DNA of 64,000 nt, taken from positions 34,631,692 through 34,695,691 of the forward strand of contig NC_057719.1 of assembly GCF_004010195.1 (NCBI RefSeq). The letters are read 5' to 3'. The first letter of the stretch is position 1, and each line of letters starts with the position of its first letter. The notes beneath the pieces are model-generated. The model was not told the origin of the DNA. It searched no databases and saw only the letters and a program-made list of their open reading frames with translations. Position numbers and translations under genes: made by a program. Shown one piece after another: positions 1 through 64,000 of this stretch. The stretch comes from Chiloscyllium plagiosum. Taxonomy: Eukaryota.

Positions 1-38
1 CTGTTGTAACTATTTGACTTTTTTCCTCTAGCACTTAC

Positions 39-133
39 TAATCTATGTACTATAATTAACAGGGGAACTTCCTCACAACCTGCATTCTGATCAACTGGAG
101 ATGTTGCTTTCAACTGCAAAAGACTCAAAAGAA
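39..133 (-). other. Candidate coding exon of an unidentified gene (xLLSLLQLKATSPVDQNAGCEEVPLLIIVHRL)
   Basis: On the minus strand: pyrimidine tract TTTGTTTTCTTTGCTTTCCAG acceptor, 95 nt with one open frame, then a GTAAGT donor (38-33). No protein family recognised. Confidence 0.2.
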
Positions 134-593
134 CTGGAAAGCAAAGAAAACAAAGCTGTAGCAATAAATCGATCCAATACTTCATAATACACATAGACAG
201 AGTAAGATGAGCCCAGTACACTAAGTGGAAAGTGATGACAAAGCATGGATGGTTGCCTCCCCAGTAAAACATTTTCACATTATGAATAGCTTTCATCTAA
301 TTTATTAAATTATAAAATCCATCTAACTCTATGCAGAATAATTTAACAGGGATTAAAGGCCCCTGAGATATTGATACTCAACAGCTTCTCCTGCTAAAGT
401 GGCACCAACCAAATATATAGCTATCTTTTCATTAAAGTTGATAACTTACTTCAGCATCAAAATATGGCAGGTTCATGATACAGCCTTTCAACATAATTTG
501 ATAAATTTTATTGTGCCTTATGAATGCAAATTCTAAAGTACATAAACATTAGATGATTCATACAATTGAAAGAAAGATCAAAGGACTCACATC

Positions 594-796
594 AGAGAAC
601 CATAGAAGTGTTATGGTGCAGAAGGAGGCCATTCAACCCATTGTGTCTGCATCACCCTGTTAAATAAACACCATTACTGAGGATGAATCGCTTGCTTTTT
701 CCCTTTACCTTTCCATATTGTTTCTACTCAAATAATCATCCAATGCCCTCTTGAATGCCTCATATAAACCTACCTCCATCACAATTTCAGACAGGT
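594..796 (-). mobile_element. CR1-type LINE 3' end fragment
   Basis: AGAACCATAGAA...GAAGGAGGCCATTCAACCCAT is the reverse complement of the CR1 3' stem-loop and tail; resembles other CR1 3' ends here, e.g. 59855. Confidence 0.7.
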
Positions 797-1392
797 GAGA
801 AGTGAAACAAGTATATTTTTGGTGGAACAACACGTAGTAAAGTTCTGGCACACAGCAGAATCACTGTATGTCTAAATCCAAGGCAAATCGAGCCAGAAGC
901 CGAGAAGTCTTCATGTCTCAAAAAATGGCAAGACATGATTACTCTTGGAGATAATCTCATAAAGAGCCTTATTCTGAGAAATTGATGTAAAGTCTCTTTT
1001 TACCTACATCAGCTCAGCAGATCCACTGGAGATTCTCAATGGAGAACAGAGTTTATTATTGAGCTGGCTGGAGGAAAGTTTGTACAAGGCCTTTCGTAAA
1101 ATGAGGGATTGACTTGGATATTCCAGTCATAGGCAAAAGAGCTCGGAGTCAGCTGTATTAACATGGCAAAGTTCAAGACTTTAACTTACACAACATGGAT
1201 ACTTCAGACTGACATAGGTTGAACCCAGAAGTAACAAATATGGTGTATGAAAGAACTTAGAAGAAAAAAGATCAATATACTTTCAAAGTCTAAAACTGTA
1301 AAAGGATCTTTACTCTTGAATGATGTGAAATGGAACCCAGATTATTTATAAATTTTGCATTCTATTCAAACTTATGTTTAATTTCTAAGAGT

Positions 1393-1515
1393 TTTATTTA
1401 TTCTTTCCTGAAATGTGGGTACCACTGGCAAGACCTTCATTTGATGCCCGTTCCTGATTCCTCCTAAGAAGGTTATGGAGAACCAGCTTCTTGAACTGGT
1501 GCAGTCTATTTGGGA
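1393..1515 (-). mobile_element. L2/Crack-like LINE 3' end fragment
   Basis: TTTTATTTATTC...GAAATGTGGGTACCACTGGCAAG resembles the reverse complement of the 3' end seen at 18225-18265. Confidence 0.55.
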
Positions 1516-2229
1516 CTTACTACGCTGTGTCACAATCATGTTTGGGGACTGTTTTGGCTGAGGGGAGCGCTGTGTACTCACTGCTGTGGGTGCAGGGCAA
1601 CCATGCTCCGTTAGAGATGAGGCACTGTGAATGAGTCAAGGGCAGGTCCAGAGACCCTGGTTAGGAGTAGCAGAGACCAAGATATCTGACATGGCCAATG
1701 GACATTGCACTTATGTTTGAAGTGCACCAGATGAACTGGATCTGAATGGCAACCATTGATGGGCAGGAAATGCTGCAAAGAGCATTTTCAATCTGCAACC
1801 CTTGGCATATTGCTATCTTACCTAATGGAAATAAGGAAGCAGCTTTCCATTTCTGGACATACATCGGCATATCTTCGATCTTGATCATTCATTCTGTTGT
1901 TATGGCACAGGAGTAGCAGGCCAGACCAAATCAGATTTGCTAACAGTGGATTCAATACACAGTGAAATTAAAACATATCAGTAACCCTCAAAATTGCTCA
2001 ATTGTTCCTAACAACACTTTACACATTACTAATCTTGGATGCCAAGTTTATAATTTAAACAAAAATTAACGGTTTTAGTTATTAATAATACAACTTTAGC
2101 AGAACGCAGAGGAACTCCAAGATAATCTAATTAATATCTACAATTTAAGCCCAATCTATTTTGATCACCAACACCCACTCACACACCAACAAACAGACAC
2201 AGTTAATGGATACAGTGCAGTCTCGGAAG

Positions 2230-2566
2230 TATTCCATGCAATTGAAGAAAGACGTCTTTGCTCCTGTACTCAAATTGTTCTCCAGTAAAGGATAACATGC
2301 CATTTTCCTTCTGTATTGTTTGTTCCACCTGCATTTTCCATTTATCTACATTACATTCTATCTGCCATAGTCTTGTTTGCTCACTCATTCACTTTATCTA
2401 AATCCCTCAAAGTCTCTTTATATCCACCTCACATTTCACATTCCCATCATCTGCAAAATTTGATTAATTACAATTTACCTTAACATCCAAATCATAGATT
2501 GTGAACAGCTAGAACCCAACCTCTGATCCATATGTTCCTCCATTGACCACAACCTGAGAATGACCC
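2230..2566 (-). mobile_element. Degraded CR1 ORF2 fragment
   Basis: ORF 2203-2388 contains LWQIECNVDK, a decayed form of the CR1 motif WQMEFNxxKC; minus-strand TTTGCAGATGAT (FADD) near 2445-2457. Confidence 0.6.
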
Positions 2567-2753
2567 AGCTCCGTTAGCTGGAAGATTGGGTTACAATGCA
2601 GAGAAACAGCAAAAGCAGGGGGCTCAATTCCCATATCAGCTGAGGTCACCATGAAGGTCCCACCTTCTCAACCTTACCCCTTGCCTGAGGTGTGGTGACC
2701 CTCAGATTAAACCCACTCTCATGAGAGAGTGGACTATGGCTTCTTTACCTTTT
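2567..2753 (+). mobile_element. tRNA-headed SINE, copy 1 of a near-tandem pair
   Basis: A-box-like TTAGCTGG and B-box-like GGCTCAATTCCC, then CTGAGGTCACCATGAAGG...GGTGACCCTCAGATTAAAC shared with the copy at 2984. Confidence 0.65.
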
Positions 2754-2759
2754 GATAGA

Positions 2760-2845
2760 TCTCTTGAGGCACGTGGGAGTGTCCATACCTTTGAGCCAGA
2801 AGGTCTGGGTTCAAGTCCCACCTCTCCACAGGTGAGTTATAACCA
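2760..2845 (+). mobile_element. Short tRNA-derived SINE (second family)
   Basis: AGTGTCC...GAGCCAGAAGGTCTGGGTTCAAGTCCCACC with a B box; homologous to 44283-44392. Confidence 0.55.
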
Positions 2846-2983
2846 AATTCATTTTTAAAAATGAAAATTATTGGAACAACCAATGGTAAAGTGAAAATCC
2901 AAATTTTGTGAATATTAAGAGAAATGAGAAAATGTAAATCATAGACAAAAGTAACAACACTAGCTTCTACATAATGTAGAAGA

Positions 2984-3182
2984 CCATTAGCCCAGTAGCT
3001 GGATGGGTGGTTTGCAATGCAGAATCTTGTCAACAGCATGGGTTCAGTTCCCACACACACTGAGGTTACTGTAAAGAACCTGCCTTCTCAACTTCACAGC
3101 TTACGTGAGGCTTGGTGACCCTCAGATTAAACTCACCAGTTCTCTCTTTCAAAGTGGACAGCAGCCCTATTCTCATCTGTGA
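2984..3182 (+). mobile_element. tRNA-headed SINE, copy 2 of the pair
   Basis: TTAGCCCAGTAGCTGG...GGGTTCAGTTCCC...CTGAGGTTAC...GGTGACCCTCAGATTAAAC, colinear with 2567-2753. Confidence 0.65.
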
Positions 3183-4304
3183 AGTCAGAGTCTTTTGTTG
3201 ATGTGACAATAATATGCATACCTTATGTGTACAGTCTTAAAATATTATCTGAGATTGGTGTTCTTTGAATGGTTATCACAGCAACAAAAGTAATCCCTGT
3301 TATTGGGGAATGTCAGTTCTTCATTGTAGCAAAAATCAGTTGCCTTAACCATTAATTTCAGATTCATGCATTCTCAGAACATTCATCAGGGTGCCTACCA
3401 TAGCAAGTTCAATGCTTTTCCTAATACTCACCAAATTACATTTCAAAGAGTACATTCATTTCATTTTTCAGATACCATTCTTTGAGACTGAAGTAGAAAA
3501 AAATCAAATGAGTAATATATATAGCTTATAGCAGATTTCTTTGGCTGTTATAACTCAATGCCAATCATTCTGAGTTCTTGTGCTCTGCAGTGATTGCCAA
3601 TAACGCTATCACCTTTATATTATTATCATCAGCTGTTTGCAATTGTTCACTCTAACAGCTTGCAATTACTCAAGAATCTAAAATTTCCTATTTTTCAGCC
3701 AGGTGTTAAAAAGAATCACTGCTTGATTATCTCCAAACATTGTAAGCAGTAGAAAAGATAACAAATACTCAAGACAAAGACATTGCTTGCCATGAATGCA
3801 GAGATTGTTTTACTAGAAAGTTACAACACAGAGGGGAACATTCCCTCTATGAAGTGGCAACAGAAATAATAATACAGAAATCTACTCAGCGCGTCAGGAT
3901 ATTGCAAAACATCAATGTTTTGTCAGAAATTACAATGGGATCTATTTATTTATTCTCCATATCAATCTAGTCATAGCTTGATAAATGAATCTAAATTGAA
4001 GCAGTTTTGATTAACTTGCATAAAAGAAGAAACATGACTTTAAATTTAAAGCATTTACTAAGAAATCAGAATGAGTAAAAAGTAGAATTAGAAAAATCAG
4101 AAAAGTTTAAAAGCTGAAACAAAATCAAAAATGCTGGAAAGGCATTGGAGAACTTAGCTTCCGGAAACAGAAGGGTAGTGTCTCGAGTAGAGATTTAGGT
4201 TTCAATTTTACTCACAGTTATTGTCTGTTAATGAGTGTATTCAGGCAGTCAGATGAAAAAGACGGCTGGAGAAATCATTCACCATCAGTTAAAAACCAAG
4301 AATC

Positions 4305-4925
4305 CTAGGATTACAGAGGATATACAGCATAGAAACAGGCTATTCAGCATTGTCAATATATGTCAATGTTTATACTCCACTTCAGCCTCATCCAACCTTT
4401 CAATATCCAAATCAATCATTATAACTCTTTATTCCCTTATGCTTCTCTAACTTCCCTCAAATGCATCTACAGAGGAACCTCAATTATCCGAATGATACGG
4501 GCGGGGAGTCTATTGTTGGATAATTGAATGTTCGGATAATCGAATGCTGGATAACACAGTTTAGCCAAACATTGGGACCTTGCCATCTTGCCAGATAATC
4601 CAAAATTTGGATAATTGAATGCCAGATAATTGAGGTTCCTCTGTATACTATTTGCTTCAACCACTCCCATATTCTCAAAAGTTTTTAGGTGAAGAAGTTT
4701 CTTCTGAATCCTCTATTAAATTTCTTTGTGATAATTTTGTATCAATGTCCATTAGTTATGTTCTTTCCTACAAGAGGAAACATTCTGTCTGTATCCACTT
4801 ATCAAAAGCTTTCATAATTTAAGGGTTTTTTTTTAAAGTTACCACTGGAGCTTTCTTTTTCCTAAATATAAGAGACCCAGCCTGTCAATCCTTTTCTGAT
4901 GTATATGCTCATGCAATTCTGGTAT
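4305..4925 (-). mobile_element. CR1 3' fragment interrupted by a MITE
   Basis: CAGCATAGAAACAGGCTATTCAGC 3' end; the host reads AAATGCATCTA|TACTATTTGCTTCAACCAC across the MITE. Confidence 0.65.
4470..4643. mobile_element. Tc1/mariner (pogo/Tigger-like) MITE, 174 bp
   Basis: Perfect 19-bp TIRs CAGAGGAACCTCAATTATC (4470-4488) / GATAATTGAGGTTCCTCTG (4625-4643); TA duplication at 4468-4469 and 4644-4645; internal GGATAAT(C/T)GAAT repeats. Confidence 0.9.
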
Positions 4926-4939
4926 CATATGTATATACA

Positions 4940-5325
4940 CCATATGAATTAGGAGCAGGATTAGGCCATACTGCCCCTCAAGATTGCTATACAGTTTAAT
5001 AAGATCATGACTGATCTAATTGTGATTTCAAAACCACAATCTCACCTACTCCCTATAACCAATGCTCCCTCTGAGCAGCAGGTCCATTCCATCCATTGAC
5101 TCATGCCAATGGGCATGCAGACACATTGACACCCAGTTTCAGATGTTGCTGCCACACACAGACCTCAGAGGTCTGTGCAGCAGGAGGAAAAATTGGAACG
5201 TAATCTATAAATTTTGACTCCCTTGTTCGTCAGCAGGCTGTCTACATGAACCTTAAAAATATTAAATGACTCTGCCTCCCTCCCCCATTCTCTGGGGTAA
5301 AGAGTTCGAAGATTCATGTATTGCA
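4940..5325 (-). mobile_element. CR1 3' fragment with an unclassified insertion at ~5070-5204
   Basis: GAATTAGGAGCAGGATTAGGCCAT...AATAAGATCATGACTGATCT 3' end; resumes with GACTCTGCCTCC...CTCTGGGGTAAAGAGTTC. Confidence 0.6.
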
Positions 5326-6850
5326 TACGATCATTTAAACTCTGCAAACTCCCAAATACTATTGCTCCCCAGGACCTCTGCCCTGGCGTCCTTGTTCTTA
5401 GGAAAAGTCTGTCAGTGCCAAATAAATGCCAGAGTAGCACTCAGTTCAGAGAAAAGGGTGGCATGATGCTTTCACCAAGTCTCCAACTGGTGGAAGAGAG
5501 CCCTGCTGCTTCCATTAAATACCATCCACTGTGTCTCAGTGACTTTTGCTCTCCAAGTCATGACAACCAAATTCTCAGACATTAATGTGAAGAAATGACT
5601 GAGCTAATTTCCTCACGATTCTTAACAATCGTGAGTGATGAAAACACAAGCTAGAATAAAGTCACATTACCCACATTTTTCATTTATTCTAAAGGTGACT
5701 TTCTTGAACTGTTTTCTCTTTTGAACAAAATTAAACAAAAGGTACTTGTCTTGAACAATCGATTTCAATTCAATTTTTCTTCAGTCAAATAACTGCAATG
5801 CAAGCTACAATATAAAAACTAAGAAATGCCTCTCAGGTATCAGAGTGTCGTGATTATTGTACAGAATAAAACTGAGAGATACATTGTGAGATACAATGCC
5901 ACCAAGATAAACTTAAAGCTGAATTCAGTAAATGCAGTAATTTGCAGAATAGAGTGGAGTGGTGTTATTCTTTCTTCTCCAAAACCCATTTCTTTTTACC
6001 TTAATATTGTTGCACATAACAAAATTCACTCTGTACATGGATAGGAAAAATTAGAGGGAACCTTGCCCAACGTCTATTTGTGGTACTAACACTCATTCAC
6101 AGATGCTCATTGTTCACTCTCAGATACCTGGCACTGACTAGTAACTGTATGGCATGCACTATCAGGCAACAAACACCTGCTTACAGTTGGCCATCACCCA
6201 CCAACAGCTTCTCAGCACCCACTGCCAATTATCTAGCATCAACTTGTTGGCATCTAAAGTCAATCACACAGACATTGGGCATTCACTCTGGGCACTATCA
6301 CACAAAAGAATATAGTGTTCAATGTCTAAAACTGAGCTAATTTCAGATTAGCCAATTTAGACTAGACACTCTATAGCTGATGATTGAATTATGAATTTCA
6401 TATTTAGCTTATTGCTGAAAACTTTAGCATTGCTTCTTTACACTCTGAGTCACATAGTGGAGTTAGTTGTCTGACCTCCCTCTGGGATACTTATGCTTAT
6501 CTCCAGGATGTTGGTAGAAGAATGAATCTCCATCTGTCATCATAATGCTTCTTCCTTTATACAATGCCTGTTCCCTCAGTAGAACAACCTGGCTTCTGTT
6601 CTCAGAAACTTAACTCTTGCATGAAACTGACAATCTGGTTTGTTTTTCCCCTCTCTCTCTGTAACTGGAGTTTTAAAGCCCCAAATATTTACTGATGCAG
6701 AATTTCCAAGAGAGGAGAGGAGTTTAACATCATTAAGGTTCCTAATCCAAAGTGTGCACATTTCTTTTGAAATAGCATCCTCAGCCCAGAAGCCAATCTG
6801 ATTTTGTTCCTGCTCAGATGGAGAATGCTTCACAAGAAATTGTAGACAAC

Positions 6851-7134
6851 AGAATCAGAGAATCACTACATTGTGGAAAACTATTGAGTTCACACCGCCT
6901 CTCTGAAGAGCATCCCACCACTCTGCCCTATCCCTGTAACCCTGCATTTCCAATGGCTAACCGACCTAATCTGTGCATCTTTGGACTGTGGGAGGAAATC
7001 GGAGCATCCAGAGGAAACCCACGCAGACACAAGGAGAACACGCAAACTCCACACAAGCACTCAAGGCTAGAATTGAACCCAGGTCCCTGACTCTTCGAGG
7101 CAGCAGTGCCAACCACTGAGCCACCATGCTGCCC
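6851..7134 (-). mobile_element. HE1-like V-SINE
   Basis: Minus strand GGGCAGCATGGTGGCTCAGTGGTTGGCACTGCTGCC...GGGTTCAATTC (A and B boxes), V-domain GTGTGGAGTTTGC...GTCTGCGTGGGTTTCC, CR1-derived tail. Confidence 0.85.
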
Positions 7135-10119
7135 AAATATACAGGATTTTGCTTCTAGGAGAATGATCGGTGCCCAGTGGCAGGGTAAGGCTGGAGCAGG
7201 TGAAGGAAATGTCTTATAGGGTCAGGGAGGATAGGAGTTATTATTGGGAGCAGATATAGGAATTGAGAATGGTCACTGCTAAAACAAACAGGGTCCTGTC
7301 AAGGGAGTTGGAAGATGGTGAGGGCATTAGGCAGGATGGAAGGGCTGGAGTGATACTTGACCAAGGGGGATTGGGTGCAGACTATCAGAGAGTAATCAGA
7401 TGGTGGTGAAAGAGACAGATTATCTTGGCGAATTGGGGGTAACACTGCTGCTCCTCTCGGCCCATAAGCAGAGCTGGAAAGGATATTCATTTTTCCAGTC
7501 CTTGCTTCCCTTTAGCTGCCAGGTTTTCTGATGCCAAGGAAACCCAGCCAGACAGTGTTAAATTTAAAATGAAAATAAAATCTGAGAAAAGCAGTCTCTA
7601 AAATATTTACATGAACAGATTTGTCCTTGTGGCAGACTGATTGCTTCCCCACTGCATGTCTTCTTTAAACTGGAAGTGAATAGGATTGAGGTGGTTGGAG
7701 TCAGGTTTGAGATTTCTTTAAACTTTTATATCCCACCCAACCCACATACCTATGGCTTGAGGCTGGTGTGATGGGGGTTATTAAAACCCTTCCTCTGTCT
7801 GAGCTCCCGCAATATTCTTTCCAGTGGCAGCCTTTTAAACGTCTGACTCTGTTCTCTCTGTTACCTTATAGCCACAATCTCAAGAAGGGTGTGAGGATGC
7901 TATAATCACCTGAGAAATCCAGCAATGATGGGGCTTTCGTTTAGTAAAATGCTGCATTCTCCCACCTGACAGCAGGACCAATGGGTGGGGAATGCAACAA
8001 AGTCGGAGAGATTTTTGGTGCAGTCGCTAGAGAGGATTAGCCCATTTCAAAGGAGCACCACAGTTTACTTCTGAGGCCCAATGCAATATTCAACCCAAGG
8101 AGACTGAAAAATCAATAACCTACCATGTTTTAAAGTGACAGAATAAAAACAAAGTGGATCACTCGTTGGCTATTTGAAATAAAAGTAAAGATGGTTCAAG
8201 AAATAATGAGTAATCTGTTCCATCAGAATATTACACAAATCCTGAAAATGATGAAAATCTCCTCCCTCTTGTCATCCTTTAAAGTGGAGTGTAAACTATT
8301 TATGATGCAGGGTGGCATACCTTCTGCTGTTGGCTTATGTCACCAAATATGTTATAAATACAGTTTCCATTGAGTTCCATGTTCTTGAATAGTTTCCCAT
8401 CTTTTTAATAAGACAAGATAATCCTGCCATTTTCAATCTGTTTCCACAACAGTATGAAAGTCTCATGCGATTACTTTCTCACTAGAATAACTCTTACTGC
8501 AATTATCGGTAGTTCAAAATCTATGCTCCTAAATTTTCTGAACTGTTTGAGGATACATTAGACAGCCCCTGAAAATGGGCAGAGGGATCACAACGTTAGG
8601 TTATCCAGTGTCATTGCAATGCAGGCAGTTTGCCAACTTTCGGCTGCCCACTGATTTAAATGATATCAGCATCCAGCCAGAACTATCTGAGCAGTTAATC
8701 ATCTGGATAATTCATCAGGTGGCCAATATAAAGAATTACTAACTTCAGTTAAAACTAGCCTGCACTGATGTACAAAATGGTACATCATGGGAATCAGCTC
8801 AATTTTAGCACTGCAGTGGAGGAGATAGAAAGAAGAACAGTTTTCCTGCAAACTACAGGGGTCAAAATGTCCTCTTGACATTCACTCAGAAGGTAAAGGA
8901 GATAGGTAGCCATGGATGTCAAATTCAGCAGTCAAGCTCTGAAGTCCTAGAAGCCGAACTGAAGCATATGCAATGGTCTCACACGTGTGAGAAATGTTAA
9001 TAAGTGCATTTGCAATACAATATGCTATTAATAGCTTCAAGCACTGACAATCAACTACATTTTCATTATTTACCTATCAATAATCTCTCTGCTCCACCAC
9101 ACCCTGGCACATCTAATACAGCAGCAAGTCTCACATCCACATCTCATGGTTTGCACGCACTGTTAGCTATCCAACCATCGCACACAGATTGCATGTATCA
9201 CAATGAAAAAGGTCCTCTTCCTTGCTGAAAATGATTGCACATAACAGGACGCAGCAGAAGCTAACTGGAAAGGGACAGGTGCATCTGGTTGCCTTAACCC
9301 TCATGAAGAAAATGGTGCTGGCCATTGTTTCTATGACTATTTCTGAGACTGTCAAATAGATGTCAAATAGCAAATGATGTCAAAGGTCATATGTCATATA
9401 CAGATGGTTTATTTTTCTTTTATTGGAGATTGTCATTGGCTGGTACTAATGAAGCACTAATGTTTATTGCCATCTTAACAAACCAAGCCTGAATGTTGTC
9501 CAAGTATTGTTTCAGTATCGGAGGGGTTGTGAATGGTGTGAATTGTCCAAACATCAGTGAGCATCTTCACTTCTGACCTAACGATGCAAAGGTCAACAAA
9601 AGTGCAGGCACAAATATATTCTTCAGTGCATGCCACATGACTCCAAGTGGCAACTTATAACAACCAAATGAGCACCGAATACCTGTAGCAAAAGCAAAAG
9701 AAATCTTCTGGTAACAAATCGTTAAGACTTTGATAATGATTTTAAATAGCACTGGTACATCGAAAATGGGAATCCTTCCTGTTGCAGAATATAGATTCAA
9801 CTCTGTCAAAGTTTAGCACCAAGTTCCAAAATGGCAGCATTGACATTAAGTAAGCATAATGTTGACTGGCATCATGAACTGACTGCTTTGCATTCCAGTC
9901 AACATTGACGGCAGCATGGTAACACCCTCACCAATATGGTAACTAACATAATTCATAGGCACGCCATTGACACTAGTCAGCTCTCACACCATTCAGCTCT
10001 AGGGCAATAGTGGCCATAAACATTCCAATTTCTTTCTCTTTGGCTTTGTAATGTCTCTTCACTTCTTAGATCAATAGATATACTAGATTTTTTTTATCTG
10101 TGTATCAAACATTAGATAG

Positions 10120-10268
10120 GAGAAAGTGAGGTCTGCAGATGCTGGAGATCAGAGATGGAAATGTGTTGCTGCACATTCCTGAAGAAGGGCTAATGCCCGA
10201 AACGTCGATTCTCCTGTTCCCTAGATGCTGCCTGACCTGCTGCGCTTTTCCAGCAACACATTTCCATC
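10120..10268 (+). mobile_element. Penelope-derived mini-element with hammerhead motif, partial palindrome
   Basis: TSD ATCAAACATTAGATAG at 10104-10119 and 10266-10281 (first 3 nt overlap the element end); inverted 34-nt tail 10120-10153; inverted repeat 10154-10171 / 10251-10268. Confidence 0.85.
10172..10212 (+). ncRNA. Minimal type I hammerhead ribozyme motif
   Basis: CTGAAGA (10179-10185), A, GGGC-TAAT-GCCC stem II, GAAA (10199-10202), CG, TC; palindromic ACGT in stem III; stem I only ~2-3 bp. Confidence 0.75.
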
Positions 10269-10860
10269 AAACATTAGATAGTCATATTCAAAGTTATACA
10301 GCAAAGTCATTCACTTCCTTAGCACATGCTTGAATTCCAATACCACAGCATATGACAATTCATTTGCTTGTTATAATGATACCATCAGGAATTATCTCCA
10401 AAATAAGAAAAGCAATGAAAATAACACCAAATTGTGCCTTTAGCAGCATGCATTGTAATTTCACCTCTTCAGAGGACTTTAGTTGTTAAGTTGCACACTT
10501 CCTTTTTCAAAACTGACATTTCTGTACTAAAAATAAATATTATAGCAACTATATGAGTGGCCTGAAACGTATAAATATAATAGGAGTACCGTAAGGCCAT
10601 AATAATTAAGTTTAAGTTTATTTTGTTAAAATGGGTTCCTGTGACGTGATAGCCAGCTAAAGATACGAATTTTAGATGCCTGATTAATTGATCCAGTGAT
10701 ATACAACTGCTGTATCAATGTGATATGTCACAGAACAATAGTAAATTCATGCTCATAACTTTTTAATTTTACTCAAGGCATGAAGATTCAATATAAAGCA
10801 TAGAGAAGAAGGAGGGAGAGATCAGGCACTAATTAAGCTAAGGTTGATCATCAGCAGTTG

Positions 10861-11153
10861 GGTGGCATGGTGGATCAGTGGTAGCACTGCTACCCCACAG
10901 TAGCAGGGACCTGAGTACAATTCCTACCTTGGGTGACTGCCTGTGTGGAGTTTGCACATTCTCCCGTGTCTGTGTGGGTTTGCTCTGGTTTTCTCCCATG
11001 GTCCAAAGACATGAAGGTCGGATGAATTGGCCATAGTGTAAGGTGCCTTAGTCAGGGGTAAATATCAGAAAATAGATCTGGGTGGGTTACCCTTTAAAGG
11101 GTCTGTGTGGACTTGTTAGGCTAAATGGCCTGTTTCCACACTTAGGGAATCTA
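10861..11153 (+). mobile_element. HE1-like V-SINE
   Basis: GGTGGCATGGTGGATCAGTGGTAGCACTGC head, V-domain, GGCCTGTTTCCACAC tail. Confidence 0.85.
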
Positions 11154-11287
11154 GTTTCCATCATTTAATTCAGCAATAACTCAGAAACAAATACTGAAGA
11201 ATGTAATTACATTCAGTAATATTAATTTTCAAACATATGTTGTTCTTAGATGGTCGTTTTCTAAATCATTTTCCATTTGGAAAATTA

Positions 11288-11561
11288 AGATTAGATTACA
11301 TTACTAACATGTTAAAACAGGCCCTTCGGCCCAACAAGTCCACACCGACCCTCCAAAGAGCAACCCACCCAGACCCATTCCCCTACACCTAACACTACGG
11401 GCAATTTAGCATGGCCAATTCACCTCACCTGCACTTTTTTGGACTGTGAGAGGAAACCCATGCAGACACAGGGAGAATGTGCAAACTCCACACAGATGGT
11501 TGCCTGATGTGTGAATTGAACCAGGGTCTCTGACGCTAACCACTGCAACACCGTGCCACCC
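11288..11561 (-). mobile_element. HE1-like V-SINE, inverted relative to 10861
   Basis: AGATTAGATT tail, ACAGGCCCTTCGGCCCAACAAG, ends CACCGTGCCACCC. Confidence 0.85.
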
Positions 11562-11789
11562 AAAATTAAACATCTCAAAAATTCATCTTATAACCTACAT
11601 TGTAAAGATCCACTTCAAAAATTTATCTGATACCTAAACAAGCTCAGAGAGAGGGTCAACCTGCATATAAATCCCACAGACTCTATTAATTGTCTGCCCA
11701 ATCAATTTCCATCAGGCAGGCAGAGCTAATATGCATCCAAACTGATTTTTTTTTTAAGGAAGATAAGCAAGTGAGTTTGGCTTTGTCAC

Positions 11790-12315
11790 AATTAGACAGG
11801 GTGGGTAAGAAGGCATTCATCACCCTTACCTTACCTTCATTATTCAGAACTTTGAGTCTCGGAGTTGGGATGTCATGTTGAGCTTGTATAGGAGGTTGGT
11901 GAGGCCTTTTCTGGTGTACTATGTACAGTTCTGATCGCCCCCTGATAGGAAGCATCTTGTTAAACTGGAGAGGGTTCAAAAACGATTTATCAGGATATTG
12001 CCAGGAATGAAGGGTTTGAGTTCTAAGGAGAGACTGGATAGGCCAGCGTGAGAGATTAAGGAGTCATCTTATCGAGGTTTATAAAATCACAACTAGATTT
12101 TTACACAGAGAGCGGTTTATGTGTGGAATGAACTGCCAGGGGAAGCAGTAGATGCAGATATAGTTACAAAGTAAAAAGAAATTTGAATAAGTACATGAAT
12201 AGGAAAGGTTTGAAGGAATATGGGCCAAACACAGGCAGGTGGGACTGGTTTAGTTTGGGAATATAGTTGGCCTGGATTGGTTGGACCAAAGAGTCTGTTT
12301 CCATGCTGTATGACC
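11790..12315 (+). mobile_element. CR1 ORF2 C-terminus and 3' UTR fragment
   Basis: GGTGAGGCC...GTACAGTTCTG (VRPxLEYCVQFW-like); ends GGACCAAAGAGTCTGTTTCCATGCTGTATGA. Confidence 0.75.
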
Positions 12316-12624
12316 GCATGCCTCGATAGAATCAAATATGTTCCAGAGCTAAATCAAGCAGGGTTTGTTTCCTCTTTGGAGAAGAGGTGTGCCACATCAG
12401 GAAGTATTTGAGAAAACATTATGCTGCATATTATTTTTATATGATTCCATTTTAAGATTGCAAAGTTGATCCAATTCTATTGCTTCTCTCACATGTATTT
12501 CCAAACTGTCTTCAAATGCGCTCCCCAAATCAAATGCCAATTTTTGGCCACCTACAATGAATGCTGACAACTACACTATGTCCTTTATATTCATTAAACA
12601 TATTCTCATGAAATCTGTCTTAAC

Positions 12625-13160
12625 ATACAAATATACAAATGTAGAGAAGCAGAAGGCCATTCAGCCCTGGAGCATACTCCATCATTCTATAAAATCTTGG
12701 GTGGTCTGATTGTAACCTCAAATCTGCATTCCTGCCTACCCCTGATAATCTTTCACCCCCTTGTTCAACGCAGAAGCTATCCACCACTGCCTCAAAAATA
12801 TTCAAAGATTCTGCTTCAACCACCTTTTCAGGAAGTGAGTTCCAAAGACTCACGACCCTCTAAGGGAAATAATTTTGCCTCGTCTCTGTTCTATGTGGGT
12901 CACCCTTTATTTTTAAACAGTAAAGACTAGCTGGTGACTATTCCATAAAAGGAACGATCCTCTCCATTTCCAATTTGTCAAGGTGCCTCAGGATCTTTTA
13001 GGTTCCAATTAAATTGCCTCTTACTCTTCAGCAGGTGCAAGTCAGCATGTCCAATCTTTTCTCATAGGCTGATCCCCTTATTACTAGTATTAAGCAGCTA
13101 AACCTTGCCTTTATCATTTCCAGTGTGTTTACATCCTTCCTTAAGTAAGATGAACAAACC
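12625..13160 (-). mobile_element. CR1 3' fragment
   Basis: ORF 12620-12853 LWNSLPEKVVEAESLNIF is the CR1 ORF2 C-terminal motif. Confidence 0.75.
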
Positions 13161-13954
13161 TATTAGATCTTATATTTTCTAATGAGAGTACGTGTCACGG
13201 TGGTAGTAGTATTGCAGCTTTATTTTTCAGGACACCTTCATTTCTCAGAGCAATAAGGCACACACAAAGCTTCAGAATGTTTTAACTTATGTAATTTAAA
13301 CCTAGAGCACACATGCATCCCCCCCATTCCTTTTGATTACTATTGATCAGCAGCACTGGGTTATCCCTTTGTAATTGGTTGTCTGGTACAGCATCTTGCA
13401 CTGTTCAAGCTTGCCTCAGCAGTTCCAATGCATTTCCAATTAAGCTAATCATACCACTGAATGACAAAGAGATGGACAGGCATGTGGTCCAATCCCACTC
13501 TTTTATGATGTTTCCCAGACTTTCTTATTTTCCTTTTTGACACTTATCACATGGATATTGTAATCAAGTAACATTTGCCAGCTGCACCGTGTTAACTGGA
13601 TTAATTGGATACTTGTATATTACTTCAGAACCTTTTAAATTTCTCAATATAGGAAATGCACAAGTATATTAATTTTTGATCAGTTTCAACAAAGCTATGT
13701 GGTTACATCTAATGCTAGAATTCTTTAGCTAACAAGTTGTGTCTTAATGGGTTCATTCAATCCACATTCCAATGTTTGCTCATTGCTGTATCTATGATAC
13801 ATTTCTCCCTGTAATGATAATTGGGGGGGGATGTTTTGTGTCTGAAACTGGTTTGAATTTTTTCCTCAAATGCTGTGAGTGATTTTTTTTACGTGGGTCT
13901 ATAACTACTTTGGAATCTATATCTACAATTATCTGAAGAATCTTAACTAAAACC

Positions 13955-14225
13955 TAGATTAGATTAGATTAGATTAGATTACTTACAGTGTGGAAACAGG
14001 CCCTTCGGCCCAACAAGTCCACACCGATCCGCCCAAGCGCAACCCACCCATATCCCTACATTTACCCCTTACCTAACACTACGGGCAATTTAGCATGGCC
14101 AATTCACCTAACCTGCACATCTTTGGACTGTGGGAGGAAACCGGAGCACCCGGAGGAAACCCACGCAGACACGGGGAGAACGTGCAAACTCCACACAGTC
14201 AGTCGCCTGAGGCGGGAATTGAACC
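13955..14225 (-). mobile_element. Young HE1-like V-SINE, 5'-truncated at the B box
   Basis: (TAGAT)n tail, near-consensus body, stops at GGCGGGAATTGAACC. Confidence 0.9.
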
Positions 14226-14362
14226 TAATCTTAATATTGTAACAGATTGATTCAATAATTCAAGAGAAACAATTATTTCATGTGCAATGTTCTTATCTAT
14301 ATCATGTGTAAGCAATTGCAGCAGCACACTCTATCTGAGTCCGGTAACCTTAAGTCTACAGA

Positions 14363-14885
14363 GCCATAAGACCATAAGACCATAAGACCATAAGAGATAG
14401 GAGTAGAAGTAAGGTCATTCAGCCCATCGAGTCCACTCCGTCATTTAATCATGGCTGATGGGCTTTTCAACTCCACTTACGCGCGTTCTCACTGTAGCCC
14501 TTAATTTCTTGTGAGATCAAGAATTTGTCAATCTCTGCCTTGAAGACATTTGACGTCCTGGCCTCCACTGCGCTCTGTGGCAATGAATTCCACAGGCCCA
14601 CCACTCTCTAGCTGAAGAAATGTCTCCTAATTTCCATTCTAAATTGACCCTCTCTAAATCTAAGGCTGTGTCCACGGTCCTAGACTATCCGCCAAATGGA
14701 AACAACTTCCCAGCGACCACCCTTTCTAAGCCATGCATTTTCTTGTAAGTTTCTATTACATCTCCCCTCAATCTTCTAAAATCAAATGAACGCAATCCCT
14801 GAGCCATTCATTGTATGTTAGGCCTACCATTCCAAGATCATCCATGTGAATCTCTGCTGGACACGCTGTAGTGCCAGTATGTCCC
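14363..14885 (-). mobile_element. CR1 3' fragment with (GACCATAA)n tail
   Basis: CCATAAGA tandem repeats at 14364-14395, then AGGTCATTCAGCCCATCGAG and AATGAATTCCACAGGCC. Confidence 0.8.
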
Positions 14886-15029
14886 AAGCCAATAGTGCCA
14901 GAGTCACTATTGTTCTACTTGTGAAGACTACATTAAGCAAATAATTTTCTCAAGTTCTCTAACTACTGTCAGCCATTTTCTGCTGCATTATCCATGGGCA
15001 GCCATTGACCATTTTGTGCTGCTCAGTCA

Positions 15030-15805
15030 TGGGCATCCCTAACAAAACCTGTACACAAAATTCAGCATGTGGTCTCACCAGAGTCCTATATAACTGAAAA
15101 ATAACTTGCCACTTCTGCATTCACTTTCTTTCACAATAAATGGTAATGTTCCATTAACTTTCCCATGTCCTTGGGCATCCAGTCTCTCTCCATTTCTGCA
15201 ATGTCTCTCCATTTTGAAACCATTTATTTATTATTTTTCCTTTCAAAATGAACAATTTCACACTTTCTTATTCCATTTGACAGATCTTTGCTTACTCATT
15301 TAATCCAACTATAGTTTTTAGTACCTTTCTTACGTCTTCCTCACAACTTATTTGTCTATTTATCTTTATGCAACATTTGGATGAAGAAATGGAAAATATA
15401 TCTGCCAAATTTGAAATCAAATTGCAAACAGTGGAGTTCCCAGCACCAATTTCTGTGGCACACCACTCATTACAGTTTGTCAACTTGAAAATTGTCCATT
15501 TATACCTAATCTCTGCTTCCTGTTAGCCAGTTTATCTTGTATAAGTGCAAATATGCAACACCTACGTCATAAACTTTTATTTTCCACAGTAACCTTTGAT
15601 GTGGTACTTAAATGCCAAATGAAAATACAAGTAGAGTACATCAAAAGGTTCCTTTTATCCATAGCATATGTTATTTCCTCAAATAGCTCCAATAAGTTGA
15701 TGAAACATAATTCCACCCTATCTCCCCTTCCCACCCACCCACCCCTCACAAAATCATGTTGACTCTTCCTGATTACCTTGAATTTATTTAAGGACTCAGC
15801 TAACT
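15030..15805 (-). mobile_element. Old CR1 RT fragment
   Basis: ORF 15567-15827 SQHDFV...CFINLLELFEEIT. Confidence 0.65.
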
Positions 15806-15814
15806 TGGTCAGTG

Positions 15815-17315
15815 GTGGTGCTACCAAGCCAGTCTTAGTGGTGGATGCTGAAGTCTCCCACTAGAGTAAATTGTGTGCACTTGCTCCCCTCAGTGCTTCT
15901 TCTAAGTTGTGTTCAACATGGAGAAGTACTGATTCTTCGGCCAAACATGGTGAGACGTAGTAATCAGCAGTAGATTTTTTTTGCCAAAATTTGATTTGCC
16001 ATGAAATTTCATGGGGTCTGGTGTCAATGTTGAGGATTTCCAGGGCAACTCCCTCCCAGTTATATACCACTGTGCTACAACCTCTGCTGGGTCTGCCCTG
16101 TCAGTGGGACAGAACATATCAAGGCATTGTAATAGTGATGTCTGGGACATAATCTGTGAAGTATGATTCCATAAGTATGACTATTTCAGGCTCTTGCTTG
16201 ACTGGTGTTATGAAGGTGTAAGGGGTACTGTACCTTTAAGAGGGTTGAAAGCTAGCAAGGACTTAGAGAGGCACAGAGAGTCTGGAACAAGGTAACAATG
16301 TAACGGTTGGTCAAAATAGCTAACACTGGCTGGGTTGCTATGAGACAAAAACAATATCAAATTTGGCCAATCAGTTTAAATTATCCCCCAAGATACCAAA
16401 CTCCAATCAAGTTAGAATTTAGTATTTTGACAATATTAAAATGAACGAAACGATCCGATGTTTGGGGGTATAAACATCAGACGGTTTGAACGGTTAGTCA
16501 GAGCAGCAAGGAGAACTGCCAAAAGACCAACAGATGTGGGATGCTAGTAAGAACTCTTTGAGAGATACATGTCTGGAGAAGGAGTTCGCACATAAAAAAA
16601 AACGACCTGGAAAGGAAATCTACAGAGGAAGATACAAACCGAAGATTCGGCAGCTGACTGGTTTTGAAATTTGAATTTTGCTGTAAATCTTAATTAGAGG
16701 CTTTATTAGACCAGTATTGTAGAGGGGAAAGTAAAAGATAGGTATAGATAAATGAGTTGTAAATAGTTGTTAGCTAATTATTCCCTAAGTTGTTAATTTT
16801 TACTTTAAATAGTGACTTTTGGTTCTTTGCCTCGCGAATTTTCACAGATTACAGCACAGGGTGAATCTTTTCTGTGTTGCTGGTTTAAATTAACAGGCGG
16901 GGGTTTACCCTGTGTCGTAACATTAGTCTGCAGGAAAGCTCTCCCAATCATGGCACAAAACTCCAGATTTTCATCAGAAAGACTTTGCAAATTGGTGATA
17001 GGTTTGTTGTTTTCATTCTGGTGCCTAGATCAATGCTGAGTGGTTTGGCCATTTCAGAGGGCAGTTAAGAGCCATACACGTTGCTATGGAACTGGAGTCT
17101 TTGTATGTCTAAAAGAAGTTAGCGAATCCGATGGGTTTTACCATAATCAACTATTGTTATATGATGACCATTAGATTAGCTTTTAATTTCAGAATTTACT
17201 AAATTTAAATTTCATCATTTGCTCTGCTATGATTCAAACCCTGTCCCTGAGCAGCAGTCAGAGGTTCTGGATAACTAATCCAGTGACATTACCATTAGGC
17301 ACAGCCACCCTCTGA
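15815..17315 (-). mobile_element. L2/Crack-like fragments split by a solo LTR
   Basis: Endonuclease-like translation VALEILNIDTRPHEISWQIK (ORF 15861-16070); host reads GCTTGACTGG|TTAGTCTG across the LTR. Confidence 0.55.
16206..16922 (+). mobile_element. Solo LTR (717 bp), probably Gypsy-like
   Basis: TGTTATGA...TCGTAACA termini; TATA-like GGGGTATAAA near 16465; degenerate 4-bp flanks CTGG/TTAG; 3' third matches 43026-43288 in reverse. Confidence 0.75.
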
Positions 17316-17464
17316 AATATTTTCAATATTTGATAATGCTTTCCAGTGTCATTCAGCTAAATTTTATTGCATGCCAATTGACAAGGTAAGATGGCAAGAA
17401 TGTGTAAATTGACAATAAAATAAACTGAACTTTTATAAAAGGCTTGGCACAGCTTCAGGCAAAA

Positions 17465-17910
17465 ATCAGGAAAGAGAAAAGACTATTTGGTCCATTGAGA
17501 CTTATCTCTGTAGCACAGTGATCTAAATTTATCATAGCAACTATTCCATTCTAATCCTATCTGCATGCACATGACCCTTATTCTTCTATTACCTCCTTGT
17601 TCATGTGCCTGTCTAAATGCTTCTTAAACATTACTATCACCTCTGCTTTAAACACCTTACCTGGCAGTGTGCTCCAGGCACCAACATCATCTGCATAAAA
17701 CATTTGCCTCACACATCTTCTTTAAATCTTTCCCCTCTTACCTTAATCCTATGCCCCTCAGTATATGACACTTCCAACCTGGGCAAAAGACTCTAACTAC
17801 CCTTCCTTACCTCTCTTCCTAACCTGATAAACTTCTTTTATCAGGTTACCCCACAGCCTTCCATGCTCTAGCAAAAACGAACCAAGTTTATTCAACCTCT
17901 CCTTGTAGCT
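17465..17910 (-). mobile_element. CR1 3' fragment
   Basis: SYKERLNKLGSFLLEHGRLWGNLI in ORF 17797-18129. Confidence 0.7.
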
Positions 17911-17914
17911 AATG

Positions 17915-18265
17915 ACAATGGTAAAGATGCAGTGCAGAAATTCACCAAGGATCCTGATCAGTATTTTGCAAACCCACAAGCACTTCCATCCAGAACCACA
18001 AGGGCAGCAGATACATGGGAACATCATGAGATGTAAGTTCCCCTCCAAGTCACTCACCATCCTGACTTGAAACCATATCACCATTCCTTCATTGTTGCTG
18101 GGTGAGAATCCTGGAATCCCCTTCCTCAAGGCTTTGTGGGTGAACTGCAGGTGGACTGCAGCAGTTCAAGAAGGCAGCTCATCACTACCTTCTCATAAGC
18201 AACTAGGAATGGGCGGTAAATGCTGGCCAGCCAGGGACGCCTATATCCTATGAGTCAATAAAAAA
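17915..18265 (+). mobile_element. L2/Crack-like LINE 3' end
   Basis: GCAGCAGATACATGGGAAC...CCTGGAATCCCTTCC...GGCCAGCCAGGGACGCC...AATAAAAAA. Confidence 0.7.
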
Positions 18266-20827
18266 GTTGTAGGGAAATTATTCGAGAAGATTAAGGACAT
18301 GATTTATTCACATTTGGAAAAGAATGGATTTATTAGGGACAATCAGCGTGGTTTTATGCAGGAGGTGATCTTTGATGGAAATTTTTGAGGAAATGTTTGA
18401 TGAGCATAGGGCAGTGGCCATGTCCCACATGGACTTTACTCATTACTCATGACTACGTTTCTCAAATGAGGCTGGTCCTGATGATTAAGTCAACTGGGAC
18501 CCATGGTGCATGGTAAGTTGGATACAAAATTGGCTTGGTCATAGAAGACAGAGGGTAGTTATGGAGGAGTGTTTTTCTGTCAGGAAGTCTGTGATCAGTA
18601 GTGGTCTCCAAGGATCAGTGCTGGGACCTCTGTTATTTGTCAATATATAAAAGATTTTGATGAAAGATTTGATTTCAGATAGTCAACATGGTTTCGTCAA
18701 GGGCATGTAGTGTCTCACAAACCTCATTGAGTTTTTTGAGAAGGTGACCAAGCATAAAGATGAAAGTAAGCAGTTGTCGTGGTATAATGGACTTCAGTAA
18801 AGCCTTTGATAAGGTTCCACATGGTAGGCTATTGGAGAAAATGCAGAGGCATGGAATTGAGGGTGATTTAGCAGTTTGGATTAGAAACTGGCTTTCTGAA
18901 AGAAGGCAAACGAGTGGTGGTTGATGGAAAATATTCAGCCTGGAGACCGGTTAGCAGTGGTAGTTTTGGGACCACTGCTGTTTGTCATTTTTATAAATGA
19001 CTTAGACGCAGGCATAGATGGATGGATTAGTAAATTTGCAGATGACACTAAAGTCGGTGGAATAGTGGACAGTTTGGAAGAATGTTACAGGTTGCAGGGA
19101 GAATTGGATAAACTGCAGAACTGGGCTGAGAGGTGGAAAATGGAGTTCAATGCAGCTAAATGTGAGGTGATGCACCTTGGGAAGAATAACAGGAAGGCAG
19201 AGTACTAGGTCAATGGAAAGATTCTTGGTAGTGTGGATGTGCAGACGGATCTTGGAGTCCATGTACATAGATCCCTGAAAGTTGCCACCCAGGTGGATAG
19301 TGCTGTTAAGAAGGCATACAGTGTGTTAGATTTCATTTGTAAAGGGATTGAGTTCCGGATCCACAATACCATGCTGCAACCATACAAAATGCTGGTGCGG
19401 CCACACTTGGAATATTGTGTACAGTTCTGGTCACCATATTTAGGGAAGGATGTGGAAGCATCAGAAAAGATGCAGAGGAGATTTACCAGGATGTTGCCTG
19501 GTCTGGAGGGAAGGTCTAATGAGGAAAGGCTGAGAGACTTGAACCTGTTCTCATTGGCAAGAAGAAGGCTAAGAAGGGATTTGATAGAGACATACAAGAT
19601 GATCAGAGGATTATATAGGGTAGACAGTGAAAGTCTTTTTCCTAGGATGATGACGTGATGAGGGGGCATAACTACAAATTGAGGTGTGATAGATTTAAGA
19701 CAGATGTCAGAGGCGGTTCTTTACGCAGAGAGTGGTATGGGTATGGAATGCCCTACCTGCTAATGTAGTTAACTCAGCCACATTAGGGAGATTTAAACAA
19801 TCCTTAGATAAGCACATGGATGATTTTGGGATAGTGTCGGGGGACAAGGTGAGAATAGTTCACAGGTCGGCGCAACATTGAGGGCCGAAGGGCCTGCACT
19901 GTATTGTTCTATGTTCTATGTTCTATATGTTCTAAACTGTAGGTGGTCTGATTAGTAAGCTTACAGACAAGGCATATCAAAAGATATAGCAGGTATAGAT
20001 CAGCTGAAAAGCTGGGCAAAAAAATGGCAAATCGAGTTTCATCTAGACAAATGAGAGGTGATGCATTTTGAAAGGTCAAATAAAAGGGGAAAGTATACAG
20101 TAAATAGCAGGACTCTTAGGAACACTGATGTACAAAGGGATGCAAGTCTATAGCTCCCGGAGACTGGCAACACTCATGCATAAGGTGATAAAGAAGGCAT
20201 ATGGCATGCTTGCCTTCATTGATTGGGGCATTGAGTACAAAAGTGGGAAAGTCATACTGAAGCTGTACAAAACTTCAATTAGCCCACGTTTGGAGCATTG
20301 TGTGCAGTTCTGGTAGCCACAATATAGGAAGGATTTGGAGGCTTTGGAGAGGGTCCATTAAAGGCTGCCCAGGATGTTGTCTGGGTTTGAGTGTGTTAGC
20401 TATAAGGAGAGGTTGGACAAACCTGAATTGTTTTCATGAAGGCAAATGGGTGGTCTGATAGAGGTATATAAAATTATGAGAAGCATGAATAGGATGGACT
20501 GTTAAAGTCAAAGGTTTAAAGAAGGTGAATGTTTAAAGGAGATGTACATAAGACCAGACGGTATAAGTTTTCAGTTGGGGAGTAAGTGGTTTAGTGGGGA
20601 TTTAAGCAAACATTTATTTCACCCAGGAGGCAGTGGGAATGTGGAACACACTGCCTGAGAAGATGGTGGAGACAGGTACCCTCACAACATTGAAGAACCG
20701 TCTGGGTGAGTACTTAAAATGCCAAGGTATTATAGGCTATGGAACAAGTGCAGGTAAATGGAAGTGAAGTTTGGATTTCGTTGGTGAGCACAGGCATGGT
20801 TAGCCAGAGGGCCTGTGACTCTCTGAC
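18266..20827 (+). mobile_element. Older CR1 ORF2 fragment hosting a younger CR1
   Basis: RT motifs at 18340-18660; ORF 20128-20316 KAYGMLAFI...PRLEHCVQFW; 3' end AGAGGGCCTGTGACTCT. Confidence 0.75.
18665..19933 (+). mobile_element. 5'-truncated CR1 (RT through 3' UTR), nested
   Basis: ORF 18921-19208 ([13 protein letters not shown]...KFADDTK) and ORF 19233-19658 (VRPHLEYCVQFW); (GTTCTAT)n tail at 19906-19933. Confidence 0.9.
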
Positions 20828-22532
20828 TCCATGAGGATCTTTTGGGTTTTTGTCAGAAAGAACAGAGAATTTTATTTTTATTAATCCTTAAATCTCCAAA
20901 GTGAAGGTATGTTTGACTTCCTGTTGTTCTTTGTCCGTTACCTGCTTTTCATTAAAATAAAAAATGATAGCTTCTTTAAATAACTGATTTTCTGACAGAA
21001 TGTCAAAAGTGTGACAATCCATAGTTAAGTGTTTCCATTTTTTGTGCTTTAAATTGCTGATGTAAATTTTTTTATGCAGTGTATTGTCTCTCTGGTATTG
21101 TTTTACTTGGCTTCTCTATTATTTTTAAAGTTATATGTTAGTGCTGCCCCTTTAAAACCTTTCTGGCTTGTACTGGTAGGTTTTGGCCTATAGGTGATGT
21201 TCCTACCAAAAATGAATGATGCCATCACATCAGCTTTTCTTTATAATTGATTTGGAAAATAAAAATGGCAGGATCGACCAACATCTGGACACAGGTAAGT
21301 TCTTTTAATGTAGAAAATTATTTTAATGTGTTTAAGCTATATTTTCTTCTAGGGGTCTTTTCAGAACCATTTAAAACTGCCATTTTTCTTTTCAAATTGC
21401 ATAAGTTAGCTTTTATATTTGTAGCTTCTTATTTTTCTTGGAGAAAGAAAAAGGAGAGTATTCATTTTTGCCTCAGTAGAGGTTTGAAGCCTTAGTTTTG
21501 GTTTTGAGCATAACTCTAGTTCAGAACTCACAAAAAGTTCAATAAGCTTTTCAGCTAAGTTAACGTCAGTGAAACTATATTCTGTACCTTTACATCAACA
21601 GCTGACAACAAATTGATTGATCTTTTCACTTAGCTTTTGGCAGCATGACGTGAACTCAAGCCTGTACATCCCCAAGTTCACTCGACCTTAAAACTGGAGA
21701 GGTTTGGAATTTAATAGTTGACTGTTACTGCCATCATGATGCCATTTATGTTATCTGCAATTGTAGGTAATCAGACTATTCATAAGTGTTTATTTAAAGG
21801 GCAGAAATATCTCAGACTTACACACATAGTCGGGGTTTTGTGATTCCTGATGTTAATGTACTTTACACACATGGCTGACTGATTACATTGACTCCATTAC
21901 ACAGAGAGGCAAGGCAATTTCATTTATATTGAAATGGACATTTTGTGAAGGCAGTTTTTAAGTTCATTCATGGAGTGTGGACCACATTCTTTGCCCATCC
22001 CTAAATACCTAGGAGATGATGGAGAGTTGCCTTCGTCAATTGCTGTAGTTTATTTGGTGTAGATGATCCCACAATGCTGTTGGGGAGGGAGTTCCAGGAT
22101 CTTAACACAGCAACAACCCATGTAACAGTCATGAAGTTATAGTGCTAAGTGGTATGAAATCTGTGGTATTATGAGGGATGAAGTATAGAGGGAATAAAAA
22201 TTATATTTGGAGCAGGGCTGTTGTCTCTGAAAATTGATGTGAGCCTTCTGACTAGCCTCCTCCACATCCACACTCTTCTAGCACTCCTCCTGCATTGTAT
22301 CGCTGTTCGTGAAATCTAATCCCTCGCTATCCATCCATTTGAAACAAATATAAGGTGGGATGGGGTTCAGAGGCAGGCTCATATTTGAAAGTTGGGAAAG
22401 GGCCAGACTCACATTTTGTGAGCCAAAAAAAACACTTGACCCCTGCCATTCCGAGACCTCTTTGATTCAGGAAGCTTTGTTCCCACTTTAATGAGCTTAA
22501 TGGTCTTTGAAAGATAAATCTTCATTTTGCCA

Positions 22533-22632
22533 CTGTGGTGATTGTAATGAGGTCAGCCAGCTGCACAGTGGAGAAAATGAGTTCCCTGATTGGAGTTGTT
22601 AATCAGGGAGCTCCAGCTGACAGATAAGTACA
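22533..22632 (+). mobile_element. Short LTR, 5' half (split by a ~6.6-kb nested block)
   Basis: TGTGGTGATTGTAATGAGGTCAGCCAG matches the 5' end of the intact copy at 49231-49466 (-). Confidence 0.65.
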
Positions 22633-23019
22633 GAAATGCTTCGAGTGGCTGTTAGAGGGGAGGACAGTGGGGGTGAAGTTGACCAGGGTCGGGAATGTGC
22701 TGGGTGATGGGGTCTGGGTTGGATGCTGCTGCAGGAGTTGTTGAGCAGAGCGACGGTAGATAGAGTCATAGAGATGTATAGCATGGAAACAGACCCTTTA
22801 TTCCAACCAATCCATAAGGACCAGATATCCCAGCCAAGTCTTGTCCCACCTGCCAGCACCCTGCCAATATCTCTCCAAACCCTTCCTATTCATATACCCG
22901 TCCAGATGCCTTTTAAATGTTGCAATTGTACCAGCCTCCACCACATTTCATGGAATATGTTTCATGGAGAACTAGCCATTTGGATACAGAACTGGCTCAA
23001 AGGTAGAAGGCAGAGGGTG

Positions 23020-23185
23020 NNNNNNNNNNNNNNNNNNNNNNNNNNNNNNNNNNNNNNNNNNNNNNNNNNNNNNNNNNNNNNNNNNNNNNNNNNNNNNNNN
23101 NNNNNNNNNNNNNNNNNNNNNNNNNNNNNNNNNNNNNNNNNNNNNNNNNNNNNNNNNNNNNNNNNNNNNNNNNNNNNNNNNNNNN
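23020..23185. other. Assembly gap (N run)
   Basis: Run of n characters. Confidence 0.99.
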
Positions 23186-23252
23186 AAGGGCCTGTTTCCA
23201 CACTGTAAGTAATCTAAATCTAAATCTAAATCTAAAGTAATCTAAATCTAAA
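23186..23252 (+). mobile_element. 3' tail of an HE1-like SINE emerging from the gap
   Basis: AAGGGCCTGTTTCCACACTGTAAGTAATCTAAA with (TCTAAA)n. Confidence 0.8.
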
Positions 23253-23264
23253 TTCCCTGGCAGC

Positions 23265-25810
23265 TTATTCCATATATGTACCACTTTCTGTGTGAAAAAT
23301 GTTGCCCCTTAGGTTCCTTTTATATCTTTCCCCTCTCACCCTAAACCTATGCCCTCTAGTTCTAGACTCCCCACACCACCCCCCCCCAAGAAAGAGACTT
23401 TGTCTATTTATCCTATCCATGCCCCTCATGATTTTATAAACCTCTTGAAGATTATCCCTCAGCCTCCGACGCTCCAGGGAAAACAGCCCCAGCCTATTCA
23501 ACCTCTCCTGATAGCTCAAATCCTCCAAACCTGGCACCATCCTTGCAAATCCTTTCTGAAGCCTTTCAAATTTCACAACATCCTTCTGATAGGAAGGAGA
23601 CTAGAATTGCATGCAATATTCCAAAACTGGCCTAACCAATGTCCTGTACACTTGCAACATGACCTCCCAACTCCTATACGCAATACTCTGACCAATAAAG
23701 GAAAGCATACCAAATACCTTCTTCACTATCCTATCTACCTGCAACTCCACTTTCAAGGAGATATGAAGCTGCACTCCAAGGTCTCTTTGTTCAGAAACAC
23801 TCCGGAGGACCTTACCATAAAGTGTTTAAGTCCTGCTAAGATTTGCTTTCCCAAAATGCAGTACCTCGCATTTATCTGAATTAACTCCATCTGCCACTTC
23901 TAAGCCCATTGGCCCATCTGATCAAGTTCTTGTTGTAATCTGAGGTAGCCCTCTTCACTGTCCACAATACCTCAAATTTTGATGTCATTTGCAAACTTAC
24001 TAACTATACCTCTTATGCTCACATCCAAATCATTATATAAATGGCAAAAAGTAAAGGACCCAGCAACAATCATTGTGGCACTCTACTGGTCACAGGCCTC
24101 CAGTCTGAAAAACAACCCTCCATCACCACCCTCTGTCTTCTACCTTTGAGCCAGTTCTGTATCCAAATGGCTAGTTCTCCATGAAACGTATTCCATGATA
24201 TCTACCTTGCTAATCAGTCTCCCATGGGGAACCTTGTTGAACGCCTTACTGAAGTCCATATAGATCACATCCACTGCTCTGCCCTCTTCGATTCTCTTTG
24301 TTACTTCTTCAAAAAATCAAGTTTGTGAGACATGATTTCCTTCGCACAAAGCCATGTTGACTATCCCCAATCAGTCCGTGCCTTTCCAAATACATGTACA
24401 TCCTGTCCCTCAGGATTCCCTTCAACAACTTGCCCACTACTGACATCAGGCTCACCGGTCTATAGTTCCCTGACTTGTCCTTACCACTTCTCTTAAACAT
24501 TGGCACCACATTTGCCAACCTCCAGTCTTCCAGCACCTCAGCTGTGACTATTGATGATACAAATATCTCAGTGAGAGGCCCAGCAATCACTTCCCCAGCT
24601 TCCCACATAGTTCTAGGGTACACCTAATCAGGTCCTATGGATTTATCCACTTTTATGTTTTTCAAGACATCCAGCACTTCTTCCTCTGTAATATGGATAT
24701 TTTTGAAGATGTCACCATCTATTTCCCTACATTCTAAATCTTCCATGCCCTTTTCCACAGTAAATACTGATGCAAAATACTCATTAAGTACCTCCCCCAT
24801 CTCCTGCGGCTCCACACAAAGGCTGCCTTGCTGATCTTTGAGGGGCGAAAGCGAGGACTGCAGATACTGGAGATCAGAGTCTAGATTAGAGTGGTGCTGG
24901 AAAAGCACAGCAGGAGGAGCAAGAAAATCGATGTTTCGAGCAAAAGCCCTCATCAGGAATGAGCTTAGAGGGGCCCTATTCTCTCCCTAGTACCCTTTTG
25001 TTCTTTAATGTATTTGTAAAAACCCTTTGGATTCTCCTTAACCCTATTTGCCAAAGCTATCTCATGTCCCCTTTTTGCCGTCCTGACTTCTCTCTTAAGT
25101 ATATTCCTACTACCTTTATACTCTTCTAAGGATTCATTCGATCTATCCTGTCTATGCCTGACATATGCTTCCTTCTTTTTCTTAACCAAACCCTCAAGTT
25201 CTTTAGTCATCCAGCACTCTCTAAACTTAGCAGCCTTTCCTTTCACCCTAACAGGAATAGACGGTCTCTGGACTCTCATTACCTCATTTCTGAAGGCTTC
25301 CCATTTTCCAGCCGTCCCTTTATCTGAGAACATCTGCCCCCAATCAGCTTTTGAAAGTTCTTGCCTCATACCATAAAAATTGGCCTTCCTTCAATTGAGA
25401 CCTTCAACTTTTAGATCTGGTCTATCCTTTTCCATCACTATTTTACAACTAATAGAATTATGGTCGCTGGCCCCAAAGGGCTTCCCCACTGACACCTCAG
25501 TCACCTGGCCTGCCTTATTTTCCAAGAGTAGGTCAAGTTTTGCACCTACTCTATTAGGTATATCCGCATATTGATTCAGGAGATTTCCTTGTACACATTT
25601 AACAAATTCCTCTCCATCTAAACCCTTAACATTATGGCAATCCCAATCTATGTTTGGAAAGTTAAAATCCCCTACCCTAACCACCCTATTATTCTTACAG
25701 ATAGCTGAGATCTCCTTACAAATTTGTTTCTCAATTTCCCTCTGACTATTAGGGGGTCTATAATACAATCCCAGTAAGGTGATCATCCCTTTTTTATTTC
25801 TCAGTTCCAA
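23265..25810 (-). pseudogene. CR1 ORF2 (APE endonuclease plus reverse transcriptase), frameshifted
   Basis: Colinear ORF pieces 25391-25810, 24965-25369, 24624-24840, 24309-24623 and 23265-23576. Confidence 0.9.
24847..24964 (-). mobile_element. Penelope-derived mini-element with a canonical CUGAUGA hammerhead core, inserted in CR1 ORF2
   Basis: Minus strand CTGATGA-GGGC-TTTT-GCTC-GAAA-CATC (24956-24930); TSD TTTGAGGGGC 24837-24846 / TTAGAGGGGC 24965-24974; tail present. Confidence 0.8.
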
Positions 25811-26257
25811 ATAACTTCGTTGGACGTAGGTTCAGGAATATCCTCCCTCAGTATGGCTGTAATGCTACCTTGTCCCTGTCTGTTTGATTCGCTTCTGTTC
25901 TCAACTGGGCCCATCTCAGATTGATCTCTTTCCTCACTATCTCCCTGGGAGATGCCTCCCTCCCCCCCCCCTCCACCTTACTGGTTTAAATCCTCCTAAG
26001 CAGGCCTCGCAAATCTCCCTGCCAGTATATTAGTCCCCTTCCACTTCAGGTGCAATCCATTTCTTGTACAGGTCACCTCTAACCCAAAAGAGATTCCAAT
26101 GATCCAAAAATGTGAATCCTACTCCCATACACCAGCTCCTCAGCCATGAATTCATCTGCTGTATTCTCCTATCCGTACTCTCACTAGCTCACAGCACTGG
26201 GAGTAATCCAGATATTATTACTCTCAAGGATCTATTTTTAAATTCCTGCTTGACTCT

Positions 26258-26926
26258 CTATATTCTCTTCAGAATCTCAACCTTTTCCCTTCCTATGTCA
26301 TTGGTTCCAATGTGAACAATAACCTCCTGCTGGTCCCTCTCCCCCTTAAGAATATTCTGCACCCTCCCTGAGACATCCTTGATCCTGGCACCAGGAAGGC
26401 AACACACCATTCTGATTTTTCGCTGCTGGCCACAGAAACGTCTGTCTGTGCCTTGGACTAGAGAGTCCCCTAACATAATTGATCTCTTGGAACCCAATGT
26501 ACCCCGCATTGCATTAGAGCCAGACTCAATACCAGAAACTGGGTTGTTTGTGCTACATTCCCCTGAGAATGCATCACCCCCTACATTTTCCAAAACAGCA
26601 TACCTGGTTGAAATGGGAATAGCCACAGAAGACTGCGGCACTACCTGCCTACCTCTCTTACCTTTCCTGGAGTTAACCCATCTATGTGACATTATCTGCA
26701 ACTTTTCCCCCTCCCTATAACTGCCATCCATCACATCCCATTGGCCTTGTAAATTCCTCATTGCCTCTAACTGTCTCTCCAACCAAGCCATTCGATCTGA
26801 TAGGATTTGCAACCTATGGCAGTTATTGCAGATATAATCCTCAGTAACCCGTAAACTCTCCCTAAACTCCCATATCTGACAAGAAGAGCATTTCACTGTA
26901 CTAAAGGTCATTTCTGCTTCTTTCAA
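26258..26926 (-). pseudogene. CR1 ORF1 (zinc finger, coiled coil, SGNH esterase), C-terminally disrupted
   Basis: CSSC...CNNC zinc finger; GDSL, LPGA and HIGTND esterase blocks. Confidence 0.9.
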
Positions 26927-27700
26927 TCTACAGACCCAGAAAATAGCACTGTCTTATTCCTCTACAAAACACTGCTCCATGCTAACTTAATACTTATGGC
27001 TTATATCTTTAAGTTTAATCAAGACACATATCTCAATATAACATATAATCAAGAAAGAACCCACTCTAGTCACTACTGCAGACTTACTGTAAGGCCACAT
27101 TTAAAAATATTCACTTATCTGTTTCTGTGCTGTGACCTCTCCCAAAAAAATACCTCCAAGATTAGTTGCGAAGTTCACTATTTGTTAATTTTCCCAGATG
27201 TACTACGATGTCCAGCAATACATGAATTCAAACAGCAAAGGCAGTAACTGCCCAGGTTCACTGCTGTGTCATTTAGCAGTTGTGAGTTTCTCTCTCTCTC
27301 TCTCTCCCTCTCTCCCTGCACTGACCTTACCATATGCTGCCTTTATCTGTTTCTCTCCCTTCTAAAAGTGCTATTGTTTGACTTTCTTTCTCTCCAAAGA
27401 TCCAAAATAGTGCAACAGCATAAAAAAAACAGTAATTGCTGCTCCTGGAATTTGAGCAAATCATCTCCAACACCTAAAATCCCTCAAAAAAGAAGCAGCC
27501 TGTTCCAGCCAAAAATGTTTTCGGTCCTCCATCTTGGATTACTGGTTCACGGCCTTCGCCATTCAGTGCCTTAAAAGTTTTGCACCTAACATCGTGCACC
27601 AGTGCTCAGGTGTGTGGTGGAATCCTATCTGCGCGTGCGCAATTTCACATAGGCCTCAGTATCCCGTACCTCCCGTGAGAGCCTGTGCCCCACAACCTGA

Positions 27701-27981
27701 GTGGCACGGTGACCCAGTGGTTAGCACTGCTGCCTCACAGCGCTAGAGACCCGGGTTCAATTCCCACCTCAGGCAACTGTCTGTGTGGAGTTTGCACGTT
27801 CTCCCCGTGTCTGCGTGTGGTTTCTCCAGGTGCTCTGGTTTCCTTCCACTGTCCAAAATGTGCAGGTTAAGTGAATTGGCCATGCTAAATTGCCTATATG
27901 GATATGGGTGGGTTGCTCTTCAGAGGGTCGCTGTGGACCTGTTGGGCCGAAGGGCCTGTTTCCACACTGTAAGTAATCTAA
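27701..27981 (+). mobile_element. HE1-like V-SINE
   Basis: GTGGCACGGTGACCCAGTGGTTAGCACTGCTGCC...GGGTTCAATTCCC...CACACTGTAAGTAATCTAAA. Confidence 0.9.
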
Positions 27982-28272
27982 ACCTCAGAACTTTAGATTA
28001 TCTCCCCCTTAGGGATGTGAAACAGTGGACCCTGTATCAACTGCTGCTGCACACTGTCCACCTCTTTTCCTCATCGACCACCCTGACATGCTTTGGCATG
28101 CCCTTTTGCCACCGGGCAGTGGGGATACCCAGTGATATCTTCATGGGAGTCCTCTCCCTTTCTCTCGAGGATCTAGGGTGGAGGCTGTTGCACGCAGAAG
28201 TCCCCTGCAAACCACAGATTGTGATGGTTCACTGAGTCCCAGCCCAACTGCTTGTTCTGTGATGCTATGGAG

Positions 28273-28367
28273 CCCTTCCTGAAGAAGGGCTAATGCCCGA
28301 AACGTCGATTCTCCTGTTCCCTAGATGCTGCCTGACCTGCTGCGCTTTTCCAGCAACACATTTCCAT
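28273..28367 (+). mobile_element. Penelope-derived hammerhead mini-element, single arm
   Basis: TSD CTATGGAG 28265-28272 / 28368-28375; 28277-28368 is identical to 10177-10268, including the intact hammerhead core. Confidence 0.85.
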
Positions 28368-28694
28368 CTATGGAGTCCGTGGACCCATGTACATATGGGA
28401 TGTGGGTGTCTGCACTCCCATTTTAGTTTTCTTAAAGATCTTCTTTTATGGTTTATGGTTGCACTTCAGCCCCACATCCTGGTCCTTGGCTACCCGGTGC
28501 AGAGGGGGAGCACATGTCAGAGTACCTCCTCATGGATCTGCTTCTGGGCCTGGCCAGACTGGCCATAAACAGCTCCAGGCTGCAGGGCTTGGAGGGGGTC
28601 ATTATGGCCAATTGCCTGCCCCTCTTCTGTGGTTACATTTGGGCCTGGGTGCCCCTAGGTAGTGAGCACACGGTATCTGCCAACACCCTGGCAA

Positions 28695-28926
28695 CACTTT
28701 CACACAGAGGGTAGTACATATATGGAATGAGCTGCCAGAGGAAGTGGTGCAGATTAGTACGATTGCAACATTTAAAAGGCATCTGGATGGGTATATGAGT
28801 AGGAAGGGTTGGAGAGATATGGGCCTGGTGCTGGCAGTTGGGATTAAATTGGGTTGGGATATCTAGTCGACATGGACAGATTGGACCAAAGGGTCTGTTT
28901 CCATGCTGTACATCTCTATGACTCTA
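28695..28926 (+). mobile_element. CR1 3' end
   Basis: TGGAATGAGCTGCCAGAGGAAGTGG (WNELPEEV); ends GGGTCTGTTTCCATGCTGTACATCTCTATGACTCT. Confidence 0.8.
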
Positions 28927-29233
28927 AGACCCTTGAGATTTTCAGGGAGAAGTGGGCACTGAGGGATGTGGAGCGTTTTATTTCCTCTTCCGATTCTATT
29001 TTGATTTAATCTCTTCCCTTCACTTCACTTTTTTGTTCACTGAGCCACTGCCCTTGATGAGAAGAGCACTGCTTGGCACTGGTTGCTCAGTTTTTTTCTT
29101 CCTGGTGGTGGAATATGAATAAGATTTTCTGCTCTCGATGAGTCTTCATTGTGCCCTGCATCTAACGCACACGACATGGTGTCTGGGGGGAAGTAAGCAC
29201 TCCCATTGTTTGGCAGTAGTGTGGGGAGGTTAA

Positions 29234-29366
29234 ATATAGAACAGGCGTGTCAGAGATTCTGACCCTCTGATAGCTAACTCTGAAGAGGCAGTACTAAAGT
29301 CAAAGATTGTTCATGTGAATAAATGGTGACTTGGTGACAAGATACCTGCCCTGTGGAGTTATTTCA
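29234..29366 (+). mobile_element. Short LTR, 3' half
   Basis: AATAAA...GGTGACAAGATAC...GTGGAGTTATTTCA matches the 3' end of 49231-49466 (-); outer flanks GCCAC/ACCAC. Confidence 0.65.
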
Positions 29367-29413
29367 ACCACAAGTTGCCATGCAGCTATTTACTTAGGCA
29401 GTTCAAATATGTA

Positions 29414-29556
29414 GAGCTGAAAATGTGTTGCTGGAAAAGCGCAGCAGGTCAGGCAGCATCCAAGGAGCAGGAGAATCGATATCACAGGGTGAGGGTGATA
29501 GGCCGGAGAGGGGATGGGGACGGAGAGGTCAGGAAGAAGATTGCAGGTCAATTTCA
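29414..29556 (-). mobile_element. Penelope-derived mini-element lacking the hammerhead core
   Basis: TSD AGTTCAAATATGTA 29400-29413 / 29557-29570; 29414-29480 matches the arm at 53642-53706, joined to a segment that is pyrimidine-rich on the minus strand. Confidence 0.8.
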
Positions 29557-29911
29557 AGTTCAAATATGTAACCTACTTTGTGTGTTTATGTATATGCACT
29601 AATTAATTTAGGCATTAGTGCATTACCTCTTGAACTGATCTCAATTATTAACTTACTGTGTCTTATTCTGGTGCAACTTGCATGTCCCAATCCTGTGCGT
29701 CTTTGTTTACCATTGCTAAAGTTACATCCTGGTTTCCAACCCTCTGCCAAGTTCGCTTGAACTCTCCCCAACAGCACTAACAAGCCACGCTGCACGTTTA
29801 TTAGTCCCAGCTCAATCTAGGTGCAACCATTCTGACCTGCTAGGTTCCATCTCCTCCAGAATGAGTCCCAATATCCCAGGAATCTAAAATCTTCTTTTCT
29901 ACCACATATTC

Positions 29912-30164
29912 GATTAGATTAGATTAGATTACAGTGTGGAAACAGGCCCTTCGGCCCAACAAGTCCAAACCTACCCGCCGAAGCGAAACCCACCCATACC
30001 CCTACATTTACCCCTTACCTAACACTACAGGCAATTTAGTATGGCCAATTCACCTGACCCTGCACATCTTTGGATGGTGGGAGGAAACCGGAGCACCCGG
30101 AGGAAACCCACGCAGACACGGGGAGAACGTGCAAACTCCACACAGTCAGTCGCCTGAGGCGGGA
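29912..30164 (-). mobile_element. Young HE1-like V-SINE, 5'-truncated in the B box
   Basis: (GATTA)n tail, very similar to 13955-14225, stops at CTGAGGCGGGA. Confidence 0.9.
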
Positions 30165-30399
30165 CTTGCTCTCAAATGTCTATGGTGCTTAGAGTGATCC
30201 AGAAATTATTTGGTTCAAGGGCATGATGCATTCAATGGGGACAGTTGTCAGGCATGGGCTTTGGTGAGATGTGTGTTCAGTGATTGAGCTAGAGGTGGAC
30301 ATTGTTATTTGTCCTTTGACCTGACATTCCTGCACCACAACTATGATGTCATTCTCAACTAATCCCATCTGCCTGCACAGGCGCAAAGCATTAATTCTA

Positions 30400-32110
30400 A
30401 CACCTCAGCCATGCCCCTGTCTCCATTTGTAAATCTGCTTTTTGATCTCTAATTGGCCCTATTCCTCTTGAAACCATTCTTCTACGATTTGTGTATCTAT
30501 GGAAGACTTTGGGGTTCTTCTTTATAGAATCATGGAATGGAACCATAGAATTATACAGTAAAGAAGTGGCCCTTCAGTCCATTGAGTCTGTACCACCAAA
30601 ACAATGTAAAATCTACACCTGTCTCACTTCCCAGCACTTGGCCCATAGCTGTGAATGTTAGAACAGTTGAAGCACTCATCCGAGTACTTTTTAAAGATTG
30701 TGAGGCTACATGTCTTAACTACCCTCTGGTGCTTCCAGGTCCCACCACTCTTTGGGTGAAACCTGTTTTCCTCAAATCCCATCTAAAATTTGTGCCTTTC
30801 AACTTAAAATCCACCTTATGCTAGCTGCTAGTTTTTTTCTCATAATTTCTCTTTGCTTCTCTTCTTTGCTTTTTCACCTCCCCTCTAAAACTTCAGAATT
30901 CCTCTTGGTTCTTATTTGTATTTTCTGCCTCACACCTGTCATAAGCATATTTTAGTTTCTAATGGTAACTTCTACCTCCTTTGTCAACCAGGGAATTTTG
31001 GATTTCCTTCACCTGTTGTTTTCCATTTGAGGGAGTATGCCTTGAGCCACTTCCTCTTTAAAAAAGTAATCTATTGTTCAGTTACCATTTCTCATATCAG
31101 CTTCTTGTTTCAGTCAGTCTTGTCTAGCTCTGTTTTTGCCCCATTGAGATCAGCTCTCCACCAATTGATTTTTCTTGGTCTGGATTGTTGCATGTCATTC
31201 TCCCTGATGATCCTGAACCTTATGATGCAATGATTACTATCTCCTAATCAATCATCCACTGACATTTGATCCAATTGTCCCAAGTCATTTCCATGGACCA
31301 AGTCAAACACTGCATCCTTCCTCTGAGGAAGGGTCACTGGATCTGAAACGTTAACTCTGATTTTTCTCCACAGATGCTGCCAGACCTGCTGAGCTTTTCC
31401 AACAATTTCTGTTTCTGTTTCTGATTTCCAGAATCAGCAGTTCTTTCGGTTTTTAAACTACATCCTTCCTTGTTGGGCTGAACACATTTGGCTGGAGAGA
31501 ACTCTCCTTAACATATTCTAGGAACACTTGACCCACACTGACCTTTACACTATCAGTATTCCAGTTTATATGTGGGCAACTAAAGTCCCCCATTATATCT
31601 GCTCTATAACGTTGGCATTTCTCTGTAAATCCCCTGCATATTTGTTCCTGTATATAAGGGCCTATTAAGTTAATAGTGATAGAGGGCTAACCACTAATGA
31701 GTCTTGACTAGATATACTTAATAGATTGATAACAGATACAAGTTACATTGGCTAGGCTCACAAAATAATTAAGACTATCAAGAAACAATGATAGCACATC
31801 TGTCTCCTTCAGGATCTTGAGCAAGATCATTTTCTCCACCCAAGACTGTATGATATCATCAGATTGAGTAGGGCTTATTCAGTCTCCAATATTGATGCTT
31901 TTAGAACTATTGATGTAAAGTATTTTGTATAAGGCAATGATGTTGGTGCCAATATAGACCACAATCTCTAGTATTTATCCTCCTCAGAATGCTCTGCAGC
32001 CAATCAATGATAACTTTGACACTAGCTCCAGGGAGACAACATACCATTTCCAATCCATATCAGTGGGCACAGAGACATCCCTATCCATAAGATCTCCTTA
32101 TTTAGGCTCT
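30400..32110 (-). mobile_element. Old CR1 fragments (APE and ORF1 esterase region) with a nested CR1 3' end at ~30525-30815
   Basis: TAAAGTCCCCCAT (minus: MGDF) near 31581; GATGTTGGTGCCAATAT (minus: IGTNI) near 31940. Confidence 0.55.
31323..31456 (+). mobile_element. Penelope-derived mini-element starting exactly at the hammerhead core
   Basis: CTGAGGA-A-GGGTC-ACTG-GATCT-GAAA-CGTT; TSD ACTGCATCCTTCCT 31309-31322 / ACTACATCCTTCCT 31457-31470. Confidence 0.8.
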
Positions 32111-33109
32111 TTCTTTCTGGCTTACCTCCATGACATTTAACACAGTCTCTGGCACTGTTTCTCCTCAGTGATGTATTTTCTGTTCATTATCTAAAGATTT
32201 TCATTACCTTAAAGGCTCCATGTTCAGGTCAAACTAAATAATGACAAAAGTGGAAAATTGCCACCTAAGTTTAATTATACCTATTGTCATTGAGAAGACA
32301 AACTTGTTGAAAGTCTAACAATAATTATTATTTGTCAGAGATCAATTATTGCAACTAGTTCCAAATACGCAACAAATAATTGGGCTACGATATATATCAA
32401 AGCAATGACATGACTGAAGTGTTATAAAGATGCCATGAAATAATTATCAAATTCCAATGGTTATATTACAGCCTATAATTCATTCTAGCCCAGCTGTTAT
32501 TCACGTGACAGGACAGTATAATTTATCAGGAGATCTTACACCTTGCCTCTGGGGACCAGAACATACTTCAATAATAACAAAAATATTTTATATTACATGA
32601 CAAACAAATGCAAAAGAAATCATCAAAAATGGATCAGACTTGTTGGAAACCATTTCTCCACGTGAAAGTGAATTTACAACTGGTTTCTTTTTGATGTCAG
32701 GAATGCTTGTAGTCATTTATTGTAATTGTATTTTTGCAGGTTATAACTTACGATGAGGCAGGTAGTATGGCATATAATTGTGTGGTTTACAGAGGTGGGA
32801 CACTTCCTCAACATTTGCAATTATTTGTCTAATTTATAAGTAAAACTTGGAAGGGGTGCCTTGCACTCTGAAAACCTGGCAATAAAATGGAGATGGCAAC
32901 TGCCATTTCTCTAAGATTAAGAGATTCTACTGATCCCACCCCTCCTGGCACGTGCAGTGATCAATGGCATCCCCTCTTCCAAGCCCTCATCTGCTGCCAC
33001 AATGTAATTATCATGGGGAACTTTAATCTTCACATAGACCGACAAGTCAAACTGGCAACGGTAGTTTGGAAAATGAGTTTGTAGGATGATTTTATAAAAG
33101 TTCATTGAA

Positions 33110-34106
33110 TAGTTGATGGGAAATGTTCATCCTGGAGTTCAGTTACCAGTGGTGTACCGCAAGGATCTATTTTGGGGCCACTGCTGTTTGTCATTTTTAT
33201 AAATGACCTAGATAAGTGCATAGAAGGATGGGTTAGTAAATTTGCGGATGACACCAAGGTCAGCGGCATTGTGGATAGTGCTGAAGGATGTTGTAGGTTA
33301 CACAGGGACACAGATAAGCTGCAGAGCTGAGCTGAGAGGTGGCAAATGGAGTTTAATGTGGAGAAGTGTGAGGTAATTTACTTTGGAAGGAGCAACAGGA
33401 ATAAAGCATACTGGGCTAATGGTAAAATTCTTGGTAGTGTAGATGAGCAAAGAGATCTATGTCCATGTACATAGATCCCTAAACTTGCCACCCAGGTTGA
33501 TATGGTTGTTAAGAAGACATATGGTATGTTAGCTTTTATTGGTAGAGGGATTGAGTTTCGGAGCCACAAAGTCATGCTGCAGCGATGTGGCTGCGCTTGG
33601 AATATTGCGTACAGTTCTGGTCACTGCATTATAGGAAGGATGTGGAAGCTTTGGAAAGGGTTCAAAGGAGATTTACTAGAATGTTGTCTGGTATGAAGGG
33701 AAGATCTTATGAGGAAAGGCTGAGGGACTTGAGGCTGTTTTCATTAGAGAGAAGAAGGTTGAGAGGTGACTTAATTGAGACATATAAGATAATCAGAGGG
33801 TTTGATAGGGTGGACAGTGAGATCCTTTTTCCTCAGGTGGTGATGGTTAGCATGAAGGGACATAGCTTTAAATTGAGAGTGATAGAGATAGAGATAGTTT
33901 CTTTACTCAGAAAGTAGTAAGGGCATAGAACGCATCACCTGCAACAGTAGTAGACTCGCCAAGGGAATTTAAATGATCATTGGATAAATAAATGGATTAA
34001 AATGGAATAGTGTAGGATAGATGGGCTTCAGATTGGTTCCACAGGTTGGCACAACATTGAGGTCCGAAGGGCCTGTACTGCACTGTACTATGTTCCATGT
34101 TCTATG
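33110..34106 (+). mobile_element. 5'-truncated CR1 nested in an older CR1 (~32990-35410)
   Basis: GVPQGS and FADDTK at 33150-33260; ORF 33585-33917 LEYCVQFW; tail ATGTTCCATGTTCTATG. Confidence 0.88.
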
Positions 34107-35413
34107 TGTGGAACCAACTGGGATTAAAACTATTTTAGGTCTAGGTTTGTGATTTGAGGAATAGCTAATGGTAAAAGGGTGTTTTTTTGAGAAAAAGTGA
34201 TCATATTTAAATTAAATTCAATTATAAGTTTTTTTTAAAAATACTCCAAACAAGAATCTTAAAACTAAACAATGCTAGTATTATAGGCATATTGTGAGAG
34301 CTGGTTAAGGCTGAAAGAGTAAATAAACTAAAAGGTTTAGCAGCAAGTAAATAATGGAAAAGAGGTTTTAAAAATCATTCCAAATTTTTAAACAAAAGTG
34401 TTTCAATATGAAAACAATACCATGTCAAGAGGCTTATTAGGCAAGTTAAAAATAGAATTACACTAAGAGATTTTTATTTTTGATTCACGGGATGTGCGTG
34501 TCACTGGCTGGCCCAGCATTTACAGCCTTAATGATGATGCAAAAATATCAGCTGGGGCCCCTGCAATTTCTTCGCTAGCCTCTTGCAATGTTCTTAGATA
34601 TATATGGTCGGGAAGAGGAGATTTATCCACTTTCATACATTCTAATACATCCAACACTTCCTCTACTGTGATATTGACTGTCCCCAAAATATGACCACTA
34701 ACTTCCCCAAGTTCCCAAGTCTTCATATTTTTCTCCATTTATTGTCTGTCCCTAATTTTTGAGAATCAATTGAAGTCACATGTTGACCAGACCGGGTAAG
34801 GATGGCAGCTTCCTTCCCTAAAGGACATTAACGAATCAGATGTGTTTTTCTTGACAGCCAACAATGGTTTCATGATCACTAATAGGCTTTTGATTCCAGA
34901 TTTTTTTACAATTGAATTCAAATTTCACCATAGCAGGATTTGAACTTTGGTCCCCAGAACCTTACATGGTTTCTAAATTAATAATGTAGTGATAATGCCA
35001 CAAGGCCATCATGTCCCCTCATATGACAAAGAATAGTTATAAGTCTGAAGATTGACAGTTTAGAAATCGAAAAAGGGTGATGAAAGTTGATGTAAAGGGG
35101 AAAAGAATGGACAGTGAACTCATGAGATCTATAAACACAGATTGAATGTGCGTGTACAAGTTTGTAAAATAAAGAACAGCTATAACAAATGTTAGTCCTT
35201 TGAGGCAGGAGCAGAAGGAATGCCACAGGGAATTGTGGGTAGTATATTAGCATGAATGAATGATTTATGGAAGAAGAGAATAGTGATAAATGAGGTATGT
35301 TAAAATTGGTAATCTGTTACTACTAGCGTACCGCAGGATCAGTACTGAGGCTACAGTTTTTTACAATCTAGATTAATGATTCAGGCAAAAAGATTGTTAG
35401 TTTACCTAGGTTT

Positions 35414-36705
35414 AGAACAAAGAACAAAGAAAATTTACAGCCCAGGAAAAGGCCCTTTGACCTTCCAAGCCTGAGCTGATCCAAATCCACTGTCTAAACC
35501 TATCGCCCAATTCCTAAGGATCTGTATCCGTCTGCTCCCCACCTAATCTGTCCAGATGCACTTTAAATGAATCTACTGTGCCAGCCTCTACTACCTCACA
35601 CCAACAGTGCTCTCTTCCAGATCATTAATGTATATCACAAACAACAGTGGTCCCAGCACCGACACCTGCGGAACACCACTGGTCACCTTTCTCCATTTCG
35701 AGAAATTCCCTTCAACTACTACTCTCTGTCTCCTGTTGCTCAAGCAGTTCTTTATCCACCCAGCGAGAACACCCTGCACACCATGTGACTTCATTTTCTC
35801 CATTAGGTTACCATGGGGAACCTTATCAAATGCCTTACTAAAGTCCATGTAAATGACATCTACAGCTCTTCCTTCAACTATCAACTTGGTCACTTCCTCA
35901 AAGAACTCTGTTAAGTTGGTAAGGCACGATCTCCCCCATGTAAAACCGTGTTGCTTATCACCGGTAAGCCCATTCTTTTCCAAATATATATAGATTTTAT
36001 CCCTCAGTACCTTCTCCAGCAACTTTCCCACCACTGACATCAGGCTCACTGGTCTGTAGTTACCTGGAATATCCCTACTACCCTTCTTGTACAGGGGGAC
36101 AACATTAGCAACCCTCCAGTCCTCCAGCACCTCACCTGTGTTTAAGGATGCTATAAAGATATCTGTCAGGGCCCCAGCTACTTCGTCGCACCTTCCTCAG
36201 CGACCTGGGATAGATCCCATCCGGTCCTGGGGATTTGTCCACCTTAATATTCTTTAGCCTACCCAATACATCTTCCCTCCTTATGTCAAAGTCATCCAGA
36301 GTAAACAAACTTCTATCTCTAATCTCAACATTCATCACATCCCTCTCCTCAATGAACACTGATACAAAGAAATCATTGAGAATCTCACCCATTTTCTCAG
36401 TTTTGAAACACAACCTTCCTTCCTTATCTTTTAGTAGACCAAGCCTTTCTCTAGTTACCCTCTTGCTTCTTATATATGAATAAAAGGCATTGGGATTCTC
36501 CTTAATTCTGCTCACTAAAGTTATTTCATGGCCCCTTTTAGCCTGCTTGGTTCCTTGTTTAAGATTGGTACTACTCTTTCGATATTCCTCTAAGGCCCAT
36601 TCTGTTCTTAGCTGCCTGGACCTTATGAATGCTTCCCTTTTTCTCTTGGCTAGTCACACGCTTTCTCCTGTCATCCACGGTTCACAAATTTTGCCTTTCA
36701 ATCTA
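35414..36705 (-). mobile_element. CR1 ORF2 fragment with an internal deletion
   Basis: ORFs 36132-36515 and 35591-36130 ([11 protein letters not shown]...YINDL) are joined near 35598 directly to the 3' UTR; (AGAACAA)n tail. Confidence 0.88.
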
Positions 36706-37467
36706 TGAGGTCCAACTGGCTGACATCATTACAATCACTGTAGATGATGATGTACAGAAAAATTATTCACTTTGCTAGTGACACCCTTCATAAAGTTAAG
36801 CTTATTCAAAATATTCCTACTAAACAAAATCTTGCTCTCTCATCATATCAATGGTTCATGACATATATTTGTTTCCAAGTCTCCAAATGTTTGAAATCTA
36901 CAAATCTCATCCATGGCCCCACCAGTTCCTAAATCTGTCTTCTGTATTATAATAAACTGTTACTCTGTTTCTCCGACTCTGATTTCTCATGTTTCCTCAC
37001 TTGGTCCACTCTGCCACCACTGACCATGCTTTCAATTGTTTAGGTTCCATGCTTTCCAGTTCTCTACCTGAACCTTTCCACCTTTTCTTCTTAGACAGAA
37101 AAATAAGTAACAAAAAGTAACATTTGGAAAATAACACATGGTAACTTTAGAGGTCTATTTCAGGTATGCAAGAGGAGTTGGACCAGTTTGTGTTATTTCC
37201 AAGTTTGTCTGGCTTTTCCTGCTCTCTCTCTTCTTTTAAAACCCTCTTTGAATCCAAGAAAGTTTTTTGGACACACCTCCAAATATCAGCCTTTTGGAGC
37301 TTGAACATTTATTTTTTAATGATGCATCCATGAGGAATACAAGGATAGCTGTAGCATATTGAAATCCCCCATCATCTTATAAGATCATGGCTGAACCTTT
37401 ACATCAACTCCACTCTCACACACTCTGCTGTTATCCCTTAACTCCTGTAAATCAGCACCAAATCCTC

Positions 37468-37722
37468 AGTTAAAAATCACACAACACCAGGTTATAGTCT
37501 GACAGGTTTATTTGGAAGCACCAGCTTTAGGAGTGTTGCTCCTTTATCAGGTGGTTGTGGAGTATAAGATCACTGATCTTACGATCTTATACTCTACAAC
37601 CACTTGATAAAGGAACAACACTCTGAAAGTTGGTGATTCCAAATAAACCTGTTGGACTATAACCTGGTGTTGTGTGATTTTTAACTTAGTACCCCCAGTT
37701 CAACACTGGCATCTCCGAATCA
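37468..37722 (+). mobile_element. Palindromic Penelope-derived mini-element, second family
   Basis: 104-bp arms 37468-37571 / 37583-37686, ~36-nt one-sided tail 37687-37722; decayed hammerhead cores (CTTGATAAAGGAAC...TCTGAAAGTTG and its mirror); ACCAAATC on both flanks. Confidence 0.8.
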
Positions 37723-37984
37723 AGACCAAATCTTTAGAATACCAATGTGTATTTGTGTCTCATCTTATAAAATATATTCCACTCTTCCATTCTTTCCATC
37801 AACATGGATGCTTTCACACTCCACATATTAGACTCTATCTGCCTCTGTCTTGCCCAATTATCCAATACCTTAATCATTATCTTGTGCAGCATCTTTGTGT
37901 CCTAATTACTTTCTGACCTACATTTGTATCACTGGCAAACTTGCATACATTATATTCGGTTTCCTCACCCATCATTGTTATATT

Positions 37985-38573
37985 CAGGTACTGCTGGGAT
38001 AACCTGTGTTTTGGCAGTGCAGTTTGGCTGTAATGTTGATGAAGAATTAGGAAACGGTATTTTGGAGAACACTTAGCTCCGTTGACAATAGCTCAATTCC
38101 AGCAGCGATTGGTTTGTGCACTTTATTCTCTACATGCACCAATGTGGGCGCCAAAATCTCTGTGTATGCACCGGTGTTCTTCCTGTTCTGCATATGCACT
38201 GGTATCTGTGCATGCGCAACATTGAGCCAGTCTTCGTGCCATTCTGCGCATGCACCAAAGTCCCTGCACTGTTCTGCGCATGTGTGATGTCAGCTGCCAA
38301 CAGGACAGCTTTCTGTGAGAGATATTGTACAGAGAGCAGCATTCTTCCATTTTTAAAAAATATACTGTGTTTAATTTACTTTTGTTTCATTAATAAATAT
38401 GACTTCAACCTTTATTCAGGCTGTGCTATACTTTGGGTAATGTTTGAGTGATCGTGAGTGATATGTTTTGTTGGTCTGTTCCAATCCCACTTTTCCCATA
38501 GGCCCCATTATTTCTATTAAGCGATTTTCTATTAAGCTGGAATGCAACAAGAGCATTATAGGAGAACTACCTG
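37985..38573. mobile_element. Non-autonomous Tc1/mariner-type DNA element (~590 bp)
   Basis: Degenerate TIRs CAGGTACTGCTGGGATAAC / ATTATAGGAGAACTACCTG followed by TA; internal TGCGCATGCAC-like repeats; interrupts an old CR1. Confidence 0.55.
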
Positions 38574-39188
38574 TATTCTATGTAGTTGGGGAATGAGCAC
38601 TGATCCTTTGGGCATTGGTCACATTCTGTCATCTCCATTTTCTGGTTTTTGGGATTTTCTTTCTAATCTTTTATGGGATGTGAATGTCGCTGGCAAGGAC
38701 AACATTTGTTGACCATCACTAATTGCTGTCGAACTGTGTGGCTTAAAGGTCAGTTCACGGAATATTTATGGGTCAACCACATTACTGTAGGTCAGGAGTC
38801 ACCTCTAGGCCAGACCAGGTAAGGATGTCAGACTTCCTTTCCTAAAGTACTGTTAGTGAAAGAGTTGGATTTTGTTACAACAACTGCTTGTTAAGCAATC
38901 AATCCATGTTTATGCATCATTCCCATTCTTATGAGCCCTAATATTGGATATTGAAACTTTTCGCATGATTGCTTATCGAATGTGTTCCTAATATCCAAAT
39001 GTACTGCTTCCACTAATTCCATCTCTCACCCGTGTTCATTACACCCTCAAACAATACTAGCTGATTTGTCAAACATAATCTTCCTTTCGTAACTCATGTT
39101 TACACTACATAATTATACTGTGATTTTCCAATTGTCCTGTTACCATGTCCTTAATAAATGATTCTAGCATTGTTCCCTGCTGTTAATG

Positions 39189-39398
39189 GAGAAAGTGAGG
39201 TCTGCAGATGCTGGAGATCAAAGTTGAAACTTTATTGCTGGAACAGCACAGCAGGTCAGGCAGCATCCAGGGAACAGGAGATTCGACGTTTCGGGCACAG
39301 GCCCTTCTTCCTGTGAAGGGCCTGTGCCCGAAACGTCGAATCTCCTGTTCCCTGGATGCTGCCTGACCTGCTGTGCTGTTCCAGCAATAAAGTTTCAA
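39189..39398. mobile_element. Perfect palindromic Penelope-derived mini-element
   Basis: 85-bp arms 39223-39307 / 39315-39399 with no mismatches; 34-nt tail 39189-39222; TSD CCCTGCTGTTAATG 39175-39188 / 39399-39412. Confidence 0.92.
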
Positions 39399-42300
39399 CC
39401 CTGCTGTTAATGTCAGGCTAACTGGTTTACAGTTCCTTGCATCCTCTCACTCTCTTTTCTAAAACAACCATGTTATACTTGACATTTTCGATCAACTGGG
39501 ATAATTCTAAAATCTGTAGGAATTCTGGAAAATCAAAACTAATACATTAATTTGCTATGCAGCCATCTCCTTTAAGACTTTATAGTTCACATCAACACAT
39601 TTATACAAAGTTAGTTTATTTTCCCCCCATAAATTCCTCACTCTCATTAAACCTTTGATTCACATAATTTCTGGTGTGTTCTTTATATTTCAATTGTGAA
39701 GTAGAAATGCCTCCCTACAATATTTTAATAGTAAAAGATAGCATGTATATTCAAGTTGCTATTTGTTTTCAATGGTAAGACATAAACAGTGAGCCTTATT
39801 TTATCAGTAACATTTTTCTCTAACACTGCTTAACAGCTGGAGAGGCACATTACATAACCAGCTTCTGAAATGCCATACCACTGAGGTATAACAATATTTC
39901 CTACATAAATAAGAGCCCTCCTACTGTACAAAGAACATTGAAATGTCATACATTTAGCCTCTATCCCAATTCCTTTGTGTGGAAAGATGAAAAAAATCTG
40001 ATTTTGATTTTTATTGAGAAAACTGCAGCAAAATTACCGTCAGTTTCATATAGCACTCATAATAAAATTATTGCCCTTACATAAATGCTCATTGCTGCTG
40101 AACAATGTACTTATTGATCCCTTTTGCTCGCACATATTTTGTATTTAAAAATGTCTGTTATTATTTTTCTGTTAGACATGGTCAGAGTGCTGTTTCAATT
40201 CATCTAATCATCCTGTTCTATAAAACACTGGAGTCCAGAGATGGCTGAAAATTATATAAATCTGCTTCAAAGTTGCATTAGGAAATGGGCAGCATGCCAA
40301 CTTTGTGGTCAGCTGCCTGAGGATGCTTAAAAGCAGGAGTGCATCTCTTAAAATAAAGTTGTACTACCAATACAATAAGCATTATATTTAATGATAATTA
40401 TTCCCTGCTTTCATCCCAAAACTGCAGACACCGTGCTAAGGGAGTCAATGAGTTAGTGACTGTCCCTAGATATTTTCATGACTCCTTCTAAATGTTGGCA
40501 GTAACAGCAAGACCACTGTTGAGCAAGAGGAGAACTTCTTCAAGTTAGGCATCCTTGCAAGAGGATTCACAGCAAGCCAACTGCCAGCAGCTTTCCCCTG
40601 GCATCATAGCTGCATGAGGTTAGACAACTTCAAAAGCAGCAATGGTGAACATTTACTTTGTAGAGAATTAATGGCTTTATCACGTTTGGCACTTTGATCT
40701 GCAATGTCACTTTCTAGGAGATACAGAATGTCATTAATAAAGGAGTTCTTGAAATGGTTTTTATGTTTAAATCGAGTGCTAAGACATGTCTCAAGGACCA
40801 ATGATATGACAGTTGCCAGGATCATTGAACAATAACAACTTCACTCTCTTTCTTTCTACCAGGTGTTTGAGTGACCCTCCTTCTTCTACAGCTTCCTTGA
40901 GTTTACCCTTGACTTTGTAGCCAATTGAGCTCTGCTGCTGTTGTCCTGCTTCATCCAACTACAAGACACTCCATTTGCTTAGATAGCACACTATGATGAG
41001 GTAAGAACTCTTTCTGGAATCTGCCCATCTGACTACCACCTGATCCACTGCTTTAACAGCCTTTTGCTGTGCTCAGTAATGATCTTGATGTTCTCCTGGC
41101 TTTGATTATATTTGTGTTTCTCCAGTATGGTGTAATTGCAATATGATTCTGGAGCCATGGCTGTAGTGATATTTCCAGTCATCCAGTCACATTCTTGATC
41201 AGTCAAATATTCAGAAGAAAGGTGACCAACATGAGGTAAATGCATTGTGACAGCTATCTGGGTTCCTTACACAAATGTGCATACTTTTGCAATCATAAAA
41301 GACCTGGATACGATTTGAGTGATCTTGGGAGATTGAAATGTCCTTCAGGATAAGCCTAACAGATAAATGAGAATTGGAATTCAATTTTATTCAAGGTAAT
41401 CCTAAATCACTGATCCTACTATGAAAGTAGACCTACAGGCCTGAAAATTGTCAGAAAACAGCACTTAATCTAAATACCTTAAATTCAAGACCTCAAACGA
41501 GCTTAGAAAAATAGAAAGTCCTCGATGCAGAAGACATGAGACAGATTTAATCACAACTGTAATGTTGAGGCTTAACCTAAATCACAGTTAAATATGGTCA
41601 AACAAACTGAAAAATAGTAATTACTTGTAACAGTCATCTCACCACCATAGGGAGGATTAGAAAAGTCTTTGCAAGACCTGGTTAAAAGGGCAATGTTCAA
41701 ATCAGCTCCTAGAAGTAATTTATAATTAAAATAATAGTACTCCAAAACAAAATATTAATTCTAAGTGCATTGCTCCAGATTTCCTATCTGATATTCTTAT
41801 GCCCAATCTTGGAGATGCTTCATTCTTTGCCCATTGATGTATTTATAGCAGTCACAATATTAAATAGTTTATATTTAAGGAACAATTTCCCCATGATGGC
41901 TCATCCAAGGGCTCGACTTACCATTGTTCAAATAAAACTTGAGAAGTGTATTATCTGCTAACAAAATCACATTAAAGCACAGGGTCAACAAACACATGGC
42001 ATTACGATATAATTATCATAATCAGAAAAGCACAAATTCCATCTGCAAAAATAATCTCAGCATTTATTAAACAAATAGCTAGCCATTTAACATGTAGCAA
42101 AATCACTCTTTACCTGATTGTTGAGTGTCCCAATTAAATGAACAGCAGATGACCAAATCTAACAACTTAATTTTACAGATCGAATGAAGCAGTGTCCACT
42201 GCTTTTAGTTCTATGGACTTATTTTGAAGGTTTTATACTTAAGTCTGCAGAAAAAAAAATAGCTGATAGGTCCACAGACATAAGAACTCAGGGCTGATTT

Positions 42301-42559
42301 TACATTTTTGTTGGCTAAGTGTGAGTTGTGTTGAGATTTTTTGGAGGTATTTTTGCTGTAGGGCCTACTGAGAGTTCTCATAGTATCTTCCCAAACTTGC
42401 CTCATTACCCCTACAGCACCATTCACGTCCAACCCTATCCAGCTTATCAAGCACGATTCATGGAAAAACTCGCCACTCAGCTGATGTCCACTCAAAAGCT
42501 GGCAGTCCTTATGTTGTTGTCGTATTTAAAAGACCACTGTGCATCCCGACAAGCACTGG

Positions 42560-43020
42560 CATTCTGAAGCTGCCCTGCTCAGTCAAGGACATCTCCAAAA
42601 ATGTCGGAGAAGTGAAAAATGGTTGGAGTTGCCACCCAGGTCAGTGCTGTCTCCACAGGAAGGGCCCGCAGTGTCATAAGAAGATCAGTTGCCTTCTCCA
42701 CTCTATGGGCATATGTGCCACAGTCTCCTCTTTGCGACCTTACATTCAATCTCTTTCTGCTCATGCAACCACTTTGCACCAAAGCTCATGTTTTACCATT
42801 TTCATTATTGCCTGCTATCTTCTCTCTCCAGTTCTCGCCCCCTCAACCTCCCACACCACTAACCCTGCACACCCTCTGGGCAACCACTGCTCGCACTTTG
42901 GCCTAGCAGCTGTGTCATTCACTTTCATCCCATTCAATTCCTCCCTTTCTCTCATTACAGGAGAAAATAGGCCCTAACAGGACAGAGAACATATTCAGAT
43001 TGAGGGATATCTGACATTAG
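42560..43020 (+). pseudogene. Decayed Harbinger/PIF Myb-SANT-like gene fragment
   Basis: W..VATQVSAVS plus frameshifted QCHKKISCLL (42620-42700); after the acceptor TTTCTCTCATTACAG (ends 42960) there is EKIGPNR, loosely like Harbinger ORF1. Confidence 0.45.
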
Positions 43021-43025
43021 GCTCC

Positions 43026-43288
43026 TGTTACGACACGGGTAAACCCCACCCCCTGCTAATTTAAACCTGCAACACCGAAATGATTTAACCTGTGCTGTAA
43101 TCTGTTAAAATTCGAGAGGCCAAGAACTATCCCAAAAGTCACTATTTAAAGTAAAAACTAACAACTTTATTCTTTTTGTAAACTCTAACAGAGAATAATT
43201 AACTAACAACTATTTACAACTCCTTTCTCTAATCTATTTTTTACTTTCCCTTCTATAACTCTGACCCGATAAAACCCCTCTGATTACA
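43026..43288 (-). mobile_element. Partial LTR of the same family as 16206-16922
   Basis: TGTTACGACACGGGTAAACCCC...GTCACTATTTAAAGTAAAAA is the reverse complement of the 3' part of the 16206 LTR (~16690-16922). Confidence 0.75.
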
Positions 43289-44282
43289 TCTCAACGTGTC
43301 AGTTAGTGCCCAGATACAGAACCAGTCTATCCATGAACCAGCGCTCCCCTAACTTTGTCTGACTTCATGATATTCCAATGTCCAAACAACTTCTGGAGCT
43401 GGACATCAACATTGTGATCAGGGTCATAGACTGATATGCAGTTTTGAGACAATGCTGCTGTGAACCCCATCAGTTCTGCACCTGCCCAGGTCTCAGCCAA
43501 CCCTTCCACATGAGCCTTCACCTGCCACCTTCTCCCCCTAGCCTCCCTACCATCTGAGGTGACATTGCCATATATTAGTATATACTGTCATTCTCATTTT
43601 CCGCCTTGAAGCCAGGGAGTTCCCAACTGTGGATGAACCTCCATCCCATATTATCCCCTTCTCATCCATGCTTTACCATACCCTCCCGGATACTGCTGCC
43701 CCCATCACAATATTCATCCTCAGCCCCCATGTTTGAAGAGTAACGTGTTGAATCTCCTTCCCTTTGCAGCTAACTGGCATTGCAATTAGATAGTACCAGC
43801 GTGCAGGTCATAGTTACGTCAGCAAGTGCTGAGAGAGCAAGCGAGCAGCCCTGAGACACTGTCTGATTCAGTCCTTCAGCTGTCCCCCTGATCATGCAGA
43901 CATGCTGCATATTGTCAGCAGTTGCTGGTGGGTCCTGCAGTGCAGGTCTGTAATTCCTGAAGAGCCTGCCAGTGTTTCAGAGCGGTGTCCATGGTTGAGG
44001 GTTGTGTATTGCTAGTGCCATTGAATCGAGCTGCTGAGATGCTGTTCAGTCATAAGCAACATAAGTCTGTAAGAGCAAGTGGTAAGCTAGGTACCAGCAC
44101 TGATTTCTATGTGTCTAGCTTGTTTCATGCATTTGTTAAGATAGAGAGAGCTGCATATTATTGAGACAGGTTGGCCCATTAATAAGGCATTTAATAAGCT
44201 ATAATCCCCTTAACTGGCAACTCATTGTTACCAGCGAGAACTTCACCATGTCACTTATCGAAAGCATAATAGATAGAGCAAA

Positions 44283-44392
44283 GAGCTTCTGTGGTGCAGT
44301 GGCAGTGTCCCAATCTCTGAGCTGGTAAGGCCCAGGTTCAAGTCCCAGCTAGTGTGTCAGAACATTTCTGAACAGGTTGATTAAAAATATCT
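44283..44392 (+). mobile_element. Short tRNA-derived SINE
   Basis: TGGTGCAGTGG (A box)...GGTTCAAGTCCC (B box); homologous to 2760-2845. Confidence 0.6.
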
Positions 44393-46119
44393 AAAACGTG
44401 GAGCTCCCAATGTTGAGGTGCGCTTGGCAGATTTCCTATTCGATTCTGCCACAAATTTCTCCATTGCTCACACTTGTGTAAGTATCTGCCCTTAGGAAAG
44501 CTGTATTCCAGTTACTCACAAAGTCAAAGTAAAAGTCAAAACAGCAGAAGTGCTAGCTGAGTGGTAGGATGAAGAAAAATTTGGAAATAATATCAACAGA
44601 GTCGAAATTAAATCCCTGGCAGGAAGACGACAAGAGACTCAGCCAATATTAACTGCTGCACCTCATTTACATTCCACTATCTCGCTACCCACTGGAAACA
44701 GGCGTGAAAGAAATAACCAGCTAGATGTTTATCTTAGGACTTCCCACCTGCACTTCCATAAGACTTGGGATGGTGGCTTTTCAAAAACTTTTACCCAAGC
44801 AAATGACAGCAGAGATTGGAGTCATTTCTCTGGGGTTAGTGAAGTACTCATGTTCCTCCTAGTCCCTTAAAAATAAATCCAAAACTTACTTTTCAGGGTC
44901 TCAGCTTCTAGGTTTTGTTGAGAGAGATACCTACCCCAGATGGTTCATTCAGTAAACCCTTTAAAATGCCAAAAGGGATTGTATGTATGTCACGGGGGTC
45001 TGAGTACACTCATAAGGCTCTTTTCTCTGTCAGAAGGACACCTCAACTACCAGCAAAAATAACAGGATGTATCCTGAGAAAGAGAACATTTCAGTCCAGT
45101 TTCGGTCAGGTGGAGGGAATTAAAATTCGTCAAATGGATTTATGATTAACAGAGAGAGACAAGGATCCAGTTTCATATTATATATCACAGCATTTTACGT
45201 TATTGCAGTGCAAGCTTAATGTTACAATTTACAAAATAAAACTTCTCCCCTCAATATGTCTCAACAGTAAAATAAATTGCAAGTGATCACTGCTCTGATT
45301 AAAGTCAGTGAGCACCAATACATTTTGCTATCTAATGCAGCAAATCTAATCTTCAGAGTTCAACTCAGTTAATGAAAAGAAAATTGTGCAGAGATCATCA
45401 TACATAGCTTCTCCTGAGGAGTTATTGTTTAATAATAAAATATGTATAAACTTTCAACAGAAGGAGATGTTTGGCCAACTTAAAATTTGCCTCATGCTGA
45501 TCTAATTGGACTGTGGAAACTTATTAGGTGTTTTTGTAGACCTGCTGCTTACATCTTCAGTTTTTGTATTTTTAAGCATTGGCTGGATTATAATAGTTGA
45601 GATGCTGTTGGCAGGGAAGTCTGGTGGTATGGAGGGTACTAAAAGTTTATGGTATTGTGGTTATCATTGGCTGTTCATCTACTGCATTTGCATCTGATAT
45701 CCAGGTATCCTGACCAATTAGCACAACCACTCACAGTGTTGACCTATACCAATTATTTTCAGTGGAAGAATTGAGAGGAATTGTGTTCAGATGTCCATGT
45801 GTTTGAAGAAAGTGCAGCAGCAGCAGTCTCTAAACCATTCTAAGGCAGCACTATGGTTCACCAATACCTTCCCAGAGCTGACACTGTGGGTTTAAGGTTT
45901 GACAGAGGGATTCTGTTTTCTGTTAATGTGGAGGGGCCAGGGGTAGGAAGAAGCCTGTCACTGGAAACAAAAAGATCTGGTTGGAAATTGCTGAAGTCGC
46001 AACAGGTGTGTGGTGCCATATTCCTGGGTACAGTGCCAAAATAGCTGTATGACCTAGTCAGGGAGTGGGGTGGGGGTGGGGTGAGGAGGGGGTGCAGCGG
46101 CGTGTGGGTGACAAGGCAC

Positions 46120-46890
46120 ATACATAAGAACCAGGAGCATGTACAGGCCATCTGGCCCTTTGAGCCTGCTCTGCAATAAGATCATGGCTGATCATTTCAT
46201 GACCTCAGCTCCACTTACCCACCCTCTCACTGTAACCTTTATTTCCATTACCGTTCAAAAAATTATCTATCATAGCTTTAAATGCAAAGAGGAAGCCTTA
46301 ATGACTTCACTAGGCAGGGAATTCCATAGATTCACAGTGAAAAAGTTCCTCCTCAATTCAGCCCGGAGTCTGCTCCCCCTAATTTTGAGACTATGCCCTC
46401 TTGTCCTAATTTCACCAGCAAGTGGAAACAACCTCCCTGCTTCTATCTTATCTATTCCCTTCTATCTATCTTATCTATAATTTTATCTGTTTCTATAAGA
46501 TCCCCCCTCATTCTTCTAAATTCTAGTGAATATACTATACATCCAGTCAGTCTCTCCTCATAACCCAATCCTCTCAACTTTGGAATCAAACTAGTGTGAA
46601 CCTCCTCTGCACCCCTTCCAGTGCCAGTATGTCCTTTCTCAAACTAGGAGACCGAAACTGCATGCAGTACTCTATTTGTGGCCTCACCAATACCGTATAT
46701 AGCTGTAACATAACCTCTCTGCTTCTAAACTCAATTCTCTAGCAATAAAGGACAATATTCCATTTGCCTTCTTAATCATCTATTACACCTGCAAGCCAAC
46801 CTTCTGTGAGTCATACACAAGGACAATTAGGTCCCTCTGCACAGCAGCATGCTGCCATTTTTCAGCATTCCACGAATAGTGCTTTTTTAT
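46120..46890 (-). mobile_element. CR1 3' fragment
   Basis: CATAAGAACCAGGAGC...AATAAGATCATGGCTGATC tail; AACTGCATGCAGTACTC (minus: EYCMQF). Confidence 0.75.
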
Positions 46891-46974
46891 TGTTATATTA
46901 TAATGTGCAACTAACCCCAATTTCCCTCACTCTGACTTATCCCAAACATCACTCCACACATCAGCTTACACAGA

Positions 46975-47865
46975 ATCAAAGACTCAGTCATAAAACAGGG
47001 CAACAGACCCTTCGATCCAACTCATCTACACCGACTAGATATCCTAAACTGAACCAATCTCATTTACTTGCATTTGGCCCACATACCTCTATGTTCCCAT
47101 ACTGATGCCTTTTAAATGTTTTAATTGTACCCACATCTAGCACTTTATCTGGCAGCTCATTCCATACATGCACCACACCCTGTGTGAAAAGGTGTACCTC
47201 AGGTCTTTTTAAAATCTTTCCCCTCTCACCTTAAACCCATGCCCTCTAATTGTGGACTCCTCTACACTAGGTAAAATGCCATGGCTATTTACCCTATCCA
47301 TGCCCTTCTTGAGTTTATAACTCTCTATAAGGTCACCCCTCAGCCTTAACGTTCAGTCAAAAAAAATCCCAATCCTTACAGCCTCTCCCTAGAGCTCAAA
47401 TCTTCCAACCCTCCAATCTCAACAACAACCCTGTAAATCTTTCTGCACCCTTTCAAGTTTAACAACATCCTTCCTATAGCAGGCTACTAGAATTGTACAC
47501 AGTATCTATAAGTAGCCTTACCAATGTCCTGTACAGCCACAATATGTGTAGCATGGTGGCACAGTGGTTAGCACTGCTGCCTCACAGCACCAGAGACCCG
47601 GGTTCAATTCCTGCCTCAGGTGACTCTCTGTATGGAGTTTGCACGTTCTCCCCATGTCTGCGTGGGTTTTCTCCCACAATCCAAAAATGTGTAGGTTAGG
47701 TGAATTGGCCATGCTAAATTGCCTGTAGTATTAGGGGAATGGGTCTGGGTGGATTACGGGTCGGTGTGGACTTATTGGGCCGAAGGGCCTGTTTCCACAC
47801 TGTAAGTAATCTAATCAACATGACATCCCAACTTATATATTAAATGCACTGACCAACAAAAGCAA
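46975..47865 (-). mobile_element. CR1 3' fragment hosting a SINE
   Basis: CAGACCCTTCGATCCAAC 3' end; colinear with 22760-22940 and 23255-23700. Confidence 0.75.
47547..47815 (+). mobile_element. HE1-like V-SINE with TSD
   Basis: Full A and B boxes; TSD CAATATG 47540-47546 / CAACATG 47816-47822. Confidence 0.9.
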
Positions 47866-47867
47866 TC

Positions 47868-47968
47868 CGAAACAAAACCACAAAGTGCTTGTGAAACTCA
47901 ACAGGTCTGGAAGCAGGTGTGGACAGGAACAGTTAACATTTCAAATCCAGATACCCCTACATCCGAAC
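47868..47968 (-). mobile_element. Highly decayed Penelope-derived mini-element
   Basis: AACTCAACAGGTCTGG...CAGTTAACATTTCA mirrors 31345-31395. Confidence 0.45.
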
Positions 47969-48149
47969 TATATTAATTGCATATTGCACTTTTTACAGAA
48001 TACATCTTTGTCTAAAGTAAATGATGGCTTAACTTGAATTTAGTTTTCTTAATCTGCTGCCAAAAGTTCTCAATCGTGACATTGCAATTTATGATCATGA
48101 GGAGCGCTGCTGTTACTTGCTCATTTACACATTGAGGTAAAAATCAATT

Positions 48150-48520
48150 TGTCCTCCCAGAACAGAATCTTTTTCACAGAAAATAATGCATGTCGTGAAT
48201 GAGGCAGGTGAAGATCAATGCCCAAATGCACAACATGTCCTCCTAGCAAATGAACCTCAAGTGCTGATTTATAAAATTGGCCCTGATGACCTGGTGTCAA
48301 GCATAACAACATTCCGAGACCATCTGGAGCTCCAGATCTGGATCAAGTGCTATCCCCTTCACAGCAACTTGTTCACTACCACCATTGACACTTGGACATG
48401 AGGATTGGCCATTTGAGTGTCATCACAATTGTTGGAGGCACCCGTTATTCATACCCAATGCCTCCAGCTGACAATGATGAAACATAGAGGCAATAACTTG
48501 CGGAAAAGCGTCAGAGTAAG
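48150..48520 (-). pseudogene. Very decayed Harbinger transposase fragment
   Basis: Minus-strand fragments VAVKGIALD..SGA, FINQ and IHD loosely recall the Harbinger motifs PVAVKVxxALxxxxSGSFQ, FINRKG and GSxHD. Confidence 0.3.
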
Positions 48521-48614
48521 CCATGTGGATATTTGATCATGAGAATCGCCAAGGGACTATTTGCCCTGCATTCATCGATCTATTAGAACAAATTTGTAGC
48601 TCTGTAATATATTT

Positions 48615-48960
48615 GACAACATCAAAGGCATCCCACAGCACTTTGCAATCAATGAATTCCCACTGCCATGTAAGTAAACACAGTGGTCGTTTTGGAACAC
48701 ATCAAACAACAATGAGACAAATAACCAGATAATTTATTTCAACAATGCTGATTTGGAGATAAATATGAACTGAGGCACCAGACCAACTCCCTTGGTCAGC
48801 TTTGAATAGAATTGTGAGAAGCTTTGAGTGAGGGCAGACAGGCATTGCTTCCCATAATGCAGCATTCCCTCAGTACCACACAGAAGTTTCAGTTGAGATT
48901 ACATGCTCAAATTTCTGAACTGGGATTTGAACCCTTGATTAATTTAATCAGTCAAGAGTA
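48615..48960 (-). mobile_element. Deu-domain SINE (SacSINE1/AmnSINE-like)
   Basis: CCAGATAAT...GATAAATAT...GCAGCATTCCCTCAGTAC...GGGATTTGAACCC (minus-strand B box). Confidence 0.6.
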
Positions 48961-49230
48961 TGTGGCTTATATATTAGTTTCATTATTTATAAATAATGGA
49001 AACAAATTCTGTGAAACAGAAATCAGTTCATCTGTGAAATATCATCAAAAGAAAAACTGATATCCCTCTATTTTCAATGCCAAGCCTTTTTAAATATTCC
49101 AGAATACTTGCGCTGTATTCTTGCTCATCATCAACTTCACAAAAGAATTATGCTATTTCCCAGTCTGATTCCACCTTCAGGTTCAACCTGACTGAGCAGC
49201 TCAGGATGGGGTGTGAGTTGGCAACAAGAG

Positions 49231-49466
49231 TGAAATAACTCCACACAGGCCAGTATCCTGTCACCAATTCACCCTTTATTTACACATGCATGGTACTTGA
49301 CAGTGATCCGGCTCCCTCAGAGCCAGCTCTGAGAGTGAACAAAATGACCAGTACTCCTGTTTATACCTGTCAGCCAGGACTCTCTGATAGGATCAGATTA
49401 ACAGCCCTAATCATGGAACTCATATTCTATGAGGTCTATCTGGCTGACCTCATTACAATCACTACA
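49231..49466 (-). mobile_element. Short solo LTR (236 bp)
   Basis: Minus strand TGTAGTGATTGTAATGAGG...TATAAA...AATAAA...GGAGTTATTTCA with TG..CA termini. Confidence 0.7.
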
Positions 49467-50269
49467 AAGCATGTGGAGATTTTGGCAGGAACCAAATAAG
49501 GTAGTTTTGCCTTCCTAGTATTTAGACATTCAAAATATTTTATCTGGTAGCAAGGAGGTCGATCACAATAATGCAGCATAACAGATTTGGAAGAGGTAAT
49601 ATCATATATGACTATAAGTACTAAAAAGCATTTCCTGACTTAATGTATCTACCGTAATTAGTCATGAAATGAGTGCAAGAAGCTCGGAGAAGTACAAGTA
49701 GTAATGCTAATATGGGTTCCAACTGAGGAGCATCTACTGGTAGTAGGATTTATCTACTAACTGTACATTTCAATGGATTGAAATGCTTGAGGCATTACAA
49801 AGATAGGCAGCACCAGTAATGACAGGTTAAGAATCATCTCAGGAGGACAACGACAAGCAGCAGCAATAGGCAAAGCAAGAAACTTCATTCTGCTGACTTT
49901 AGACTTTCCTTTCTTGTTTCACTTATAGAGTTATCAACAGTGACAGCGATTATAGAAATGCCAAAGGATAATTCAAGTTTAGCCACTTGGAGATATTGGT
50001 AGATAATGTCAGTGGCATATTACAAATTACATTGTTGCATTGAGAATCTCAAAAAAAAAGCACCTCGAATATTTTAGAAATTTACTGATAAGGCAAAGTT
50101 TTGGCTTTATTGCGTCATATGCTGACCTTTGTTTAATAATCTGACAGGGATTGTGGCTTTCCCATTGCGACAACTGAAGTTTTCGATCTACTTTGATTCA
50201 TTGCGTGGTTGCAATGTCAAATATTTCAATGATTTCTAGGAGTCTCTTGTGCATCAACATACATGATAT

Positions 50270-50390
50270 GGGTGTCTCAACTGGTAACATTGCTTGCCTC
50301 TGACTCACAAGGTTCTGGGTTCAATGTCCATTCTTGAACTTAAAAGTCATGGCCTACAGTGCTAAAAGAATGATGCACTGCCTTTCAAAC
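50270..50390 (+). mobile_element. Deu-type SINE 5' (tRNA) part
   Basis: GTCTCAACTGGTAAC...CCTCTGACTCACAAGGTTCTGGGTTCAATGTCC. Confidence 0.5.
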
Positions 50391-51353
50391 AATTGAGTTC
50401 CTGTCTACTCTCTCAGCTGATTTTAAAAAATTACCGTATGTATAATATTGCATAACAACAAAACTGGAACAAAAATCAGAAACACTTTCTGTCTTCATCA
50501 TTTCACTTGTCAAATCTGAGATAAAAATGTGCCTTAATTCATAGTAGAAAATAAGCAAAATGGAATTGAACACCCATTGTATTTAATGGAATTACATTAA
50601 AATTCTGATTAAACTAGCTAGAACGAGCTATCAGTAATAAATCACCAGTCCATACTAGTTGAATTGAAACGGACAACAAAGAACTAGTAATTGAATAAAA
50701 ATGAATCAGACGAGTTCCTTTAAAGTTTTTTTTTAACAACCTCAGTGAAGGGAGAGCTTTCTGGGGTTGGGGCTACAATTCAGCCATATTTGAGAAGATG
50801 GCTTGTTCCAACCTCCTTCACACATAGGAGGGACTATGTGCTCCACTTTTTCTTTCCCCCTATTCACTTGTCAATTCAAGCCTAGGTATGAATTGTGAAT
50901 GGTGCTAAACATTGTACAATCATTGGTGAGTATTCCCACCAGGTGAATACTCAACTAACAGTTCAGTTGGATCCCCCAAAGTGCAAGTATTTACGCCACG
51001 GAAGACAAGTCAAATGAAATAGTCCTGACACAATACCAATTGTGGCAATCACCAAATGCAAGCTTCTCACAGTTCAGCCATTGATGAAATAAAGTCAGCA
51101 TGAATGCCTGGGATATTTTCATTCCTGTCATCAGGCGCCTCCTAGCTCCCTGACTCTCCATCTGAATGACAGGCACGCATATACCCCACATATATTCTAG
51201 TGGTATCTGCATTTGCTAATGAGTTGCACTATTTGGGGTTAGCCTTTTCCAGTCTCCTCCCTTCCAATTTACCTTCTATTCTCACATGGGCCATAGGGTC
51301 AGTCCTACAAGGGACCATAGGTCACACATTCACCTGACAGATAACCTATGTAT

Positions 51354-51476
51354 CAGTGAAGATGACTTTTGCCCGAAATGTCAATTCTCCTGGTCCTCAG
51401 ATGCTGCCTGATCTGCTGTTCTTTTCCAGCACCACACTCTCGACTCTAATCTCCAGCATTTGCAGTCCTCACTTTT
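51354..51476 (+). mobile_element. Penelope-derived mini-element with decayed hammerhead and tail
   Basis: GTGAAGATGACTTTTGCCCGAAATGTC...GATGCTGCCTGATCTGCTG...CTCCAGCATTTGCAGTCCTCACTTTT. Confidence 0.7.
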
Positions 51477-52989
51477 GCTCTGGAGAAGATTGCTGAGCTA
51501 GAAGCATTACATTATATAAATATTGTGGTGAGTAGCTTGAGTAGAGTATACATGAGGGCTGACGAAATACATAGCCCATATGAAAGCCGAGTGTTGTTGC
51601 AAGTTGAATGGGTGTATGCTTGACAAGACACATTGAAAAGGCGTACAGACTTAACCCATAGGATGTCACTTCCTATATTGTAACCAATACTGTGACATAA
51701 TTTTTAAGCTGCTTACCTCATCATCCACCTCCAAGGTTTATCCTAGACTTGACTTACATAACTCCACAATAACAAAACCTCCATTTAGAACCCAGCTTTG
51801 CAATAATTACTAGTGTCCATAATTCCACAGGCAGCAACTGAATATCAGTGTCTACATTTCAAATTGAATTCTCTCTGCAATTCAAGTAAATCATCCCCAT
51901 TTGTAACCTTTTTTGTTTTAGTTATCAGCTTGACAGAAAATTCCAGATTTTGAATAAAGTGGTCTTTATTGTGCTATAAAGAAAATATTTCCATTTAATG
52001 TCTGAAGGATTCTAGTTACTGAGCCAAACAAGTTGATTAGTGAAATAGTTCATTGGGACCATGTGCCCATTCTAACTAACAGTCACCCAAAACAAGCTTT
52101 GTTTTTGAAGAACACATATCTGGGACTGCAATAAATGTACCATATCATGACTGTTATGATTTCACCGGAGAGAAAAAGTGACATGCTTTATCGTCAAGTT
52201 TGTAAAACGGAGCTGTGTCTTATCTATATAAATCAATATAATTGCAGTAGAATTTTGGCAGCATCTGTCATTTTCTTGCAGAAGAACTAACAGATGTGCT
52301 TTCAATATGAGAAACATGATTTTCCTGTACAACAGGTCCCCAGCGAGTATATTTATCTAATATGGAACAGCAGCAAATTATGTAGGGAAATTTCAGGTAG
52401 GTCTATTCATTTTGCATTATGACAATCATGATTTAATAGATAAAAAGAAAAAAAAAACAAAGAAATAGTATACCATCTGTTTGCAAATCTCCCTGTTCTA
52501 ATGATATTATCCCACCATAAGGAACAAATAGTCAACGCAGTATCCCTTAACTACCAGATAATGCAATAAAATTGCAGTTCAGTAGAATATATGGTACAGC
52601 CCATGCCGCCCAGTCATAAATCTTTGTTACATAAAGTTTTTTCTTTGTGAAGTTTTCCCTATTCCTTTCTCTTCATACACTGCAGTAAGATTCCATTAGT
52701 GCTCGGCTATATGTCCATTCATCATGTATGGATGTATAGCGATGGCAAGTAATTGAACTATGGGAAAAGTTAGACATCCTCTTGATGGATTTTATCCAAC
52801 ATCCATACATCAGCAATTTAAGCAAGAATTGCAGATTAGCAATGATGTAAGTCGATTATCATTCTCTTTTGTAATACAAGAGCATAATGGGCAGCCATGT
52901 TGTGATCATCCCACTCAGCAGAGACCTGGGAGTGAGGATGTGGCAGAGATTTCCATTTGTATATCACAATGAGGCTGCATGTCTCAGAT

Positions 52990-53325
52990 ATAGAATCATA
53001 GAATCCCTACAGTGCCAGATCGAGGTCATTCAGCCCATTGAGTCTGACTCGACCCTCTGAAGAGCATCCTACCCAGACTAACCCTGCATTTCCCATGGCT
53101 AACCAAGTAACCTGCACATTACTGGAGACCACAGGCAATTTAGCATGGTCAATCCACCTAACCTGCACACCTTTGGACTATGGGAGGAAACTGGAGCACC
53201 CGGAGGAAAGCCACAAAGACAGAGGGAGAATATGCAAACACCACACAGAGACAGTTGCCCAAGGCTGAAGTCAGTCCTGGTCACTGGCACTCCGAGGCAG
53301 AACTGTCAGATGGAAGCCACTGTGT
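52990..53325 (-). mobile_element. Older HE1-like V-SINE
   Basis: TAGAATCATAGAAT tail, CTTTGGACTATGGGAGGAAACTGGAGCACCCGGAGG V-domain, duplicated AACCTGCACA block. Confidence 0.8.
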
Positions 53326-53643
53326 CACTGAATCATCCAATTTAAATTAAATATAAATTATCTTCCAAGTTTAACACTGGCACAGCTGGATATTGGGAAC
53401 CCAGCAGCTGAAAGGATATAAGAATTTTTTCTTACAAAAGATAAGTTCCTTTATAGCAATGCTTGTAGGCTAAGAGGACAGGCAGGAGGCTGGAAGAACA
53501 CAGCAAGCCAGGCAGCATCAGGAGGTGCAGAAGGCGACATTTTGGGTGTAACCGTTCTTCAGGACTGGGGGTAGATGTGGGGGGAGCTGTAGAGAGGTGA
53601 AGACAGGTAGAGGATACAACCTGGTGGGTCAATGGAGGAATGA

Positions 53644-53865
53644 GTTGAAAATGTGTTGCTGGAAAAGCGCAGCAGGTCAGGCAGCATCCAAGGAACAGGA
53701 GAATCAACGTTTCGGGCATAAGCCCTTCTTCGGGATTTCCTGAAGAAGGGCTTATGCCCGAAACATCGACTCTCCTGTTCCTTGGATGCTGCCTGACCTG
53801 CTGCGCTTTTCCAGCAACACATTTTCAGCTCTGATCTCCAGCATCTGCAGTCCTCACTTTCTACA
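53644..53865. mobile_element. Palindromic hammerhead mini-element nested in the PLE 3' region
   Basis: TSD CAATGGAGGAATGA 53630-53643 / 53866-53879; ~92-bp arms; ~34-nt tail 53830-53863; plus-strand core CTGAAGA 53740-53746...GAAA 53760-53763. Confidence 0.9.
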
Positions 53866-53949
53866 CAATGGAGGAATGAATCCAGTTGGTGGCCAGGAAC
53901 AATAGAAGGGAGGGGAAGGGACTGGGAAGAGAGTCGGGGGAAGGGGAGG

Positions 53950-54290
53950 TTATTTGAAATTGGAGAACTCAATGTTGAGTCCTCCTGTCTGTAGGGTGCC
54001 CAGTTGGAAGATAAGGTGTTGCTCCTTCAGTAGGAGCTGTGATTTGTTTTGGCAATGGAGGAGGTCAAGGATGGTCATTTCAGGAAGGGAGTGGTTGGGG
54101 GAATTGAAATGGGCTGTAACTGGGAGGTCCAGTGGGCCCCTGCAGACCTGGTTGATCTGCTCGGTGAGCCGTGCCCTGAGTTTACATTCAATCTCCCCAA
54201 TGTAGAGAAGACTACATTGGGAGCATCTGATGCAGTAAACTAGGTTGGAAGAGTGGCAGGTGAGCCTCTGTCTCACCTGGAAGAACTGTT
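53950..54290 (-). pseudogene. PLE GIY-YIG endonuclease domain
   Basis: TCHSSNLVYCIRCSQCSLLYIGE...LRARL...AHF...KEQHLIFQLGTLQTGGLN; the CxxC between the two tyrosine motifs is typical of Neptune-type PLEs. Confidence 0.9.
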
Positions 54291-54579
54291 GGGGCCCTGG
54301 ATGGAGGTGAGGCGTATGGTGCACTGGCAAGTTTTGCACCTATTCTGGTTGCAGGGAAAGGTACCTGGGGGTCCAGTGACTGGGGTGGTGTGAACCAAGG
54401 ACTGTTGGAGGGAACAGTCTTTGCAGAGGCAGAGAGGGGTGGGGAGAGGAAGATGTCCATGGTGGTGGGGTCTATTTGGAGTTAGTGGAAGTGTTGGGGG
54501 ATGATGACTTGACTGTGGAGACTGGTGGGGTAGTAGGTGAGGACAAGGAGTCTCTGTCTTTATTGCGTTGGTGGGGGTG

Positions 54580-55985
54580 TTTAAAGCAGTGGAGCAGGGA
54601 ATGGAGGTGGTGTGGGCCAGGGCTGTCTGGATGATGGAGGGATGAAAAGTACATTATTCAAAACAAGTGGACATCTGGAAAGCTTGCAAGTAGAATGCCT
54701 CCTCATCCAAGTAGATGCGGCAGAGGTGGAGGAATTGGGAGAACAGGATGGAGTCTTGCAGGATACTGGGTGGGAGGAAGTGTGGTTCAGATAGTTATGG
54801 GAGTCTGTGGGTTTGTAGTAAACATCTGTCTGCAGACTGACGCTGGAGTTGGAAATGGAGACGTCAAGAAAGGGGAGGGAGGTGTCCAAGACGGACCAAG
54901 TGAATTTGAGGGCAGAAGTTGATGAACTGGTCCAGTTCAGCCTGGGTGCAGGACACTGCACTGATGCAGTCATCAATGTAACAGCGGAAGAGTTGGGGTA
55001 CAGTGCTAGTGCTGAAGAGGGACTGTTCGATGTGGCCGTCAGAGGCAGCATAGCTGGGGCCCATCCAGGTACCCATGGCCATCCCCTTGATTTGAAGGAA
55101 ATGGGAGAAGTTAAAGGAAAAGTTATTGAGGGTGAAGACCAGTTCGGCGAGGTGGAGGAGGGTGTTTGTGAAGAGGATGAATGAGTCCACTGGAGAGAAA
55201 GAAGTGGAGGGCCTGGAGGCATCCTTGTGGGCTACAGATGTGTATAAGCACTGCACATCCATAGTGAAGAGAAAGCGCTGTCGGCCAGGAAGTTGCTGAA
55301 GAGATGAAGGACATGGTTGGTCTCATGGATGCAGGTGGGAAGTGCCTGAACTAAGGGGGAGAAGATGGAGTTGAGGAAGGACAAGATGAGTTCGGTGGGG
55401 CAGGTGCATGCCGAGACGATGGGTCAGCTAGGGTAGTTGGGCTTGTGGATCTTGGGGAGCAGGTAGACCCAGGCAGTGCGGGCTGAGAGACTATGAGTTT
55501 GGAGGCAGTGGAGGGAGATCACCAGAGGCAATGAGGGCACTTATGGTGTCTTGGATTTGCCGTGATGGGTCGCAGTGAGGTCATGGGCAAGGGGCAGGTA
55601 GGACATGGTGTCGGAGAGTTGGCGTTCGGCCTCTGTGATATAGAGGTCTGTCCTCCAGACTACCATTGCCCCGCCTTTGTCAGCGGGTTTGATGGTGAAC
55701 CGGGGGTTGTTGCAGAGAGAGTGGAGTGCTGCACATTTGGAGGGGGTGATGTTGGAGTGGGTGAGAGGGTGGGGAAATTGAGACTGCCGATGTCACGTTG
55801 GCAGTGTACAATGAAAAAGATCTAGGGCAGGTACCAGGGGTGAGGGGTGACCAAGTGGAGCAGAAAGGTTGGAAGTGGGTGAAGGGGTTGTCCAAGGGAG
55901 TTTGGGAGTCCCCATCAAAGAAGAAAGCACAGAGGTGGAGGCAAAGGTGGAAGAAGAGCTCCACGTCACAGCAGATCTTTAATTC
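54580..55985 (-). pseudogene. PLE reverse transcriptase, frameshifted
   Basis: ORF 54864-55262 (MDVQCLYTS...NNFSFN...GMAMGT...YIDD); ORF 54581-55222 tail (LPFLDV...VYYKPTD). Confidence 0.9.
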
Positions 55986-56849
55986 TCTGAGGTGGGGGCA
56001 GAGGGACATGAACACGAGCACTCCCCCAATCTCCACTATCCCCACCCCACCTCAAGGAGCAGGACTGCTATCCGCAATACTCTAAGCTTATCGTTTTCCT
56101 GGCCTGCCATGTGACCCCACCACTTCCATCAGATTGAAATCACCCATGCTCAGGATTGGGCACCTCATGATTCAGAAACCCTGTCCCTATCACATGGTCT
56201 CACTCACCCAGCTTCTAACTTGCTAGAAGCATCCTCACAGAACAGCAATGATGCAAGTTGATTATCACACCCCTCTGTCATACAAGACCAGTATGAGGAT
56301 TTTCCATATGAGAGGGAGTAATACCTGCCAATCGGCTGGCTTCAAGAAAGCGAACTTCCTCGGAGAGCAGGATGTATGTTGAAACAGTGAAACACTTTAG
56401 AAACGTTGACCTCTAGATTTGCTGTTCAAAACATATTCCCATCTTCCCCACAAACCTGCCCAAATAAATACCAGGGGCAGGGTTACAAATCTAGCTTAAC
56501 ACCATATTAGGCACTTATGTTTATCTCTAAGTAATAAGACTTAGCAGAGATTTCCATCTAAATTTTAAACTATATCACAGCGTGTTTTTGCACCACGTTG
56601 AATCTTCACATACTTTTGTTACAGTGGAGTGCAATGGATTTTTACAGACTATTTCCAATTCTAGAGGTGACACAATGGCGCAACATCTGGCAGAGTATAT
56701 AGCTCCTTTGAGTGAGCTTATTACAGATTTTGGTTTAAAAATTCAGCAATCCAGCTATGACTCTTCTGAAGATTTCTGTACAAAAATTACCTTAAGAAAG
56801 TAACGTCAACAATCAAAGAAAGGAATTAGTGTTTTGTAATTGCTCTATC

Positions 56850-57237
56850 TACAGGATATCCCAAAGAACTTGGAATCTTTAATTTATTTTTTAAATGTAA
56901 TAGTTGTTATGTTAATATCTATGGCATCAAATGTGCCTGTAGCTGGGGGTCACAAACAAGTCAGTTGACTCATCCGTTAGTCTGGCTTATATGGTGTTGG
57001 TTAAGGAAAGAATATTGACCAGGACACTGGGAGAATTACCAGTCTTCTTCAAATAGTACCACAGAATCTCATCCATTCACCTCAACTGGAGAATGATGTT
57101 TCAATTTAATATTTCATGTATTTCATCATGCATAGTATTGCAACAGACTGTCAACCTAGGTAATAAACATATATCCTGGAGTGGTACTAAAACCTACACC
57201 TTCTAACTCAGAGATGAGAGTGCTACCAGTTGAGCCA
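56850..57237 (-). mobile_element. Deu-domain SINE (SacSINE1/AmnSINE-like)
   Basis: AATATTGACCAGGACACTGGGAGAA...TTCACCTCA...CTAACTCAGAGATGAGAGTGCTACCAGTTGAGCCA. Confidence 0.6.
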
Positions 57238-57732
57238 AATCTATATTGATCTATTAATCTCTATGTCTATCATCTGGAAAATAGAGAGATTGGAGATAAT
57301 TCATCAATGCCATTATCAAATGGGGGATAATTCTAAGAATCAGAGTCACAGTTAGCTTCTGCCTGTAAACTGAGAATTTATTTTATATTGACATATTATA
57401 GTGTTTATATATCTAACTATGTGATGAGTAAAGATATAGCTATAATGTGAAGAAAATTTAGTCCATTGATCCTTTATAGGTAGATAAGCTGGAAAGAGAC
57501 CAATATGTATTGGTCTGTATTATTTTGATGTTCAACGAACACAGGAAGAAACAGATTATTTAGTCGTTTAACTCATGTATTTTAGATTTTGCCATACACA
57601 AATGCCTGCTACATTTGCCCATGTCAGACCAGTGAACTGTGTTTGAAACATATTTCAATTGTTGTGCATTTTAGATTGGTCTGTGCACATGGAAGGCACA
57701 AAAACAATGCTAGCTGTTTCTTCCAAAAAGCA

Positions 57733-57840
57733 GGATTCTGATGAAAAGCCATTGATCTGAAATGTTAACATCTGTTTCTCTCTCGCCATGGATGCTACCT
57801 GACCTGCTGTTGGCAGTTTCCAACATTTTCTGTTTTGAGT
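57733..57840 (+). mobile_element. Old Penelope-derived mini-element with CUGAUGA core
   Basis: CTGATGA 57738-57744, eroded stem II, GAAATGTTAAC, then GATGCTACCTGACCTGCTG. Confidence 0.65.
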
Positions 57841-58859
57841 TGTTGCTTTTAATTTTTCCGCTTTTTTCTCTTGCTCAAAACTTAGATTATGTTATTTAAA
57901 CAAATGCAACTGCAACACAATAGTAATATAAAACTTAAAAGAACTTCAAATCCATTTTTCAAAAATGAATGTCATTTACAGGCTTTCTATTGCAAAGATT
58001 ATATCATTGTTTCTTACTTCCCCAAGCTCGTTGTTATATTTTTTTCTTTATATATACAGAACTGTTTCAGACAAGTCCATACTTCTAACTGATTCTTATT
58101 ATTCCCCATTATCTTCAGTGGTCCAATTCCCTGACTCATATCTGGTATCAAATAGTTAAGTTACTGAATTTAAAATGTATTTTGATTTGCTTTTTCAAGC
58201 AAGTTATCATTTTCTTTCATTTTGAATCAATTAAATGAACACCAGACCAATGGATTATATTCCTTCTCTGAGACAATTTTATTAAGATGAATAATCTTCC
58301 ATGCCCCAGTTATCTTCGAAGCAAGCTTTCCTATACACTCATGAATTTACATTTCAAAATCATAAATCAATTGATTTACCATTTCATGTGGGCCAGCTAG
58401 CCTATCATCAAACTGTCATATTGTTAAACTTATTAATCACCTTTTTGCACTTTAGTTATTTCCATCAGAAAAATGTTTGCCTGTTGTGAACTGGATCATC
58501 AAAATATCCTTATCTATAACTCTGGCTTTTGTGGGTCAAGGTGAGTACACATATTGTAATTGTGGCATAAATGCTTCTTAAACAAAGAATGGTTTCAATG
58601 TATAGCTGAAACAATTATTGCACAAAAAAAATTGTCTATAATGACTATTCTGTATTGTTATAGAATTCCTTAAGGGATCTCCATAAAACAAACCAGTAAA
58701 GGAAATGTACATAGGAATTAGTGTCCTCTGAATTGTGTGATAACATTCACACTGCACATGAGCCAGGTAACAATCATATTCCATTAACACTCAATGTCAT
58801 TACCATCACCTGCCAGTTACATCCGAAAAGAGATCTTCAATCAGAAACTTAACTGAACC

Positions 58860-59720
58860 AGCCAGAAGTGTGACTACAACAACAGAGCCAAGGAATTCTT
58901 CAGTATCTCATCCAACTCCCCAAAGTTTTCTACTATTTACAAGCCAAGAGAATGATGGAATACTCTCCACTTACTTGGATGGGTGCAGCACCAACAACAT
59001 TCAAGAAGCTTAATACCATCCAGGACAAAACAGCCCTCTTGATTGGCATCACATACACTTGACACATATTAATGGAGGGATATGGATCAAGGGCAGGCAG
59101 AATCGATTAGCTTAATTTGGCGTCATATTTGGCACAATATCGTGGGCTGAGAGGCCCATTCTTGTGCTGTACTATTCTCTTTGTTCGATATACTAATGCA
59201 AAGCTCAAATTTGCAAAATATACAGCAGCAACTCACCAAGCACCTTTGATGATACCTTCCAAACCTATGACCCTTACCACATAAAAGGACAACTGCAGCA
59301 GTACTACCAAGTCATACACAACCTGATCTGAAATTATATCACCATTCTTACATGGTCGCTGGGTCAAAATCCTGGAACTTTCTTTTTCCAGTATGAAAGT
59401 TCTACAGCAGTTTAAGAAGCCAGCTCACGACCATTTTCTCGATGACAAGTAGGGATTATCGATAAATGTGGGCTGAGCTAACAATATTCACATCTCATGA
59501 ATGATTTTTTAAATCTATACACTATTATGACTTAGAACTATGTGCCATTCACACGGTCAAAGTTTTCAAATTCCCTAGGAAACAGTATACTGAATGTACT
59601 TATACCACATAGATTCCAGTGGTTCAAGTCAGTGGCTCACCATCACCTTCTCAAAGCTGGTGAGGAGTGAGCAATCAGCGCTCACCTTGCCAGCAACACA
59701 AACACATCTCATGAATCACC
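58860..59720 (+). mobile_element. L2/Crack-like LINE C-terminus with two successive 3' ends
   Basis: MEYSPLTWMGAAPTTFKKLNTIQDKTALLIG at 58955-59047; 3' ends finishing CACATCTCATGAAT near 59490 and 59705; small CR1 tail at ~59070-59185. Confidence 0.7.
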
Positions 59721-59854
59721 AGTAAGAAAATATTCCCTGGAGTCAAATAAGGCTACTTGAGAATGATACTAAAAAGCTAATGACATATAAAAAGCATACA
59801 TTGAAATAATTGAAAAGCATTAGAGGAAAGGAATAAAAGTTGCTAAGAGAAACA

Positions 59855-62800
59855 AATCACAGAATCACCAAAGTATTACAGTGGAGAAGGAGACGTTCCT
59901 GTCAACATTGACTTTTCAAATGAGCATTAACACCTAATGCCAATCTCCTGATTTCTTCCTATGTCCTTGCACATTATTTCCATTCAAGTAATCATCCAAT
60001 GCTCTCTTGAATCTCACAGTTGAATTTGCCTCCACCACACTTCCAGGCAGTGAACTTTTTGAAAAAGTTAGTTTTCTCACATTATATTTGCTCCTTAAGC
60101 AAATCGTTTTAAATTTATGCCATTTCATTCTTGTTCCTTTTACAAATGGGAACAGTTTCTCCCTTTCTGTTCAGTGCACTCATGATGTTGAAAACCTTTA
60201 TCAGATCTCCTCTTAACTGCCTTTTCTCTCAAAAAAACAGTCCCAACTTTTTCAAACTATCTTCATACCTGAAATTTCTCATTCCTCAGACCATTCTCAT
60301 CAATGCATTCACCTTTTTCCTATTATTGCACGTCTACAACTGTACACACTATTTCAACCGAGGTCAGATAAGTGGCTTGTACAAGTTCAATATCACATTC
60401 TTGTTCTTGCACTCAATGCCCCATTAATATAATTGGAGATACTGTATGTTTTATTAATATAACTGAAGATACTGTACGCTTTATTAATTGTGCTGTTCTG
60501 CCACCTTCAATGACCTGTGCCCATATACACCCAAATCCCATTGCATCTGCACGCCCTTTAGGATTGTATCTCTTTTATATTGTCTTTCAATGTTCACATC
60601 ATCTCACAATTCTCTGCATTGAACCTTATTTGCCACCTATCCACCCATTCCACCAACTTGGCTATGATCTTCAGAAGTTCAATGCTGTCCTCCTTATTGT
60701 TTACAATTCTTCCAAATGTCATCTCATCTACAAACTTTGAAATTGTTCTTGCACACCAAAATCCAGTGCACTAATACATATCAAGAAAATGAAGGGCTCC
60801 AATACTGATCCCTAGGGAACTATACTACAAAACCTCCTCCAGCGTGAAAAATATTCAGTGGCCATTACTCTTTTATCATATCCTTTCTTTAGCCAATTTT
60901 GTATCCGTGTTGCTACTTGCCCTTTTATTTCATGACATAAAACTTCCCTCATAATGATGTTGTGTTTATTGTACCAGTTACCTTCTGGAAGTCCTTTCCC
61001 ACCAAACCCAACAATGTTACACTCATCAAGCCTTTCCATTTACTCCCCAAAAATATCCAACAATTTAGTCAAGCACAATTTCCTCTTCATAAATCCATAT
61101 TGATTCTACCTAATCAACTCACCTTTTTCTCTGTGACTATTAATTCCATCCCAAATAGGTTTTCTAGAAGCTTTCCCACCAGCCAGGTTATACTGTCTCA
61201 TCTCTAATTGCTGGGATTATCCTTTGTTGAAAAAGACCAATGTTTGCAATTCTCCAGTCTCCTGGCTCCCTCCCCTCAGTCTTGAGAAGAATAAAAGATT
61301 ATAGTCAATTTCAATCACTTCTTTTAATATCTTTGGATGCATCTCATCTGGTTCTGGTGCCTTATCAACTTTAAATATCAACTGTCTATCCAATAGTTCT
61401 TCCTCAGCAATTTTGAACCATTCTAATGACCATTACCGTTCCCTCTGCTGTAAGCATAACCTAGGTAGCCTCTCCCTCTTTGGTAAAAACAGATTAAAAA
61501 TATTCATAAATCTATTTTTGGTCTCCTTTTAGCCCTACTCCACCATTTATCACGCATCTATTATTTATATGCATTTCGAAGACTTTGAGATACTTTTATG
61601 TTAACTGCCTGTCTATTTCAATTTCTCCGTGCTTCTTTTATTTGTTTTTTCACTTCCCCATCTGAATCTTCCATATTTTTTTCATTCTCAATTGTACTAC
61701 TTACCTGATACCTTTCATAAGAACATGTTTTCTCCTCTAAAATGAATTTCTTCATCATCCAGGCACCCCCAAATTTGTTTGTCCTACCTTTCCTATTTGA
61801 GGGAATATATCTTGACTACAGCGAAACCATCTTCTCTGTGAAGCTAGCCCATGCTCAGTTAATTTGTTTCTAATTTATTCTGCTGAGCTCCATTCTTGTA
61901 CAATTGTAGACAGCCCTCTGCTGATTGATATTCCTTACCCTGGAACTGACCGTTATCATTCTCCACCATTATTCTGAACTTTACAATGCAATGATCACTG
62001 TCTCCTACATGATCCCCCAGTGACGCTTCATCCACTTTCCCACCTCATTTTCAAGAACCAGGCCCAACATATATCCTTTTGTTGTTAGACTCAATATATT
62101 CTGATGTCCGAAACTCTCCAGATTGCTTTTTAAGCTCCTCATTACCACCTTACACTGCCAATATACCAGTTTATATTTGGGTAATTGAAGACCCACATTA
62201 TATCTATGTTGTAACTTCTATAATTTCTCTAATTTCCCAGAAGATTTGGTCCTCCACTAGGTGGTGGTCTATGCTAGGTATAGACAAATGTAATTATACC
62301 CCTTTTTGTTCTTTAGCTGTAACCAAATTCATTCAATGTTGAACTCTCTGAAACAACCTTTCTCTACCGAACTTCAAAGCCATTCTTAACCAATTTTCTT
62401 CCTTTTCTGAAAACCTTGTACCCAGGAATATTTACCAACTAGTCTTGCCCTTCCATGAACCTGTTCATTGCTATTGCCACAAATCATATTTCCACATAAC
62501 AGTCTAAGCCTACATCTCTCCAATCTTATTTACTATACAGTGCATTAACATACATACAGAGTAACCCTGATTTAGACTTCACGTCTTGCTTCCTTATTCT
62601 AACATTTTCTTGCTAGTGCCATCTGTATCTCAAAATGTTTTATGAACCCTAGTTTTATTCTCCACTAGCTTCTCTTGGTTAGTTTGAAGTCCTCCCAATA
62701 GCACGAGCAAAACACCCTGGAAGGACCTCAATCCCAAATCTGTTCAGGTGCAACCAATCCAGCTTGTACAGGTGCCATCTTTCCCAAAGCTAATCCCAGT

Positions 62801-63478
62801 ATCCCAGAAATCTAACTCCCTCCCTCCTCCACTACCTTTCAGGCCACACGTTAATTTACCTTATCTTCCTACTTACGTACTCATTTGTGCGTGGTGATTA
62901 CCACATTACCAGAGAAGACCACCATTGAGGTTAGGCTGGCTAATTTTCTGCCTCGCTCTCTAAATTCTAATTGCAGGACAATATGCCCCATCCTATGCAA
63001 GTCCTTGGTACCAAGGTCGACCATGATCTCTGGCTGTTCACCCTTCTCCAGAAGAATATCCTGCAGCTGCTCTATGACATCAATAACGCTGGCCCCACAG
63101 ACACAAGATATGATTCTGGAGTCACATGTACAGCTACAGAAATGCCTATCTGATTTCTTAACTGATCACTACCACTCAAAGTTTCTTCATCACCCTCTGT
63201 TGTACAGATGAGCCCCTCACAGAGCCAAAGTATGACTCTAACTGCACACACTTTGGGAACCAGTGCTCTCATCAGCTTCCAAAATGAAAAACCAATTGTG
63301 AGCAGGATGCTTTGGTACACCTATAGTACCTGTTTGTTTCTCTTGGACTGCCTAGTGGTCCTCCATTGCATTCCTTCTCAGACCCTTAAGCTGTGAAGTG
63401 GCCACCTCTTTAGATGTATGATCCACATAACTTTCAGTCTTGCAGATGTGCCACAGTAACTTCAGCCACTGCTCAGTT
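59855..63478 (-). mobile_element. Old, nearly full-length CR1 (ORF1 to 3' UTR), heavily decayed
   Basis: VVEANSTVRFKRALD (ORF 59934-60128), WLK RT remnant (ORF 60812-61039), APE remnants ~61990-62290, esterase remnants ~62900-63130. Confidence 0.75.
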
Positions 63479-63480
63479 TC

Positions 63481-64000
63481 ACAGAGCAGTGAGGAGAGAA
63501 GGTGAGGTGAAGCAAGGGCTGTTGGGAATGGTACGTTTTCCCACTTAAAAAAGGACTTATCTTGGGAGTGGGGCCTCCATTTTGACAGAGCAGCGAGGAG
63601 AGGTGAGGTGAAGCGAGGATTGCCGGAAAGGTAAGGGCTTAATTTATATTTGGGCAGTGGCTAAACCCGAGATACTACACTTGTAGTATCTCCCTCCCGC
63701 TGCCCCACCCCCAAACCCCCCCACCTCCTCTAACCAGAAGAAAAAGACTCTGTAAGGTAAGGCTTTATTTCATTCTTTATCTTTCTTTTTCATATATTTA
63801 AGTGCATTATTTGGTTTTAGTTAGTTCATATAAAGCTAAGCTTACAATGGCAGGGGACCTCAGACTCATGGCATGTGCCTCTTGCTTGATGTGGGAGCTC
63901 AGGGATGTGGCTGACGTTCCTGACTCTTACACTTGCAAGAAGTGTGTCCAGCTGCAGCTGTTGTTTGAGCGCATGATGGCTCTGGAGCTGCGGATGGACT
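63481..64000 (+). mobile_element. 5' end of a younger CR1 LINE, continuing beyond the window
   Basis: 5' UTR with a duplicated ACAGAGCAG(T/C)GAGGAGAG..GTGAGGTGAAGC unit, followed by the ORF1 start. Confidence 0.85.
63847..64000 (+). CDS. CR1 ORF1 N-terminal zinc finger (open to the window end)
   Basis: MAGDLRLMACASCLMWELRDVADVPDSYTCKKCVQLQLLFERMMALELRMD; same CxxC..CxxC plus leucine repeat as 26258-26926. Confidence 0.8.
   Translation, partial: MAGDLRLMACASCLMWELRDVADVPDSYTCKKCVQLQLLFERMMALELRMD

Follow-up and report, generated by a model that had tools for sequence, protein, structure and literature searches.

Short non-coding insertions with a hammerhead ribozyme motif are scattered over a 64,000-nt stretch of the genome of the shark Chiloscyllium plagiosum (NC_057719.1, positions 34,631,692 to 34,695,691; the window). 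They raise the question of whether such pieces (minis) form a class of mobile element of their own or are left behind when Penelope-like elements (PLEs) copy themselves.

Insertions in the window and their parent elements

A preliminary description of this DNA listed about ten insertions and a decayed one at 47868, and all 11 sites were confirmed. Positions within the arms are numbered from C3 of CUGANGA, taken as 0. Exact target-site duplications (TSDs) of 7-16 bp flank 8 of the 11 sites (10120, 24847, 28273, 29414, 31323, 37468, 39189 and 53644), and none was found at the decayed 47868, at 51354 or at 57733. In family A, the inverted pair at 10120..10265 (variant A1, + strand) consists of an antisense tailed arm from about +123 to +72 followed by a sense arm from -5 to +88, which holds an intact minimal hammerhead at 10179-10206; its 16-bp TSD lies at 10104-10119 and 10266-10281. 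The single untailed A1 arm at 28273..28367 (+, from -3, 8-bp TSD) has an intact hammerhead at 28279 and agrees with the sense arm of 10120 at 93/93 positions. The A3 pair at 39189..39398, which has no single strand, joins an antisense tailed arm (+124 to +2) to a sense untailed arm between 14-bp TSDs; 85 nt of the arms are 100% complementary and the core is broken at the junction. The A2 pair at 53644..53865, also of no single strand, joins an untailed arm (+91 to -2) to a tailed arm (-3 to about +124), with a 14-bp TSD (53630-53643 and 53866-53879) and a decay mutation in both hammerheads. At 29414..29556 (-, 14-bp TSD), a family A untailed arm from +92 to +26 is joined to upstream pLTR sequence (-94 to -156), which takes the place of the ribozyme. 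The other families are represented by a single tailed arm of family D at 24847..24967 (-, start at -7, 7-bp TSD), whose hammerhead at 24956 has a decayed stem III, by a single tailed arm of family C at 31323..31460 (+, 10-bp TSD), and by an inverted pair of family E at 37465..37724 (no single strand; arms 37465-37571 and 37583-37689; 8-bp TSD) with a tail on the right arm only and decayed hammerheads in both arms. Three sites are decayed: a family C-type arm at 47864..47956 (-, 74% identity to 31323), a family A/D-type tailed arm with a broken core at 51357..51478 (+), and a family C-type untailed arm at 57734..57840 (+).

The proposal that these pieces derive from PLEs with matching autonomous members holds, as RT+GIY-YIG copies were found. 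One of them, L150, has an open frame of 749 aa in which RVT_1 scores above the cut-off (E=1.2e-8) and GIY-YIG slightly below it (E=2.9e-4, 21.5 bits against 22.6); the other, L145, has a frame of 893 aa with a tandem-duplicated start. The tailed arm of 39189 matches the 3' end of L150 at 123/123 positions. As in EN+ PLEs, the family A parent has a single ORF with RT and C-terminal GIY-YIG, a pLTR with a hammerhead, a 30-40-bp tail running into the ORF start, and a TSD. None of the family A parent copies recovered is complete with both pLTRs; long copies are under-represented in the sampling because the assembly has N gaps inside them. A Cys motif of the CX2-5CxxC linker between RT and endonuclease is present in L145, L150, a further copy (L022) and the PLE of the window. 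The parents would thus be Neptune-type, a clade name taken from this linker, which is a Neptune feature (PMC8557442) that Nematis shares. At least three subfamilies had been expected, and families A (with A1, A2 and A3), B, C, D and E were distinguished; family E is an unrelated PLE family, its endonuclease remnant being 27% identical to that of family A (one locus).

The window also holds the RT+GIY-YIG element reported earlier, with a decayed hammerhead (53562-53535) in its own pLTR end, but it belongs to a different, older family. This family B element (53472..55928, -; tblastn 55928-53956) is decayed and 5'-truncated, with RT, a zinc-finger-like linker and GIY-YIG interrupted by frameshifts and stops. 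As a parent of the minis (53472-55985 in the preliminary description) it was rejected, since its endonuclease shares only 45% identity with the one encoded by the source family of 10120, 28273, 39189 and 53644 and its relatives have their own hammerhead variant. The 53644 pair sits within its 3' UTR; the element is the target of that insertion and not the source of the minis.

Abundance and conservation of the hammerhead

The expected density of about one copy per 6 kb proved too low. BLAST (E<=1e-3) found 51 pieces in 197,937 random genome bases, or 1 per 3.9 kb, and 41 without the family of 37468; the shuffled controls below apply to the descriptor search and not to this count. Across the genome, one 36-mer from the hammerhead has 6,060 occurrences and its reversed control 0. 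With a structure-aware descriptor, 200 kb of random genome gave 11 matches, and each of 10 shuffled versions gave 0; the window gave 3, and each of its 20 shuffled versions likewise gave 0. Because these counts exceed the reversed and shuffled controls, the insertions are not due to chance. The 11 matches extrapolate to roughly 200,000 in the shark, compared with about 4,000 motifs in coelacanth and about 9,000 in Xenopus in the published hammerhead paper, which used a different descriptor. Genome-wide arm searches were done with exact patterns. The arms are young, being 95-100% identical.

Most insertions had been said to carry the motif, intact or decayed. By the descriptor it is intact in 3 of the 11 (10179, 28279 and 31323), while the rest fail, including 29414, where the ribozyme is deleted, and 39189, where neither arm has an intact CUGANGA. 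Of the downstream body described as shared, 24847 has lost a part by deletion, and in 47868 this body has decayed. The assignment to the minimal type I hammerhead was upheld by the core boxes, stem II, a palindromic stem III and covariation across families. In 128 distinct sequences collected without a pairing requirement, pairs 1-4 of stem II are formed in 95-99%, and double changes occur in stem II (G-C/A-U and C-G/G-C/U-A), stem III (C-G/G-C) and stem I (U-A/A-U), amounting to few independent events that lie between families. The same motif, with its core boxes, bulged base before stem II and loopless palindromic stem III, is found in published PLE hammerheads. An Rfam search of the window returned no hammerhead family; it gave weak false microRNA matches.

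Where the arms begin and end

Arm ends were mapped in the first 100 listed of 16,514 matches to one 28-mer, of which 94 were scorable at the 5' end and 6 were lost to N gaps; this and the other samples of 100 consist of young copies fitting exact patterns, from the beginning of contigs C1-C3. Among these matches listed, 73 of the 94 scorable arms begin at -12..+10, including 45 at -6..-1, none begins at -13..-70, and 8 begin beyond -70. The cut site of the ribozyme (+28) was rejected as the boundary of the copies, with only 2 of the 94 ends near it. At the 3' side of the 100 arms among the matches listed, 50 end at +87..94, 50 at +124..129 and none between. The 5' boundary of family E is broader (39/57 at -14..+10), and 14/30 of its loci extend far upstream. 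In 14 of 30 loci holding an ORF start, an arm from -12..-4 is joined directly behind a fragment of the ORF start; therefore, the template had the ORF downstream.

The cut site is where non-LTR retrozyme monomers, spread via ribozyme-cut circular RNAs, would be expected to join. Retrozymes do originate from pLTRs and also occur as dispersed monomers (bioRxiv 10.64898/2026.07.22.740005), and the contigs contain a few head-to-tail joints. On the other hand, the arm ends lie off the cut site, no junction or jump onto a ribozyme-cut end was seen by hand among 200 matches listed, and the tandem unit is absent (0 of 75 insertions are tandem arrays; all are single or inverted), which makes this origin extremely unlikely. 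The preprint describes retrozymes as pLTR-derived, hammerhead-bearing, non-coding and present in a chondrichthyan, like the minis, but defines them by tandem units, whereas the minis are single or inverted and extend between the inferred start site and the PLE priming sites.

An extra G often precedes A(-4), where the template has C. By hand count it is present in 64/100 among the matches listed (of 4,689; 27% expected), and the base one further out is G in 24/100 of the matches listed. In variant A3, the count is 50/100 among the matches listed, or 50/84 without one clone. Copies that run on upstream served as a long-copy control, in which a non-C base is G in 10, A in 17 and T in 73 per 100; a G-bearing subfamily or a mutation hot spot was thereby rejected as the source. 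Template switching onto the cut 3' product is also an unlikely source, as the G persists in A3, where the bases after the cut are different. In unselected arms, G precedes -4 in 8/13 and -3/-2 in 5/31 (Fisher p=0.009). It is also frequent before -1 (8/15), mostly at one junction where the partner arm supplies it, and before -5 (5/10), which blurs the signal. About half of the G cases read also allow the G to be counted as part of the TSD or the partner arm, and in 7 of 30 loci read it lies outside both.

A TATA-like motif is located at -33..-37 in families A-D, non-canonical in A, B and D, and at -38..-40 in family E. From this shift, a G at -8 was predicted for family E, where G precedes A(-8) in 70/100 among the matches listed; box, boundary and extra G all shift together in this unrelated family. 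As for RNA, one of two raw runs gave 2,624 reads and the other none; 93% of the reads continue into other sequence, and this uninformative library shows no pile of starts or ends, including at the cut site. In the contigs of one run, which may not be independent of the assembly, the depth across -4 drops by a factor of about ten, and joints from -4 contain an extra base.

Ordinary 5' truncation, in which synthesis primed at the 3' pLTR stalls at a folded or protein-bound ribozyme and the junctions are fixed by ribozyme microhomology, might account for part of this pattern: the junctions use short complementary stretches of core and stem II, and PLE insertions are known as heavily 5'-truncated with an inverted copy (PMC8557442). 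Nevertheless, it predicts neither a G specific to -4, nor the shift of this G along with the TATA-like box in family E, nor arms behind ORF-start fragments, and the monomer folds no better than shuffles (z = 0.69, 0.39, -0.40); we consider it unlikely.

Inverted pairs and the copying of PLEs

The 42 inverted pairs comprise 31 tailed+untailed, 2 tailed+tailed, no untailed+untailed and 9 with a partner ending elsewhere, so that 31 of the 33 classifiable pairs combine a tailed with an untailed arm (p=7e-8). Either arm of a pair can be the one that reaches the inferred cap, and the junctions mostly differ between copies. Among 75 insertions, the TSD is 13-16 bp in 35 and at least 9 bp in 50. For the origin of the palindromes, the route proposed for rotifer PLEs is that one cDNA folds back and primes itself, or that an antisense template is used (self-priming in PMC3846280); some junctions fit fold-back exactly (e.g., L007, with a tailed arm to -3 and an untailed arm beginning inside the core), and variants are common to both arms. 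This is very unlikely, because the untailed arm often extends further upstream than the tailed cDNA, which then cannot template it, an untailed cDNA folding back cannot supply a tail, the extra G is possible on both arms, and single untailed arms with a TSD exist (14/75).

Most minis are probably cDNAs primed internally near the capped 5' end of the PLE RNA and run off the cap. Transcription would begin 4 nt before the ribozyme core, at an initiator that follows the TATA-like box of the upstream pLTR by about 30 nt. Both nicked target strands would prime at +87..94 or +124..129, seen here as genomic end points, at distances of about 90 and 125 nt from the cap, with the 33-nt gap between them corresponding to the PLE tail. 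After about 95 or 130 nt, the cDNA would reach the cap and often gain a C opposite it, giving the extra G. A single cDNA may then be joined alone, two may anneal head to head via short complementary ribozyme stretches to give the tailed+untailed palindrome with a 13-16-bp TSD, or the enzyme may jump to another point of the element RNA; products of all three kinds are seen. The ribozyme would be a passenger of the 5' end, its cut site not being where copies stop.

Parts of this scheme have precedents. For PAc, an anole Poseidon element of another clade, both strands are likewise cut and extended in vitro from two internal start sites spaced by the tail, located at the pLTR-ORF junction, and ribozyme cleavage is not required; cap run-off products, palindromes and jumps are not described in the available text (Frangieh et al., 2024; PMC11167929). 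Head-to-head inverted pLTRs, a 30-40-bp tail at one end, a TSD and heavy 5' truncation are already published for PLE insertions (Arkhipova et al., 2013, PMC3846280; Craig et al., 2021, PMC8557442), where the inversion is ascribed to self-priming or endonuclease resolution; in the shark, by contrast, both arms are about 100-130 nt and stop at the inferred cap. The published hammerhead paper noted opposite-strand pairs and thousands of solo copies 'probably related to truncated PLEs', but the ends were not traced to a start site there, and circular RNA templates were suggested. Searches of the main texts of mostly open-access literature found no description of these shark elements, and none of PLEs with cap run-off, twin priming or strong-stop DNA. 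What is new here is the shared start point of the arms, the extra G at -4, the joint shift of box, boundary and G, and the near-strict tailed/untailed pairing.

In retroviruses, priming near the 5' end of the RNA yields a short minus-strand strong-stop DNA that extends to the cap and is transferred via a terminal repeat. Here, the primer would be nicked target DNA instead of a tRNA, and therefore the short product would already be attached to the chromosome and fixed as an insertion. It is conceivable, though doubtful, that PLEs replicate in a retrovirus-like manner on chromosomal primers, with a terminal repeat of 90-130 nt from start site to tail, priming mainly at its 5' copy, and a strong-stop cDNA that must transfer to the 3' copy. 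Such transfer would regenerate the promoter-bearing pLTR, for which the literature offers no obvious mechanism, and its failure would leave a record of the intermediate in the form of minis, palindromes and jump products at ORF starts, hundreds of thousands in number. A cap-derived G in seamless transfers was looked for among upstream-running copies and not seen, so this reading has no direct support from that test. The genome nonetheless offers a very large, young record of insertion intermediates. This record predicts where exactly transcription starts, that the cap leaves a signature and that two priming sites are used in a coupled way, and it is likely a clue to how the poorly understood PLE class copies itself.

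Viewed as a possible new class of mobile element, the minis are largely unremarkable. Most minis are ends of autonomous RT+GIY-YIG PLE families, and the claim of a PLE-mobilised class fails for the bulk, surviving for one palindrome. Over 83 nt, 119 of 220 mini arms are identical to an arm continuing into pLTR or ORF, and 171 of 220 are within 2 mismatches of one; as the arms match ORF-linked copies and the junctions vary, most minis are probably by-products that arise afresh with each insertion. For single arms, by-product and self-copy are indistinguishable, since transcription of a mini from its own initiator would yield the same products. The warning that the pieces might be mis-annotated as MITEs or SINEs was well founded. 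They lack the symmetric terminal inverted repeats and fixed short TSD of MITEs, since the tail makes the arms differ and the junctions vary; the pieces, about one per 4-5 kb, belong under PLE ends, not under MITEs, SINEs or microRNA hairpins.

A true non-autonomous class, with short masters transcribed and mobilised in trans as SINEs are by LINEs, is improbable for the minis at large: their junctions are mostly unique, the recurrent ones being found in different variants, and they lack an upstream TATA-like box. One palindrome with a single inherited junction, on the other hand, fits it in 99 copies, against more than 16,000 matches of one 28-mer, and from its sequence this clone is truly non-autonomous. 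A few palindromes may thus be copied later from host read-through transcripts, as shown for this clone. An arm-private SNP occurs in 14/29 of its left arms, 0/23 right arms and 0/39 other A3 arms, and two pairs of the clone at different loci share identical transduced host flanks of about 510 and 130 nt.

Hammerhead-bearing insertions and their parent elements

All eleven sites at which a preliminary description placed short hammerhead-bearing insertions (minis) in the window are present, and exact target-site duplications (TSDs) of 7–16 bp flank eight of them. The hammerhead assigned to them stands in part: three of the 11 pass a structure-aware minimal descriptor (three matches in the window vs none in 20 shuffles), and the others are decayed, junction-broken or deleted. 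An Rfam search of the window returned no family matching these hammerheads. In the 3.56-Gb genome assembly, exact patterns match 6,060 times (hammerhead 36-mer), 16,514 times (28-mer) and 4,655 times (family E), and the reversed controls give 0. Twenty random 10-kb stretches contain 51 mini pieces, or one per 3.9 kb, and 11 descriptor matches vs none in 10 shuffles. Among 128 distinct cores, collected without requiring pairing, stem II pairs are formed in 95–99% at four positions, and in all three stems paired bases have changed together from one family to another, the events being few.

Judged by sequence comparison, the minis are ends of Penelope-like elements (PLEs), and five or more variants or families are represented among them. 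Several of 30 loci with the 6,060-match pattern continue on their upstream side into a terminal repeat (pLTR) and an open frame for GIY-YIG, and a search with an RT piece retrieved PLE copies with long open frames. The autonomous element presumed earlier was found in L150, a long family A copy whose 749-aa frame carries RT and GIY-YIG, and whose end is identical (123/123) to the tailed arm, or mini copy, at 39189 in the window. An ungapped count covered 220 mini arms without the upstream pLTR: 119 match a pLTR-bearing arm perfectly over 83 nt, 171 come within two mismatches of one, and 25 differ by at least 10. The mini family at 37468 (family E) belongs to a further PLE family, with an endonuclease remnant 27% identical (E=4e-6) at one locus. 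The window's own element at 53472–55928 was rejected as the mini parent, being of an older family with an endonuclease 45% identical; its relatives have their own hammerhead variant, and the 53644 mini is inserted into it. Long PLE copies are concealed by assembly gaps. Those of family A (L143–L160, e.g. L145, L149 and L150) have many short tandem duplications within the ORF, one of them repeated dozens of times in L149, which may reflect either enzyme slippage or an assembly artefact.

End points and the 5' boundary of the arms

Position 0 is the leading C in the CUGANGA box, and ribozyme cleavage is expected between +27 and +28. Ends were mapped in the first 100 matches of a 28-mer that lies past the ribozyme on its 3' side, picked to avoid 5'-end selection, in samples biased to young copies and first contigs. 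Fifty arms end at +87 to +94 (untailed) and 50 at +124 to +129 (tailed), ends before +87 being invisible; the 33-nt gap is the PLE tail, running on into the ORF start. Six arms are cut by N gaps at the 5' end. Among the 94 scorable, 73 start at -12 to +10 (45 of them at -6 to -1), 13 at +14 to +54, none at -13 to -70 and eight further upstream, and only two start near the ribozyme cut site. The boundary is broader in family E than in family A. These matches represent 75 insertions, 33 single (five adjoining a gap) and 42 inverted pairs, with a TSD length peak at 14–15 bp. The pairs comprise 31 tailed with untailed, two tailed with tailed, none untailed with untailed, and nine with a partner ending elsewhere. 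In L278/L277 (G000:C1:17444331-17444515) and L130, unrelated host sequence lies between the two inverted arms of one insertion, and the piece captured in L130 is itself inverted-duplicated.

The 5' boundary of the arms is likely the RNA cap. The template at -6 to 0 is TCATTCC, with A at -4, which we take to be an initiator-type motif. An extra G marks a capped template in other retroelements. Where arms start from -4 after a non-template base, G accounts for 64 of the first 100 cases and for 50/100 in variant A3 (50/84 without one clone) vs 27% expected; in control long copies running upstream, the mutated base is G in 10/100. Among arms sampled without selection, a G stands before -4 in 8/13 and before -3 or -2 in 5/31, and also before -1 in 8/15 and before -5 in 5/10. 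It lies outside both the TSD and the partner arm in 7/30 loci examined, and at others it is part of microhomology. A TATA-like motif is found at -33 to -37 in families A–D, canonical in C, and at -38 to -40 in family E, which predicts a start near -8 in this family; 70 of the first 100 family E arms starting near -8 are preceded by G. In one RNA library of low information, read starts and ends form no pile at the presumed start or at the cut site. Single arms transcribed from their own initiator would be indistinguishable from run-off products. At window 10175–10211 and L150:5357-5393, a G at -5 instead of the templated C, the base expected from a cap, adds a fifth stem I pair, and in variant A3 with G at -5, stem I is a perfect 5-bp stem.

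Proposed priming and template jumping

According to PMC11167929, the anole PLE PAc cuts and extends both target strands in vitro, independently of ribozyme cleavage, and primes at two start sites that define the tail and adjoin a protein-binding region where the ORF begins. By analogy, priming at the 5' copy of both sites would yield 95- or 130-nt cDNAs stopping at the cap, one of which might be joined singly, or two annealed via complementary stretches of the ribozyme region. The cap-reaching arm of an inverted pair is either the tailed or the untailed one, which argues against a simple fold-back. Different priming sites on the two strands could reflect, as a guess, a dimeric enzyme holding one RNA.

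At 14 of 30 loci with an ORF start, an arm from -12 to -4 is attached behind a fragment of the ORF start, and this fragment in turn extends back to the ribozyme, with acceptor points at +192 to +531 in this selected set. These joints indicate that the enzyme hit the boundary and then jumped to the 5' portion of an element RNA. The transcript would repeat -4 to +125 at its 3' end, so that seamless transfer could rebuild the pLTR. Three of the 30 loci extend upstream of the presumed start site, which read-through of tandem copies explains equally well; a cap-G left by strand transfer was looked for in long copies, with a negative result. Regeneration of the pLTR has been named as unexplained (PMC2377424). 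On the minus strand of the window, 43 bp at 40530–40572 match the beginning of the family A ORF (88%), without ribozyme or tail.

Solo minimal hammerheads and opposite-strand pairs have already been published (PMC4209133), as has an inverted pLTR with tail (PMC3846280 and PMC8557442). No report of the cap boundary, the extra G, strict tailed–untailed pairing or ORF-start jumps was found in the literature accessible outside most subscription papers. We regard the kind of element as known and the mechanistic signature as new.

A clonal palindrome and neighboring repeats

One inverted-pair junction recurs in 99 copies, of which 30 (L301–L330) were examined. A clone-specific SNP is present in 14/29 left arms, 0/23 right arms and 0/39 other A3 arms, and two clonal pairs at different loci have an identical, 5'-transduced host flank. 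This palindrome is copied in trans from a host read-through RNA. The trans-mobilized non-autonomous class proposed in the preliminary description holds for it, and covers only a small share of the minis. In L304 and L324, the clonal palindrome continues into autonomous-element sequence, suggesting that mini and parent RNA were co-packaged.

Young minis are found inside older PLE copies, including the 3' UTR (window 53630–53879; L012 and L042), which are possibly preferred targets. The window also contains, in both orientations, ~250-bp SINE-like repeats at 10882–11142, 13974–14225, 27690–27981, 29929–30168 and 47537–47804, presumably resembling shark V-SINE/HE1. CR1-type LINE fragments lie at 18518–20384, 22708–24584, 33110–36653 and 26258–26953; they include RT (Pfam E=3e-22) and part of an ORF1 that resembles a GDSL esterase.

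Follow-up and report, generated by a model that had tools for sequence, protein, structure and literature searches.

In the genome of Chiloscyllium plagiosum, a perfect palindrome lies at about 39 kb of a 64,000-nucleotide stretch of contig NC_057719.1 (positions 34,631,692 to 34,695,691), hereafter called the window and numbered from its first letter. The two arms are exact reverse complements at 85 of 85 positions and are separated by a centre of 7 nt. Only the left arm continues outward, into a tail of 34 nt that ends at the left copy of a 14-bp target site duplication (TSD, 14/14 letters identical), and this duplication encloses the whole unit (Table 1). In five shuffles of the window the longest perfect arm measured 9-11 nt, and the chance of a 14-mer direct repeat is about 6e-7 over some 169 placements. 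One base is ambiguous at each inner end of the duplication: C39399 doubles as arm end and TSD start, and G39188 as TSD end and usual end of the family, since loose ends of related contigs peak at that position. The unambiguous TSD is therefore of 12 bp and the tail of 34-35 nt. Apart from these two bases, all the dimensions given by the first-pass annotation (arms of 85 bp, loop of 7 nt, left-only tail of 34 nt, TSD of 14 bp) were reproduced.

Read outward from the centre, each arm displays a minimal hammerhead motif, composed of the first core box, a helix II of 4 bp, the GAAA box and the cut triplet, and then runs on for about 60 nt. The window was scanned with the hammerhead core pattern, and core boxes and helix II were found intact in four sister copies (at 10179, 28279, 53740 and 24956), for which cleavage is predicted. 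At 39 kb the junction breaks the ribozyme core on both strands, and the copy carries no ORF. Rfam returned no hammerhead family match in the window, and single arms fold no better than shuffles (z from -0.3 to 0.8). The scanned pattern agrees with the minimal hammerheads described in passages on the pLTRs of Penelope-like elements (PLEs; PMC4209133).

Table 1. Features of the 39-kb palindrome and of related loci in the window.
Feature	Position	Strand	Remarks
Left TSD	39175..39188	+	14 bp; its last G is equally compatible with the element end; fit of the organism-B contig ends exactly at 39188
PLE tail, in the longer cDNA only	39189..39222	-	34 nt; homologous tails at 10, 24, 51 and 53 kb (alignment)
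Left arm, pLTR end module	39223..39307	-	Sense on minus strand, continuous with tail; may reach 39310 through the shared TTC
Head-to-head junction	39308..39314	.	7 nt; at the hammerhead core's 5' edge; TTC compatible with both arms; core broken here
Remnant minimal type I hammerhead motif	39311..39341	+	Damaged first core box; helix II of 4 bp at 39318-39329 (seen in fold); GAAA box 39330-39333; cut expected after 39337
Right arm, same pLTR module	39315..39399	+	Sense on plus strand; extends as far as the inner, tail-less end point
Right TSD	39399..39412	+	First C also fits the arm end
Sister insertion, 10 kb	10104..10281	.	16-bp TSD; 53-nt tail-bearing arm; full tail-less arm
Solo tail-bearing sister copy, 24 kb	24836..24974	-	11-bp TSD with 1 mismatch
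Sister insertion, 28 kb	28265..28375	+	Tail-less arm, identical to the 10-kb arm; inverted stub of 6-8 nt; 8-bp TSD
Sister insertion, 29 kb	29400..29570	-	Tail-less arm begins close to the hammerhead cut site and is joined to ~78 nt of other sequence; TSD of 14 bp
Second-family PLE-type palindrome, 37 kb	37457..37732	.	One-sided tail; TSD; 10/104 arm mismatches
Old solo tail-bearing sister copy, 51 kb	51352..51478	+	TSD looked for, none found
Older sister palindrome, 53 kb	53630..53879	.	14-bp TSD; tail on right; 4/90 arm mismatches; in the 3' part of the decayed PLE
Decayed ORF-bearing PLE	53460..55322	-	RT fragment; C-terminal GIY-YIG; own pLTR with hammerhead-like core

Two further traits of PLE insertions are present. 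The 39-kb unit contains the head-to-head inverted, 5'-truncated copy that characterizes insertions of EN+ PLEs, and its 34-nt tail falls within the 30-40 nt expected at one end, as do those of the three other two-armed loci (34, 35-36 and about 36-38 nt). The hammerhead-bearing pLTR module, the tail, the inverted copy and the TSD altogether bear out the PLE origin proposed earlier: the 39-kb palindrome is a relatively young, inert stump insertion of a PLE end module (pLTR), copied twice head to head.

The window contains seven members of the family, which we call family A, namely the full palindromes at 39 and 53 kb, the 10-kb locus with its short tail-bearing arm, the tail-less copies at 28 and 29 kb, and the solo copies with a tail at 24 and 51 kb; all but one of the seven are accompanied by a TSD of 8-16 bp. 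The first-pass annotation had pointed out the recurrence of the same asymmetry at three other places, and it held in part at each of them. At 10120 the 34-nt tail is there, but the locus is not an equal-armed palindrome, because its tail-bearing arm measures 53 nt in all. At 53644 the one-sided tail is of 35-36 nt, but on the right. At 37468 a one-sided tail of about 36-38 nt is likewise present on the right, but the palindrome does not belong to the same family, blastn giving no match to the 39-kb arm.

Some of these copies present particularities of their own. At 29 kb, about 78 nt of pyrimidine-rich sequence (29478-29557) are joined to the tail-less arm 2-5 nt from the hammerhead cut site, within one 14-bp TSD, and this is the only family-A copy in the window with a start near the cut site. 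The piece shows no significant likeness to the host PLE (scores as high were reached by 42, 70 and 110 of 300 shuffles). The second-family palindrome has a centre (37568-37590) that includes a filler of 11 nt repeating the first letters of the arm, and its arms extend about 20 nt upstream of the hammerhead core, beyond the reach of family A. Furthermore, hammerhead-bearing modules of this general type, older and more distantly related, lie at 31315-31455 and 57730-57830, both on the plus strand.

Other identities were examined and rejected. A MITE or another DNA transposon does not agree with a tail outside the repeat on one side, with TSDs of 8-16 bp and with centres that vary. Retrozymes consist of tandem direct repeats bounded by hammerheads, and their copies begin at the cut site; here the arms are inverted, and five of the seven family-A loci begin 3-7 nt upstream of the core, one begins near the cut site and one is too decayed. 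As to a microRNA hairpin gene, Rfam gave no match at the gathering score at 39 kb, and its three sub-threshold miRNA matches on sister palindromes are matches to a hairpin shape. A metagenome scan with a 19-nt word of the arm found 48 loci, none of which extends to a real family copy (0/48; best 30 columns, E=1.4).

The decayed ORF-bearing PLE is the host of the 53-kb stump, a younger palindromic insertion. Its GIY-YIG look-alikes stand at 0.96. Among its four ORF fragments, Pfam gave one weak RVT_1 match (E=0.019, below cut-off), one weak DUF match and two fragments without match, and a comparison with PDB sequences gave 0 matches. Its pLTR and the 39-kb arm are distantly alike (31 nt at 87%, E=1e-5). 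The family-A module is thereby linked to a PLE, though not to the element that mobilises it. Elsewhere in the window, decayed frames at 19205-19720, 24624-25831, 33555-33917 and 35591-36653, read by eye, are presumably pieces of the RT and endonuclease of a CR1-type LINE, and a run of 166 N (assembly gap) lies at 23020-23185, distant from the 39-kb palindrome.

The end points of the family were compared over 39,985, 33,583 and 26,923 contig records of three DNA runs, and the end points and joints given below are those among the rows listed. The top loose-end row was 39188 in every run (605, 404 and 603 contigs, together with 617 RNA reads), and beyond it follow unrelated AT-rich flanks (agreement 0.35-0.43). 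A second group of ends is clipped at 39235-39236 (368, 312 and 442 contigs), where the 39-kb copy departs from its kin; in five of its six rows the consensus can be followed back as element-like sequence to about 39222, before it turns to noise, which places the tail-less end within 2-3 nt. On the 5' side, some 7-8 nt upstream of the hammerhead core, the contig consensus dies away. In the single-cell RNA run, no position was found where many molecules begin or end. The arm end points are thus fixed and non-random, as the earlier reading supposed, with the outer one at 39188 and the second about 34 nt inside (hundreds of contigs among the rows listed).

Just outside the tail end, the consensus finishes in AACTA in all three DNA runs (agreement 0.35), which may mean that the template RNA continues beyond the tail, or that certain targets are preferred. 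Tandem tails, and joints going back within the module, are seen in contigs and suggest that family A inserts into its own copies.

The joints between arms are variable, with 2-3 shared bases (TTC with GAA at 39 kb). The absence of a single master centre, on which the first interpretation also depended, was confirmed in the window, the loci at 39, 53, 10 and 28 kb having four different centres. Six contigs of sample S1 share one recurring centre close to that of the 39-kb copy (loose end 39313, agreement 0.87). This centre may have arisen repeatedly by microhomology, or it may mark a small lineage of hairpins.

In a sequencing comparison, 4 of 24 runs, three of DNA and one of single-cell RNA, were set against 38000-39314, i.e., the left flank and one arm. 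Contigs from two organism-A samples of different studies (X1, the likely source, and X5) match 38810-39209 without difference, reaching 21 nt into the tail; these 21 element-side letters at the left junction are fewer than the 31 letters of the bridging rule. The X5 contig, of 515 nt, has 115 letters more beyond its 400 exact ones (38810-39209) and may correspond to a path through the graph or to an allele in which the palindrome is rearranged. A contig of 1527 nt from organism B (X9) fits 38810-39188 and departs precisely where the left TSD ends, 1147 letters remaining. The two organisms differ at 34 of 848 letters (4%) over three flank pieces. The first-pass annotation had suggested a check of the empty site in a relative; the contig departs at 39188 as an empty site would make it do, and from this departure we infer that organism B appears empty at the 39-kb site. 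On an empty allele the contig would be expected to end at 40559; the stretch found there presumably resembles a repeat, but no second copy of it was found in the window, and it is given no weight here.

The marker letters 39221 and 39270 account for 45-48% of contig depth in organism A and 4-8% in organism B (depth being no measure of copy number), and records at least 99% like the 39-kb copy represent 10% in A against 2% in B. Since both are commoner in A, the 39-kb copy belongs to a subfamily that grew in the line of A. To call the event very recent was an overstatement, the 0/85 arm mismatches bounding arm divergence at <3.5% only and the left junction being shared by two samples from different studies; what stands is that the insertion is young relative to its kin, being apparently absent from a relative at 4% and part of a species-enriched subfamily. 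Nor is the homogenisation of arms, proposed as an alternative, necessary: the arms of older sister palindromes at 53 and 37 kb have diverged (Table 1), so that it need not be invoked.

How would such a structure have been made? We hold it moderately probable that the 39-kb copy is a dead-on-arrival insertion by a PLE RT/GIY-YIG protein, in which two target-primed cDNAs, one from each start site, were joined at their 3' ends by microhomology. The putative endonuclease would nick the two target strands 12-14 bp apart, a stagger read from the TSD. The 3' end of each nick would then prime a cDNA of its own on the element RNA, one at an outer start site and the other about 34 nt further 5', and this difference would leave a tail on one arm and none on the other; the end points are observed in the window and in contigs, and the priming is modelled on in vitro work (PMC11167929). 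Synthesis of both cDNAs would end no more than a few bases from the hammerhead's 5' edge, where ends are seen to cluster and which may be the RNA 5' end or a strong stop. Finally, the cDNA 3' ends would anneal through 2-3 complementary bases (TTC with GAA) and the gaps would be filled, the product reading TSD, tail, arm, mirror arm, TSD.

Exactly one tail is found at four of the four two-armed loci of the window, and the centre of the 53-kb palindrome is two substitutions away from a zero-loop palindrome, which suits the annealing of two molecules. Priming from both nicks, already proposed in the first-pass annotation, fits by analogy the in vitro data on another PLE, PAc (PMC11167929). Its companion proposal, that one cDNA starts at the RNA's 3' end, is probably wrong, because both start sites are internal in PAc, the one PLE tested (PMC11167929). 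Against the two-cDNA reading, one tail at four of four loci has p ~0.06 by itself if each nick chose freely, the 39-kb centre is two letters off a simple microhomology product, and the 24-kb solo copy with its TSD shows that one cDNA can suffice. The shapes at 10 and 28 kb could be mimicked by later deletion from a longer palindrome. Moreover, the ORF-bearing PLE of the window has only a distantly related pLTR, and the mechanism is here proposed by analogy with PAc, which belongs to the Poseidon clade and used its start sites without strand difference (PMC11167929).

The main rival is self-priming, in which a single cDNA running from the tail end to the edge of the hammerhead folds back and copies itself, and the endonuclease or a second nick resolves the product 34 nt short. 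Identical arms and one tail per locus would then come automatically, the stop point does have TTC and GAA words within a few bases of each other, and the 28-kb stub is readable as a curtailed fold-back with a 5-nt loop. Head-to-head palindromes have indeed been interpreted as self-priming (Arkhipova 2013, PMC3846280), and the expression "EN-mediated resolution" used in a passage of Craig 2021 (PMC8557442) comes near to it. We nevertheless judge a fold-back rather unlikely. At 39 and 10 kb it is the tail-less arm whose sense sequence makes up the unpaired centre, unlike what the fold-back of a tail-bearing cDNA would leave, and the tail-bearing arm at 10 kb is too short to have templated the other; later deletion could blur these objections at both loci. 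In addition, the copies at 28 and 29 kb are tail-less and have a TSD without any tail partner, and the tail-less end corresponds to an RT start site in vitro (PMC11167929).

It is improbable that the unit of movement is a master hairpin, either a MITE-like element or a non-autonomous PLE of palindromic form. The recurring centre of the six S1 contigs, near that of the 39-kb copy, and the abundance of the subfamily in organism A speak for it, but four family-A loci have four centres, those at 10 and 28 kb having identical sense arms and different junctions. Furthermore, the 5'-side consensus of hundreds of contigs decays to noise with no mirror arm, and because of the tail the ends are not terminal inverted repeats. 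Improbable, too, are two separate insertions, the second within or beside the first and in the opposite orientation. PLE endonucleases cut AT-rich DNA, their own pLTR included. PAc may nick its own pLTR (PMC11167929), the 53-kb palindrome lies in another PLE, and family-A contigs show nested or tandem joints; against this, a single TSD surrounds both arms with no second one inside, rare subfamily letters are common to both arms over 85/85 positions, and the same layout occurs at four loci. An assembly or library artefact (a hairpin read) is very improbable. Perfect arms and a contig comparison covering 38000-39314, with 21 letters on the element side of the left junction, would leave room for one, but hairpin reads do not produce a TSD and a one-sided tail, contigs of two samples reproduce the left junction to the letter, and older loci of the same shape have diverged arms.

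Within the reading of two target-primed cDNAs, a more specific version can be put forward, though tentatively and as a possibility that we ourselves doubt: the stumps might be paired "strong-stop" products, in which a PLE dimer would use both internal sites in one event, one per nick, copying only the 90-126 nt that separate them from a fixed RNA 5' end just before the hammerhead, and the cDNA ends would be joined whenever no jump to the remaining template succeeds. If true, thousands of young copies in this genome would record how start sites are paired, where the RNA has its 5' end and by what chemistry the ends are joined, and would settle the origin of inverted pLTRs. This origin has been named as an open question (PMC8557442, PMC3846280), and the in vitro work of 2024 accounts for the tail and not for the inversion (PMC11167929, in the passages available). 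The 39-kb locus itself is inert, its value being that of a clean and minimal PLE insertion unit. In a young and abundant family with fixed 3' ends and clustered 5' ends, junction counting would test twin priming against fold-back. The presence or absence of such insertions can also serve as a marker between related species, and RNA editing or small-RNA pathways may draw on the long perfect hairpins of transcripts.

Known EN+ PLE units (Penelope/Poseidon, Neptune, Naiad; PMC8557442, PMC3846280) share with the 39-kb copy the head-to-head inverted 5'-truncated copy, the tail at one end, the enclosing TSD and the pLTR hammerhead. Passages of Craig 2021 (PMC8557442) describe the inverted truncated copy and a tail of 30-40 bp, often on one end, and those of Arkhipova 2013 (PMC3846280) inverted pLTRs, a 31-bp tail and, in the rotifer, TSDs of 8-10 bp; PLE anatomy is also covered in a curation guide (PMC8969392). 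In contrast, the 39-kb unit is reduced to two end modules without an ORF between them, the TSDs of family A are of 8-16 bp, and its 5' ends cluster at the hammerhead edge rather than being spread.

The closest experimental system is PAc, the Poseidon of Anolis, which nicks and extends both strands, has two internal start sites bracketing the tail with no strand difference in their use, prefers uncut RNA and was modelled as a dimer (Frangieh 2024, PMC11167929). Like PAc, family A has two fixed end points about 34 nt apart, its uncut hammerhead is copied, and both target strands appear to be extended; the start sites of PAc, for their part, lie within the start of the ORF. In the available text of that paper there is no head-to-head, palindrome or TSD passage, and the text of the supplement gave no matches (PMC11167929). 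The Penelope of Drosophila virilis has a repeat of 34 bp. Its transcription starts 46 bp ahead of an intron, the end of which adjoins the hammerhead, so that it gives no demonstration of an RNA start at the hammerhead edge (Schostak 2008, PMC2377424); the element resembles family A in tail length (34-37 bp) and in the inverted terminal arrangement (PMC2377424).

In the literature searched, subscription papers lying mostly outside it, we found neither an explicit two-cDNA, head-to-head model for pLTR inversion nor a publication on such elements in cartilaginous fish. The anatomy of inverted pLTRs, tail and TSD is already described; the 39-kb palindrome is a further example of it. Another point of reference is the twin priming of LINE-1, where both nicks prime, an inversion with TSD results, the joint shows microhomology, and the two cDNAs cover different parts of the RNA. 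The 39-kb copy shares with it priming from both nicks, as here proposed, together with the inversion, the TSD and the microhomology at the joint. It differs, however, in having no poly(A) end and in that both cDNAs would cover the same 85 nt, which calls for two templates, or for one template read twice.
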